From assembly GCA_035221665.1 (NCBI GenBank), contig CM069148.1:49786001-49850000 (forward strand): 64,000 nt of DNA. Reading direction: 5' to 3'. The stretch is from Okamejei kenojei. Taxonomy: Eukaryota. The notes under the pieces were generated by a model that saw only the letters and a program-made list of their open reading frames with translations, made no database searches and was not told where the DNA came from. Every line of letters begins with the position of its first letter. Positions within the stretch are counted from its first letter, which is position 1. Below, piece after piece: positions 1 through 64,000 of the stretch. The position numbers and the translations under genes are program-made.

Positions 1-280
1 CGATTATGGGACGGAATGTTTAGGGGAAATGTGTAGGGGGAACTTCTTTAATCAGAAGGGGGGTGGTGGCTGTTGTGAATGAGTTCCAGCAGGAAGTGGG
101 GAGGCCAGGAATCGATTTTAAAACATTTAGAGTAAAGTGGATATGGTATATGGATGTGAAGAGAATGGAGGGGTTTATGGTTGAGTGCAGGTAGTTGGGA
201 CTAGGGGAAAACAAATGGTCGGACGGAATGGACAGGGCGAGAGGGCCTGTTTCCGTGCTGTAATTGTTTATATGGTTATA
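1..280 (+). mobile_element. CR1 LINE 3' end (family with TATGGT tail)
   Basis: Same 3' UTR and tail as copies at 26410, 28457 and 43662. Confidence 0.8.
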
Positions 281-2029
281 TTGTTATTGGTTACCAATTC
301 CTCGCCACCAGGCATCGATCCAGATCCAAATTGGCCCAACCTGGCCCACTTGGCCAATCTGCTTGCTTCTACGTCGATGTTTTGTAAACTGAAATAAAAA
401 TTTATAATATAAGTACATTGAAGAAATATATATTAAAATGGTTTAATTAAGATATACATTTTAAAATAATACATTTTTTTTTAAATGTGCATGTTCAATG
501 ATTCAGTGATTCTTTATTTTAACATGAATCAAGGTATGGTGAATTTTTTTTTGCATACAGATGAATACGATTATTTCCATACATAAAACAAATCCTAGAT
601 TGAGTACAGTAAAGTATGGAAACAGCCACTGAGTCCATATGCAAGAGTAACCTTGTTTTGCTCCATTTTTAGAGTCTCTGCATGCAGTTGGTCACAAAGG
701 CCTGTTGCAGCTGTCGCCTAGTATGGTCTTCCATCTCCTCGCCCGGATACGTTAATCTTTGTCCCATGCCAAACCTTGAGGACAGGGTTTTACAAGACTC
801 CTACAGTAATTGACCTTATGTGTGTACAAAAACCACAGCTCCAATATGGGCTCATACTTCACATAATCTCGTCTCTGTTTTTATCTCACCCATCCCCAGA
901 ACCTGGAAAAGGTGTTGTGGTTTGTGTCGAACCGGTGCAGGACTGAGGGCCTTGAAGCTTACATGGGAGTTTGAAACAGTCTAGGGACTTCATTCCTTGG
1001 AGATTGAAGAATGACTTATAGAGGGTCTAAATCATGAGGGGTTAGAATACAACAGAATCAGAAGTAGGGGGAATTATGAAATAGGGGACAGGGGATTAAG
1101 AGTGGGGTAAGAAGCTGAAGGGCAACTCTTTCACACAACAGGGTTAGGGGGGATATGGGGACAAGCTGCCAGAGGAGTTTGTTTAGCAGTGTACCCATAA
1201 CAAAATTTAAAAGATAAGGTATTATGGACAGGAAGTGTTTTGACGGATATGGACCCCAAATAATCCGCAGGCAAAAGGGACAAGCTTCGAGGTGGGTCTT
1301 GGACATGGACAAGTTGGGCTGAAGGGCTTGTTTCTGTGTTGTTGAGGCGTCTATGTTTGACACCTTACTTTGTAGCTATTATGTCCATCTTGATTCACGG
1401 ACGTTCCAACCAGCGAACTAATCGCAACAGCTATCCGTGTCAGGAACCCAAGAATCTTAAATTAGTGCAGTACAGTGTCAGGCGCTCTGTGGCCACAATA
1501 TCCGTGTGCCCATTAGTATAGAACAGCACAGGATCAAGCCTGCGGCTGCAATCTGGTGCTGTCCATTATACATAGATACGACAGCAGAGAAACAGGCCTT
1601 AACCACTCTTCTCCCCTCTCCTTCTTCTCTCCCCCTGCTCCTCTCTCATCCCTTTTCCCCCCTCCCATTTCTCCCCCCTCTCCCCCGCTCCAGCTCTCCT
1701 CACCGTCCCCCTCTCTCCCCCCTCTCCCCCCTCTGGTGGGCAGGGAAAGGCTGTGTCTCACGACAGAGCGCAGCCTGCCTGGGGAGAGGAGAGAGAGAGA
1801 GAGATGCACCCCTATCCCAGGCAGGGAAGAGAATCGGAGACAGAAGCCGGTCTCTTTCCCCAAACAGAGACCTCAGCCCAGATCAGAGAGTCTCTCCAGA
1901 GTGGAGAACAAGGACCTCTTTTCCTAGGCAGAGGGAGATCCCACACAGAGAGAGAAAATCTCAGACAGTGAGATAGAGAATCTATATCCATAGCAAAGAT
2001 CCCAGGCAAAGGGACATCAGGCAAAGAGA

Positions 2030-2300
2030 TCCCAGACAGATCACAGACAGAGATAACAGTACAGAGAACAGAGATCACAAAGAAGAGAATAGAGATCACA
2101 GAGACAGACAAAAATCTCAGATCCTAGAATACAGACAGAGATCACACACACACATAGTTCACCGCCAGAAACACAGAGACCACAAAGAACAGAGACACCC
2201 AGAGACAGAGAGATCACAGAGAAAACACAGAGGCACACAAGACAGAAGAAACATCACAGAGATCACAGAGATCACAGACAGAGTGGTCGAAGACAGATCG
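2030..2300. repeat. Low-complexity CAGAGATCA-like repeat
   Basis: Many degenerate acagagatc units. Confidence 0.8.
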
Positions 2301-2474
2301 CAGAGTGGTGAGCACATATAGATTCTTCCAGATGTCTGTGAAAGGTCTTGACCCAAAACGTCACTCATTCCTCGTAATCCAGAGATGCTGCCTGCCCCAA
2401 CTGAGTTACTCCAGCATTTTGTGAACTGGATCCCAGATATCAGACTACTACAGAGATTGCAGAGGGAAAGAGAT

Positions 2475-2775
2475 TTTAGTTTAGTTTAGTTCAGAGATAG
2501 GGTGCAGAAACAGGCCCTTCGGCCCGCAGAGTCCATGCCGACCGGCAATCCCCGCACACTAACAGTAGGGACAACTTACTTTTTTTTTAACCAAAGCCAA
2601 TTAACCTACAAACCTGTATGTCTTTGGAGCTTGCGGGGAAACCGGGGATCCCTGATAAAACCCACATGGTCACAGGGAGAAAGTACAAACTCCATGCAGA
2701 CTGCACCCGTAGTCAGGATGGAACCCGGGTCTGTGGCACTGTAAGGCAGCAACTCTACCGCTGCGCCACCGTGCC
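2475..2775 (-). mobile_element. HE1-type tRNA-derived SINE
   Basis: Minus-strand A box TGGCGCAGCGG and B box GGTTCCATCC, CR1-like 3' tail with (CTAAA)n. Confidence 0.85.
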
Positions 2776-4469
2776 AGAGAGAGCAGTCGGACAGAGAGTT
2801 AACAAATGAGAGTTTTTTGTCAACAGAAGCCGACATTGGGGAGAGCACTTGGTAGCAGACTACCTCCCGCCTGGGACAATCTCCGCAAACTCAAATTACA
2901 TCGAGTGTTTATACTCCTAATAACAGATAATGTAGAAAATGTCGAACTGGCGATTGAATTGTTGTGATAACTGAACATTTGTCAACTAGTTTGTCAATTG
3001 ATTGGGAGATGCAGCATGGAAACAGGCCCAGAGCTAGTCCGGACCGGACCGGGGCCGGGCCTCTGACGCTGTGACAGCAGCTTTACCATTTGTGTCACTG
3101 TGCCAGCCTGACATCTGTGGGCAACTTTGTGGTTCACAGTGGCAACGGACATTTTAAAAGGTTTTATAATGGGGGCATAATGTAGAAAGCTGGTGTAGGA
3201 TGGAACTGCAGATGCTGATTTAAGCTAAAAACTGAGCTGTGCTGGCACGAAGGGCCGAATTGTCTACTGCACCTATTGTCTATAGGGGGGGTTGCACGCA
3301 AGGTCATCGGGTCAAAGGGAGTGCCACACGGAGCAGCTCAATCCATGTGGAGGACATGGCAGCTTCTGGCACACACTGTTAACTCACGGAACGCGCACCT
3401 TCTTCCCTGTTAAAAACGCTGAAATTGACATGTTTTGCGCAATAGATGTTTGTGGGTGCCGTCATTGAAAGCGGGAAGGTATCAGTATCTTTGCTCTAAA
3501 CCCGAGCACCAAGGTGTAAGCGGCCGAAGGAGCGCATCCCTCTGGACAGCCCCCACTCTCACCCCGGGGTCTACGCTGTCCGGCCACGGCCGCCCTCCGT
3601 TCCGTCTCCCTCTGTGGGCCGCACTGTCAGGGAATGTGGGTCGGCAGCGTCCACACACGGGGCCGGTGGGAGCGGGTCTGCGGCTCTAGGCAATGTCAGC
3701 TGCAGCAGAGTTGGGGACGGTCTGCTCCCTCCGCCCACCCAGAGTCACTGACTCCACTGCACCGACAAACGATCTTGTCTCCTACTGCATGTCAAATAAG
3801 TCACAAGTAAATCACAAAGTGCTGGAGGAACTTAGCAGGTCAGGCAGCATCCATGGAGGAAATGGACACATGATGTTTTCATGAGTCTGAAGAAGGGTCC
3901 TGACCTGAAACGTCATTCCCTCCAAATACTGCCAGACCCAAAGAGTGAGGTCCTCCAGTACTTTGTGTTTTGTTCAGATTCCATATTTGATGTCGAATAT
4001 TGCCCATCATAGTTATCTAATCCTCAGAAAGAGCACAAAACAATAAACATATTAACAAAATAAGTTTAACCAATATTCAGCCATTTTTCAATATGGAATA
4101 GGTTATTTCAAGTAATTATGCGCAACATAAATAGCTTTAAAATCATTTAGGTCAAGATACGTAAGAAAGGAACTAAAATAATACTCTAGGAATGCAGTTA
4201 TTTAATAGCAAATATTTTAATGAAGAAAATTATCTTTACAGAAAATATTCAAAATCACCTACACAACAGAAACATTTAAATCCTCAAATATTTTAGTATA
4301 ATGGAAACATTAAGGAAATATTTTGGGAAGACTGGGATAAAACAATGATTTTGAAAATATATTGAGATTGCATCTGAAATGTTTTTTTATTTTATTTATT
4401 TATTTATTTTTTAATAAATATTTTTATTATAGAAACAAAATAATAACAAAGTACATTATTTTGCAATGA

Positions 4470-4870
4470 TGAAAATACATGATATTAATGATATATTCGT
4501 AGTTAATAATATTTGTATTATCATTGATTATAAATTTTAAGACTATATATTTTATATAATTGAAAATACTTGGTACTAGTAATACATTCATAATATTAGT
4601 GATATATTCGTACTGTTGATAATATTTGTATTGTCATTGATTTTGAAATGTAAGACCATATTTTATATAATTGAAAATACATAATACTAGTAACACCTTC
4701 ATGATATTAATTATATTTTCATACTGTTAATAATATTTGTATTATCATTGATTTTAAAAATGTTAATTATATATTTTATATAATTGAAATACATGATACT
4801 AATAATACTTTCATGATATTAGTAATATTTATATTCGTATTGATATTAAAAATTTAAGATTATGTGTTTC
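4470..4870. repeat. AT-rich ~111-bp tandem repeat (~3.5 copies) in the L1 3' UTR
   Basis: Repeated tgaaaatac...taatatttgtattatcattgatt units. Confidence 0.85.
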
Positions 4871-5134
4871 TATACATTTTTCTAATTTTTTATAAAAGTA
4901 TGAAAAAAATAGAGAAAAAGAGTGTGAAAAGTTTGATGGAGAATGGAGTATTAATCATTAATCCGTCCTTGGAGATATATTCATGATTATTATATATATT
5001 TCTTCATCCATTCAAATATTCAGGTCTCAGTCAAGCCCTCGTGCCGAACCATCATGACCCTGTAAATATTTAATATATGGAGACCAAATATTTCTGAAGA
5101 GATCTAACCTGTCCATTAGGACAAGCCTCAATCT

Positions 5135-8100
5135 GTGTGTCCAGCTGCAGCTCCTGGCAGACCGCATTGAACGATTGGAACTGCGGCTGGATTCATACTG
5201 GAGCATCCACGATGCGGAGAAAGTCGTGGATAGCACGTACAGTGAGTTGGTCACACCGCAGGCAAAAGGTAGGAGGACAAGAAGGGAACGGGTGGCCAAT
5301 AGCCAGCAAAGGCAGTAGGCCGGTAGTGCAGGAGTCCCCTGCGGTCATCTCCCTCCTAAACAGGTATACCATTTTGGATACTGTTGAGGGAGATGGCTCA
5401 TCAGGGGAATGCAGCAGCAGCCAGGTTCATGGCACCATGGGTGGCTCTGCAGCACATGAGGGGGGAAAAAAAAGAGGGGAAGGGCAATAGTAATAGGGAT
5501 TCAATTGTCAGGGGAATAGATAGGCGTTTCTGCGGCCGCAAACGAGACTCCAGGATGGTATGTTGCCTCCCTGGTGCAAAGGTCAGGATGTCACTGAACG
5601 GCTGCAGAACATTCTGGAGGGGGAGGGTGAACAGCCAGTTGTCGTGGTGCATGTTGGCACCAACGATATAGGTAAAAAAAAGGGATGAGGTCCTACAAGG
5701 TGAATTTAGGGAGCTAGGAGATAAACTTAAAAGTAGGACCTCAAAGTGTAGTAATCTCCGGATTACTACCAGTACCACGGGCCAGTCAGAGTAGAAATAG
5801 GAGGATAATGCAAATGAATACGTGGCTTGAAAAGTGGTGCAAGGGGGAGGGATTCAAATTTTTAGGGCACTGGGACCAGTTCTGGGGGAGGTGGGACCGG
5901 GTACAAAACAGGACGGTTTGCACCTGGAATGGAATGGAACCAATGTTCTTGGGGGAGTGTTTGCTAGTGCTGTTGGGGAGGATTTAAAACTAATGTGGCA
6001 GGGGGATGGGTTACAAGAGCAGAGAGGCAGGAGGGTGTAAAATGAGGAGAAGCATTAGGTAGCAAGGTGAAAAGGTAAAAGTGGCAGGCAGACAAAACCA
6101 GGGCAAAAATCAAAAAGGGCCACTTTTCAGCAAATTGTATAAGGGGTAAATGCGTTGTAAAGACAAGCCTGAAGGCTTTGTGTCTCAATGCAAGGAGGTA
6201 TTCGTAATAAGGTGGACACGAGTTGAACGTGCAGATAGATATTAATGATTATGATATAGTTGGGATCACGGAGACATGGCTCCAGGGTGACGTAGGCTGG
6301 GAGCTGAACAATCCAGGGATATTCAATATTCAGGAGGGATAGAGAAAAGGAAAAGGAGGTGGGGGTAGCGTTGCTGGTTAGAGAGGAGATTAAAGCAATG
6401 GAAAGGAAGGACATTAGCTTGGAGGATGTGGAATCGGTATGGGTAGAGCTACAAAAACACTAAGGGGCAGAAAACGCTGGTGGGTGTTGTGTACAGGCCA
6501 CCTAACAGTAGCAGAGAAGTTGGGGATGGTATCAAACAGGAAATTAGAAATGCGTGCGACAAAGGCAAAACAGTTATAATGGGTGACTTCAATCTACATA
6601 TAGATTGGGTTAATCAAATTGGCAGGGGTGCTGAGGAAGAGGATTTTTTGGAATGTATGCGGGATAGTTATCTAAATCAACATGTACAGGAACCAACGAG
6701 AGAGCAGGCTAATTTTTAGACTGGGTTTTGAGTAATGAGGAAGGGGTAATTAGCCGTCTTGTTGTACGTGCCCCATTGGGCAAGAGTGACCATATATGGT
6801 TGAGTTCTTTCATTAGGATGGAGAGATGACATTGTTAATTCAGAAAACAATGGTTCTGAACTTAAAGAAAGGTAACTTTGAGGGTATGAGACGTGAATTG
6901 GCCAAGATTGACTGGCAATTAATTCTAAAAGGGTTGACGGTGGATAAACAATGGAAGACATTTAAAGACTGCATGGATGAACTACAAAAATTGTTCATCC
7001 CAGTTTGGCAAAAGAATAAATCGGGGAAGGTAGTGCATCCGTGGATAACAAGGGAAATCAGGGATAGTATCAAAGCAAAGGATGATGCGTACAAAGTAGC
7101 CAGAAAAAAAGCAGCATACCAGAGGACTGGGAGAAATTCAGAGACCAGCAGAGGAGGACAAAGGGCTTAATTAGGAAAGGAAAAATAGATTATGAAAAGG
7201 AAAACTGGCAGGGAACATAAAAACTGACTGCAAAAGTTTTTATAGATAATGTGAAGAGAAAGAGGTTAGTTAAAACAAATGTAGGTCCCTTGCAGTCAGA
7301 AACAGGTGAGTTGATCATGGGAACAAGGATATGGCGGACCAATTGAATAACTACTTTGGTTCCGTCTTCACTAAGGAAGACATAAATAATCTGCCTGAAA
7401 TAGCAGGGGACTGTGGGTCAAAGGAGGAATTGAGTGAAATCCAGGTCAGTCGGGAAGTGGTGTTGGGTAAATTGAATAGATTAAAGGCCGATAAATCCCC
7501 AGGCCAGATAGGCTGCATCCCAGAGTACTTAAGGAAGTAGCTCAGGAAATAGTGGATGCATTAGTGATAATCTTTTCAAAACTCTTTAGATTCTGGAGTA
7601 GTTCCTGAGGATTGGCGGGTGGCAAATGTAACCCCTCTTTTTTAAGAAGGGAGGGAGAGAGAAAACGGGGAATTACAGACCAGTTAGTCTAACATCGGTA
7701 GTGGGGAAACTGCTAGAGTCAGTTATTAAAGATGGGATAGCAGCACCATTTGGAAAGTGGTGAAATCATTGGACAAAGTCAGCATGGATTTACAAAAGGA
7801 AATCATGTCTGACGAATCTTGTGGAATTTTTCGAGATGTAACTAGTAGCGTGGATAAGGGAGAACCAGTGGATGTGGTATATCTGGACTTCCAGAAGGCT
7901 TTCGACAAGGTCCCACATAAGAGATTTAGTATACAAACTTAAAGCATACGGTATTAGGGGTTCAGTATTGATGTGGATAGAGAACTGGCTGGCAAACAGG
8001 AAGCAAAGAGTAGGAGTAAACGGGTCCTTTTCACAATGGCAGGCAGTAACTAGTGGGGTACCGCAGGGCTCAGTGCTGGGACCCCAGCTATTTACAATAT

Positions 8101-9089
8101 ATTAATGATCTGGATGAGGGAATTGAAGGCAATATCTCCAAGTTTGCGGATGACACTAAGCTGGGGGGCAGTGTTCGCTGTGAGGAGGATGCTAGGAGAC
8201 TGCAAGGTGACTTGGATAGTGCTGGGTGAGTGGGCAAATGTTTGGCAGATGCAGTATAATGTGGATAAATGTGAGGTTTATCCACTTGGTGGCAAAAAAC
8301 AGGAATGCAGACTATTATTTAAATGGTGGCCGATTAGGAAAAGGGGAGATGCAGCGAGGACCTGGGTGTCATGGTACACCAGTCATTGAAAGTAGCATGC
8401 AGGTGCAGCAGGGCAGTGAAAAAAAGCGAATGGTATGTTAGCTTTCATAGCAAAAGGATTTGAGTACAGGAGCAGGGAGGGTTCTACTTCAGTTGTACAG
8501 GGTCTTGGTGAGACCACACCTGGAGTATTGCGTGCAGTTTTGGTCTCCAAATCTGAGGAAGGGACATTATTGCCATAGAGGGAGTGCAGAGAAGGTTCAC
8601 CAGACTGATTTCCTGGGATGTCAGGACTGTCTTATGAAGAAAAGACTGGATAGACCATCGGTTTATACTCTCTGGAATTTAGGAGATTAAGAGGGGATCT
8701 TATAGAAACTTACAAAATTCTTAAGGGGTTGGACAGGCTAGATGCAGGAAGATTGTTCCCGATGTTGGGGAAGTCCAGGACAAGGGGTCACAGCTTAAGG
8801 ATAAGGGGGAAAATCCTTTAAGACTGAGATGAGAAAGACTTTCTTCACACAGAGAGTGGTGAGTCTCTGGAACTCTCTGCCACAGAGGGTAGTTGAGGCC
8901 AGTTCATTGGCTATATTTAAGAGTGAGTTGGATGTGGCCCTTGTGGCTAAGGGGATCAGAGGGTATGGAGAGAAGGCAGGTACGGGATACTGAGTTGGAT
9001 GATCAGCCATGATCATATTGAATGGCGGTGCAGGCTCGAAGGGCTGAATGGCCTACTCCTGCACCTAATTTCTATGTTTCTATGTTTCT
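5135..9089 (+). mobile_element. CR1 LINE, near full length (ORF1 esterase, APE, RT), frameshifted
   Basis: DSIVRG and DGLHL esterase-like motifs, [24 protein letters not shown] and [12 protein letters not shown], (TTTCTATG)n tail, ATCT duplicated at the junctions. Confidence 0.93.
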
Positions 9090-12000
9090 ATCTCTCCAGA
9101 TGAAGTGTCTCCGACATTTCTGTGTTCCACATTTTGATTGTTGGGGATGTAGGGCCTTTCCAAAATTTTAGTATTAATTTTTTCCCAATTATTAAACCAT
9201 AGTCGATAAAAATTCTTTGGTTCATTGTTATTAGTTGGTCTGCTTCTAGTATTCCAAGTATTATTAACTTTGGATCAGGAGTCAAAGTTATATTGACAAC
9301 GTTCGAAATTATCTTAAATATTTCATTCCAGTATTTTGCAATTTTTATACAGTTAGTGAATGAATGAATGATAAATTTGCTTCTGAGTTTTGACATTTAT
9401 CACATATAGGGGATACTTTTGGAAAGATGTTATGTAATTTAGATTTGGAATAATGTAATCTATGTAGTATTTTAAACTGTATAAGAGAATGTTTAGCATT
9501 TAACGAGCAATGATGTATATGTTGTAAACTTTCATCCCATATTTTCTGGCCTTATAATTTGGCCTAATTCATTTTCCCAAGACTGTCTATATATTTCTGT
9601 TGATGGAACATCACTTTCCAATAGAATATTGTATATATATATCATTTTTTCCGTATTTGGATGTTTATTCAAGCATTCATACTAAAAATTTCTGTCTTTC
9701 TATTTCTAAGTTCTTGTGTATTTGCAGAAACATAATTTTCTGATTTGTAAATATCTAAAATATTCTTTATTGTGTAGTCCATAAGTTTGTTGTAATTCTT
9801 GAAATGAAAGGAAAGAGGTTTTCCTTATAAAGATCACCCATCTTAGTAATTCCCTTATTTTTCCATTGTAAAAAAGCCTTATCCATCATTGAAGGTTTGA
9901 AACGTATAACATTATTGGCGATGGTAAGACATAATGGTATAGATTTTAGTTTTAATGTTTTCTTTATTTGTTTCCAGATGCGGATTCCGTTTTCTATTAT
10001 CGGATTTTCACTATAAATTTTCTTAGCTAAGTTAGTGTTAGCAAATATTATAGAGCTAATTTCAAATGGAGAACAATCTTCTTTTTCCATATTTAACCAA
10101 TTTGGTTTATTATCTATTTCTTCTAGCCAAAAATTCATATTTTTAATATTGACTGCCCAGTAATAAAACATAAAATTTGGTAGTGCTAATCCTCCATTTA
10201 TTTTGGGTTTACATAAGTGTTTTTTATTTATTCTATGGCTCTTATAATCCCAGATAAAGTTAGTAATTAGAGAATCTACCTTTTTGAAAAAAATTTTTAG
10301 GGAGATACATCGGAATTAATTGAAATAGATATAGTAATTGTGGGAGAAAGATCATTTTTATTGCATTAATTTTACCTAACATTGAAATAGGTAAGCTTTT
10401 CCAGTATAAAATATTCTTATTTAATTTATTCAATAATGGGGGGGAAGTTAAATTTAAATAGAGTCGAATCTTTTTGTAACGAAAATCCCAAGATATTTAA
10501 TATTTTCGTTTGTTATCTTAAAAGGGAATTGTTGTAATATATGTAAGTTATTCACCGTTATTGGCATGAGTTCACTTTTATTCCAATTAATACTGTATCC
10601 TGAGAAAGATCCGAATTCCGTTATTAGTTTTAACAAATTTCGGATACTTGTTTCTGGTTCAGTGATATAAAGTAATACATCATCCGCATATAAGGAGATT
10701 TTATTTTTAGTGTCTCTAGTATCATATCCATGTATTTCCGGATGTAATCTCACCCTCTGGGCGAGAGGTTCTATTGCGAGTGCAAACAATAAAGGTGATA
10801 AAGGGCAACTTTGTCTACAACCTCGAGATAAACTGAATTTAGTTGATAACATTCGGTTTGTTGTTATTCTAGCTGTCGGATTTGTATATAACAATTTAAT
10901 CCAAGTAGTAAACTTCTCTCCCAATTTGAAAGCTTCCATAACCGAAAATAGGTAAGGCCATTCCACTTGATCAAAAGCTTTTTCTGCGTCAAGCGAAATG
11001 ACTACTAAGTCTTTTTTATTACTTCTTTTCGAATATATAATATTGAATAACCGTCTTAGATTGTATGAGGAATATCTTTTTGGTATAAATCCTGTTTGAT
11101 CGGGATGGATTAATTCGTTCACAACTGAACTTAGCCTTTGTGCTAGTATTTTTGTTAATATCTTTTGATCAGTATTTAATAGAGCTATTGCTCTAAATGA
11201 TCCTGGTTCATCCAAGTCTTTATTTATTTTAGGTATAAGTGTTATAATAGATTCATTCAACGTTTCTGGTAATTTCTGCTGTGTGTATATCTGTTCATAT
11301 AATGATTTCAAACGTGGAACCATATGATCTGAAATGTTTTTTAAATGTATTTCAACTTTTAAGCATTTACAGGTTACATCATTAATACTCGGGATGATAA
11401 CAAAACACAAAGTGCTGGAGGAACTCAGCAGGTCAGGCAGCATCTCTGGAGGGAATGGAGAGATAATGTTTCTGGTCACGGTCCTTCTTCAGATCAGTAA
11501 TTCTGATTACCAGAAATATTAGATTCATACAGCACATAAACCGGCCCTTCATCCAAACATGCCCATGCTGACCAAGAAGCTCACATTGGGCCCATATCCT
11601 TCTAAACTTTTCCTATCCAAATGTCTTTTAAATGTTGTTAATGTATCTGTCTCAACTAGCTCATCCGGCAGCTCGTTCCATACACCCAGCTGTGTGATAC
11701 AGCTGCCCCTCAGTTACCTTTTAAATCTTTCCCCTATCACCTTAAACCTGTATCCGCTGGTTCTAGATTCCCCTACCCTGGTAAAAAAAGTTGACTGTTT
11801 TTTGTCAATGGCATTTGAACATAATGTTAAAGAAATTGAATGGAATGCAATGGGAAGAATTGTGACAGTGAGATGAGGGAGAATTTTACATGAAATGTCT
11901 GGTCTTTTGTGGCCTTAATTTTATAGGATGGAGTATCTCCACCTTATAGTTATCATCAGTAAATGTATATCCAACATTATATCAAATATTGGAGGGCATA

Positions 12001-12419
12001 GCTTTAAGGTTGGAAGCACAATAGTTTAAAGGAGGTGTAGGGCAGGTTTTTCTGCATGGGAGGAGGGTGCCTGGAATATGCTGCCAGGAGTGGCAGTGGC
12101 GGCAGATACCATAGTGGCATTTAAGAGGCTTTTAGATTGGCACATAGATATACTGGGAACGGAAGGATATGGAGCACATGCAGGTAGAGATTAGTTAAGT
12201 CTTCACAGACTTTGTGGGCTGTGGGGCCTGTACCTATGCTGTACTCTGTTCTATGTACATTATATGCTATGGGTTAGATATTCCGTTGGAAGCTCCTAAA
12301 TGCTCCTGTCAAAGACCAGTCATGATCTTGCCAATATCAAATTGCTCTGAATTAAATTATGCTGTGTATTGGCAGTAATTGGAAGCAACAGATGTATATA
12401 TCATGTGCATCTTCCCGAT

Positions 12420-13800
12420 CTATTCCTCTCATGATTTTGTATACCTCTATAAGATCACCCCTCATTCGCCATGGAAGAGAGACAACAGCCTCTCCCTATA
12501 GCTCACATCATCTAGTCCTGGCAACATTCTCGTAAATCTTTTCTGTATCATTTTCAGCTTGGCAACATCATTCATATAACATTTTGCCCAGAACAAAAAA
12601 CAATGCTCAAAATGCGGCCTCACCAACGTCTTATACAACTGCAATATGACCTCCAAACTGCAACTGACTGATGAAGGCCAAATTACCAAAAGCCTTTTTG
12701 ACCACCTTATCTACCTGCGACTTCACCTTCAAGGAACCATGCACTTGTGCTCCTAGATCGATCTGCTCTGCAACACTATCCAGAGGCCTACCCTTGTTCG
12801 TCACCTCACCTCACACTTCTCTGTCTTAAATTTCAACAACCATTCCTCCGCCCACCTTGCCAATCGTTCCAGATCCCGTTGCAATTGTTCACAACCATCT
12901 TCACTATCTGCAAAACCACTAACTTTTATATCATTAGCAAACATGCTAATCTTACCGTGTATGTTCTCATCCAAATCATTAATATAGATGACACACAGTA
13001 ACGGGCCCAGCACCAAACTCTGTGGCACACCACTAGTCACAGGCTTCCATTCTGAGAAGCAACCTTCCACCATCACCCTCTGCTTCCTTCCATGGAGCCA
13101 ATTTGCTATCCATTCAGCTATCTCTCCTTGGGTCCCATGAGACCTAAGCTTCTGGAGCAACCTATCATGTGGCTCACGTCTTCAAAAAAATCAGATTTGT
13201 GAGACAAGACCTCCCACGTACAAAACCGTGCTGACTATCCCTAATCAGCCCTTGCCCATCCGAATGCCTGCATATCCTATCCTTCAGAATACTGTCCAGT
13301 AACTTACCAACTGCAGATGTTGAGCTACAGTTCCCAGCATTTTCCCTGCAGCCCGTCTTGAAGAGGGACACTATTTGCCACACTCCATCCTCAAGCACCT
13401 CTCCTGTATTTATGAACAATACATAAATTACAAACCAGGGCTCCCGCAATGTCCTCGGATATATCTGACCAGGCCCCGGAGGTTTGTCTACCTTCAAATA
13501 CGGCAGTACCTTCAGTACTTTCTCGGCGATAACCCTGACTGCTCTCATGACACTTCCAGTGACTGCTGTCCATTTCTTCTGTCCTACTGTCTTTCTCCTT
13601 GGTTAATACGGAGGAGAAATACTCATTGAGCACCCTGCCCATCTCCTGTGGCTCCACACAGAGGTGACCTCTTTTATTCCTGAGAGGTCCCACTCTCTTT
13701 AGTTACCCTTTTCCCCCTTATGTATTTATAAAATCTTTTGGGATTGTCTTTTATGCTGCTGGCCAGAGCTATCTCCTGGCCCCTTTTTCCCCTTCTGGTC
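12420..13800 (-). mobile_element. Older degenerate CR1 ORF2 fragment
   Basis: [14 protein letters not shown] and SGVPQS motifs in broken ORFs. Confidence 0.85.
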
Positions 13801-14189
13801 TCCTTTTGTTAGTTTGCTCCTTAGTTCCTGAAACTGCTACAGTGATTGGTTCTCCAACTCCTCCAAGGCTCACAGCTTATAGCGAGATTTAAAAGTTAGC
13901 TTTACATATTGGTACAAAATCCCTCTGGAAATAGTCAGCAGACCAGGCAGCATCTGTGGAGAGAGAAACAGAGTCAATGTCCCTTCAACAAAACTCAAGA
14001 ACGTTCACATCTCGTGCTGCTGTGTTAGTTACTCTAACACACCTACATTTTCCTGATCTCCTTGCCTTGCATCAAACTGCAAGGTCATTGTGATTAACAG
14101 CCTGAATTATGCACATTACCTACAGGGACAGATTGAACAAACTTGAATTGTTTTCTCTGGAACGACAGAGATTGAGGGGAAACCTGATA

Positions 14190-14629
14190 TCTTCTATCTA
14201 CCTGTACATACCTAAAACTCTGACCTTTTTATCTTCTGTTTTGACAGCTATTCGATTTATGCAAAAATGGTTCGCGATAGCGCTACGATTTTTCGCCAGT
14301 TCGCTCACCGTTCTCATGTGCTGCAATTGCACCAAGATTGTGATTGGTTAAATGTCGTAATTGTTAGCAAGGTTTATAAATTTTAAAAACCATTCGTGCA
14401 CAGATCGATCTCTTCACCTGGCAGTCGGCGCCGCGCGGATTAGTCTCTTCCCCGTCACTCCCCAGGGCAGATGCGCCCCTTCCTGCGCCATTGCGTCTTT
14501 ATTGGAGCTGATGGTGGCCGGCGGAGGTTTCCAACCGGACTTTCGGAGGGACCCAAAGTAGCCCAGCCCCAAACAATCCAGCCCAGCTCCGCCCCAAGCA
14601 GGTCACCCAATAGATCCCAGTTAGTCTAG
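14190..14629 (+). mobile_element. Non-autonomous Helitron-like insertion
   Basis: Starts TC, ends CTAG, sits between A and T with no TSD, and splits a CR1 fragment (ctgata|taagtatataaaatt). Confidence 0.6.
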
Positions 14630-15464
14630 TAAGTATATAAAATTATGAGAGGCATATTTAGGGTAGATAGTCAGAACTTCTTTTCGAAGGGTGGAAATAT
14701 CAAATATAAGAGGCCATAGCTTGAAAGCGCGAGTAGCCAGTTTAAAGGAGATGTACGGTGTGGTTTTTTTTTAATGCAGAGGATGGTGGAGCGTTGAAAG
14801 TTGCCAGTGGTGGCGGTGGAGGCAGATATGATAGTGGAGTTTACAGGTATTACAGGTACCTGTAAACCAGGTACAGGTGCCGACAGTTGATAAGCCTCAG
14901 TTCCTTCTGACACGATAGTGGAGTTTATGAGATTTCCTCCACCCAGTACAATCTATCTGAAGGAGGGGTCCGACCGAAAACGTCACCCATGTTCTCCATA
15001 GATGCCGCCTGACCCATTGAGTCACTCCAGCACATTGTATTACATGACATTTTGCCAGGAATGGGCAATATGAGCCAATGGATTAGTTTAGTTTATTGTC
15101 ACATGTACCGAGGTACAGTGAAAAGTTTTTTGTTGCATGCTATCCAATCAGCAGAGGACTAGTCAGCAGAAAGACTATACATGGTAAAATCAAACTGTCC
15201 AAAGTGAACGGATAAATGCAGGAGAATGGGGTTGAGAGTGAAAGATGCAACAACCATGATCTAATGGTCTAATTCTGCTCCCACAACGTATAAATTTAAA
15301 GGGTACAACATTTAGTGCAAGATAAAGTTGGATGGGAGGTCAGGGCTGCAATCTAGTTGGTGAGATGACGGTTCAATTGCGTGATAACAGCTGGGAAGAA
15401 ACTAGCTATTTTAAAACCTAGCCTTGTCGAAACCATGCTTTGGAGGCACTAAGTCATATTTACC

Positions 15465-15766
15465 TCAAAATGGTAAGCGGCACTTTTGCTCAATCCTTTT
15501 CTTTGTCTCCAGATGAAATATTTCACATCTGATTTCCAGGTCATGATCAGATGGTTCTGGAATAAATTCTATTTCTGTTGTTGAAGAGAAGAGGCCAGTG
15601 GTGGCAATCTGAGGTAGACTATTATGGACAGATCCTGTATAGGGTTGTTCTCCTTTGAACCACTTCACCTCAATTTCCTGAGGTACATAATCAGTCAACA
15701 AAACCTTGAAATATGCCACTGAGCTTCTCTCTTTGCAGTAGATTTCAGACACGGTGGGGAAATTAC
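15465..15766 (-). CDS. Exon 10: last Ig C1-like domain (post-TM #6) with stop codon
   Basis: FPTVSEI...[14 protein letters not shown]...[10 protein letters not shown]...[10 protein letters not shown]...LPF*. Acceptor ttttaag|. TGA is followed by G|gtaaat. Confidence 0.87.
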
Positions 15767-18700
15767 CTTAAAATAGAGTAGAAAATGCACATATTGAGAT
15801 GGTCTCACTTTCAACAGTGGATAGTTTAGTTCAGAGATACAGCAAGGAAACACGCTCTTAGGCCCAGCGAATCCACGCTGACCATCGCTAACATGTTCAC
15901 ACTAGTTCTATGTTATCCCATTTTCTCATCCACTCCCTATACACTAGGGGACAATTTACAGAGGTTAATTAACTTTTACTTTAGACTTTGGAGATGCATA
16001 GTGGAAACAGGGCCTTCGGCCCACTGAGTGCGCCGACTAGCGATCAGCCCATTCACTAGCACTAACCGACACACAAGGGACAATTTACAATTTTACCAAA
16101 GCCAATTAACCTACAAACCTGCAGGTCTTTGGGATGTGGGAGGAAACCCACATGGTCAAGGGGAGAACGTGCAAACTCTGCATAGATAGCACCCGAGGTC
16201 AGGATCAAATCCGAGTCTCTGGTGCTGCAAGTCCACAACTCCACCTCTGTGCCACCCAAAATGTTCTTCCTAAACCTTAGTACCCGACTGATCAATTCCA
16301 TCCTTGTTAACAATTATTAAGGCTTTCTACCAGTTTCACTTACCTGGAAGTGGTAAATATAAGTGTTTGGTAATAGCCTCAGGTGTAATTTGATTTTTCA
16401 CCTCAAAGACAAGTTTCTTGTTGTAATGTAACGCTGTGGGTATCAGCTCCAGACAGGAGCACAACTGATAAAATCCATCTTGTTCCTCCTTGGGGTCTGT
16501 ATTCCTGACTCCTTTCAAAATAGGTTTATTGTCCATTAGCCAATTGGTGGAGATTCCATTCTGAGCAAAATTGGTCACGTTGCATTTAAGAACTAGAGGC
16601 TGGCCATAGAATGGAGTTTCTGGCTCAAGAATGATATCAGAAAGCTTTGGAATTCCTACTTGGAAAAATAAAACAGACAACAGTTTAGATATTGCTCAAT
16701 TTTATTATAGTGGAGTTGCTGTAAACAAATCTGTCTTTTCCCAGAACAATTGCACGCAAACTGGCGTTTATTTTAGTTTATTGTCACGTGTACCGAGGTC
16801 TGCGTGCTCTCCAGTCAGTGGACAGGCTATACTTAATTACATTCGAACCATCCTCAGGATAAAGGGAGTAACTTGAATATAGTTTAGTGCAAGATAAATT
16901 ACAGTAAAGTCTGTTCAATTATAGTCTGAAGGTAGAGAGTAGGTCAGGACTGCTCACTAATTGTTGGTAGGATGGTTCAGTTGCCTGATAATAGCACCTT
17001 ACAATCCAATGGTATGAAAATTCACGTCATAAAGGTCATAAATGATAGTAGAATTAGGCCATTCGGCCCATCAAGTCTACTCCGCCATTCAATCATGGCT
17101 GGGGAACAATAATCCTAGTTCTCCACCCACAACAATTTCGTGGCCCGCAATGCGTCACTGTGAAGTCCAGCTGTGTGCACTCAGCTTTAGTGCGTGATTA
17201 GATTTCTTTACTCGATTGCATTTCCAGACACAAGAGTATGGTGCACTGGCATCCTGCCAGATTGTTCCATTTTATCAGTCTGTTGGCAGTCCCAGGTCAA
17301 ACAAAATGAAAATGGTCCCATTTTTGGCTAGAAACACCCTGGTTTACCAAAGATAGACACAGAGTCCAGCGGGTCAGGCGCATCTGTGGAGAACATGGAT
17401 AGGTGACTCAGGCAGCATCAGTGGAGAACATGGATAGAGTTTCACAGAGTGCTGGAGTAACTCAGCGGGTCAGGCAGCATCTGTGCATGGATAGGTGATG
17501 TTTCAGGTCGGGATCCCAAACAAATTCGACAGCTGGAATTTTTGTTGCATTCACTTGATTGCACTTTCCATGTCTTCAGCATGAACCATTAGCAGGCAGT
17601 TAACGTGACCACTGATAGATGCACGCAACAAAGTTCCTAACGCCAATCAAAAATATAGTGGTGAGCATTGGTAAGCAGCTGCTCAAAACAGACAGGTCCC
17701 AACATATTATTGGACAGCAAAACTCTTAGTCAGTTGCCACAGTCAGACACTAACAGACAAGCACCGGGCTTAGTTTAGTTTAGAGATACAGCATGGAAAC
17801 AGGCCCTTCGGCCCACCGAGCCCACGCTGACCAGCGATCCCCGCACACTTACACTATCCTACACACACTAGGGACAATCTGGGTCTCCAATGCTGGGTAA
17901 TAATCCCCCCACAAGTTGTCCCCTTCGCCTCACTGTGCCCCACACTGGTGCACACCCATTTCTCCTATTATCTCCCCTTCCACCTGTATCCCTCCCTTTG
18001 GCTTCACATTGCAATGGGATCAAAGGTACAGGTGCACCATTGATTTTGAGCAACTGGTGGTACAACACCTTTAATCCAGACAAAATTAGGAGAGTGCACT
18101 TGTTATCCTCCCCTCCAACCCACCCCTGGGAAGTCCCCCCAAAAATGTGAAGCCAAGGCTTGGTGAAATGGCTGACCTCTACCTCATCAGGACTTCCGGC
18201 AGCTGACCGGCGAGTCGTATTTGCCCCCTGTGGCCGGCAGATCTGTTCCCAAAGCCAACTTCCGAGGCCGGTGTCTCGGCCACTCAGCGGCCTAGGTGGA
18301 CCGTTCCGGTACTGTTAGACTCCTCTTAGAGGCTGTGACCTCTGTTGGTCCAGCAAACAGATAATCCAGCAAGGCTCTGGAACCAAGGGTGCCAGATAAA
18401 TCAATGGTGGACCTGTAATTTATTGTTACAAGTACATAGAAACATAGAACATAGGCGCAGGAGGCCTTTCGGCCCTTTGAGCCAGCACCGCCATTCATTG
18501 TGATCATGGTTGATCGTCCGCTATCAATAACCCGTGCCTGCCTTCTCCCCATATCCCTTGACTCCACTAGCCCTTAGAGCTCTATCCAACTCTCTCTTAA
18601 ATCCATCCAGTGATTTGGCCTCCACTGCCCTCTGTGGCAGGGAATTTCATAAATTCACAACTCTCTGGGTGAAAAAGTTTTTTCTCACCTCAGTCTTAAA

Positions 18701-21700
18701 TGACCTCCCCTTTATTCTAAGACTATGGCCCCTGGTTCTGGACTCGCTCAACATTGGGAACATTTTTCCTGCATCTAGCTTGTCCAGTCCTTTTATAAAT
18801 TTATATGTTTCCATAAGATCCCCCCTCATTCTTCTAAACTCCAGTGAATACAAGCCTAGTCTTTTCAATCTTTCCTCATATGATAGTCCCGCCATCCCAG
18901 GGATCAATCTCGTAAACCTACGCTGCACTGCCTCAATCACAAGGATGTCCTTCCTCAAATTAGGAGACCAAAACTGTACACAATACTCCAGATGTGGTCT
19001 CACCAGAGCCCTATACAACTGCAGAAAAACCTCTTTACTCCTATACTGAAATCCTCTTGTTATGAATCCCATGCTCTCCAGTACATAGCTAGGTACACTG
19101 AAATTCTTCTTTTGCATACAATCTAATAGAATCTTACTATATATAAACACTAACAAACCTAACTACAAGAGTGTAAGAATAGTAGATTACACTTGATTAG
19201 TTATTGATTAATACAGTTGCCTGGGGTTATGGGGAGAAGGCAGGAGAATGGGATTAAGACGGACAGAGAGATCAGCCATGATTAGACTTGATGAGCTGAA
19301 TGGCCTACACAAGAGTCGCCACATTTCCTAACTAAATTTCCCTTCAAATACCAAAGTTCTTTGAAAAAAAACATTCACTCCTCATCTCTCTTTTTTTGCC
19401 ACCCTTTTGTCACCTTTTCATCCCTAGCCTTTGTCCACCGCATCTGATAATCAAACCCCTCCCCTCACGTGTATCCACCTAACACTCGCCAGGCTTTGTC
19501 ACCTCCCCACCCTTTTTCCTGGCTTTCTCCCCCCATCGATCAGTCTGAACGTGGTCTCCTACCCATGATAATCAAACCCCTCCCCTGACATGTATCCACC
19601 TAACACTCGCAGGCTTTGTCACCTCCCCACCCTTTTTCCTGGCTTTCTCCCCCCCAACAATCAGTCTGAACACGGTCTCCTACCCGTGCTCTCCAGAGAT
19701 GCTGCCTGAAATGAGGGTTACTTCAGCACTTTGTGTCTTTTTTTGTAAACCTGCATCTGCAGTCCGTTGTGTGTTCAAGAACTTCTATAATCTGATTAAA
19801 TTTTATTACAGTACAATGCTTAGAAGTCAGTCCAGGATAACTCAGCAGATAAAATTATTGCGGTAAAAGCACAAAGGAGTAACTCAGTGGGTCAGGCAGC
19901 ACCTCTGGACAACATGGGCAGAAGATTTTTCAGGTTACATAGAACAGTACACCACGGAAAAGGGAGCTTCGGCTCACGACTTCCCTGCATATCCATGTGC
20001 CTATTTAAATGCAATGTACACAACGCTATCGTATCTGCCTCCACCACCACCCTTGTGAGGTGAGGTGACGATCAAGGGTAGGCCTCTGGATAGTGTTGCA
20101 GAGCAGAGGGATCTAGCAACTCATTTCAGACACCCACGAAATGTCTAAAAAAACTTGCCCCACACATCTCCGTTAAAGATACCACCTCTCGATTCATAGC
20201 TATGCCTTGCATTCTTTACATTTCCACCCTGGGGAATAAGGTTCTGACTGTCGACCATATATATGTCTCCATAATATTATATACAGTTGGGACCTTTCTT
20301 CAGACAGGAAGAAGAAAAAGGCAGGGAAACCGAACTAGTCCAAGCCACAAAGTAGATGATGTACGCATGACAAAATCATGAGAGGAATAGAGCAGTTAGA
20401 CTCGCAGTCGCTTGCCCAGAGAAAGGGAATCGAGAACCAGAGGACATAGATTCAAGGTAAATGGAGGAAAGGTTTAATAGGACTCCGAGGGGAAACTTTC
20501 TCACACAACGAGTGGTGGGTGTATACAATTAGGTAGGTACTTGGATAGGACAGGTTTAGAGAGACATGAGCCAAAGGTAAGCAGGTGGTACTAGTGTAGA
20601 TGGGACATGTTGGTCGGTGTGGGCAAGTTGAGCAACTGGGCCTGTTTCCAGGCTGTATGACTTTATATCTCATACCTCCAAGGAGTAAGCTGTGAAAGAC
20701 CTTAGCGGGTCGATGAGAAGTTTGAAAATGAAGAGCCTCAACTTTGAAATCGATTTGATGATCATCAGCTAAAATCATATACTTCCACCGACTTTCACAG
20801 CAGAAGAGGCCAGTGTTTTTATCGATCTCCGGGTCAGTAGAAGTGATCTCTTTATCATCAATCCTCTTCTCATTTTTGAACCACATAAACATAACATCCT
20901 TTGGATAGAAGCCACGTGCATGGCACGAGAATGTTGTCAAATCTCCTGGTTTGGGATATTGTGGTTGAATTTTCATGTCGTCCATTAACGGAGGAGAGAC
21001 TGCAAAAAAACATTAAATCTTGGATAGAATGTAATACAAAAGCAAATGCAGATGCTGGTTTATAGCAAAGAGCCATAAAATAGACATGGATTGAATGTAG
21101 AGAGGATGTTTCTACTAGTGGGAGAGTCTCAGACTCAGAATAAAATGATGTTGTGGCGGCTCCCAAGGTTCGGGCCATTTCCACTATTGAACCCCTCGGC
21201 ACGGGCATGGATGAGTCCAGGGGCGGCCTTTAGCTACAGGGATAAAGGGCTGGGGTTTAGGTGTAATCTCTCTTTTGCAGACTCGTCTGGTCAGGAGAAG
21301 GACAGCGAATAAAATACCTCCCGAAACACCTGGCTCCTCGCCTTCATTTCGGGATTATCATCACGCTACAATGTATCTTTTCAAAGGAGGCGAGGAAGAA
21401 TTTATTTAGTGTGTGTGGAATCTGTGGAATTCATTGCCACAAAAGGCTGTGGATGCCAAGTCAATGGATATTTTTAAGGTGGAGATTGACGGGGGTAATT
21501 AGTACGGGTGTCAGGGGTTATGTGGAGAAGGCAGGAGAATGGGATTGAGGGGGAAAGATAGGTCAACTATGAATCGACGATAAAGTAGACGTGATAGGCT
21601 GAATGGCCAAATGAAATGGCTCCAGTAACTCAGTGGGTCAGGCAGCATCTCTGGAAAACATGGATAGATGACGTTTCGGATTGGGACTGAAGAACGGTCT

Positions 21701-24700
21701 GAAGAGGGGTCCTGACCCAAAACATCACCTATCAATTTTCTTCAGAGGTGTTGCCCACCCAACTGAGTTCCTCCAGCACTTTGTGTCTGTCACTAATTCT
21801 TGCAATTTAAGATTGGAACTCAGACAATAGCCTATAGGTGCAGGAGTAGGCCATTCGGCCCTTCAAGCCAGCACCACCATTCAATGTGATCATGGCTGAT
21901 CATCCCCAATCAGTACCCCGTTCCTGCCTTCTCCCCATATCCCCTGACTCTGCTATCTATGAGCCCTATCTAGCTCTCTCTTGAAAGTATCCAGGGAACC
22001 TATCCACCGTATCCAGAGAACTTATCTAAAGTATCCACCGCCCTCTGAGGCAGAGAATTCCACAAACTCACAACTCTCTGTGAGAAAAAGTGTTTAATCG
22101 TCACTGTGGCCCCTGGTTCTGGACTCCCCCAACATCGGGAACATGTTTCCTGCCTCTAGCGTGTCCAAACTCTTAATAATCTTATATGTTTCAATCAGAT
22201 TCCCTCTCATCCTTCTAAACTCCAGAGTGTACAAGCCCAGCCGCTCCATTCTCTCAGCATATGACAGTCCAGCCCTCCCGGGAATTAACCTTATAAACCT
22301 ATGCTACACTCCCTCAACAGCAAGAATGTCCTTCCTCAAATTAGGGGACCAAAACTGCACACAATACTCCAGGTGTGGTCGCACTGGGGACCTATACAAC
22401 TGCAGAAGGACCTCTTTGCTCCTATATTCAACTCTTTAATGTTATAAAGGCCAACATGCCAATCGCTTTCTTCACTGCCTGCTGTACCTGCATGCTTATT
22501 TTCATAGACTGATGAACAAGGACCCCAGATCCCGTTGTACTTCCCCTTCCACCATTTAGATAATAACCGGCCTTCCTGTTTTTGCTATAAAAGTGGATAA
22601 CCTCACATTTATCCACATTAAACTGCATCTGCTATGCATCTGCCCTCTCACCCAACCTGTCCAAGTCGCCCTGCATTCTCATAGCACCCTACTCATAGTT
22701 CACACTGCCACCCAGCTTTGTGTCATCTACTCATTGCTAATGTTACTTTGAATCCCTTCATCTAAATCATTGATGTATATTGTAAATAGCTGCGGTCCCA
22801 GCACTGAATGTTGCGGCACCCCACTAGTCACTGCTTGTCATTCTGAAAGGGACCCGTTAATCCCTACTCTTTGTTTCCTCTCTGCCAAGCAATTTTCTAT
22901 CCATGTCAGCACTCTACCCCCAATACCATGTGCCCTAATTTTACCCACTAATCTCCCATGTGGGACCTTATCAAATGCTTTCTGAAAGTCCAGGTACACT
23001 ACATCTACTGGCTCTCCCGTGTCCATTTTCCGAGTTACATCCTCAAAAAATCCTCAGAACATTAGTCAAGCATGATTTCTCCTTCGTAAATCCATGCTGA
23101 CTCGAACCGATCCTGTTACTGCTATCCAAATGTGCGGCTATCTCATCTTTTATAATTGACTCCAGCATCTTCCCCGCCATCAATGTCAGGCTAACTGGTC
23201 TATAATTCTGTTTTCTCTCTCCCTCCTTTCTTAAAAAGTGGAATAACATTAGCTACCCTCCAATCCACAGGAACTGATCCTGAGTCTATAGAACATTGGA
23301 AAATTATCATCAATGCATCCACGATTTCTAGAGCCACTTCCTGCAGTACCCTGGGATGCAGACCATCAGGCCCTGGGGATTTATCAGCCTTCAGTCCCAT
23401 CAGTCTATCCAATACCATTTTCTGCCTAATGTGGATTTCCTTCAGTTCCTCCGTCACCCCAGATCTTCTGGCCACTAGTATATCAGGAAGATTGTTTGTG
23501 TCCTCCTTAGTGAAGACGGATCCAAAGTACCTGTTCAACACATCTGCAATTTCCTTGTTCCCCATTATAAATTCATCCTTTTCAGTCTTCAAGGGTCCAA
23601 CTTTGGTCTTAACTAATTTTTTCCTCTCACATACCTAAAGAAGCTTTTACTATCCTCCTTTATATTCATATTTTACTATCCTCCTTTATATAACTTGGAC
23701 CTTGAAGTGCAGGGGCAGTGAAGTGTAATCTTATTGAGGTGTATAAAATCATGAGAGGAATAGATCAGGTAGATGCACAGATTAAGTGAATCGAGGACCA
23801 GAATACATAGGTTTAAGGTGAAGGGGAAAAGATTTAAAAGGAATCTGAGGGATTACTTTTTCCACAAAGGGTGGTGGGTGTATGGAACAAGCTGCCAGAG
23901 GAGGTAGTTGAGGCTGGGACTATCCCAATGTTTAAGTAACAGTTAAACAGGTACATGGTTAGGGCAGGTTTGGAGGGATATGGACCAAACGCAAGCAGGG
24001 GGGACTAGTGTAGTTGGGATATGTTGGCTGGTGTGGGCAAGTTGAGCCAAAGGGCCCGTTTCCATGCTCTATCACTCTAGATAAATGAACAAAAATGGAC
24101 AACAATGTTCAACAATTAAATCTTTCAAAATAAAAAAGAAATAAAACACTTCCTTACTCAGTTTATCCAATTTACAGTCAGTTTTTTTTGTGCCTATGAT
24201 ACTTTCATGCTTGAATTTGCAGGTTAATATCTTTCCACGGTCTTCTCTCGCAGGGATGAACTTCAGATGATCTGTGAAGCTATAACGACCATCGGTTCCT
24301 AAGGTGGGTTCAGTTTCAGCTTTAGTTTCCTGCAATTGTTTGTTATCCATTTTCCAAATAACTTCAATGTTCTTTGGGAAGAAGGAATGTATCCTGCAGG
24401 TTGATTCAGCAAATTCTTCTGCAATTGGGATTTCCGGTGCCAACTTAATGTCTTCACATTCTGGGATTGCTGAAGAGAAAGGAATGAAAAAGCTGTGAAA
24501 GGTTCAGATATCCTGCAGGGATTGTTGTTCCGAGTCGTATAACACGGAAATAGGCCCTTCAGTCAAGCTTGTCCCCAACCAAGATGCCCCATCTCAGCTC
24601 ATCCCATTTATACACGTTTGGCTTGTATCCCTTTAAACCTTTCCTATCCATGTTCAAGTCTTTGAAATGTTGTTATAGTACCTGTCTCAACTACCTCCTC

Positions 24701-27700
24701 TGGCACTCTTTCCATACACCCAACACCTTCTGATCGAAAACGTTTCCTCTCAGATTTCTACTAAATCTTGCCCCTCTCACTTTAAACCTATGCCCTCCGG
24801 TTTGTTGATTCCCCTCTCCTGTGTAAAAGACGCCTCTATAAGATCAGCCTTCAGCCTCCTGCGCTCCAAAAAGGTGTTCTAACCTCCTCAAACTCTCCCT
24901 ATAGCTCAGGCCCTCAAGTCCCAGCAACATCCACATAAATCTTCTCTTCACTCTTAGCAGCTTAATGACATCGTTCCGATAGCAGGGTGAGCAAAACTGA
25001 ACACGGTACACTATATGTTGCCTCACCAACATCTTGTACAACTGTAACATAACATCTTAACTTCTATCCTCAATACCGTGACAAATGAAGGCCAATGTAC
25101 CAAAATCCTTCTTTACCACCCTATCTACCTTTGACACCACTTTCAGGGAACAACCCACCTGCACTCCTAGATCCCTCTGTTCTGCAACATTCCCCAGGGT
25201 CCTACCATTCATTGTGAAGGTTCTGCCTTGGTTTGATTTCCCAAATATGCAGCACCTTGCACCTTATACTTTGGAGATACAGAGTGGAAACAGGCCCTTC
25301 AGCCAACCGAGTCCATGCCGACCATCGATCTCCCCATACTCTACCACAATCCTACACACGGGGCAATTTACAATTTACAAAAGCCAACTAACCTGTACAT
25401 CTGTAGGTCTTTGAAGCGTGGGAGACCGGAGCACCCAGAGAAAACCCACAGTCATAAGGAGAACATACAAACTGTATTTATCTGCATTAAACTCAATTAG
25501 CTATGGCACAGCCCACTTGCACAGATGATCAAAAGCCTAATGTGATTTTTGATAATCATCTTCACTGTTCACCTACTTTGAAAGGGTAATTAAAAAGTGT
25601 TGATATTAAGCCAGATTGGACATTGGTAGCACATTCACCTGAATTATTATCCTGATGCCTGGTCTAATCTGCATATAGATTTGGTAAAATACATTCTTTG
25701 GTCTGCCTGAAGCTTGTTGGTCCCCCAGCAAATGGCCATCAGGGTATGTTGGCAACTGGCACATTCCAGACTGCAGGAGTATGTGCTGAGGGGAAGAGCC
25801 TGCTTCCATTGTATCTTACAATCCATAATAGGAATAGAGAAATTCTGACTGTACCTTTTACGTCAAGTTTGACCTGATGTAGTGTTTTTGAAGCTGTAGC
25901 TGGATGTTCAACTTCACAAACATACACTGTTCCATGGTCTTCGAGAATCGTTGGTGTAAATATTAGAAAACTGGTGACACTATAAGTATTGTCTTCATTG
26001 GTCAACTCATTTAGAGAGTGGGAATATTTAGGCAGATCCTTTTCCCCACCAACAATAACATCTTCGCTTCCATACACAGTTCTCACAATTTCTTTCAATC
26101 CCATGTTTTCTTTTGCTTTGTAGGGTTTTTGGTACCAAGTGATGGCCAGTGGTCTTGGCGTAAATCCGTCAATAGGACAAGACAAAGCAATCACCTCTTC
26201 GTGAATAATGTGAGGCGGCGCGAGAATATTAATCATCTTTGGTGCAACTGTTTTTATTTAAGGAAAAAGGAGAGAAGATTTCATGGTTTTAGAATTTACA
26301 GTGTATTGTATAAAACTTGCTGAATTTATTTTGTCTAGTGCAGTTGAGATATAACTGCAATCCAGCGATTTTAACAGACCCCACACACACTAGTAACATT
26401 TACTGCATAGTAGAGATAATATATATAAGCATCTGGATAAACAGGGTCTGATCAGGAACAGTCAACATGGATTTGTGCCTGGAAGGTCATGTTTGACAAA
26501 CCTTCTTGAATTTTTTTAAGCGATAACTAGGGAAATTGATGAGGGTAAAGCAGTGGATGTTGTCTATATGGATTTCAGTAAGGCCTTTGACAAGGTTCCC
26601 CATGGAAGGTTGGTTAAGAAGGTTCAATCTTTGGGAGTTAATGGCGGAGTAGCAAGATGGATTCAACAGTGGCTGAATGGGAGATGTCAGAGAGTAATGG
26701 TGAGTGGCTGTTTGTCAGGTTGGAAGCCGGTGACCAGTGGGGTGCCTCAGGGATCTGTGTTGGGTCCACTGTTGTTTGTCATGTACATCAATGATCTGGA
26801 TGATGGGGTGGAAAATTGGATAAGTAAGTATGCAGATGATACTAAGATAGGTGGTGTTGTGGATAATGAAGCAGATTAATGTGAAGGGGAACTTCTTTAC
26901 TCAGAGGGTGGTGGCTATGTGGAATGAGCTTCCAGCAGAAGTGGTGGAGGCAGGATCGATTTTAACATTTAATAGTAAAGTGGATAGGTATATGGACGTG
27001 AAGGGAATGAAGGGGTATGGTCTGAGTGCAGGTAGATGGGACTAGGGGAAAACAAATGGTCGGCACGGACTGGAAGGGCCGAGAGGGCCTGTTTCCGTGC
27101 TGTAATTGTTATATGGTTATATCGGATTATTCGTGAGATATAATTACAGAAAGGACTATATACGGCTAATTTAAGAGTATATAGTTAAAACAGAGTCATT
27201 TTGGGCAGCACAGTGGCGTAGCTGGTAGAGCTGCTGTCTCATAGAGCCGGACCAGGTTCGATCCTGACCTCCAGTGCTGTCTGTGTGGAGTTTGCACATT
27301 CTCCCTATGACCGCGTGGGTTTCCCCCTTACATCCTAAAGGCATGTGGGTTTGTAGGTTAATGCCCTCAGAATGCAGGGAATAGGTGAGGAAGTGGAAAA
27401 ACCTAGAACAGGTGATCGATGGTTGCTGCGGACTTGGTGGGTGGAAGAGCCTGTTTCCATGTTGTATCTCTAAGCTAAACTACATTTTACCTGAGGTATT
27501 GATTTAGTAAGACGCTTTTATAAACAAATAAAAATTGTTTTCTTGACATCATTTAATCTACTTTAGAAATACAGCATGCAAACAGGCCCTTCAACCAAAC
27601 AAATCCGCACCAACCATCAATCACCCGTTCACACTAGTTCTACATTACCCCACTTTTTCTACCACTCCCTACACACTGGGGGCAATTTACGGTGGCCAAT

Positions 27701-30700
27701 TAACCTACAAACCCGCATATCTTTGGAATATGGGATGAAACCGGAGCATCCGGAGAAAACCCAGCAGTCACAAGGAGAACGTGCAAACTCCACACAGACA
27801 GCACCCCAGGTCAAACTCCGAGCCTCTGCCACTGTGAGGCAGCAGCTCTACATGCTGCACCGTGTGCCACACTGTATACTTACTTCCTTCAACTTTCAAT
27901 TGGATGGATTTAGTAATAGGCTTTCCAAGAGTGCTATGTGAAACTTGAAGAGAGAGGACAGTTCCGTCATCTTTATCAATTTCAGGGATGAATATAATTT
28001 TGCATTTCGCACTGGAGTGGCCATCGTGTGTAACAGCTGTCATCTCAATGTGGATAGACTCATTCGCAGAGTCGCCATTGCAAATAAGTCTTTGCTGGTC
28101 TATAGCTTCAGGTGCTTGCGAGTGGCCAGGTGCAGAGCTCCATTGGAAAATCTTACTTTGATTTCCCCCCTCTCTTTGTAGAAAACAACAAAGCGAAATG
28201 TTTGCAGGCTTATATCCTGATATATGACAAGTCAGAACAGTTTCTTCCAAATGTATAATGTGTGGTGGTTTGGCGATTTCAGACACTTTAGGAGGTACTA
28301 GGAAAAAAAAATGTTGATGTTATTCTTCTTTTGGAAGAGGTTTATGTCACTTTAAAAGTATCAGAACAAATTCATCATCCATCTACATAAAACATCCACT
28401 GTAATAAATATGGATGTAAGAACACCTGGCTCAATATCTCATTACATTTTAAGTATCCCCATGGAAGGTTGGTTAAGAAGGTTCAATCTTTGGGTGTTAA
28501 TGGCGGAGTAGCAAGATGGATTCAACAGTGGCTGAATGGGAGATGTCAGAGAGTAATGGTGATTGGCTGTTTGTCAGGTTGGAAGCCGGTGACCAGTGGG
28601 GTGCCTCAGGGATCTGTGTTGGGTCCACTGTTGTTTGTCATGTACATCAATGATCTGGATGATGGGGTGGAAAATTGGATAAGTAAGTATGCAGATGATA
28701 CTAAGATAGGTGGTATTGTGGATAATGAAGTAGATTCTCAAAGTCTACAGAGAGATTTGGGCCATTTGGAAAAGTGGGCTGAAAGATGGCAGATGGAGTT
28801 TAATGCTGATAAGTGTGAAGTGCTACATCTTGGCAGGACAAATCAAAATAGGACGTACATGGTAAATGGTAGGGAATTGAGGAATGTTGTGGAACAGAGA
28901 GATCTAGGAATAACTGCATAGTTCCCTGAAGGTGGAATCACATGTAGATGGGGTGGTAAAGAAAGCCTTTGGTGTGCTGGCCTTTATAAATCAGAGCATT
29001 GAATATAGGAGTAGGGAAGTAATGTTAAAATTGTACAAGGCATTGGTAAGACCAATTCTGGAGTATGGTGTACAATTTTGGTCGCCTAGTTATAGGAAGG
29101 ATGTCAACAAAATAGAGAGAGTACAGAGGAGATTTACTAGAATGTTGCCAGGGTTCCAGCAACTATGTTACAGAGAAAGGTTGAACAAGTTAGGTCTTTA
29201 TTCTTTGGAGCGCAGAAGGTTAAGGGGGGGACTTGATTGAGGTCTTTAAAATGATGAAAGGGATAGACAGAGTTGACGTGGATAAGCTTTTCCCATTGAG
29301 GGTAGGGAAGATTCAAACAAGAGGGCATGACATGAGAATTAAGGGACAGAAGTTTAGGGGTAACGTGAGGGGGAACTTCTTTACTCAGAGGGTGGTGGCT
29401 GTGTGGAATGAGCTTCCAGCAGAGGTGGTGGAGGCAGGATCGATTTTAACATTTAAAAGTAAAGTGGATAGGTATATGGACGTGAAGGGAATGGAGGGGT
29501 ATGGTCTGAGTGCAGGTAGATGGGACTAGGGGAAAACAAATGGTCGGCACGGACTGGAAGGGCCGAGAGGGCCTGTCTCCGTGCTGTAATTGTTATATGG
29601 TTATATGGTTATCTCCACATTTAGAAATAACATGAGAATCAGACATCAAAAATAAAGCAAAAGATATGAATAAATAAATCGAAATCACAATGCAAGAAAA
29701 AAGAACTGGAAATGCAGAGGTGAAAAATACTGGTGTACCTCAAGAATAAAGAAAGATCATCCTATGAAGGTTAGACATAAATAGAAATCAATGGATGTGG
29801 AGAGGATGCTTCCACAAGTGGGAGAGTCTAGGACCAAAGGAACAGCCTCAGAATAAAAGGAAGTACCTACCTTTAGAAAGGAATCACAAACCTATCAATT
29901 ATTTAAAACATAGAAACATAGAAAATAGGTGCAGGAGGAGGACATTCGGCCCTTCGAGCCATTCATTGTGATCATGGCTGATCGTCCCCTATCAATAACC
30001 CGTGCCTGCCTTCTCCCCATATCCCTTGACTCCACTAGCCCCTATCTAACTCTCTCTTAAATCCATCCAGTGATATGGCCTCCACTGCCCTCTGCGGCAG
30101 GGAATTCCATAAATTCACAACTCAGGTGAGAAAAAACTTTTTCACACATAGTCTTAAATGATCTCCCCTTTATTCTAAGATTGTGGCCCCTGATACTGGA
30201 CTCTCCCAACATTGGGAACATTTTTCCTGCATCTAGCTTGTCCAGTCCTTTTATAATTTTATATGTTTCTATAAGATTGGCCCTCAGCCTTCTAGAGTCA
30301 AGTGAATACAAGCCTAGTCATTTCAATCTTTCATATGACAGTCCCGCCATCCCAGGGATCAATCTCGTGAACCTATGCTGCACTGCCTCAATCACAAGGA
30401 TGTCCCTCCTCAAATTAGGAGACCAAAACTGTACACAATACTCCAGATGTGGTCTCACCAAAGTCCTATACAACTGCAGAAGAACCTCTTTAATCCTCTA
30501 CTGAAATCCTCTTGAAGGCCAACATTTCATTAGCTTTCTTCACTGCCTGCTGTACCTGCACGGCAACTTTCAGTGACCGGTGTACAAGGACACCCAGGTC
30601 TCGTTGTACCTCCCCCTTACCTAACCTATCCCCATTGAGATAATAATCTGCCCCCTTGTTCTTGCCACCAAAGTGGATAACCTCACATTTATCTCTATTA

Positions 30701-33700
30701 TACTGCATCTGCCCACTCACTCAACCTGTCCAGGTCCCCCTGCAATCTCCTAAAATCCCCTTCACAGTTCACACTGCCACCCAGCTTTGTGTCATCTGCA
30801 AACTTGCTAGTGTTCCTTCTAATTCCCTCTTTCAAATCATTTATATATGGTAAACAGTTGCGGCCCCAACACCGAGCCTTGCGGCACTCCACTCGCCACT
30901 GCCCGCCATTCTGAAAAGGACCTGTTCACTCCTACTCTTTGCTTCCGGTCTGCCAACCAATTTTCTATCCATGTCAACACCCTACCCCCAATACCATGTG
31001 CTCTAATTGTAGTCACCAGTCTCCCATGCAGGACCTTATCAAAGGCTTTCTGAAAGTCTAGATACACTACATCCACTGGCACCCCTTCATCCATTTTACT
31101 CGTCACATCCTTAAAAAATTCCATAAGATTAGTCAAGCATGATTTCCCTTTCATAAATCCATGTTGACTTGGACTAATCCTTTTACTGGTATCCAAATGC
31201 CCCATTTTTACCTCTTTAATAATTGACTACAGCATCTTTCCCACCACCGAAATCAGGCTAACTGGTCTGTAATTCCCCGTTTTCTCTCTCGCTCCTTTCT
31301 TGAAAAGTGGGATAATATTAGCTATCCTCCAATCCACAGGAACTGATCCTGAATCTATTGAACATTGGAAAATGATCACCAATGCGTCCACTATTTCTAG
31401 AACCACCTTCCTGAGGACCCTGGGACGCAGACCATCAGGCCCAGGGGATTTATCATCCTTCAGTCCCATTAGCCTACCCAATACTATTTCTCACCTAATG
31501 AAAATTTCTTTCAGTTCCTCTACCTCCTTAGATCCTCTGTCCTCCAGTACATCTGGGAGATTGTTTGTGTCTTCCTTAGTGAAGACAGATCCGAAGTACC
31601 TATTCAACTCTTCTGCCATTTCCTTGTTGCCCATAATAATTTCATCCCTGTCTGCCTTCAAGGGACCCACTTTTGACTTTGCTACTCTTTTTCCCTTAAC
31701 ATATGTAAAGAAGCTTTTACTGTCCTTCTTTATATTCCTGGCCAGTTTACCCTCGTAGTTCATCTTTTCAGCCCGTATTGCCCGTTTTGTTTCCTTCTGT
31801 TGTCTTATGAAAGTTTCCCAATCCTCTGGCTTCCGGCTACTCTTTGCTGTAATATCTTTTCTCTTAGTTTTATTCTATCCCTAATTTCTCGTCAGCCATG
31901 GTTGCCTCCTACTCCCCTTAAAATCTGTTTTCATTTTTGGAATGAAATGATCCTGCGTCTTCCGGATTATGCTCAGATATTCGTGCCATTGCGGTTCCAC
32001 CGTCATTCCTGCTAGGATCCCTTTGCAGTCTACTTTGGCCAGCTCCCCTCTCATGCCTTCATAGTCCCCTTTGTTCAACTGCATCACTGACACTTCCGAT
32101 TTAACGTTCTTCTTCTCAAATTGCAGTTGAAACCTATCAATTTCTTTGGCTTTAAAAATACCCAATGATATGGCCTCCTCAACTGCCCGTGGCAATTAAT
32201 TCCACAGATTCACCCCCCTCTGGTTAAATAAATTCTTCCTCATCTCCATTCTAAAGGAACGTCCTTTTACTCCGAGGCTGTGGCCTCTGGTCCTGGACTC
32301 TCCCACTGCTGGAAACATCCTCTCCATGTCCACTCTATCTATCTATCTATCTATCTATCTAACTATCTGACAGTTCATATTCAGTCGAGGTAATGTAGTG
32401 AATAAATGCATGAAATATAGAACATTGAACAGAGTACAGCACAGGAACAGGCCCTTCGGCCCACAATGCTCATGCCCAACATGATGCCAAGATAAACTAA
32501 TTTGCTCTGCCTCCACCACCACCCCTGGCAGCATGTTCAAGGCAACCCCCAACACACCTCTGTGTAAAAAAAATTGTTGTCCATATCTCCATAAAACTTT
32601 GCCCCTCTCATCTTAAAGTTATGCCCTCTGGTCTTTGACATTTCCACCCTGGGGATAACGTTCTGATTACCTATGCTTCGCATAATTTTACAATTTCTAT
32701 CAGATCTTTCCTCAGCCTTTTCCTCACTCTAGAGAAAATAATCAAACTTTTTCCAATCTTTCCTGTATTCAATATCCTCTAACCCAGGCAGCATTGTGGT
32801 AAACCTCTCCCCATGCCTCCACATCCTTCCTGTAAAGTAGCGAGCATAACTGCATGCAATACTCCAAATATGGCCTAACTAAAGTCCTATAAAGCTGCAA
32901 CATGACTTCCTGCCTCTTATACTCAATGTCGTGTCTGATGTAGGCAAGCATTCTATACCATACTATATCAAACACAGAAAATTATCTTAGGCAAAACTGT
33001 TTTGAATGTTCAGGGATGGATACTTTACTTTTTCTAAAAATCTTTAGATACATTAAAAATCCAACGATCATGATCAAGGAACACAGCAGTATACTGCCAA
33101 TAACACAGCATGTAATTATTCCCCCTGGTACAACGATTTCTGGTTCTGTAAGAAAAAAGGTTTTAATAACAATTAGCAAAAATCTTATATTCATTACACA
33201 AGACTATTTCCAAAACAACTACATAGGCAGCATAGTAGCACAGCGGTAAGTTGTTGCTTCACAGTGCCAGAGACAAAGAAAAGCTTTTCAATGTACCTCA
33301 GTACAAATGACAATCAAGTAAACTAAACCTGGGTTCGATCCCGACTCCGGGTGCTAACTGTGCAGTGTATGTACATTGTCCCTGTGACCGCGTGAGTTTC
33401 CTCCGGGTGCTTCGGTTTCCTCCCACACGTCAAAGTTGTGCAGGTTTGTGAGTTAATTGGATTCTGTCAATTCTCCCTTGTGTGTAGGATGCAAAACTGG
33501 GATAACAGAGAACGGCCTCCTTCATGGCCAGAGTGAGGACCACCATAAGTTGGAGGAGCAGCACCTCATATTTCATATGGGAAGTTTGCACCCCAGCGGA
33601 ATGAACATTGACTTCTCTAATTTTAGGTAGTCCTCACTTTCTCCTGCCCTTCTCAGCTCTCCCTCAGCCCACTGGCTCCACCTCTTCCCGCCTGCCCACA

Positions 33701-36700
33701 TCAGTCTGAAGAAGGGTTTTGACCCGAAACATTGCCTATTTCCTTCGCTCTATAGATGCAGCCTCACCCGCTGAGTTTCTCCAGCATTTTTGTCTAACAG
33801 AGAACATGGTTGCATGGACTCAGCGGGCCGAAGGGTCGGTTTCCACATTGTATCTCTAAACTGAACTAAACTAAGCGAAAACTAGTATTCCCTATTGGAT
33901 TCGGGATATTTTGCTTCAGACAACTCTCTCAAATGTATTTGATGAATTTGCTTTGTAATGTTGCTTCACAACTTAGTGTGTCTGGTCTCTATTGAGAATG
34001 AATGCCTGCCACAATTCATTTTTGTTCCAAACGTCTAGATTTTGTGCTCCAAACTGCTCGCATTAAAATGCAAGAGTCCCGATTTGAAATGTCGCCTATC
34101 CATGCCTGATATAGATATAGCCTGACCCAGTATACCAGTAGAGGAGCTTTGAATTTCAGGTTAATACCATATGATTAGAAAATCGGGGGACATAAGTAAG
34201 GGAAAGATTTAAAGGGAACCTGAGGGACAACTTTTTTCCACACAGGTGGCGGGTATTTGGAACGAGCTGCCAGAAGAGGAAGTTGAGGCAGGTGCAATAA
34301 CTACATTTAAAAGACACTTGGACAGGTACATGGATAAGAAAGGTTGAGAGGGCCATGGACCAAACGCGGGCAGGTGGGACTAGCTTAGATGGGGCATCTT
34401 AATCGGCATAGGCAGGTTTGGCCAGAGGGCCCGTTTCCTTGCTGCAGATGTTGGTTTACATAAATAAATGCCCCCTAGTGTGCAGGGTTGATAAATCAAA
34501 GGTAGACAAAAATGCTGGAGAAACACAGCGGGTGAGGCAGCATCGACGGAGCGAAGGAAATAGGTGACGTTTCGGGTCAAGACCCTTCTTCAGACTGATG
34601 TGGGGGTGGGGCGGCGGGAAGAAGAAAGGAAGAAGTGGAGACAGTAGGCTGTGGGAGAGCTGGGAAGGGGAGGGGAAGGAGAGAGAAAGCAAGGACTACC
34701 TGAAATTAACCATATAACAATTACAGCACGGAAACAGGCCCTCTCGGCCCTTCCTGTCCGTGCCGATCATTTGTTTTCCCCTAGTCCCATCTACCTGCAC
34801 TCACACCATACCCCTCCATTCCCTTCCCGTCCATATACCTATCCACTTTACTTTTAAATGCTAAAATCGATCCTGCCTCCAACACTTCTGCTGGAAGCTC
34901 ATTCTACACAGCCACCACCCTCTGAGTAAAGAAGTTCCCCCTCACGTTACCCCTAAACTTCCGTCCCTTAATTCGCATGTCATGCCCTCTTGTTTGAATC
35001 TTCCCTACCCTTAATGGGAAAAGCTTATCCACATCAACTCTGTCTATCCCTTTCATCATTTTAAAGACCTCAATCAAGTCCCCCCTTAACCTTCTGCGCT
35101 CCAAAGAATAAAGACCTAACTTGTTCAACCTTTCTCTGTAACATAGTTGCTGGATCCCAGGCAACATTATAGTAAATCTCCTCTGTACTCTCTCTATCTT
35201 TACTCTCTCTATCCTTCCTATAACTAGGCGACCAAAATTGTACACCATACTCCAGAATTGTTCTCACCAATGCCTTGTACAATTTTAACATTACATCCCT
35301 GCTCCTATATTCAATGCTCTGATTTATAAAGGCCAGCACACCAAAGACTTTCTTTACCACCCCATCTACATGTGATTCCACCTTCAGGGAACTATGCAGT
35401 TATTCCTAGATCTCTCTGTTCCACAACATTCCTCAATTCCCTACCATTTACCATGTACGTCCTATTTTGATTTGTCCTGCCAAGATGTAACACTTCACAC
35501 TTATCAGCATTAAACTCCATCTGCCATCTTTCAGCCCACTTTTCCATATGGCCCAAATCTCTCTGTAGACTTTGAAAATCCACTTCATTATCTATAACAC
35601 CATCTATCTTTGTATCATCTGCATACTTACTTATCCAATTTTCCACCCCATCATCCAGATCATTGATGTACATGACAAACAACAATGGACCCAACACAGA
35701 TCCCTGAGGCACCCCACTGGTCACCGGCTTCCAACCTGACAAACAGCCATCCACCATTACTCTCTGACATCTCCCCTTCAGCCACTGTTGAATCCATCTC
35801 GCTACTCCGCCATTAACACCCAAAGATTGAACCTTTTTTAACCAACCTTCCATGGGGAACCTTGTCAAAGGCCTGACTGAAATCCATATAGACAACATCC
35901 ACTGCTTTACCCTCATCAATTTCCCTAGTAACCGCTTCAGAAAATTCAAGAAGGTTTGTCAAACATGAACTTCCAGGCACAAATCCATGTTGACTGTTCC
36001 TGATCAGACCCTGTTTATCCAGATGCTTATATATATTATCTCTAAGTATCCTTTCCATTAATTTACCCACCACTGACGTCAAACTAACAGGTCTATAATT
36101 GCTAGGTTTATTCTTTGAACCCTTTTTAAACAATGGAACAACATGCGCAGTACGCCAATCCTCCGGCATTATTCCCGTTTCTAATGACATTTGAAATATT
36201 TAATTAGGGGAAAAACAAATGGGCGGCACGGACTGGAAGGGCCGAGAGGGCCTGTTTCCGTGCTGTAATTGTTATATGGTTATATTTCTGTCATAGCTCC
36301 TGCTATTTCTACACTAACTTCCCTCAATGTCCTAGGGAATATCCCGTCAGGACCTGGAGACTTATCCACTTTTATATTTTTCAAAAGTGTCAGTACTTCC
36401 TCCTCTTTGAATCTCATAGTTTCCATAGCTACTCTACTTTTTTTCCTTACTTCACATAGTTCAATATCCTTCTCCTTGGTGAATACTGAAGAAAATAAAT
36501 TATTCAATATCTCCCCCATCTCTTTTGGCTCTGCAGATTGCTGTCCATTCTGTCTCTCTAGTGGTCCAATTTTATCCCTCGTTATCCTTTTGCTATTAAT
36601 ATAGCTGTAGAAACCCTTTGGATTTACTTTCACCTTTCTTGCCAAAGCAACCTCATATCTTCTTTTAGCCTTCCTAATTTATTTCTTAAGATTCTTTTTA

Positions 36701-39184
36701 CATTCTTTATACTCCTCTAGAACCTCATTTACTCCATACCTCCTATAATTATTGTAGATATCTCTCTTTTTTCGAAACAAGTGTCCAATTTCCCTTGAAA
36801 ACCATGGCTCTTTCTAATTTTTAATATTTCCTTTCACCCTAACAGGAACATAAAGATTCTGTACTCTTACAATTTCCCCTTTAAATGTCCTCCATTTCTC
36901 TTCTACATCCTTCCCATAAAATAGTGTCCAAACTCCTAAAATAGTGTCCAACTCCTTTTAAATCCTTACGCATTCCCTCAAAGTTAGCCTTTCTCCAATC
37001 AAAAATCTCCACCCTAGGTCCAGTTCTGACTCTCTCCATAATTATATTGAAACTAATGGTATTGTGATCACTGGTCCCGAAGTGCTCACCAACGCATACC
37101 TCCGTCACCTGACCTGCCTCATTTCCTAACAGGAGGTCCAGCACTGCCCCTTCTCTGGTCGGTACCTCTATGTACTGCTGTAAAAAACTATCCTGCACAG
37201 ATTTTACAAACTCCAAACCATCCAGCCCATTTACAGAATGTGTTTCCCAGTCTATTTTTGGAAAATTGAAATCTCCCACAATCACTACCTTGTGCTTACT
37301 ACTAATATCTGCTATCTCCTTACATATTTGCTCTTCCAATTCTCGTTCCCCATTTGGCGGTCTATAATACACCCCTGTAAGTGTTGTTACACCGTTCCCA
37401 CTTCTTAGTTGCACCCAAATAGCCTCCCTAGACGAGCCCTCTAATCTATCCTGCCAGAGCATTGCTATAATATCCTCTCTGACAAGCAATGCAACACCTC
37501 CACCTCTGGTCCCTCCAATTCTATCACACCTGAAGCAACGAAATCCTGGAATATTTAGTTTCCAATCACAGCCATCCTGCAACCATGTTTCACTGATTGC
37601 CACAACATCATATTTCCAGGTGTCAATCCAGGCTCTAAGTTCATCCACCTTTCTTACAATTCTCCTAGCATTAAAATATACACATTTTAGAAACCCACCA
37701 TCCCTTATTCTCTATTATCTTTTTCCTCTTTCTCGTCTACATTTTGGGTCCATGTGCTTCCCTTCTCTGCCTCTTGACCCACACCCTGTCCCCTAGCCCC
37801 CTCTACCCGAGTCCCTCTTTGGGGAATTGGAGAAGTTAATGTTCATACTGCTGGGGTGTAACTGCCCAAGCGAAACACGAGGCTCCTCCAATTTGCAGTG
37901 GGACTCATTCTAGCCATGGAGGAGGCTCAGGACAGAAAGATCGGATTCGGAATGGGAGGGGAAGATGAAGTGCTGGGCCACCGGGAGATCAGGTTGGTTA
38001 ATACGAACTGAGCGGAGGTGTTGGGCAAAGTGATCACCAAACCTGCGCTTGGTCTCACAGATGTAGAGCAGCTGACACTAGAGCAGCGGATGCAATAGAT
38101 GAGGTTGGAGGAGGTGCAGGTGAACCTCTGCCGCACCTGGAAAGACTGCTTAGGTCCTTGGGTGGAGTCGCAGGGGGAGGTAAAGTGACAAGTGTGGCAT
38201 TTCCTGCGGTTGCAAGGGAAAGGACCTGGGGAGTGGGTGGTTTGGGTGGGAAGGTAGCATTTCCTTAGAATCAGTAGGAGACAAATGCCCTTCAACCCAA
38301 CTTATCCATACTGTCCAAGATACACCATCTACGCCAGACTAACCTGCCCATATTTGGCCCATCGATGGTCAGTGTGGATTCGTTGGGCTGAAGGGTCTGT
38401 TTCCACATTACTTCTATAACTAAAATTAAACTTACCTTTGACAGTCAGATGGGTGGTCAACTCTGTGCCCTTATCAAGTGATCTATGTCTCACTAAGCAG
38501 ATGTAAGTGTTACCATCGTCCTGGAGTGTTGGACGTAGCCTCATATGGCTTGACACATTGTAGGTTCCATCCGCATTTCTAACAGGAGATCCTGTGCAAA
38601 TGTGGTCCAGGATCTTCTGTTCTCCACTCTTTGATTTCTTGAGCCAGCTTATCTGAATCGCCAAGGGGTAAAACGCAGTACTGTCACATTTCACCGATTT
38701 CTCCGTCCCATTCTCAATTGTGATAGCAGTTGCGGATAAACTAATTTGCGGTTCAGCTGTAAAGATAATAATTAATGTTAGTCATACAGTGTGGAAACGG
38801 GCCCTGCGGCCCAATCTGCCCACACGAGCCAGCATGTCTCATAGTCATTTGATATTAGTGGCCGTTTAAAAATATATTTTTCAATCCGAATCAAGTAATG
38901 AATGCACAAATTGAAATGTTGAGTTTAGGTTCGAGATACAGCGTGGAAATAGGCCTTCGGCTCATCGAGTCCGCGCTGACCATCAATCACCCCGTACATT
39001 AATTCTAACTGAACAATATAATAAGAAGAATCCAATTATTCACAGTATAACACAGCTGATTGGGTGCAACCCGGGGTTTACATTTTTACATTTCATTAAT
39101 TCATTAACTGGGAGTTAAGGATTCTGGGAGTTAAGGGTTCAGTATTTATTAGTAAAGTTTAAAGGATAACGTTTTGTGTTTATA

Positions 39185-39233
<49 letters not shown>

Positions 39234-42200
39234 ATTATATATATATATCTATAATACAGATTATATATAGACAGAAGCCCAGGAGCGGTTGCAGTGGGAG
39301 GAGCCCAAATCCGTAACGTTCCATTTGCAGCTCGCAGTTGAGGAACCGCTGATTGGTGGAAGATGACTCGAGGGAGCAGTTGATTGGCAGACAGATCCCT
39401 GCTGATTTCTTTCAGCTAAAATCCTCGCATTGTATTGTATATTGTATTGTAGCCAGGGTAAGGGGGAGGATGAGTGCCAGGGCAGTTTACTGTTCTGGAT
39501 TTCAGATGTGGGAGGTCATGCAGTCAGATAGCTCTCCAGACGTCCACATCTGCGCCAGGTGCGTCAAGATGGCGCTCCAAATGGACCGAATTCGGTACCT
39601 GGAGCAGCAGCTCGATGACCTCCGTCTGGTCAGGGAGAGTGAGGAAGCCATAGAGAGGAGCTACAGACAGGTGGTCACTCCAAAACCACAGGAGGCAGAA
39701 AAGTTGGTCACGGTTAGGAGAGGCAAGGGGCAGAGGCAGGGACTAGAGAGTACCCCGGTGGCTGTACACCTTGGCAATAAGTACTCCTGTTTGAGTACTG
39801 TTGGGAGGCACAGCCTACCTGGGGGTAGCAACAGCGACCGGGCCTCCGGTACAAAGACCGGCCCTGTTGCTCAGAAGGGTAAGGAAAAGAAGAGGAGGGC
39901 AGCAGTAATAGGGGACTCTATAGTTAGGGGGTCAGATAGGCGATTCTGTGGACGCAGTCAGAAGACCCGGATGGTAGTTTGCCTCCCTGGTGCCAGGGTC
40001 CGGGATGTGACTGAACGTGCCCAAGATATCTTGAAATGGGAGGGAGAGGAGCCAGAGGTCGTGGTACATATAGGTACCAATGACATTAGGTAGAAAAAGA
40101 GAGGAGGTCCTGAAAGGAGAATTTAGGGAGTTAGGAAGAGTGTTAAGGAGAAGGACCGCAAAGGTAACAATCTCAGGATTATTGCCTGTGCCACGCGACA
40201 GTGAGAGTAGGAATGGAGCAAGGTGGAGGATAAATGCTAGGCTAAAGGACTGGTGCAGAGCGCAGAGATTCAAGTTTCTGGATCATTGGGACCTCTTTTG
40301 GGGAAGGTGTGACCTGTACAAAAAGGACGGGTTGCACTTGAACCCGAGGGGAACCAATATCCTGGCGGGGAGATTTGCAAAGGCAACTGGGGAGACTTTA
40401 AACTAGATCGGTTCGGGGGAGGGACTCAAATAGAGAAGGAAAGTAGTCCGTTTGTGAGGCAGGAGGCAGAGAAGAGAAGCAGTCAGACACAACACGTAGG
40501 GAGAAAAGAAGAAAAAAATAACAAACGGAGAATAAGTGGAAGGTTTCTTAAATGTGTGAGCAGAGAGACAGAGGGGTGTAAAATAAGGATAGGAGGAATA
40601 GGTAGCAAAGTGAAAAGTGGCAGGAAAACAAATCCAGGGCAAAAATCTAAAAGGGCCACTTTTCAACATAATTGTAAAAGGGCCAAGAGTTTTGAAAAAA
40701 CAAGCCTGAAGGCTTTGTGTCTCAATGCGAGGAGCATTCGTAATAAGGTGGATGAGTTGAATGTGCAGATAGCTATTAATGATTATGATATAGTTGGGAT
40801 CACAGAGACATGGCTCCAGGGTGACCAAGGCTGGGAGCTGAACATCCAGGGATATTCAATATTCAGGAAGGATAGAAAGAGAGGAAAAGGAGGTGGGGTA
40901 GCGTTGCTGGTTAGAGAGGAGATTAACGCAATAGAAAGGAATGACATTAGCTTGGAGGATGTGGAATCGATATGAGTGGAGCTGCGAAACACTAAGGGGC
41001 AGAAAACGCTAGTGGGTGTTGTGTACAGGCCACCTAACAGTAGTAGTGGACTTGGGGATGGCATCAAACAGGAAATTAGAAATGCGTGCAATTAAGGTAA
41101 AACCGTTATAATGGGTGACTTCAATCTACATATAGATTGGGTGAATCAAATTGGCTGGGGTGCTGAGGAAGAGGATTTCTTGGAATGTATGCGGGATAGT
41201 TTTCTAAACCAACATGTGGAGGAACCAACGAGGGAGCAGGCTATTCTAGACTGGATATTGAGTAATGAGAAGGGTTAGTTAGCAGCCTTGTTGCACGTGG
41301 CCCCTTGGGCAGGAGTGACCATAATATGGTTGAGTTTTTCATTAGGATGGAGAGTGACATTGTTAATTCAGAAACACGGGTCCTGAACTTAAAGAAAGGT
41401 AACTTTGAGGGTATGAGACGTGAATTGGCCAAGATGGACTGGCAATTGATTCTTGAAGGGTTAACGGTGGATATGCAATGGAAGGCATTTAAAGACTGCA
41501 TGGATGAACTACAACAATTGTTCATCCCAGTATGGCAAAAGAATAAATCAGGGAAGGTGGCTCATCCGTGGATAACGAGGGAAATCAGGGATAGTATCAA
41601 AGAATAAGATGAAGCGTACAAATTAGCCAGAAAAAGCAGCCTACCAGGGGACTGGGAGAAATTCAGAGACCAACAGAGGTGGACAAAGGGCTTAATTAGG
41701 AAAGGGAAAATGGAGTATGAAAGAAAACTGGCAGGAAACATAAAAACTGACTGCAAAAGTTTTTATCGATATGTGAAGCGCAAAAGATTAGTTAAAACAA
41801 ATGTAGGTCCCTTGCAGTCAGAAACAGGTAAATTGATCATGGGGAACATGGACATGGCAGACCAATTCAATAACTACTTTGGTTCTGTCTTCACTAAGGA
41901 AGACATAAATAATTTGCGGGAAATAGCAGGGGATCGCGGGTCAAATGAGATGGAGGAAATGAGTGAAATCCAGGTTAGCCGGAAAGTGGTGTTGGGTAAA
42001 TTGAATGGATTAAAGGCCGATAAATCCCCAGGGCCAGATAGGCTGCATCCCAGGGTACTTAAGGAAGTAGCCCCAGAAATAGCAGATGCCTTAGTGATGA
42101 TTTTTCAAAACTCTTTAGATTCTGGAGTAGTTCCTGAGGATTGGAGGGTAGCTAATGTAACCCCATTTTTTAAAAAGGGAGGGAGAGAGAAAACTGGGAA

Positions 42201-45200
42201 TTACAGACCAGTTAGTCTAACATCGGTAGTGGGGAAACTGCTAGAGTCAATTATTAAAGATGGGATAGCAGCGCATTTGGACATTGGTAAAATCATTGGA
42301 CAATGTCAGCATGGATTTACGAAGGGTAAATCATGTCTGACGAATCTTATTGAATTTTTTGAGGATGTAACTAGTAGAGTGGATAAGGGAGAAGCAGTGG
42401 ATGTGTTGTATCTGGACTTTAAGAAGGCTTACGACAAGGTCCCACACAAGAGATTGGTATACAAACTTAAAGCACACGGTATTGGTGGTTCAGTATTGAT
42501 GTGGATAGAGAACTGGCTGGCAGACAGGAAGCAAAGAGTAGGAGTGAATGGGTCCTTTTCAGGATGGCAGACAGTGACTAGTGGGGTGCCGCAAGGCTCA
42601 GTGCTGGGACCCCAGCTATTTACAATATATATTAATGATTTGGACGAGGGAATTAAATGCAACATCTCGAAGTTTGCGGATGACATGAAGCTGGGGGGCA
42701 ATGTTTGCTGTGAGGAGGATGCTAGGAGACTGCAGGATGACTTGGATAGACTGGGTGAGCAGGCAAATGCATAGCAGATGGAGTATAATGTGGATAAATG
42801 TGAGGTTATCTACTTTGGTGGCAAAAACAGGAAGGTAGACTATTATTTGAATGGTGACCGATTAGGAAAAGGGAGTTGCAGCGAGACCTGGGTGTCATGG
42901 TACACCAGTCATTGAAAGTAGGCATGCAGGTGCAGCAGACTGTAGAGAGCGAATGGTATGTTGGCATTCATAGCAAAAGGATTTGAGTACAAGAGCAGGG
43001 AGGTTCTACTGCAGTTGTACAGGGTCTTGGTGAGGCCACACCTGGAGTATTGCGTGCAGTTTTGGTCTCCTAATCTAAGGAAAGACATTCTTGCCATAGA
43101 AGGAGTACAGAGAAGGTTCACCAGACTGGTTCCTGGGATGGCACGACTTCCATATGAAGAAAGACTGGATAGACTTGGCTTGTACTCGCTGGAATTTAGA
43201 AGATTGAGGGGTGATCTCATAGAGACTTACAAAATTCTTAAGGGGTTGGACAGGCTAGATGCAGGAAGATTGTTCCCAATGTTGGGGGAGTCCAGGACAA
43301 GGGGTCACAGTTTAAGGATAAGGGGGAAGTCTTTTAGGACCGAGATGAGAAAATCGTTTTTCACACAGAGAGTGGTGAATCTGTGGAATTCTCTGCCACA
43401 GAAGGTAGTTGAGGCCAGTTCGTTGGCCATATTTAAGAGGGAGTTTTATGTGGCCCTTGTGGCTGAAGGGATCAGGGGGTATGGAGAGAAGGCAGGTACA
43501 GGATACTGAGTTGGATGATCAGCCATGATCATATTGAATGGCGGTGCAGACTCAAAGGGCCGAATGACTTGCTCCTGCACCTAATTTCTATGTTTCTATG
43601 TTAATACAAATTTGGAAACAAATAAAACTAACTTTAAACTAAGAAATAAAATTAACTTAAAACCTTCTTGAATTTTTGAAGCGGTTACTAGGGAAGTTGA
43701 TGAGGGCAAAGCAGTGGATGTTGTCTATATGGATTTCAGTAAGGCCTTTGAGAAGGTTCCCCATGGAAGGTTGGTTAAGAAAGTTCAATCTTTGGGTGTT
43801 AATGGCGGAGTAGCAAGATGGATTCAACAGTGGCTGAATGGGAGATGTCAGAGAGTAATGGTGGATGGCTGTTTGTCAGGTTGGAAGCCTTTTAACCCGT
43901 GGGGTGCCTCAGGGATCTGTGTTGGGTCCACTGTTGTTTGTCATGTACATCAATGATCTGGATGATGGGGTGGAAAATTGGATAAATAAGTATGCAGATG
44001 ATACTAAGGTAGGTGGTGTTGTGGATAATGAAGTAGATTTTCAATGTCTACAGAGAGATTTGGGCCATTTGGAAAAGTGGGCTGAAAGATGGCAGATGGA
44101 GTTTAATGCTGATATGTGTGAAGTGCTACATATTGGCAGGGCAAATCAAAATAGGACGTACATTTGGTAGGGAATTGAGGAATGCTGTGGAACAGAGAGA
44201 TCTAGGAATAACTGTGCATAGTTCCCTGAAGGTGGAATCGCATGTAGATGGGGTGGTAAAGAAAGCCTTTGGTGTGCTGGCTTTTATAAATCAGAGCATT
44301 GAAGTAGGGAAGTGATGTTAAAATTGTCCAATTCTGGAGTATGGTGTACAATTTTGGTCGCCTAATTATAGGAAGGATGTCAACAAAATAGAGAGCGTAC
44401 AGAGGAGATTTACTAGAATGTTGCCTGGGTTCCAGCAACTATGTTACAGAGAAAGGTTGAACAAGTTAGGTCTTTATTCTTTGGAGCGCAGAAGGTTAAG
44501 GGGGGACTTGATTGAGGTCTTTAAAATGATGAAAGGGATAGACAGAGCTGACGTGGATAAGCTTTTCCCATTGAGGGTAGGGAAGATTCAAACAAGAGGG
44601 TATAACATGCGAATTAAGGGACGGAAGTTTAGGGGTAACGTGAGGGGGAACTTCTTTACTCAGAGGGTGGTGGCTGTGTGGAATGAGCTTCCAGCAGAAG
44701 CGGTGGAGGCAGGATCGATTTTAACATTTAAAAGTAAAGTGGAGAGGTATATGGACGGGAAGGGAATGGAGGGGTATGGTCTGAGTGCAGATAGATGGAA
44801 CTTGGGGAAAACAAATGATCGGCACGGACTGGAAGGGCCGGCAGGGCCTGTTTCCGTGCTGTAATTGTTATATGGTTTTAAAATTAAGAAAATGATCGCT
44901 TCTTTCTTGAATAGCTAATAATCTCTCATTCAAACCATCCATTATTGATAAAACGTTTATACATTGGGAAAGAATAGGAATTAAAACAATGGGAGATATG
45001 TATGAAATGGGAAAACTTTTATCATTCCAACAATTACAACTAAAATATAATTTGAAAAGTAATCAATATTTCAAATATCTTCAAATTCAAGATTATTTGA
45101 AAAAAAATATACAAAGATATCAAACTTTAACCCCAGATTTATTGGAGGAAGGAATGAATAGAAAGGCAGAATCAAGCAATTTAATATCTTACTTATATAA

Positions 45201-48200
45201 TACAATTCTAAATGTAGAAACACCAATAACAGAGGCAATTAGAAGGGACTGCTAACAAGAGTTATTGATAAAAATTCCGAACGATAGATGGGAAAAAAAA
45301 TTATATGGAAATAAATGTTCAATTAATGTAAGACATAATCTAATTCAATTTAAAATTTTACATAGACTATATTATTCGAAAACTAGACTGAATAAAATAT
45401 TTTCAAATGTTTCACCCATCTGTGATAAATGTCTAACTCAAAATGCCACTATAGCACATTCCTTTGTCTCTTGTACAAAACTGTATAAATTTTGGAATGA
45501 AATGTTTGGAATTTTTACAAAACTATTTAACACAAAATTGAACCCCAATACAGAACTGATTATCTTTGGATCAATGGAAGAGGGAAGTAAACTAACTATA
45601 TTCCAAGAAGCTTTTCTTAATTACGGTCTAATAACAGCAAAAAAGCTTATACTCAAATTTTGGAAAAACACAACCACGCCAACATTCAAAATGTGGATTT
45701 GAAACATGTCTGAAATGCTACATCTTGAAGAAATGAGATTCCTCCTAATAGGCAAAGTTGATCTATTCTTAAAGACTTGATTGTGGATCTTTTATCAACT
45801 TTTTACAAGCATATGGTGCAACATAACATAACCGTAGAAATTAAATGGTTTAGGACCGGGTGACGGATGGGCAAAAATACGAAATAGGTAGATCTCCTAT
45901 TTCTTTACTTTCTCCTTTTCTTTCAATCTGTTTAGCTTCTCATCTCTGTCCTTTATTTCTTAGGCTATCCGTTTCTACTCGCTTGTCTATCTATTCCGAC
46001 ACACTTTATTTATTTTTTCTCTCACTATTCTTTTATTATTAAATCATAAATACGAAGTTGTACAAGAATGGAAATTTGTATGTATGTATTAGGTACTCAA
46101 GTACCACACTATTGTACTCACTTCTAACAAAAATAAACAACAACAAAAAAACAAAAAAAAAAAACAAACAAAAAAAACAAAAAAAAACATACACACTAGG
46201 GGCAATTTATAGAAGTCCACACCGTCACAGGGAAAATGTACAAACTCCATACAGATAGCACCCGTAGTAGGATGGAACTTGAGTCACTGGCACTGGAAGG
46301 CAGCAAATCTATCACTGTGCCACCCACAGCCTTTCCCCACAATCAACTAGAATGCCGATGTAATGAACTGTAAGTGGACTGTTTTACAAAAAAAGACACA
46401 AATAGTTGGAGTAACTTAGTGGGTCAGGCAGCATTTCTGGCGAAACATGGACAAGTGATGTTTTCAGTCAGAACACTTGTGGTACTCCAGCATTTTATGT
46501 CCTTTTCAGGGTAGAAAGTTGATGTTGGTGGTATTAGCTACAAGGAGAAGATGGACAGACTTGCATTGTTTTCTCTGGAACGTCAGAGGTTGCGTAGACA
46601 CATGGTGGAGATGTGTAGGGTATTTTTAGTTTGCAGGTGTATCGCTACACAGCTTGTAACTACATATATAACGATTGAGTGAGTAATTTTTTGTGATCTG
46701 TTTCAAAGAGTAGATTGTCAGAACGTTTTATCCCTGGGTGAAAATGTCAAAGACATATACACAGAGGTCAAATTCATTAGAATTCAGGCTTGAGAGATAC
46801 GGCGTGGAAACAGGCCCTTTAGACCACCGAGTCCATGCCGACCAGCGATCACCACGTACACTAGCACTATCCCACACCGTAGGGAAAATTTAACAATTTT
46901 ACCAAAGCCAAATTAACTACAAACCTGCAGATGTTTAGAGGGTGGGAGGAAACCGGAGCACCCGGAGAAAACCCATCACAGGGAGAACGTACAAACTCCA
47001 CACTGACGAGGTCAGGATTGAACCGGTTTCGCTGGAATGTGAGATAGCAGCTCTACCCACTGCGCCACTGTGCACGCCTGAAATATTTGTTAGTTGTTTT
47101 TACCTGAAACAATCATTGAAGATTCGCCGCTTCCCTGGTCTGGGCTGATAAAGACTACGCAGGTATAATCTCCTTCTTCATTAAATTGAACACGTGGGAG
47201 GAAGAGAGAAGCAATTCCCTTCTTTAACTCATCATCATAAATCGCAGCATCTTTTCTGTAAGATGTATGCCTTCCTCCGCTGAATTTATACACTTCATCC
47301 TTGGTGGAAGCCCCGAACTTTTTATGGTACCAGATGACACCCACATTTTGAAGGTTGATCTCACTGGTCTTGTAACCAGACACTCGGCATTCAAGAAGGG
47401 CATCTTTATTCACAGGGACTTCCACCATTCTTGAATTCATTGACACAACCAGATCTCCTCCTTCTGGAATCATAGAGAAACAAGTTGCCAGTCTACAAAC
47501 AAATCGCCAAATAAAAAGTAGGAAACAAATTTTTAGAGAATTTTGCCAGCACGGTGATGCAGTGTGAAAATGTAGTTTAGAGATAAAGTGGAAACAGCCC
47601 CTTTGGCACATCGAATCCGTGCCGACGAGCAATACACTAGTGTTATCCTGGCGAATCTGTGGGATTCTTTGCCACGGAAGGCTGTGGAGGCAGTCAATGG
47701 ATATAATTAAGGCAGAGGTAGATAGATTTTTGATTAGGACGGGTGTCAGGGGTTATGGAAGGTAGGAGAATCAGGTTAGGAGGGAGAGACAGATCAGTCA
47801 TGACTGATTGGTGGAGTAGACTTGATGGGCCAAATAGACTAATTCTACTCCTTTCACTTATGTTCTTATGATCCTACACACTAGGGACAATTTATAAGTT
47901 TACAGAAACCAATTAACCTATGAAACTGCACGCAGTCACAGGGTGAACGTACAAACTCCGTTCACACAGCACTTGAAAATATATCAATTATTCGTATTGA
48001 CTTTAGCAAAATAATCCCAATAATCTGAAGAAGGGTCTCGACCCAAAATGTCACCTATTTCTTCGCTCCATAGATGCTGCCTCACCCGCTGAGTTTCTCC
48101 AGCATTCTTATCTAATTTTAAATTCATTTGTTGATAAACATTGCCCTTAAGGTTCCTATTAAATCTTTCTCCTCTCACCTTAAACCTATGTGGTTCTTGA

Positions 48201-51200
48201 TTCCTCTACTCTGAGCAAGAGTGTATATTTATCTATTCCCCTCATGATAGTATACACCTCTATAAGATCACCCCTCAGCCTCCTGCCCTCCAAGGAACAG
48301 TCCCAGCCTGCCCAACCTCTCCCTAGAGCTCAGGCCCTCGGGTCCTGCCAAAATCCTGCTGAATCCTCTCTGCACCTTTTTCAGATTTATGGCAGTAAAC
48401 TGTAAAGAGCACAGAGAAAATCTAGTATCAATGCAACTTGTCACTGATTGGTGTGAGATTGAGTGTACATTGGTGGGAGATTGTTTGTACATAAGTGTGA
48501 GTATGTGTACATCGGTGAGAGCGAGTGCACACTGAAAAAGATGCAAGTGGGACAGGCCCATGAGTGTACACTGGTGTGGGTATGGGTGTACACGGGAGTG
48601 AGTGTACACTGGTGCTGGTGTGAGGGTGCACTAGAGTGAGTGAGCACTGTGGGAGTGAGTGTACAATGGAGTGCATGTGAGTGTACACTGGAGTGAGTGT
48701 GAGTGTACACTGGAGTGAGTGTGAGTGTACACTGGAATGTGAGTGTACACTGGTGTGAGTGTGAGTGTACACTGGTGTGAGTGTGAGTGTACACTGGTGT
48801 GAGTGTACACTGGTGTGAGTGTTAGTGTACACTGGAGTGAGTGTGAGTGTACACTGGAGTGAGTGTAGTGAGGTTTCACGGCAGTCGGGTCATGACTGGT
48901 CATGACACCAGTGTACACTCACTCACACCAGTGTACACTTACTCTCACCGATGTACACATACTCACACTTATGTACAATCTCCCACCAATGTACACTCAA
49001 TCTCACACCAATCAGTGACAAGTTGCATTGATACTAGATTTTCTCTGTGCTCTTTACAGTTTACTGCCATAAATCTGAAAAAGGTGCAGAGAGAATTCAG
49101 CAGGATTTTGCTGCTACGCCAAGTGGAGTACACGCGATGAATTGCAGGTAAGCACTGACCATTGTTTCCAGCGTAGCGAGCCCGTTAAAACCCGCCAAAA
49201 TTGTCAATTTTTGCGTTGTAAATAATTATGGAAATCGGGATAAGCGTGAGAGACATTTATCCTACTTGAGAATTCCAAAAATGTGGAGAAATGACGGTAG
49301 ATAGAAGCGACAGCTGAAGGGACAACAACAACAACAGCCAAAGTGCTTGGCGAACATTGGCCGTTTGCTCACTGCATTTCATCAACTAAGACATTATTTG
49401 TGTTTTTTCTTGATTCCTTTGGCATCTAAAAAGTTTCAAAAGTGATAAATCTGGCTGTAAATTTTTCTAATCGCCTATGGTTCTCAAATGGGTTTCTACA
49501 TACAAAAGGAAAACGCCTCTGAAGCAAAATTTACAGCCAGATTTATCAGTTCTGAGACTTTTTAGATACCAAAGGAATAGAAACATAGAAAGAAACATAG
49601 AAAAATAGGTGCAGGAATAGGCCATTCGGCCCTTCAAGCCTGCACCGCCATCCAACTCAGTATCCCATATTTGCCTTCTCTCCATACCCCCCTGATCCCT
49701 TTAGCCACAAGCCACATCCAACCCCCTCTTGAATATAGCCGATGAACTGGCCTCAACAACCTTCTGTGGCAGAGAATAGTAAGATTAAACGAGAACTTAC
49801 CAAGTTTGAAGGTTGATCTTTATTTTACGAGGAGTCGCGGTGAGGGATTTCGTGAAGACCCCGCCAGCACGCATGTGCGACATCCTTCAAAGCAGTGGTG
49901 TGGAATCACAGAACGCACCATGACTAAAAATAGTAAGATGAAGTACGTAGAACTTCCTAGTTGACCTTACGATAGAGGGTGGGAGCGGGGGGCACGAAAT
50001 CCATCACCGCGACTCGTAAAATAAAGATCAACCTTCAAACTTGGTAAGTTCTCGTTTAATCGTACTATTTTACTTCGGAGTCAGTAAATAGGACCAGTGG
50101 CTTATTATAGAACCTTTGGAAGGTTTCTTCACTAGCCCAGCCCGCGGTGGCGAGGATGTGGTCCATGGGCACCTCCATGGCCCTCGCCGCTGATGTGGAT
50201 GCAGCCCTAGTGGAATGAGATTTAAAAATGTTAGTAGCAACTCCTGCCGCATCCAACACCACCCTGAGCCACCTGGCAATAGTCTGTACAGTCACCCGAT
50301 GATGCGGCGGTTTGTGGCTGATGAGGAGCCCCTGCTCCTTCTTCCTGATGGTTCTTGTAATTCAGATATAGTAGTGGAGGTGGTTGACTATGCAGAGGGT
50401 GGCATCTACAGGGTATGCCCGAAACTCCAACTGCAGCCCATGAGCCCCTGGCCTGTGCTGCTTCAATAAGTCCTGGACAAAGAGGTTTATTTGATCAGGG
50501 GCAGAAATCATGCTATCCAGCCGCAGTTTTTGTAACATCTGGACTCGTTGGGCTGTAGTCAGTGCCATCAGCATCACCACTTTGAGGGTGAGCTGTTTGA
50601 GTGGTAACTCGTTCATTGGAGCCCAGCTCCTCAGTAGGGTCAGAACGATCCCTACATCCCAGGTGAAGTTGTATCTGGGTCGTGGAGGGTTGGTGTTGAA
50701 CACTCCCCTCATGAGTTTAGACACCGGGTGGTTTGAGCCTATACCTATATCCAGGTATGAGGAGAATGCACTCCTGGATCTGTTGATGCCACTAGAGCTA
50801 AGGCCAGCATCAAAATGAAGCTAGGAATTCCAGGACATCAGGTATAGTTGCCGTATTGGAAGTCTTGTTGGTACGAGAACAGAATGACTCCCACTTTCTG
50901 ATCTGCGTGAGGTACTGCCTCCGAGTTGATTCTCGGCATGATGCTGAGATGAGTTCCATGGCTCGTGGTGAGATGCCCGCCTTGATGAGTGGTCTTTTTA
51001 GAACCTGCAGGCCAACAAGTTTAGGTGACCATGGCATGGATGACTATCCCCCGTAATGGGGTGAGTAATCAATTTGGGGTGTTTCCCAATCGAAAGCCAT
51101 GGTTGTTTTAAAATTTTAAGGACCATCGGGTACCATGGCTGTGTAGGCCAGTCGGGAATGATCAATATGCCAGTTGCAGAGTCCAGTTTAATTTTTCTGC

Positions 51201-54200
51201 AATACCCGACTGATGAGGCAAAATGGGGGAAATGCGTAGCAAAACCATTTCCCCCAATGGATAGAAAACGCATCCATTGCTATTGCCCCAGAGTCTGGTT
51301 CCCAAGACACATACGTTGGTATCTGATGGTTCAACCTGGACGCAAAAAGGTCAATATCTGGTGTCCCATAGTGAGCTATAATGTCTCCAAAAATTTGGGG
51401 GTTCAACATCCACTCGATGTTGTCATTGAATACTCGTGACCTGGTGTCCGCCACTGTGTTAAGCTTCCCTGGCAAATAGGTCGCTGTAATCCAAATATTC
51501 CTCTCGATACACCAGTGCCAAATTGTGTTGCCAATTCATCACAAGATAGCGACCTGATACCACCCATATGATTGATGTAAGCCACCACTGTTGTGTTATC
51601 TATTTGGAGGCGGACATGTAAGTCCCGTGAATTAGTACAGTAAGCCCGCAGTCCATGAAATGCCCCTAGCTTTTCTATATAGTTTATCCCGTGTGACTGA
51701 AGGAAAGTAGCGTCACGAGAGTCCCATCTGCCACCACAACTGGACATACTATCAGTTGCTCCCCAGCCTTTTGCGCTTGCGTCAGTCTGTAGCACGACAG
51801 ATGGGTTGCTTCCTATGATGGGTCTGCAACACTCACTAATATTGTCAATCCACCATTGTAGCTCGGTTCTAGCTTTTGGTGGTAACCGGATTGGTCGATC
51901 AAAGTGCCCAGCATTTGCTTTTAATGCTGCGATCTTTGTTCTTTGTAAATTTTGGTAGTGCAGCAGTCCGAATTGTGCAGCTGGGAAATGTAGCTACCAA
52001 TTTCCCTATTGCTTTTGTCGTTTGCCGGATGGTCGGTAACCTGGCGCAAGCAAGAGTGTGGCACTCTTCTTTTATAGCAGTAGCTTTATTGGTTGGAATG
52101 GTAATCTTCATTAAATTGGTGTCTAGGGTGAACCCCAAATAATCCATAACCTGTACCGGGTGCAATTTTGACTTGTCTGGATGGATTACAAATCCCAGCT
52201 TCTCAAATAAAGCCTTAGTTGCAGCCACTGCCCGTATAGCCAATTGGAGGGTCTGACCCACTATTAGGATATCATCTAAACATGCCATGACCATGTAATT
52301 TTGTTGTCGGAGAAGAGCCAATATAGGGTTTACTAGTTTTGTAAATAGCCTAGGGGCTGCGGTAATTCCATTGGGCAATGCCTTGTATTCCCAATTTCCT
52401 GTGAGAATCAGTGATGGGCACCGTATAGTATGCATCTTTTAAATTGATGCATGCCATAAAGTACCCCAGGTAAAGCATCTGCTTGGCTGTTTCAAAGGTA
52501 TCCAATTTGAAGTGGGTATATTGTACAAAAGTGTTCAACTCAGTTAGGGCTATTATAATCCGACACCCCCCATCTTTTTTAATTCTGGTGAAAATGTTGG
52601 ACACAAACTCAAGGGGTTCGTGCGTTGTCTTGCCAATCACCCCTTTTTGCTGCTAACCGTATAATTTCAGCCTGTCCTGCTTCCACCTCTCTTTGGGATA
52701 GTGCAAATTTCCGATGAGGCAAATGCTGGGTAGGGGGATTTTTACCACCAATGAATTCTATAACATAGCCTTGAACAATTTGTAAAATAAACTCATCTGT
52801 TGTGATTGTGTTCCATATTCCCAAAAAGGCCTGCAATCGCCCACCAATTTGTGCAGGAAGGGATGCTACGGTCTGAAAAGAACCAGGCCCCCTTACCTCC
52901 TGGCGTATGTCGTTTTGGGTGGACGTTGTGGAGGTTGTCAGGATGGCGGCCGCATCTTCCATGCAGGTCTGTTCTGGCCTTGTCCTAAAAAAGGCCGCTG
53001 TGTTTGGGGAAGTGGAGGTGGATAGGTCCTTTGTGTCCTGTCCGGCAGCCGCGGTTTCCAGTTTGTATGTGGTTGTTGCCGGTGGTATGGGTGAAGTCTA
53101 GTCGCAGGAGGTTTCAACTGTTTTGGCCTCCTCGTCTAGTTCCTTCACTTGTTTGGACAGATCTCCAAACAGTTGATGAGGCGGTAGAGCGGTTGATGGA
53201 CGGCACAACCCCGCGAATTTGGGGTTGAGTGTGGGCTTAATGGAGCTCTTAAGCAGGCAGTTGATCTCATACTGGGCGTTGCATAGGAGTGCCAGGGCAT
53301 CTTGTTGTTCACTGGACACATTATCCCCGTCAAGGGTCCTAGCAAACGCCGTTATGCCCGTGGAGAGGACCTTCAAGATACGCTGGAGGGGGACATCCTG
53401 CATCCTGGTGGCCGTACTCAAGTGTCCCCAGATTTGGGCATTAACCAGGGGAACACCTAGGTTTTATTTTCTCGGGCGGTTTTATTTTCTCCATAGTATC
53501 ATTGAGTACCTGACTCTGGAGTTGGTGAGTAGTCAGGTAATCAATGGTGCCCGCCAGTTTGTGGTGCAGGGGTTCCCCTGTTTGTGTGGTTGCGGCAAAC
53601 TTGCTCACCACGTCCAGCATATCCTCCTCATGCTCTGGCTCAGCGGTCACTGGCTGTCCCGGGTCGTCTTCAAATACAGCGGCTGGGCAACTGCTGGCAC
53701 TTCTAGCTGGTGAAGACGAGATACTGAGAGGACTCCTTGCACGGCTTGTGAATGCCTGTGAGTCCCGTTCTTCCCAGTCCCTGTCCCGCTGGAGGAGTTG
53801 TTCCACTAAGAGCTCCAACCGCTCTATGCGACCGTCCCTGCTATGTGCAGCAGACATGCCGATTTCCCCAGGCCCTGCAAATTCACTGGGGCTTCCACCA
53901 TCGGACCACACCTCCGTAAGGTGCTGTCTAGGGTCCAATGGCAGGTCGTCGTGGCCTACCGCCCGAGTAGGCTCATACGACTCCCGCACGGACTCTCCGC
54001 TAGTCTGGCTTCTCCCAGACTGTGGCGGCCCACCTGTCTGATACGAAGGCAGGCGAGTTGGATCGGCGCCGGCCCCGGGAACCTGGCTCCCCGTAGTCCG
54101 TGCAGGCTTACCTCCACAATCGCCCAATTTTTGGCGTGGAGGCGCATGGTCGGCCGCTCCCAGAGCTGAGCTGACCGACCGTCTACTGCTGCCACCTCCG

Positions 54201-57200
54201 CCCTTGACCGCAGCCTGACGGGGTGTTTTGCCGGCGGCACCTGCAGCAGTAGATCTGCCAGACTGCTCTACGGCAGATCTACCTGGCAGTAGTACGTGGT
54301 GGTGCGCAGCTGCAGGGCTCCCCTGTAGTGCAGCTGTCCCCCGGCCCAGTCCCCTCGGGTCTACTGGAACTCGGGGTGAAGTCGCTGGCGATGAGCAAGG
54401 CCCCTTCCCACGCACCTGTTTTCCCCCTCTTTTCTAGGGGGAAGGGGGCTCGAAGTCTGGATCAGTCGTATCCAGCTCCGGGGCGGTAAACCACTCAGGT
54501 GATGAGTCGAGCGCTAAAGTAGTGGGAGCGTCCGACTTGGTCGAAGCAGCACGGCTCCTGGAGAGCGAAGCCGTCCGTTTGCCCTTTTCCATTCTGTGGG
54601 AGTAAAGGTAAGCACTTACCTGCCGTTCTTATGAAGGAGCTGGAGGAGAGAGCGCACTCCCCCCCCCAGCTTGTCGAGCAAATGTGCGCTACGATATGTC
54701 GCGCATGCGTGCTGGCGGGGTCTTCACGGAGTCACTCACGTGACTCCGAAGTAAAATTCCAGAGACTCACCACTCTCTGTGTAAAGAATGTTTTCCTCAT
54801 CTCAGTCCTAAAGGAATTCCCCCTTATCCTTAGACTGTGACCACTTGTTCTGGACTCCCCCAACATCGGGAACAATCTTCCTGCATCTAGCTTGTCCAAC
54901 CCCTTAAGAATTTTGTAAGTTTCTATAAGATCCCCCCTCAATCTTCTAAATTCCAGTGAGTACAAGCCGAGTCTATCCAGTCTTTCTTCATATGGAAGTC
55001 CCGACATCCCACGAATCAGTCTGGTGAACCTTCTCTGAACCCCCTCCATGGCAAGAATGTCTTTCCTCAGATTTGGAGACCAAAACTGTACACAATACTC
55101 CAGGTGTGGTCTCACCAAAACCCTGTACAATTGCAGTAGAACTCCCTGTTCCTATACTCAAATCCTTTCGCTATGATTGCTAACATACCATTTGCTTTCT
55201 TCACTACCTGCTGCACCTGCATGCCTACTTTCAATGACTGGTGTACCATGACACACAGGTCTCGTTGCATCCCCCCTTTTCCTAATCTGCCACCATTCAG
55301 ATAATAGTCTACCCTCATGTTTTTTGCCACCAAAGTGGATAACCACACATTTATCCACATTATACTGCATCTGCCATGCATCTGCCCATTCACTCAGCCT
55401 ATCCAAATCACCCTGCAGCCTCCTAGCATCCTCCTCACACCTAACTATACCCCCCAGCTTGGTGTCATCTGCAAATTTGGAGATGTTGCATTCAATTCCC
55501 TCGTCCAAATCATTAATATATATTGTAAATAGCTGGGGTTCCAGCACTGAGCCTTGCGGTACCCCACTCCTCACTGCCTGCCATTCATAAAAGGACCCGT
55601 TTACTCCTACCCTTTGCTTCCTGTCTGCCAGCCAGTTCTCTATCCACATCATTATTGAACCACCAATACCGTGTGCTTTAAGTTTATATACTAATCTCTT
55701 ATGTGGGACCTTGTCGAAAGCCTTCTGAAAGTCCAGATATAACACATCCACTGGTTCTCCCTTATCCACTCTACTGGTTACATCCTCGAAAAATTCTATA
55801 AGATTCGCCAGACATGATTTACCTTTTGTAAATCCATGCTGACTTTGTCCAATGATTTCACCACTTTCCACATGCGCTGCTATCCCATCTTTAATAACTG
55901 ACTCTAGCAGTTTCCCCACTACCGATGTTAGACTAACTGGTCTGTAATTCCCCGATTTCTCTCTCCCTCCTTTTTTTAAAAAGTGAGGTTACATTAACTA
56001 TCCTCCAATCCTCAGGAACTACTCCAGAATCTAAGGAGTTTTGAAAAATTTCCGGCAGATTATTTATGTCTTCCTTAGTGAAGACAGAACCAAAGTAGTT
56101 ATTGAATTGGTCTGCCGTGTCCTTGTTCCCAATGATCAATTCATCTGCTTCTGACTGCAAGGGACCAACATTTGTTCTAACTATTAACTAAAGGAGGAAG
56201 GGTCTCGACCCGAAACGTCGCCTATCTCCTTCGCTCCTTAGATGCTGCTGCATCCGCTGAGTTTCTCCAGCTTTTTGTGTACCCCCCATTTGTTCTAACT
56301 AGTCTCTTTCTCTTCACATATCTATAAAAACTTTTGCAGTCAGTTTTTATGTTCCCTGCCAGTTTCCTTTCGCAATCTATTTTCCCTTTCCTAATTAAGC
56401 CCTTTGTCCTCCTCTGCTGGATTCTGAATTTCTCCCAGTCATCTGGTAGGCTGCTTTTTTTGGCCAATTTGTATGCCTCATATTTAGTTTTTATACTAGC
56501 CCTGATTTCCCTCGTTATCCACGGATGCACCACCTTCCCCGATTTATTCTTTTGCCCAACTGGTATGAACATTTTTTGGACTTCATCCATGCAGTCTTTA
56601 AATACCTTCCATTGCACATCCACTGTCAACCCTTTAAGACTCACCTGCCAGTCTATCATGGCCAATTCACGGCTCATACCTTCAAAGTTACCTTTGTTTA
56701 ACTTTACCTTTGTTTAAGTTCAGAACCATTGTTTCTGACTTAATTATGGCACTCTCCATCCTAAAGAAGAACTCGATCATATTATGGTCACTCTTAAATC
56801 AAATAAAAACACAAATAATGCCTTATTGTTGATGAAATGTAGTGAGCAAATGCGATAATTCCCAACATTTTCAATTTCGATATCTGCACGGCCAATGTTC
56901 GCCAAGCACTTAAGCGTTGTTGTCCCTTCAGCCCTCGCTTCTCTTTACCTTCATTACACTTCACTTTTGGAATTCTGAAGTTGGGTACATGTCTCTCGCG
57001 CTTATCCCGACTTCCACAATTTTTTTTACAGCGCAAACATTCAACGTTTTGGCGGTTTTTAACAGGGTGGAAAGTACACGTTTGGTGTATTAACAACATA
57101 TACCGGAAGCTGCGATGTCCTCCAGATGGATTGAGCAGCTCCGTGCGCAGGCCCTGTGACCTTACGTGCCACCCCCTATACAATGGGATGAGTGTGAATT

Positions 57201-57348
57201 CCTTGGTGAGGGGGCGGCGGGATCGCCCTTGTCTCTGGGTGGGAGAGAGGTCCCGTCCCAGCCCCGCCTTACCTGCGGCCCCGAGCAGGGCGAGCACAGC
57301 GATGAGTCCCGGGAACAGGGCCGGCCACAAGTCGCCACTGCACGGCAT
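15465..57348 (-). CDS. NCR3LG1: Whole spliced gene, 10 coding exons, ~976 aa: B7-H6/NCR3LG1-like protein, SP-V-C1-TM followed by six C1-type Ig domains
   Basis: Exons 57273-57348, 47104-47463, 38436-38756, 33029-33145, 27884-28297, 25855-26247, 24158-24469, 20676-20999, 16344-16655, 15465-15766 join in one frame with GT-AG phase-1 introns (2931 nt including stop). V and C1 domains resemble B7-H6 by motif. The symbol means 'like'; orthology is not proven. Confidence 0.75.
15825..16257 (-). mobile_element. HE1-type SINE copies
   Basis: Similar to the 2475-2775 copy. Confidence 0.75.
16344..16655 (-). CDS. Exon 9: Ig C1-like domain (post-TM #5)
   Basis: [22 protein letters not shown]...[12 protein letters not shown]. 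Tandem acceptor caag/tag| (start could be 16658), donor |gtaagt. Confidence 0.88.
18029..18415. mobile_element. Tc1/mariner-type MITE
   Basis: 18-bp TIRs CAGGT(G/C)CACCATTGATTT flanked by TA on both sides. Confidence 0.8.
18435..19068 (-). mobile_element. CR1 3' fragment
   Basis: [15 protein letters not shown] motif and CATAGAAA tail. Confidence 0.9.
19445..19690. repeat. ~121-bp tandem duplication in a Penelope-derived tail
   Basis: Two near-identical tgataatcaaacccctcccc...ggtctcctaccc units. Confidence 0.8.
20676..20999 (-). CDS. Exon 8: Ig C1-like domain (post-TM #4)
   Basis: [20 protein letters not shown]...TGLF...FKVEALH. Acceptor ttttttgcag|, donor |gtatga, 324 nt. Confidence 0.9.
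21152..21370 (+). mobile_element. Solo LTR, 219 bp, Gypsy-like
   Basis: TGTGGCG...CGCTACA termini, 4-bp TSD ATGT, AATAAA at 21308, inserted in a CR1 fragment. Confidence 0.78.
21830..23670 (-). mobile_element. CR1 ORF2 3' half
   Basis: RT motifs in several broken ORFs, CR1 3' UTR. Confidence 0.9.
24158..24469 (-). CDS. Exon 7: Ig C1-like domain (post-TM #3)
   Basis: [16 protein letters not shown]...DGRYS...LTCKFKHES. Acceptor tttctcttcag|, donor |gtaagg, 312 nt. Confidence 0.9.
24690..25260 (-). mobile_element. Degenerate CR1 fragment
   Basis: LQLYKMLVR...VQFCSP motif. Confidence 0.75.
25855..26247 (-). CDS. Exon 6: Ig C1-like domain (post-TM #2)
   Basis: [18 protein letters not shown]...[10 protein letters not shown]...[14 protein letters not shown]. 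Acceptor aacag|, donor |gtacag, 393 nt. Confidence 0.9.
26410..27122 (+). mobile_element. CR1 (TATGGT-tail family), internally deleted
   Basis: [11 protein letters not shown] and YADDTK, then an abrupt jump at ~26877 to the 3' end. Confidence 0.9.
27203..27483 (+). mobile_element. HE1-type SINE
   Basis: A box TGGCGTAGCTGG, B box GGTTCGATCC, CTAAA tail. Confidence 0.85.
27560..27869 (-). mobile_element. HE1-type SINE
   Basis: Reverse-orientation copy next to the exon-5 donor. Confidence 0.8.
27884..28297 (-). CDS. Exon 5: divergent Ig C1-like domain (post-TM #1)
   Basis: [30 protein letters not shown]...[29 protein letters not shown]. Acceptor tttttcctag|, donor |gtaagt, 414 nt. Confidence 0.88.
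28457..29612 (+). mobile_element. CR1 3' 1.15 kb (TATGGT-tail family)
   Basis: RT and C-terminal ORFs, tail TATGGTTATATGGTTAT. Confidence 0.92.
29907..32125 (-). mobile_element. CR1 ORF2 fragment
   Basis: RT motifs and CATAGAAA tail. Confidence 0.9.
32335..32361. repeat. (TATC)n microsatellite
   Basis: Directly visible. Confidence 0.95.
33029..33145 (-). CDS. NCR3LG1: Exon 4: transmembrane segment
   Basis: [39 protein letters not shown]: hydrophobic run followed by basic residues. Strong acceptor ttttttcttacag|, phase-1 donor |gtaaag, 117 nt. Reading through the donor gives a stop at 32982. Confidence 0.85.
33517..33797 (+). mobile_element. Penelope-like element 3' end inside an HE1 SINE (33225-33875)
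   Basis: [27 protein letters not shown] endonuclease C-terminus, pyrimidine tract, then the CTGAAGAAGGG...CCCGAAAC terminal motif. Confidence 0.75.
34708..37800 (-). mobile_element. CR1 ORF2 (APE + RT), TATGGT-tail family
   Basis: APE ORF 36881-37648 (ISETW, YRPP, GDFN, SDH) and RT ORFs. A short opposite-strand 3' end of the same family is inserted at ~36201-36280. Confidence 0.92.
37820..38260 (-). mobile_element. Penelope-like GIY-YIG endonuclease fragment
   Basis: [10 protein letters not shown]...[15 protein letters not shown] Cys-rich linker and GIY-YIG start. Confidence 0.8.
38436..38756 (-). CDS. NCR3LG1: Exon 3: Ig C1-set domain (B7-H6-like)
   Basis: [16 protein letters not shown]...[14 protein letters not shown]...[10 protein letters not shown]: CxxxxFYP, W, DGTY and CxVxHxSL motifs. 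Acceptor tttacag|, donor |gtaagt, 321 nt. Confidence 0.93.
39055..43601 (+). mobile_element. Full-length CR1 LINE (~4.5 kb): 5' UTR, ORF1 (Cys-rich + GDSL/SGNH esterase), ORF2 (APE + RT), a few stops
   Basis: [15 protein letters not shown] and DGLHLN esterase motifs, RT ORF 41710-42774, (TTTCTATG)n tail, imperfect TSD TAA(C/T)ACA. Confidence 0.93.
39197..39265. repeat. (TA)n microsatellite
   Basis: Directly visible. Confidence 0.95.
43662..44877 (+). mobile_element. CR1 3' part (TATGGT-tail family)
   Basis: Very similar to 28457-29612. Confidence 0.9.
46790..47075 (-). mobile_element. HE1-type SINE
   Basis: Similar to the other copies. Confidence 0.8.
47104..47463 (-). CDS. NCR3LG1: Exon 2: Ig V-set domain (B7-H6-like)
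   Basis: GGDLVVSM...LECRV...[11 protein letters not shown]...[26 protein letters not shown]: canonical C, W and D-x-G-x-Y-x-C-like motif. Acceptor ttccag|, donor |gtaaaa, 360 nt. Confidence 0.93.
48349..49110. repeat. Fold-back: ~170-bp inverted arms around an AGTGTACACT-containing minisatellite
   Basis: 48349-48520 is the reverse complement of 48941-49110; tandem gagtgtacactggtgt units lie between them. Confidence 0.9.
49775..54757 (-). mobile_element. DIRS1-like tyrosine-recombinase retrotransposon, full length but frameshifted (gag, RT, RNase H, methyltransferase-like domain, YR)
   Basis: RT NLKDAY...LPNG...CLDD, RNase [26 protein letters not shown] methyltransferase-like, YR HSTRAAS...AGW...FY, inverted termini and an internal complementary region at 49993-50083. 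Confidence 0.93.
56184..56286 (+). mobile_element. Short Penelope-derived insertion within a CR1
   Basis: 15-bp TSD CATTTGTTCTAACTA at 56169-56183 and 56287-56301. Confidence 0.75.
57273..57348 (-). CDS. NCR3LG1: Exon 1: signal peptide [25 protein letters not shown]
   Basis: ATG in good Kozak context (gcgaccATG), hydrophobic core ending in small residues, phase-1 donor G|gtaagg, inside a CpG-rich island. Confidence 0.85.
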
Positions 57349-57362
57349 GGTCGCCTCGCTTC

Positions 57363-57455
57363 GCCCCGACACCCGCCCTGAGCCCCGACACCCGCCCTGA
57401 GCCCCGACACCCGCCCTGGAGCCCCGACACCCGCCCTGGAGCCCCGACACCGCCC
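57363..57455. repeat. 19-20 bp GC-rich tandem repeat, ~4.8 copies of GCCCCGACACCCGCCCTG(G)A
   Basis: Directly visible, between the ISRE and the ATG. Confidence 0.95.
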
Positions 57456-57472
57456 AAACCTCCGCGCTCTTG

Positions 57473-57484
57473 ACTTTCACTTTC
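57473..57484 (-). promoter_or_regulatory. IRF-binding element / ISRE (GAAAGTGAAAGT)
   Basis: Exact match to the GAAANNGAAA(G/C)T IRF consensus, ~125 bp upstream of the exon-1 ATG. Confidence 0.65.
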
Positions 57485-58573
57485 GCCTGTACTCTGACTC
57501 TGACGCTCCGCTGCGCTGGCGTGGCGGGCGGGGAGAGCTCGTCTGTGTCCGCCCCCGGCTCCACAGGCGATGGGCAACCGCGTTCACACATACACACTGG
57601 TTCTGTCCGGCACAGAGACACACATACACTGGTGCACACTCTGCCACCCAGCTTTGTGTCATCCGCAAATGAAGATGCTTAATAGCACATAGGCCAGTCC
57701 AGCAAAAGGCAACGCGCTGGACTAACGAGGTGGATCGGCCAACAACTGTGGAGGGGATTGGTTTTATTGTGAAAACGATCTGTATCTATAATAAATATAT
57801 ATATATATATATATAAATACATAGAGTACAGACTCGTGCTGGGCGCCGTACCTTAGGGAGACCCCGAGGACGAGGTGGGCGCCTCGGACAACTTGGTTGT
57901 GGATGGAGGTCCAGGGGAGCCAAGTACTTTTCACTCCAGGGAGCGAAATACTAAGGGATAAGTACTTTTTGTAACTTTGTCGGTGCCTTTGTGGTGACTC
58001 TTTTGTATACTTTTTATGCAAAAACAAAGATTTTCACTGTTCCTAGCTGGGTACAAGAGAATAAAGTATCCTCATCACATCAAAATACAGGGAGTTGGAG
58101 TAACTTGGGTCAGGCAGCATCTGTTGTGGGAATGTGTTTTATGTCAAAATTAAACTTTAGTCATGATAAAATATATATATAAAACTATGTACTGCAGAAC
58201 ACAAAGTACTGGAGTAGGTCAGGAATCATCTATGGAGGGGATTTTTAATTTCAAAGATAAATGTTATTCATAATAATACATGTAATTCTTAATAGAGAAC
58301 AGTACTGCAAAACGCAAAGTGCAAGGGAAACTCAACGTGTCAGGCAGCATCTGTGGAGGGAATGGAGAGACAACATTTTGAGTTGGAACCCTTCTTCAGA
58401 CTTTAATCAAATGTCACCAGTGCATTCCCTCCACAGATGCTGACTGACCCCCAGCACTTTGTGTTTTGTTCACGATTCCAGCATCTGCAGTTCCTTGTGT
58501 TTCCATAGAGCAACAGGCCCTTCGGCCCACAGTGTCCGCACCTAACATGACCCTTCTTCAGACTGAGTGGAGA

Positions 58574-58608
<35 letters not shown>

Positions 58609-61600
58609 AAAAGGATGGGAAATAGCGGTAGGGGCAGGACTGAATTTGGCAAGTGATAGGTAGATACAGGTGAGGAAGGTGATGATAGGCATTTGCAGGC
58701 GAGGTTAGGGGATGATTGGTGTACAGTTGAGGTCACAATCACAATAATACTTTATTAACCAAGTTGTTTTGCAACATACGAGGAATTTCATTTTCCAAGT
58801 CAGTCATACAAATAAAAAGCAACGGAACAGACAAAATCCATTATAACATAAACATCCACCACAGTGACTCCTCCACATTCCTCACTGTGATGGAAGGCGA
58901 AAAAAAAGTTAAAATCTCTCCCTTCTTTGTTCTCCTGCTTGAGCCGTCCGTTGATGGGACGATCTTGACTCCCGTAGCTGGTGGCATTTTGGCCCTCTGC
59001 ACGGGGCGATCAGCTCCTGCATCGGGGGGATGTCCGCTTCCCCCGCGCCGGACGATCGGACCCCGTGTCTGGGCTGGTCAAGCCTCTGCGTCGTTGGAGC
59101 TCCCGATTAGCCTCTCCCGAGATTGCGGGCTCCCTATGCAAAGTCCGCATCACAGGCAAGGATCGGCTCCGATGTTAAGTCCATGCCCCACTGTGGGGCT
59201 CAAAGTCAGTCCAAAGAGGCCTCCAGCTCCATCGATGGTCGGCCACAGAGCGACCAGAGATGTGACCCGAAAAAAATTTGCATTTCTGGCAACTTAAACT
59301 GAAAAAAAAGTTTCCCCTAACCCCCTCCCCCTCCCCCCACATAAAACAAACCGGAGAACATTTACACAAACTTAGAACACACACAAAAAAAATTTTAAAA
59401 GACAAAAAAATGGACAGACTGATGGCGGGGCTGCCAATCTGTCGGCACCCCTGGTGATTTGTGTACAGCTGAGGGGCTGCACCATTAACAGACTGGCTCA
59501 GACTAATGCCTAACGTCAATGGTTATACGGTTCCCTAAACCCTTCCACTGGGTAAAAGAATCGCAAATATTACAACAACTTCCCTTCAGTTCCCTCCTTG
59601 CAATGTGTCCTGCACTCTCCCACCTCCCTCCCTCATTCCCACACTCTTTCCAATCAGCTCTCAGTCACTCTGTCTTTCTCTCCCCCTCCACTTCCCTGTC
59701 TCCCCCTCTCCCACATCTTCATCTCTTTGCACCTCCCTCCCCTCCCCACCGCATGCCTTGATGCCACACAGTAATGCTGCGGCGTTTTCAGTGAGGACGG
59801 TAAATTTAAAGGGCTACTAGGAAATGCAGACGCCAGAATCTTGAGCAAAACACAAATTACTGGAGGAACTTAGCGGGTCAGTGTAGAGGGAAATGGGCAA
59901 GCGATGTTTCAGGTTTGGTGAGCGGGAACTGGGGCTAAGTAAGCTAACCATTTTAATTCCCCTTCCTATATCCATGCTGTCCTGGGCCGCCTCCATTGCC
60001 AGAGTGAGACCGCACACAAACTGGAGCAACAGCGCAATGGTATGAACATTATATTCTCCAATTTTAGCTAACTAAACTACAAACACTTTTCCTCACTCCA
60101 CATTCTCCCCTCTCTTCCCTGTACCCCACTTGGATGCACACCCAATTTTCACTTCCCCCCCCCCCCCCCCCTCCACCAAATTCATTCCTCTGGCTTCACA
60201 TTTTCTGCCTCTTCTATCCTTATCTCACTTTTTCTTTTTTCATCTCTGGCCTTTGTCCAACCATCTGCCAATTACACCCTTACCATCTCACCTGTATCCA
60301 CCTATCATTTACCAGGCTTTGTTTCCACCCCTGGGTTTCAGTCGGGACCCTTCTTCAATCTAAAAACTCCACACAGACAGCACTTGAGATCAGGACTGAA
60401 TCAGTGAGATTCTACAATTAGTCTGAAGAAGGGTCCTAACCCAAAATGTCACCTATCCATGTTCTCCAGAGGTGCTGCCTGAGCCGTTGAGTCACCCCTG
60501 CACTTTGTGTCACTTTTGCATATTACAGATAGGTTTAAGGTGAGAGGGGAAAGATTTAATAGGATACTAAGGGATAATTTTTTTACATAAAGTGTGGTGG
60601 GTGTAAGGAGCAAACTGACGATGGAGGTAGTTTAGGCGGTTACTATCACAATGTTTAAGAAACATTTAGGCAGGTACATGGATAGGATAGGTTAAGAGAA
60701 ATAATGGCCAAATACATGCAGATGGGACTAGTTTCGATGGGGTATATTGGTCGGTGTGGATGTGGACAAGTTGAGTCAATGGGCTTGTTTCCACGCTATA
60801 TGACTGTTATACTAAGTTATATTTTAGCTAAATGAGACCATATCTGAAGACTTGTACAGTTTTGGTTATTTGGTTAAGGACGTTAATGTAGATGCAAGAA
60901 ACTGCTAGAATTTTGAGTAAAAGGGCTGTTCCTGAGTTGTACTTTTCTATATTCTATCCTCAACTAAACATTTTCAGGAAAAGGTGTTGGGGTAAGGGAG
61001 GTGCATAAGCTTCTTTCTGCTGTTGTTTACTATAATGAGAGCAGACTGATTGAAACAAATTAAATCTTGAGGGAAGTTGATGGGATGATTGTGGAAAATA
61101 TATTTCTTCATGGGAGAGAATATAAACTGGGACTCAGCTGGAAAAGAAGGGAGGTGAAATGGAGCCTGTGTGTGTATGCTGCAATTGGTGTTTTGTCTTA
61201 CATTCAGGGCAGTGGAAAGAAAACTCTGCTGAAGTTGTCAAACTTTGAATCCTCTACTGATAAGATCTGATCAACATTTCAAACTTTACTATAGAGAGTG
61301 TGGGCCAGGGTTGTGTCAGCTTTCTTTTAAACTCCTTAATTTCTATCTTTTTCCATAGAAAATAGGTGCAGGAGTAGGCCCTTCGAGCCAAACGCTAGGC
61401 CACAGCCCTCCCATTTTCACACATGCTACACACATTTTTTCCACGGATCGGATAAATGTCATCCTGCCGCATTTCAACCTATATTTCACAAGTTTCTAAC
61501 CTTTTAAAAACAGCTTCAAAATATTAAAGTTTTCTAAGCTCTCATTTTGAAGAAAATATATCTGACTGACAAATAAATCAACTTGCAAAGCAGGATGGGT

Positions 61601-62436
61601 CACTCTGCGCGGGATGGGGACTCAAGCATTCTAGGCCGGTCTCCTCCTCTCCCTAACCCCCTCCATCTCTGCCCCTCTCCCTCTCCCTCTCTACCCACCT
61701 CACCTCCCTCTCCCTCTCTACGCCTTCCCTCTTCCTCAACCCGCTCGGCTCTGCTGGTCCCCACTCAACTCGGCTCGAACCAGTTCGGACCTGCACGCTC
61801 GGCTCGGACCCGTTAAGCCCAGCTCCATCGGCTCCGCACGAAGAGGTGAGGAGGTGATTGGAGGAGAGGGGAAAAATCCTGTGAGGTTGAGCAGGGAAAG
61901 TGGGGGGATTGAGTGAGGGGGTAGGGAGAGTTGTTTAAACGTCTACACTCCCCCTCACGCTTCAAAATATTAAAGTTTTCCAAGCTCTCATTTTGTAGAA
62001 CAAAAATTCCGACTGACGTCACATTCAACTCGCAAGTCGGGTCCTTGGGTACACGCCGGCCCGCGGCCTTGCTCGGGGTCCTGGGGTCCACGTCCGCCCG
62101 CGGCCCATTGGGAGGGTGCTGCTGCGGGCTTAGCCTGGCAACTGGGCCTGGGCTGGAGCTGGAGAGCGGGCCGAGCCCAGGGCTTGAGATGGGGCTGTGA
62201 TCGGCGTCGAAAAAGAAGCCGCCGGTGGAACCGAGGACGAGCCGAGGTCAGGGACGAGCTCGGAGATGAAGTCGGGGCCTGGACTGGTGACCATGCGGCG
62301 GCTGGGCTGACGGCTGCAGTCTACATCCAGGGCCGTGCTAAGTACAAGAACCTGGCCCTGCTCTATGACCTGGGTAGGTGCTGGGATAGGGAATGAGAGC
62401 AACACCAAGCCTGACGGCACTCCACTTGCCACTGCA

Positions 62437-63024
62437 GTGAAGAAAGCTAATGGAATGTTGGCCTTCATAATGAGGATTTCAGTATCGGAGTACAGTTTTG
62501 GTCTCCTAATTTGAGGAAGGACATCCTTGTGATTGAGGCAGTGCAGCGTAGGTTCACGAGATTGATCCCTGGGATGGCAGGACTGTCATATGAAGAAAGA
62601 TTGAAAGGACTAGGAGTTTAGAAGGATGAGGGGATGATTTTTTAGAAACATAAAATTATAAAAAGACAGTTCAAGCTAGATGCAGGAAAAATGTTCCCAA
62701 TGTTGGGCGAGTCCAGAACCTGGGGCCACAGTCCTAGAATAAAGGGGAGGCCATTTAAAACTGCAGTTTGAAAGAACATTTTCACCCAGAGAGTTGTGAA
62801 TTTGTGGAATTCCCTGCCACAGAAGGCAGTGGATGCCAGATCACTGGATGGATTGAAGAGAGAGTTAGATAGAGCTCTAGGGGCTAGTATAATCAAGGAG
62901 TATGGGAAAAAGGCAGGCACGGGTTACTGATAGCGGACGATCAGCCATGATCACAATGAATGGCAGTGCTGGCTCGAAGGGCCGAATGGCCACCTCCTGC
63001 ACCTATTTTCTATGTTTCTATGTT
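62437..63024 (+). mobile_element. CR1 3' fragment
   Basis: CR1 C-terminal sequence and TTTCTATG tail. Confidence 0.88.
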
Positions 63025-63040
63025 TAGGTTACACGGCGGG

Positions 63041-63409
63041 ACTTTAGGTGGCCATTGGCACCCGGGCAACCGTTAATTTTGAGCCCTGCCAAGCAAATTA
63101 AACTACAAACTTGTATGTGTTTGGAGTGTGGGAAGAAATCCAAAGATCTCGGAGAAAACCCACACGGTCACGGGAAGAATGTACAAACTCTGTACAGACA
63201 GCAATGAATGGCGGTGCTGACTCAAATCGCCTCCTCTGCACCTATTTTCTGTGTTAATCTGGCCCTGGCTGCAATCACTGACATGTTTTTCCCCCATTTT
63301 AAGCCTTTATTAAAATACAGCTAGCCTTTAAACACAATGTTTTAAGCACAGTAGCGGTAGACAGGGCTCGAAATTAACGGTTGCCCGGGTGCCAATGACC
63401 ACCCAAAGT
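63041..63409. mobile_element. Two outward-facing hAT-like termini (CAGGGCTC...)
   Basis: 63041-63088 and 63362-63409 are 48-bp inverted copies with 3 mismatches. Confidence 0.6.
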
Positions 63410-63669
63410 GCCCCCGGGCAACCTAAACGGTGACTCATTTTGCCCGGCTTGGCACCCAAATACTGGTTATTACCGGTAGACGCAAAAACACTGGAGTCAG
63501 TCAGCATCTCTAGAGTCTAGGAACTGACGTTTCGTGTGGGTGGCGGCTGTATTCCTCTAGTATCTTTAATTGCGAGGCAAAGATACTGGGAGCCAAAGAT
63601 ATCTTTGCTAGGAGTGGGGTGACGAGGGGTCGGAGCGAATGACGGGCCGCGTGCGACAGCGGCTTCAAC

Positions 63670-64000
63670 GCCTCCCCCCCTCCTCCTCCCTCACCCCCTC
63701 ACCCCCCTCCACCTCACCCCTCCCTCCTCACCCCCCCTCCACCCCCCTCCCCCCCTCCTCACCCGCCTCCCCCCTCCACACCCCCCCTCACCCCCCCCCT
63801 CTTCACCCCTCCTCCTCCCCCCCACCCCCCTCCTCCTCACCCCCCCTCCTCATCCCCCTCCCTCCTCCCCCTCCACACCCCCCCTCTTCACCCCCCCTCC
63901 TCCCCCCGCCACCCCCTCCTCCTCACCCCCCTCCTCATCCCCCTCCCTCCTCCCCCTCCACACCCCCCTCTTCACCCCCCCTCCTCCCCCCGCCACCCCC
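63670..64000. repeat. C-rich low-complexity tandem repeat (G4-prone on minus strand)
   Basis: Repeated cccccctcctc units running to the window end. Confidence 0.9.

What the first reader, a model, noticed from the sequence alone, without database searches (positions are those of the whole stretch)
15465..28297. Canonical Ig disulfide lost in 4 of 6 post-TM domains but kept in both pre-TM domains
Seen: the F-strand Cys is replaced in exon 5 (LSLQVSH; the C-strand Trp is also replaced by Cys), exon 8 (FKVEALH) and exon 9 (LVFEVKN). The B-strand Cys is replaced in exon 10 (YFKVLL). Exons 6 and 7 keep both, as do the V and first C1. Frames and splice sites are intact, which argues against pseudogene decay. 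Inference: relaxed selection on disulfides is expected in the reducing cytosol, giving independent support for cytoplasmic topology.
Basis: partly seen in the sequence, partly recalled or inferred. Interest (0 to 1): 0.72.

Follow-up and report, generated by a model that had tools for sequence, protein, structure and literature searches.

The report
B7-H6 with cytosolic antibody-like domains
This skate immune gene, a relative of the NK-cell ligand B7-H6, has six antibody-like domains behind its membrane anchor; four lack the usual disulfide pair, an old loss shared from sharks to frogs that, with other clues, likely places these domains inside the cell, where such domains are not normally found.

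Summary
Observation confirmed. The gene is a B7-H6 (NCR3LG1)-like protein: leader, V, C1, one TM helix, six C1-set domains. Exons 5, 8 and 9 lack the F-strand Cys and exon 10 the B-strand Cys. In the window alone, 4/6 versus 0/2 is not significant (p=0.43). Across 150 family representatives, both Cys are kept in 133/140 pre-TM and 219/446 post-TM C domains. Cytosolic topology is supported by TM-containing spliced transcripts, positive-inside charge, sequons enriched only pre-TM, and a conserved acidic dileucine-type sorting motif in the first post-TM domain (33/86; shuffles 6.8). The 'relaxed selection' reading needs correcting. The losses are ancient, domain-specific, hydrophobic swaps, fixed from chimaera to frogs. 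Post-TM domains are about as conserved as pre-TM ones, exons 6 and 7 keep both Cys in 93/97, and partnerless Cys are also conserved, which points to a packing role. The scan noted this architecture before in another skate genome (e1-8584256). I found no paper describing it, but the key 2012 B7H6 evolution paper could not be read. Verdict: new variant of a known kind.

The parts
57273..57348 (-). exon 1, leader (predicted signal peptide), phase-1 donor
   Evidence: matches the N-terminus of the annotated skate orthologues P0002 and P0009; hydrophobic stretch judged by eye, no signal-peptide predictor run
47104..47463 (-). exon 2, V-set domain, both canonical Cys
   Evidence: both Cys in 110 of 112 family V domains
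38436..38756 (-). exon 3, pre-TM C1-set domain; both canonical Cys, a third Cys, two sequons (one aligned with the human B7-H6 NVT site)
   Evidence: best PDB match is human B7-H6 (E 3e-15)
33029..33145 (-). exon 4, the only transmembrane helix after the leader, followed by basic residues
   Evidence: single hydropathy peak, 2.8; a 117-nt gap between exons 3 and 5 in spliced contigs of 4 runs
27884..28297 (-). exon 5, first post-TM C-type domain; F Cys lost, Trp replaced by Cys, E-strand Cys, long C-D insertion
   Evidence: only weak Pfam hits
28083..28100 (-). acidic dileucine-type motif DQQRLI in the unstructured C-D loop of exon 5
   Evidence: 33 of 86 family loops, shuffle mean 6.8; low-confidence loop in both models; motif class recalled
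25855..26247 (-). exon 6, C1-set domain, both Cys kept
   Evidence: 52 of 55 in the family class
24158..24469 (-). exon 7, C1-set domain, both Cys kept
   Evidence: 41 of 42
20676..20999 (-). exon 8, C1-set domain, F Cys lost, B Cys kept
   Evidence: F Cys in 0 of 32, B Cys in 30 of 32
16344..16655 (-). exon 9, C1-set domain, F Cys lost
   Evidence: F Cys in 7 of 25
15465..15766 (-). exon 10, C1-set domain, B Cys lost, F Cys kept; stop codon
   Evidence: B Cys in 2 of 18, F Cys in 18 of 18

Best explanation
The gene encodes an intact B7-H6-family membrane protein with a V and a C1 domain before its one transmembrane helix and six C1-set domains after it, which likely lie in the cytosol and so likely need no disulfide. 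Shown: gene model, splicing through the TM exon, Cys pattern and its conservation from cartilaginous fish to amphibians. Inferred: in the cytosol the B-F bond gives no benefit, so early in jawed-vertebrate history four domain types replaced one Cys with a core-filling hydrophobic residue, and those states were then fixed. The Cys that remain, paired or not, are likely kept as buried packing residues rather than as disulfides. Inferred function: the ectodomain acts as a B7-H6-like ligand, the dileucine-type motif in the first cytosolic domain would recruit clathrin adaptors and set surface lifetime, and the Ig chain would be a rod-like cytosolic scaffold with unknown partners.
For: Human B7-H6 is the best PDB match for the C1 exon and for a full-length orthologue (E 7.5e-31). 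A paralogue with the same layout lies about 15 kb from a KCNJ11-like gene (the human neighbourhood is recalled). Spliced contigs in 4 runs of 2 studies join V, C1 and exon 5 with a 117-nt gap, the TM exon's length. Net charge is more positive after the TM in 86 of 101 proteins. Sequons: 1.96-fold over shuffles pre-TM, 1.16-fold post-TM (reversed-motif control 1.33 and 1.22); density is higher pre-TM in 90 of 101. The sequon at the human N208-like position is in 54 of 140 pre-TM and 24 of 446 post-TM domains. Both Cys: 133 of 140 versus 219 of 446. Partnerless Cys are conserved: 30 of 32 in exon-8 type, 18 of 18 in exon-10 type. Dileucine-type motif in 33 of 86 first-domain loops, 2 of 54 other post-TM loops, 1 of 140 pre-TM loops. 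One homologue carries NACHT-LRR behind the same first post-TM domain.
Against: No experimental topology. Exon-6 and exon-7 types keep both Cys in 93 of 97, as often as extracellular domains. In the 10 close orthologues post-TM sequons are not depleted: exon 5 has 17 observed versus 8.2 expected, and NVT in exon 9 is in 9 of 9. Seven of 140 pre-TM domains also lack the pair. Five of the 40 database models examined clearly join C1 to the post-TM domains with no TM or show no TM peak at full length. One homologue has a tachylectin domain, usually extracellular, behind the post-TM domain. Control spacings of the dileucine motif also exceed shuffles (16-18 of 86), and the KCNJ11-side paralogue lacks the motif. 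V, first of 10 PDB hits, scores B7-H3 slightly above B7-H6.
Confidence: 0.82

Rival explanations
1. Dual topology. A splice form that skips the symmetric phase-1 TM exon is secreted, so exons 6 and 7 keep real disulfides and some post-TM sequons are used in that form.
For: All exons are phase 1. Annotated isoforms without a TM peak exist beside TM-bearing ones in a stingray and a caecilian (P0197, P0203), and three other models join C1 straight to the first post-TM domain. Exon 6 and 7 pairs are near-invariant.
Against: Contigs of 4 runs run through a TM-sized gap unbroken, though contigs drop rare forms. Family-wide, post-TM sequons are at the level of the reversed control. Partnerless Cys are conserved equally well. 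Missing a short TM exon is a common gene-model error (one search says so for UrIg2).
Confidence: 0.1
2. The domains are cytosolic, but the Cys pairs of exons 6 and 7 are a conditional redox or mechanical switch, as in titin, forming under oxidative stress.
For: Pairs kept in 93 of 97. Titin's conserved Ig Cys are oxidised in vivo (abstract of PMC8971355). Post-TM regions are richer in Cys, 3.0% versus 2.1%.
Against: Single Cys are conserved as strongly without a partner, so packing suffices. No redox data.
Confidence: 0.12
3. All eight Ig domains are extracellular or lumenal (the hydrophobic segment does not stop transfer), and the losses are offset by other disulfides.
For: Many extra Cys occur in post-TM domains. 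Exon 5 has an invariant E-strand Cys in 10 of 10 orthologues, at a position next to the B Cys by recalled C1 geometry. Extracellular Ig domains lacking the bond are known.
Against: Strong single TM with positive-inside charge; no second TM. The E-strand Cys is present whether the B Cys is there (28 of 37) or not (26 of 33), p=0.78. Exon 8 has only one conserved Cys. Two relatives with tandem C domains before a C-terminal TM keep all pairs, 10 of 10 and 5 of 5.
Confidence: 0.05
4. Decay: the post-TM exons are drifting or non-functional.
For: Exon 5 is the least conserved domain (63%) and has lost the Trp in skates.
Against: Open frames, splicing, conservation equal to the ectodomain, and the same pattern across jawed vertebrates.
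Confidence: 0.01

Closest known systems
Human B7-H6 (NCR3LG1), ligand of NKp30
   Same: V-C1-TM ectodomain; best PDB match; the C1 E-strand sequon aligns with the NVT site, and human N208 in an NVT motif is functional (passages of PMC10684670); a frog family member is annotated NCR3LG1.
   Different: Six C1-set domains follow the TM. The human tail is non-Ig with retroviral Gag homology (recalled). The window's V has no sequon. The copy beside KCNJ11 is a different paralogue, 23.6 Mb away on the same contig.
Butyrophilins and other B7 relatives with folded cytosolic modules (recalled)
   Same: V-C ectodomain, one TM, then a folded cytosolic domain.
   Different: Their module is B30.2, not a C1-set Ig array; not compared by tree here.
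Shark UrIg2 (PMC12227049, passages)
   Same: Elasmobranch IgSF protein with a long tandem C1 array.
   Different: Its C1 domains precede the TM, and the solved ones each have the canonical disulfide and Trp.
Titin I-band Ig domains (PMC8971355, abstract)
   Same: Tandem intracellular Ig domains with conserved Cys.
   Different: I-set, no membrane anchor, mechanical role; no sequence relationship tested.
Sea cucumber AjNLR-new (PMC13133943, passages)
   Same: A membrane immune receptor reported to have an intracellular Ig domain that binds cytoskeletal proteins.
   Different: Unrelated architecture (NACHT, two TMs); not B7, not a C1 array.

Membership tests
B7-H6 / NCR3LG1 family | V + C1 ectodomain most similar to B7-H6 | tested here: met
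   C1 and V-C1 best match human B7-H6; V alone ranks B7-H3 just ahead
B7-H6 / NCR3LG1 family | single TM after V-C1, type I | tested here: met
   hydropathy, charge and spliced contigs; orientation inferred
B7-H6 / NCR3LG1 family | position next to KCNJ11 (human neighbourhood recalled) | tested here: inconclusive
   met by the paralogue at C18:26.16-26.19 Mb, not by the window gene at 49.8 Mb; one-to-one orthology unresolved, human sequence not in the tree
B7-H6 / NCR3LG1 family | binds NKp30 | not testable with these tools
   no binding data
C1-set Ig domain (exons 6-10) | C1-set profile match and beta-sandwich fold | tested here: met
   Pfam C1-set above cut-off for exons 6-10; predicted strands in an orthologue, pLDDT mostly 60-85
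C1-set Ig domain (exon 5) | C1-set profile match | tested here: inconclusive
   no C1-set hit; aligns with the other domains in a family profile; all-beta model at pLDDT 54
C1-set Ig domain | B-F cysteine pair | tested here: not met
   absent in exons 5, 8, 9, 10; present in 6 and 7
Acidic dileucine sorting signal (pattern recalled) | [DE]xxxL[LI] in an unstructured cytosolic stretch, conserved | tested here: met
   cytosolic location inferred
Acidic dileucine sorting signal (pattern recalled) | binds AP complexes and drives sorting | not testable with these tools
   no experiment

The most novel reading that the evidence does not exclude
The ancestral B7-H6 was a two-sided receptor: an NK-ligand ectodomain joined to a cytosolic array of antibody-type C1 domains that evolved to fold without disulfides, is routed by a dileucine signal, and uses the two retained Cys pairs as a redox switch; mammals later replaced the whole array. 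It would be a natural, 450-million-year-old set of cytosol-stable C1 domains.
Probability: 0.2. Interest if true: 0.85.

Novelty: new variant of a known kind. Interest (0 to 1): 0.6.

Why it matters
C1-set domains are the building blocks of antibodies, T-cell receptors and MHC, and are taught as extracellular and disulfide-pinned (recalled; canonical pair described). An old vertebrate family with C1 arrays in the cytosol would change the picture of what B7-H6 did before mammals, give a natural experiment on Ig folding without the disulfide (useful for intracellular antibody scaffolds), and offer direct tests: topology, the LI mutation, and partner pull-down.

Tried and rejected
Window-only statistic: not significant. 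Sequon test on 10 close orthologues: uninformative, since V has none and exons 5 and 9 have more than expected. Fold search of the full model gave only generic tandem-Ig hits. Atlas search with an orthologue's post-TM part gave generic C1-set clusters. V-domain tree: deep branches weak, so orthology to human is unresolved. No listed run is on record as RNA; splicing is read from the contigs themselves. Rare TM-skipped forms cannot be excluded by contigs. Per-domain dN/dS not run: no orthologous DNA held. Literature: ten searches listed no paper on Ig domains behind the B7-H6 TM; Flajnik et al. 2012 and Ohta and Flajnik 2015 are not held, so I saw nothing of their text and they may already note the architecture. 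No supplements were read.
Full report
Observation. The four motifs are on the minus strand where stated. The gene has ten exons: leader 57348-57273, V 47463-47104, C1 38756-38436, TM 33145-33029 and six post-TM exons from 28297 to 15465, all joined in phase 1 with AG/GT ends and an open frame. Exons 5, 8 and 9 lack the F-strand Cys, exon 10 lacks the B-strand Cys, and exons 6, 7, V and C1 keep both. Exons 6-10 pass the Pfam C1-set cut-off; exon 5 does not. In the window alone, 4 of 6 against 0 of 2 is within chance (p=0.43).

Identity. The C1 exon and a full-length orthologue match human B7-H6 best among solved structures; V alone ranks B7-H3 slightly higher. The closest named relatives are skates (84-85% over exon 6). 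The own genome holds two more genes with V-C1-TM and post-TM domains, a broken copy and a further V-C1 pair. One of them lies about 15 kb from a KCNJ11-like gene, the neighbour of human NCR3LG1 as I recall it. The window gene is therefore a B7-H6-family paralogue; one-to-one orthology is unresolved.

The TM exon is used. In four runs of two studies, single contigs of 2.2-3.2 kb join V, C1 and exon 5, with a gap of 117 bases between C1 and exon 5, the length of the TM exon. The TM piece itself was not among the listed rows, and contigs drop rare forms.

The family. A profile search returned 150 representatives. Of 20 looked up, all carry vertebrate names: chimaera, sawshark, rays, skate, coelacanth, lungfish, bichirs, caecilian, salamanders and frogs; one frog protein is annotated NCR3LG1. 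In 10 close orthologues, chosen from 24 proteins by dropping near-duplicates, isoforms and fragments, the Cys pattern is identical to the window's in every domain present. Over the 150 representatives a family profile found 777 C-type domains; 52 with gaps at the scored positions and 139 from proteins with no or several TM peaks were set aside. Both Cys are present in 133 of 140 pre-TM and 219 of 446 post-TM domains, and in 110 of 112 V domains. Because kin share states, I counted changes on trees: 5 on a pre-TM tree of length 77.3 and 54 on a post-TM tree of length 287.7 (p=0.008), while the Trp changed 3 and 5 times. Trees of 104-column domains are rough, so the 2.9-fold ratio is approximate.

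Not simple relaxation. The losses are tied to domain type. Of 446 post-TM domains, 242 could be assigned: both Cys in 2 of 70 (exon-5 type), 52 of 55, 41 of 42, 0 of 32, 6 of 25 and 2 of 18. Replacements are mostly V, I, L, F or W. Orthologue identity is 63-75% post-TM and 72-74% pre-TM. Cys without a partner are among the best conserved columns: B Cys in 30 of 32 exon-8 types and F Cys in 18 of 18 exon-10 types. So a kept Cys need not mean a bond, and the kept pairs in exons 6 and 7 do not argue strongly against the cytosol. The evident alternative pair in exon 5 fails: the E-strand Cys is present in 28 of 37 domains with the B Cys and 26 of 33 without.

Other signs of topology. There is one TM peak after the leader, and net charge is more positive behind it in 86 of 101 proteins. 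Sequons are 1.96-fold over shuffles before the TM and 1.16-fold after it, against 1.33 and 1.22 for the reversed motif. The site aligned with the human NVT sequon is a sequon in 54 of 140 pre-TM and 24 of 446 post-TM domains; human N208 is functional (passages of PMC10684670). Against this, among the 10 close orthologues exon 5 has 17 sequons versus 8.2 expected and exon 9 keeps NVT in 9 of 9.

A new clue. The first post-TM domain has a long variable loop, low-confidence in both models. It holds DQQRLI at 28100-28083. The pattern [DE]xxxL[LI], which I recall as the acidic dileucine sorting signal, is in 33 of 86 such loops (86 of 103 first domains have a loop of 35 residues or more); shuffles give 6.8, at most 14 in 300. 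Reversed and shifted spacings give 16-18, other long post-TM loops 2 of 54, pre-TM loops 1 of 140. Such signals work only in the cytosol. The KCNJ11-side paralogue lacks it. One homologue carries NACHT-LRR behind this domain and another a tachylectin domain; both are single unverified models and point in opposite directions.

Mechanism. Shown: structure, splicing and conservation. Inferred: type I topology with a cytosolic C1 array (about 0.9); early fixation of hydrophobic swaps once the bond was useless, with the remaining Cys serving packing (about 0.8); adaptor-mediated sorting by the dileucine motif (about 0.6); scaffold role (partners unknown). Rivals are a secreted TM-skipped form, suggested by some annotated isoforms, a titin-like redox switch (abstract), and an all-extracellular form.

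What is known. Ten searches listed no paper on this architecture. The two most relevant papers, Flajnik et al. 2012 and Ohta and Flajnik 2015, are not held and may mention it. I read passages of PMC12227049, PMC6514059, PMC10751288, PMC10684670, PMC13262535, PMC13133943, PMC12051499 and bioRxiv 2022.03.04.482883, and the abstract of PMC8971355; no supplements.

Verdict. New variant of a known kind; interest 0.6.

Noticed in passing
G000:C18:26.163-26.186 Mb (L038, L007, L005, L006) and KCNJ11-like ORF L039:6376-7620: Paralogue with V-C1-TM and post-TM domains next to a KCNJ11-like gene; likely the positional B7-H6 orthologue. It keeps both Cys in its first post-TM domain and lacks the dileucine motif.
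   Followed up: partly
G000:C18:49.904-49.929 Mb, 50.000-50.010 Mb, 50.273-50.277 Mb: Neighbouring cluster: a gene with four detected post-TM domains, a broken copy (stop in the exon-6 type, frame break in C1) and a further V-C1 pair.
   Followed up: partly
P0166 and P0080: Family members whose first post-TM domain is followed by NACHT-LRR or by tachylectin; real fusions or gene-model errors.
   Followed up: no
window 38436-38756 and 33029-33145: A third Cys in the pre-TM C1 (10 of 10 orthologues, 55 of 140 family domains) and an invariant Cys in the TM (10 of 10); possible dimer or lipid sites.
   Followed up: no
P0061, P0143, P0163, P0164, P0042: Relatives with 7-14 post-TM domains, often alternating between both-Cys and no-Cys repeats.
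   Followed up: no
window 50068-54433, minus strand: Broken ORFs in intron 1 that look by eye like a reverse transcriptase and tyrosine recombinase element (DIRS-like, label recalled); LINE-like fragments fill most introns.
   Followed up: no
window 16655-16658 and 15766-15465: Tandem acceptor three bases apart at exon 9; the A-B loop of exon 10 is four residues shorter than in the Rhinoraja orthologue, in frame.
   Followed up: no

Follow-up and report, generated by a model that had tools for sequence, protein, structure and literature searches.

Two questions are raised by a locus of the ray Okamejei kenojei in which six immunoglobulin (Ig) exons follow the single transmembrane (TM) exon of a B7-H6-like gene: whether all of these exons form one gene and, if they do, on which side of the membrane the six domains would lie. 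C1-set domains, a hallmark shared by antibodies, T-cell receptors, and MHC molecules, are not known to act in the cytosol.

Gene structure of the locus

The gene runs on the minus strand from 57348 to 15465 of the window, by which we mean the whole 64-kb stretch of DNA that was analyzed. All ten of the in-frame exons with phase-1 introns proposed by the sequence-only reading are present, each bounded by AG acceptors and GT donors as its place in the gene requires. Their order is signal peptide (SP), V domain, C1-set domain (C1a), TM exon ending in KIFRK, and six Ig exons (A1 to A6), here called the array. The features are as follows, with a slash marking the exon-intron border in donor sites.

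57473..57484, minus strand: ISRE/IRF-E-like motif GAAAGTGAAAGT, a candidate by sequence reading, ~125 nt upstream of the ATG
57273..57348, minus strand: exon 1, SP; ATG at 57348; 25 codons plus 1 base
47104..47463, minus strand: exon 2, B7-type V-set domain; Pfam V-set 1.7e-08
38436..38756, minus strand: exon 3, C1a, ectodomain C1-set domain; Pfam C1-set 3.8e-11; perfect donor AAG/GTAAGT
33029..33145, minus strand: exon 4, TM exon; EPE, a 31-residue apolar run, and KIFRK
27884..28297, minus strand: exon 5, A1, the Ig domain that follows the TM exon, divergent and carrying a long loop insert; placed by RNA-derived contigs and orthology
25855..26247, minus strand: exon 6, A2, C1-set, both cysteines, best conserved in the array; Pfam C1-set 1.4e-08; acceptor read
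24176..24469, minus strand: exon 7, A3, C1-set, both cysteines; Pfam C1-set 2e-12
20676..20999, minus strand: exon 8, A4, C1-set, Val in place of the F-strand cysteine; Pfam C1-set 4.1e-06; acceptor read
16344..16658, minus strand: exon 9, A5, C1-set, Phe in place of the F-strand cysteine; Pfam C1-set 5.1e-11; perfect donor CAG/GTAAGT
15465..15766, minus strand: exon 10, A6, C1-set, Val in place of the B-strand cysteine, stop included; Pfam C1-set 2.2e-06

The summed exons (2916 nt) give a product of 971 aa, which replaces the 976-aa model given earlier. The leader in exon 1 is hydrophobic, aligns with the leader of a sawfish ortholog (P0001), and ends at the donor CAG/GTAAGG after 57273. The donor of the TM exon is weak (AAA/GTAAAG), and read-through would meet a stop after 15 codons. 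At the other end of the gene, the A6 stop codon TGA directly adjoins a donor-like G/GTAAAT; the sawfish ortholog stops at the same residue, and orthologs of other lineages continue into more domains. No further Ig exon or second hydrophobic exon was found in the 64-kb window, and no hydrophobic exon lies within 15 kb after A6, in agreement with the earlier statement that there is no second TM segment. The motif upstream of the ATG is followed by four GC-rich repeats of ~20 nt each, and the A5-A6 intron probably holds a SINE-like repeat (most matching sequencing runs share a constant 0.36 of words).

Transcript evidence for a single gene

The sequence-only reading had named transcripts that join exon 4 to exon 5 as its test. 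Such transcripts exist: the junction from 33029 to 28297, TM exon to A1, is spliced in contigs of two runs (X2 and X11) from two studies. In contig X2 record 24 (3185 nt, depth 37.5), positions 27884-28298 continue without a gap on 33030-33147. By length, its upstream remainder of 783 nt equals C1a, V, and SP plus ~26 nt, and its downstream remainder of 1869 nt equals A2-A6 (1628 nt) plus 241 nt of UTR, so that the remaining lengths fit a full 10-exon mRNA. In contig X11 record 1 (2244 nt, depth 31.9), the match to A1 has 0 mismatches and ends precisely on the exon borders, and the depth of 18.5 in bin 32952-33135 equals 31.9 × 107/184, indicating that this contig also covers the TM exon. The run types of X2 and X11 are recorded no more precisely than "RNA? 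(a guess)" and "?". A depth of >30 in runs of 83 to 141 million letters is impossible for single-copy genomic DNA, and we take the contigs to be RNA-derived. Runs X12 and X14, from related organisms, carry the genomic unspliced form.

These observations support a single gene that contains both the B7-H6-like ectodomain exons and the Ig array exons. The stop met 15 codons into TM-exon read-through would suit a different account, in which two genes have been wrongly joined: a short B7-H6-like one whose last exon is the TM exon, and a multi-C1 gene that stands on its own. That account is contradicted by the spliced contigs across the TM-A1 junction, and it also has against it the retention of the junction in gene models of >20 species (see below) and the fact that no leader or V exon was found between 33029 and 28297. 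We consider it exceedingly unlikely and reject it.

Domain identity of the ectodomain and the array

The exons of the window were searched one by one, and the full-length fold was that of the database ortholog P0001. Relative to the curated Pfam cut-offs (26 bits for V-set and 21 bits for C1-set, PF07654), exon 2 scores 35 bits as V-set, and the C1-set scores are 43.6 bits for C1a, 35.4 for A2, 47.7 for A3, 27.5 for A4, 43.2 for A5, and 28.4 for A6, with no Pfam match for A1. Five of the six post-TM domains thus qualify as C1-set, and the original count of six C1-type domains stands for A2-A6, with A1 left outside the Pfam definition. A1 is orthologous to residues 293-431 of P0001 (167 bits); the equivalent stretch of the P0001 model is a beta-sandwich with pLDDT of about 85-90 apart from the loop at 348-369, and every array domain in that model has an Ig fold with high pLDDT.

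The amino-terminal part of the protein has the layout of the B7 family: a leader, a V-set domain, a C1-set (not C2) domain, and, immediately behind it, one TM segment. Among solved structures, the best relatives of the V exon are CD276 (6e-15) and then NCR3LG1/B7-H6 (2.5e-12), the top relative of C1a is human B7-H6 (NCR3LG1; 3.3e-15), and A3 lies nearest to the constant domains of Ig heavy chains and to SIRP (best, 5e-14). Foldseek aligned the ortholog model to B7-H6 crystal structures with TM-scores of 0.89-0.91, rmsd of 2.0-2.9 Å, and identity of 30-32%. Several orthologs, including those of alligator, snake, and frog, are named NCR3LG1 by NCBI, and the ectodomain, which had been called B7-H6-like from the sequence alone, is B7-H6-like by both sequence and fold. 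The locus is best explained as the B7-H6 (NCR3LG1) ortholog of a cartilaginous fish, judging from these matches. Some fragments of its relatives have been auto-named SIRP-like.

Conservation across jawed vertebrates

With the A3 exon as query, 493 proteins were found at E ≤ 1e-3. At least 40 gene models share V-C1-TM-A1 to A6, domain by domain, among them models from fishes (sawfish, horn shark, chimaera, electric ray, coelacanth, lungfish, and reedfish) and from tetrapods (newt, caecilian, frog, lizard, snake, and alligator). The same domain order, which the sequence-only reading had proposed to look for in other lineages, extends from chimaera to alligators; the groups in which it was seen are chimaera, sharks, rays, bichirs, lungfish, coelacanth, amphibians, squamates, and alligators, and teleosts, birds, and mammals are not among them. 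A mid-chain TM segment followed by at least two C1-like domains is present in 73 of the top 150 representatives. The TM-to-array junction is conserved in gene models of >20 species, including the chimaera entry V9K7L7, which we take to be cDNA-derived, and keeps a motif of basic residues followed by (V/I/A)-P-P-K-x-(S/T)-(D/E)-I. Within A2, the motif C-P-I-(D/N)-G-F-(K/T)-P-R-P-L is kept from ray to coelacanth. A1-A4 are conserved about as well as the ectodomain, and A5 and A6 less; identity to the sawfish ortholog is 66-73% per array domain versus 75-79% for the ectodomain. Cartilaginous and bony vertebrates split roughly 450 million years ago. Long multi-C1 proteins with a C-terminal TM segment (gar and others) were rejected as orthologs, as they are weak generic C1 matches only.

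Conservation extends to the cysteines, including the positions at which they are lost. Both cysteines and the Trp of the V domain are invariant in 26 of 26 orthologs, and the canonical disulfide is invariant in V and C1a; it is lost in four of the six array domains (A1, A4, A5, and A6). The C-strand Trp is kept in nearly all domains, and both cysteines are kept in C1a, A2, and A3 (in A2, the B-strand Cys in 22/22 and the F-strand Cys in 20/22 orthologs). Where a half-cystine is lost, its replacement by V, L, I, M, or F is conserved across orthologs: A4 has the B-strand Cys in 16/16 orthologs with V, M, or I at the F position, and A5 has the B-strand Cys in 19/21 orthologs with Phe at the F position in 14 and Cys in 6. 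As judged across the aligned orthologs, the pattern of disulfide loss in the array is the same since the common ancestor.

Loss of four of six disulfides could also mark the array as decaying baggage, a pseudogenized remnant in the 3′ mRNA with no selected function. The same could be said of the failure of Pfam to recognize A1, of the codon changes in A1 relative to a close relative (10 nonsynonymous and 6 synonymous), and of a protein that is shorter than in other lineages and stops just before a donor-like site. We nevertheless reject this account and regard it as highly improbable, given six open exons of ~100 codons with intact phase-1 splice sites and positional orthology held since the cartilaginous/bony vertebrate split. 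The array-domain identities to sawfish, the conservation of the cysteine-loss pattern itself, and the high pLDDT of all domains likewise speak against it.

Predicted topology of the array

The best 19-residue Kyte-Doolittle window of the TM exon scores 2.82, with an acidic N flank and a basic C flank (+4), and the exon 4 segment is predicted to resemble a textbook type I anchor. This hydrophobic-then-basic pattern recurs at the same place in ~60 homologs, the sequence itself being unconserved. The cytoplasmic location predicted for the array follows from general rules of membrane topology, aided by two compositional signals, both weak. The main mRNA would include all ten exons. By way of a cleavable signal peptide, V and C1 would enter the ER lumen and go on to the cell surface; transfer would halt at the 31-residue apolar segment, which has EPE on its N side and KIFRK on its C side; and the six C1-set domains (~690 aa) would be made on the cytoplasmic side, beginning ~5 residues from the membrane. 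Such a placement of A1-A6 is predicted to set them apart from characterized C1-set members, which are extracellular or luminal.

Composition bears on this placement in both directions. Across 38 homologs, which are not independent of one another, N-x-S/T sequons are enriched in the ectodomain (observed/expected ratio, 1.48) and stand at chance in the array (0.98); extracellular Ig constant domains are also poor in sequons, and the low density in the array is therefore a weak signal. Loss of the canonical disulfide in four of the six array domains speaks for the cytoplasmic side. The simplest explanation for the retention of both cysteines of A2 and A3 in nearly all species, however, is a disulfide that forms in an oxidizing compartment, which argues against a cytoplasmic array. 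Among the ortholog tails we found no convincing cytoplasmic motifs, and an ITIM-like pattern is absent from most of them.

The conserved A2 and A3 pairs, together with the extracellular location of other C1-set domains, would be accounted for if the array had its role outside the cell. Under this reading, the TM exon would be a cassette exon, the skipped form a secreted, nonrearranging protein like an Ig heavy chain, with V and seven C1-set domains, and the array a passenger in the TM form. All exons are phase 1-1, so skipping of the TM exon keeps the frame and would give a secreted protein. TM-less isoforms are in fact predicted in Hemitrygon akajei (isoform X6, an exact 38-aa deletion) and Bombina bombina (isoform X2, a 34-aa deletion), with deletions that match the TM exon exactly, and two more models (P0032 and P0045) also lack the TM segment. 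The weak TM-exon donor in this window is of the kind seen in cassette exons, and there are related multi-C1 proteins with a C-terminal TM segment, namely 34 of the top 150 matches and, separately, UrIg2 (PMC12227049). On the other hand, the TM exon is present in both assembled contigs of this species and is kept in six of seven predicted Hemitrygon isoforms. Many paralogs and lineages retain the TM segment before the array, with no split into short membrane and secreted genes, and the array lacks sequon enrichment and has lost the disulfide in four of its six domains. Assembled contigs lose rare variants, and a minor TM-less mRNA of O. kenojei could be missed by them. Because TM-less isoforms are predicted in two other species, we treat a secreted, all-extracellular form as a live alternative, albeit an unlikely one.

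A luminal or extracellular array might also arise with the TM exon included, if the hydrophobic segment were no simple stop-transfer anchor and were cleaved or slipped through. The A2 and A3 cysteine pairs and the extracellular rule for C1-set domains would again be satisfied, but the length and hydrophobicity of the apolar run, its acidic and +4 flanks, and the recurrence of the pattern in ~60 homologs make this improbable. We favor, with modest confidence, a single type I protein with a cytoplasmic array under selection, a judgment that covers no specific partner.

Comparison with known systems

Human B7-H6 (NCR3LG1), the NKp30 ligand, resembles the ray gene in its signal peptide, B7-type V domain, C1-set domain, and single TM segment; the window holds no sequence for the receptor itself. 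The cytoplasmic tail of human B7-H6 is ~170 aa long and is described as Gag-related, with ITIM, SH2, and SH3 motifs. The ray tail differs in consisting of six Ig exons and is not of this human type, which is known here by description. Butyrophilins (e.g., BTN3A1) resemble the ray gene in combining a V-C ectodomain of the B7 family with one TM segment and a large folded cytoplasmic domain, predicted in the case of the ray. Their cytoplasmic domain is B30.2/PRYSPRY, a precedent for inside-out coupling in the B7 family. None of the ten ray exons has a Pfam match to B30.2/PRYSPRY, and the ray tail is instead a C1-set array, so that the analogy is one of logic only, with no homology between the tails.

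The heavy chains of UrIg/UrIg2, IgM, IgW, and IgNAR, like the ray gene, have one V domain and many C1-set domains, each on a phase-1 exon; the ray gene is nonrearranging, as is UrIg, and for C1a and A3, UrIg2 ranks among the better matches with a solved structure. UrIg/UrIg2-type and Ig heavy chains have a VJ-type V domain and a TM segment that closes the chain, behind the final C domain (PMC12227049). In the ray gene, by contrast, the V domain is B7-type, with no J-like F-G-x-G motif at the end of the V exon, and the TM segment falls between the first and second C1 domains. The SIRP family (V-C1-C1) also places C1-set domains in a molecule that is not an antigen receptor, and SIRP alpha and gamma are among the best A3 matches; all SIRP Ig domains, however, are extracellular and precede the TM segment.

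Titin, obscurin, and MyBP-C resemble the array in their tandem Ig-fold domains, which mostly lack the canonical disulfide and are cytosolic in those proteins, and titin I65-I70 is the top whole-chain Foldseek match of the ortholog model. The difference is that their domains are I-set and that they are soluble proteins of the sarcomere, lacking a signal peptide, an ectodomain, and a TM segment, whereas the array domains score as C1-set. In the literature we found no paper on post-TM Ig domains in B7-H6 or on such a topology, though an earlier mention is possible.

Implications

In a cytoplasmic location, the array would be a rigid module that couples NK-cell ligand display to the cell interior, as a scaffold, anchor, or binding platform. 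Assignment of a scaffold, sensor, or decoy function is speculation, and the idea that B30.2/TRIM-type cytosolic proteins that bind Ig use it as a platform is pure speculation. A fuller proposal, that the array is a selected cytoplasmic module of B7-H6 that dates from the jawed-vertebrate ancestor, was lost in mammals, and links the cell interior to NK-ligand display or signaling, seems to us evenly balanced between right and wrong. Under either reading of the location of the array, gene models with this architecture are already public but uncharacterized.

If the TM-less form is functional, a nonrearranging, secreted V-(C1)7 molecule would exist beside a membrane NK ligand, which bears on how heavy chains of the Ig type arose. 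A cytoplasmic array, for its part, would break the rule that confines C1-set Ig domains to the extracellular or luminal side and would make B7-H6 the second case of a large folded cytoplasmic domain in the B7 family, the butyrophilins being the first. Nonmammalian B7-H6 would then have an intracellular half three times the size of its ectodomain, kept for roughly 450 million years. This would change the evolutionary reading of the NKp30/B7-H6 axis and call for an explanation of the array's replacement in mammals.

Gene structure and fold

Ten open exon-sized frames lie on the minus strand of the window, bordered by AG acceptors and GT donors and all in phase 1, as the sequence-only reading had proposed. 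The six Ig exons that follow the transmembrane (TM) exon are referred to here as the array.

57348-57273, minus, SP exon: signal peptide
47463-47104, minus, V exon: Pfam V-set, above the curated cut-off
38756-38436, minus, C1a exon: Pfam C1-set, above the curated cut-off
33145-33029, minus, TM exon: EPE, a 31-residue apolar run, then KIFRK
28297-27884, minus, A1 exon: no Pfam detection
26247-25855, minus, A2 exon: Pfam C1-set, above the curated cut-off
24469-24176, minus, A3 exon: Pfam C1-set, above the curated cut-off
20999-20676, minus, A4 exon: Pfam C1-set, above the curated cut-off
16658-16344, minus, A5 exon: Pfam C1-set, above the curated cut-off
15766-15465, minus, A6 exon: Pfam C1-set, above the curated cut-off

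Exon lengths sum to 2916 nt, so the earlier model length of 976 aa is corrected to 971 aa. Six C1-type domains had been proposed after the TM; Pfam recognizes A2 to A6 (exons 6 to 10) as such and does not detect A1. When every exon was searched against the window with tblastn, there was no further Ig exon beyond this set and no second hydrophobic exon, in keeping with the single TM segment first described. The apolar run of the TM exon reaches 2.82 in its best Kyte-Doolittle window; the donor of this exon is weak, and read-through meets a stop 15 codons on.

Among all solved structures, the best match of the C1a exon is human B7-H6 (3.3e-15), the NKp30 ligand, and the V exon matches B7-H3 (6e-15) and B7-H6 (2.5e-12). 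Window exons were compared singly, and the full-length protein is represented by its database orthologue from the sawfish Pristis pectinata. In an AlphaFold2 model of this orthologue (26-sequence alignment; mean pLDDT, 84.5), residues 1 to 224 superpose on B7-H6 crystal structures with TM-scores of 0.89 to 0.91 and rmsd of 2.0 to 2.9 Å, which together with the C1a match bears out the B7-H6-like ectodomain. All array domains, A1 among them, form confident beta-sandwiches in this model, and the TM is a low-confidence helix. The nearest solved likenesses of A3 are Ig heavy-chain constant domains and SIRP.

Splicing in RNA-derived contigs

We compared four public sequencing runs with positions 27800-33300, the stretch from A1 to the TM exon. 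A 3185-nt contig from run X2 (depth, 37.5) covers 27884-28298, and its next base resumes at 33030-33147; the splice between A1 and the TM exon falls where predicted, with 1 to 2 bases of alignment ambiguity, and the TM-A1 junction therefore exists in RNA. The join of exon 4 to exon 5 (33029->28297), on which the earlier reading turned, is thus present. The 5′ remainder of the contig (783 nt) equals C1a, V, SP, and ∼26 nt, and the 3′ remainder (1869 nt) equals A2 to A6 (1628 nt) and 241 nt; by this fit of lengths, the remainder would hold the other model exons. In run X11, from a separate 2024 study, a 2244-nt contig carries A1 with 0 mismatches and ends exactly at the A1 exon borders. The X11 depth of 18.5 in bin 32952-33135 is that expected if a contig of depth 31.9 covers the bin's 107 TM-exon bases. 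These two runs are recorded only as "RNA? (a guess)" and "?"; they are small (X2, 141 million letters; X11, 83 million) and both contig depths exceed 30, too high for single-copy DNA, and we therefore take them to be transcript assemblies. The unspliced genomic form at the A1 and TM-exon places is present in runs X12 and X14, which come from related organisms. A minor TM-less mRNA, which contigs can miss, may coexist.

Upstream region and repeats

An ISRE/IRF-E-like motif, GAAAGTGAAAGT (57473-57484, minus), lies ∼125 nt upstream of the ATG and suggests candidate interferon-inducible expression. After it come four tandem GC-rich units, each of ∼20 nt (57375-57450, minus), and the 5′ end of the X2 contig falls ∼26 nt before the ATG. 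The window, which is vertebrate DNA, has many LINE and SINE fragments, and LINE pieces with endonuclease/RVT_1 open reading frames (ORFs) fill its introns:

28469-29529, plus, LINE fragment
35392-37648, minus, LINE fragment
40454-43509, plus, LINE fragment
54732-56677, minus, LINE fragment

The 4.7-kb TM-A1 intron is nearly all LINE derived and has extreme read depth. Between the SP and V exons, the first intron holds a retroelement (50360-54415, minus) with a reverse-transcriptase ORF (51899-52435; Pfam RVT_1, 3.7e-12) and an upstream ORF (53441-54415) of 324 aa, rich in Pro, Ser, Gly, and Ala and without a Pfam match. Two intronic copies of a SINE-like element of ∼250 nt (16040-16330 and 27640-27870, minus; 74% mean column identity) are probably the source of the constant 0.36 word share of the A5-A6 stretch in many unrelated runs. 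An imperfect tandem array at 48447-49012 (units of 16 to 60 nt, core GTGAGTGTACACTGG) gives long spurious His/Thr/Ser/Val-rich ORFs; its last block (48905-49012, unit ACACCAATGTACACTCACTC) appears by eye to be in inverse orientation.

Conservation of domain order

When the A3 exon served as the query of a full HMMER search of 1.8 billion representatives, 493 proteins matched at E ≤ 1e-3, 168 of them at 1e-10 and 16 at 1e-30. The best match was a 977-aa "uncharacterized protein" of P. pectinata with 66 to 79% identity per domain to the window exons. All matches were labeled with the window's eight Ig exons, and the order V-C1a-TM-A1-A2-A3-A4-A5-A6 recurred with positional orthology in cartilaginous fishes (chimaera, horn shark, sawshark, sawfish, electric ray), bony fishes (coelacanth, both lungfish paralogues, reedfish, bichir), and tetrapods (newts, caecilian, several frogs, lizard, snake, alligators), with one to three extra domains in some lineages. 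The shared exon order sought in other vertebrates thus extends from chimaera to alligators. In NCBI, the proteins from frog, snake, and alligator carry the name "natural cytotoxicity triggering receptor 3 ligand 1." Among the entries named in 30 look-ups, none was from a teleost, bird, or mammal. In ∼60 homologues the hydrophobic segment and 2 to 4 basic residues lead directly into the A-strand of the next Ig domain, (V/I/A)-P-P-K-x-(S/T)-(D/E)-I, and a mid-chain TM with at least two C1-like domains behind it is present in 73 of the 150 best representatives. One of these, a frog model of 2158 aa (P0006), has nine C1-like matches after the TM. With P0014 (both from Dendropsophus), P0026, and P0027, it makes up a related family in which V-C1-C1 precedes a TM near residue 330 and a long C1-like run follows; the TM-then-array layout is therefore not confined to the B7-H6 orthologue.

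In the 26-sequence alignment, A1 to A4 are conserved about as well as V and C1a, and A5 and A6 less so. Against a close relative's DNA, A1 has 6 synonymous and 10 nonsynonymous codon changes, clustered in a loop insert; these small numbers point to moderate constraint on A1, the least conserved domain. The window and sawfish proteins stop at the same residue after A6. Orthologues of chimaera, electric ray, coelacanth, lungfish, and amphibians continue into more domains, and many orthologues (P0019, P0004, P0007, P0034, P0169, P0040, P0159) share a conserved extra terminal Ig-like domain, missing from the window gene, with an acidic or Ser-rich linker before it and a C terminus of ...LKL-x. The stop after A6 looks like a lineage-specific truncation, which fits the phase-1 donor-like site right behind it (TGA, then immediately G|GTAAAT; 15458-15467, minus); the 15 kb downstream of A6 yielded no relic exons.

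Placement of the array

Standard rules predict an N-out, C-in orientation for the TM-containing product: its leader is cleavable, and its long apolar segment is preceded by an acidic flank and followed by a +4 flank. Sequon and disulfide patterns agree, weakly, with a cytoplasmic array. In a set of 38 homologues, the ectodomain is enriched in N-x-S/T sequons relative to shuffled sequences (103 observed, 69 expected; 1.21 per 100 aa), and the array is at chance (130 observed, 132 expected; 0.57 per 100 aa). The canonical disulfide of V and C1a is invariant (26/26); A1, A4, A5, and A6 have an apolar residue in place of one half-cystine, a pattern common to rays and coelacanth. Extracellular constant domains are also normally low in sequons, and both cysteines of A2 and of A3 are retained in nearly all species, which speaks for a noncytoplasmic array. 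The array could work mainly in a secreted isoform: all exons are phase 1-1, so skipping the TM exon keeps the frame and would yield a secreted V-(C1)7 protein, and such isoforms are predicted in stingray (an exact 38-aa deletion in 1 of 7 isoforms) and toad (a 34-aa deletion). The chance-level sequons of the array beside the enriched ectodomain, and the lost half-cystines, argue weakly against this, and we regard it as rather unlikely. Weighing the signals on both sides, we lean toward an array that is cytoplasmic and selected, and give little weight to the remaining readings.

Our full-text literature searches turned up no account of Ig domains behind a B7-H6 TM or of cytoplasmic C1-set domains, though an earlier mention in the 2012/2015 work on B7-H6 evolution is possible, and no characterized protein of V-C1-TM-array topology, as the sequence-only reading had supposed. 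The sharks' nearest recently described multi-C1 gene, UrIg2, has its TM at the C terminus (PMC12227049), unlike the mid-chain TM here. Gene models of V-C1a-TM-array proteins are already public; what appears to be new is the recognition that this architecture exists in RNA, is ancient, and has an odd topology.
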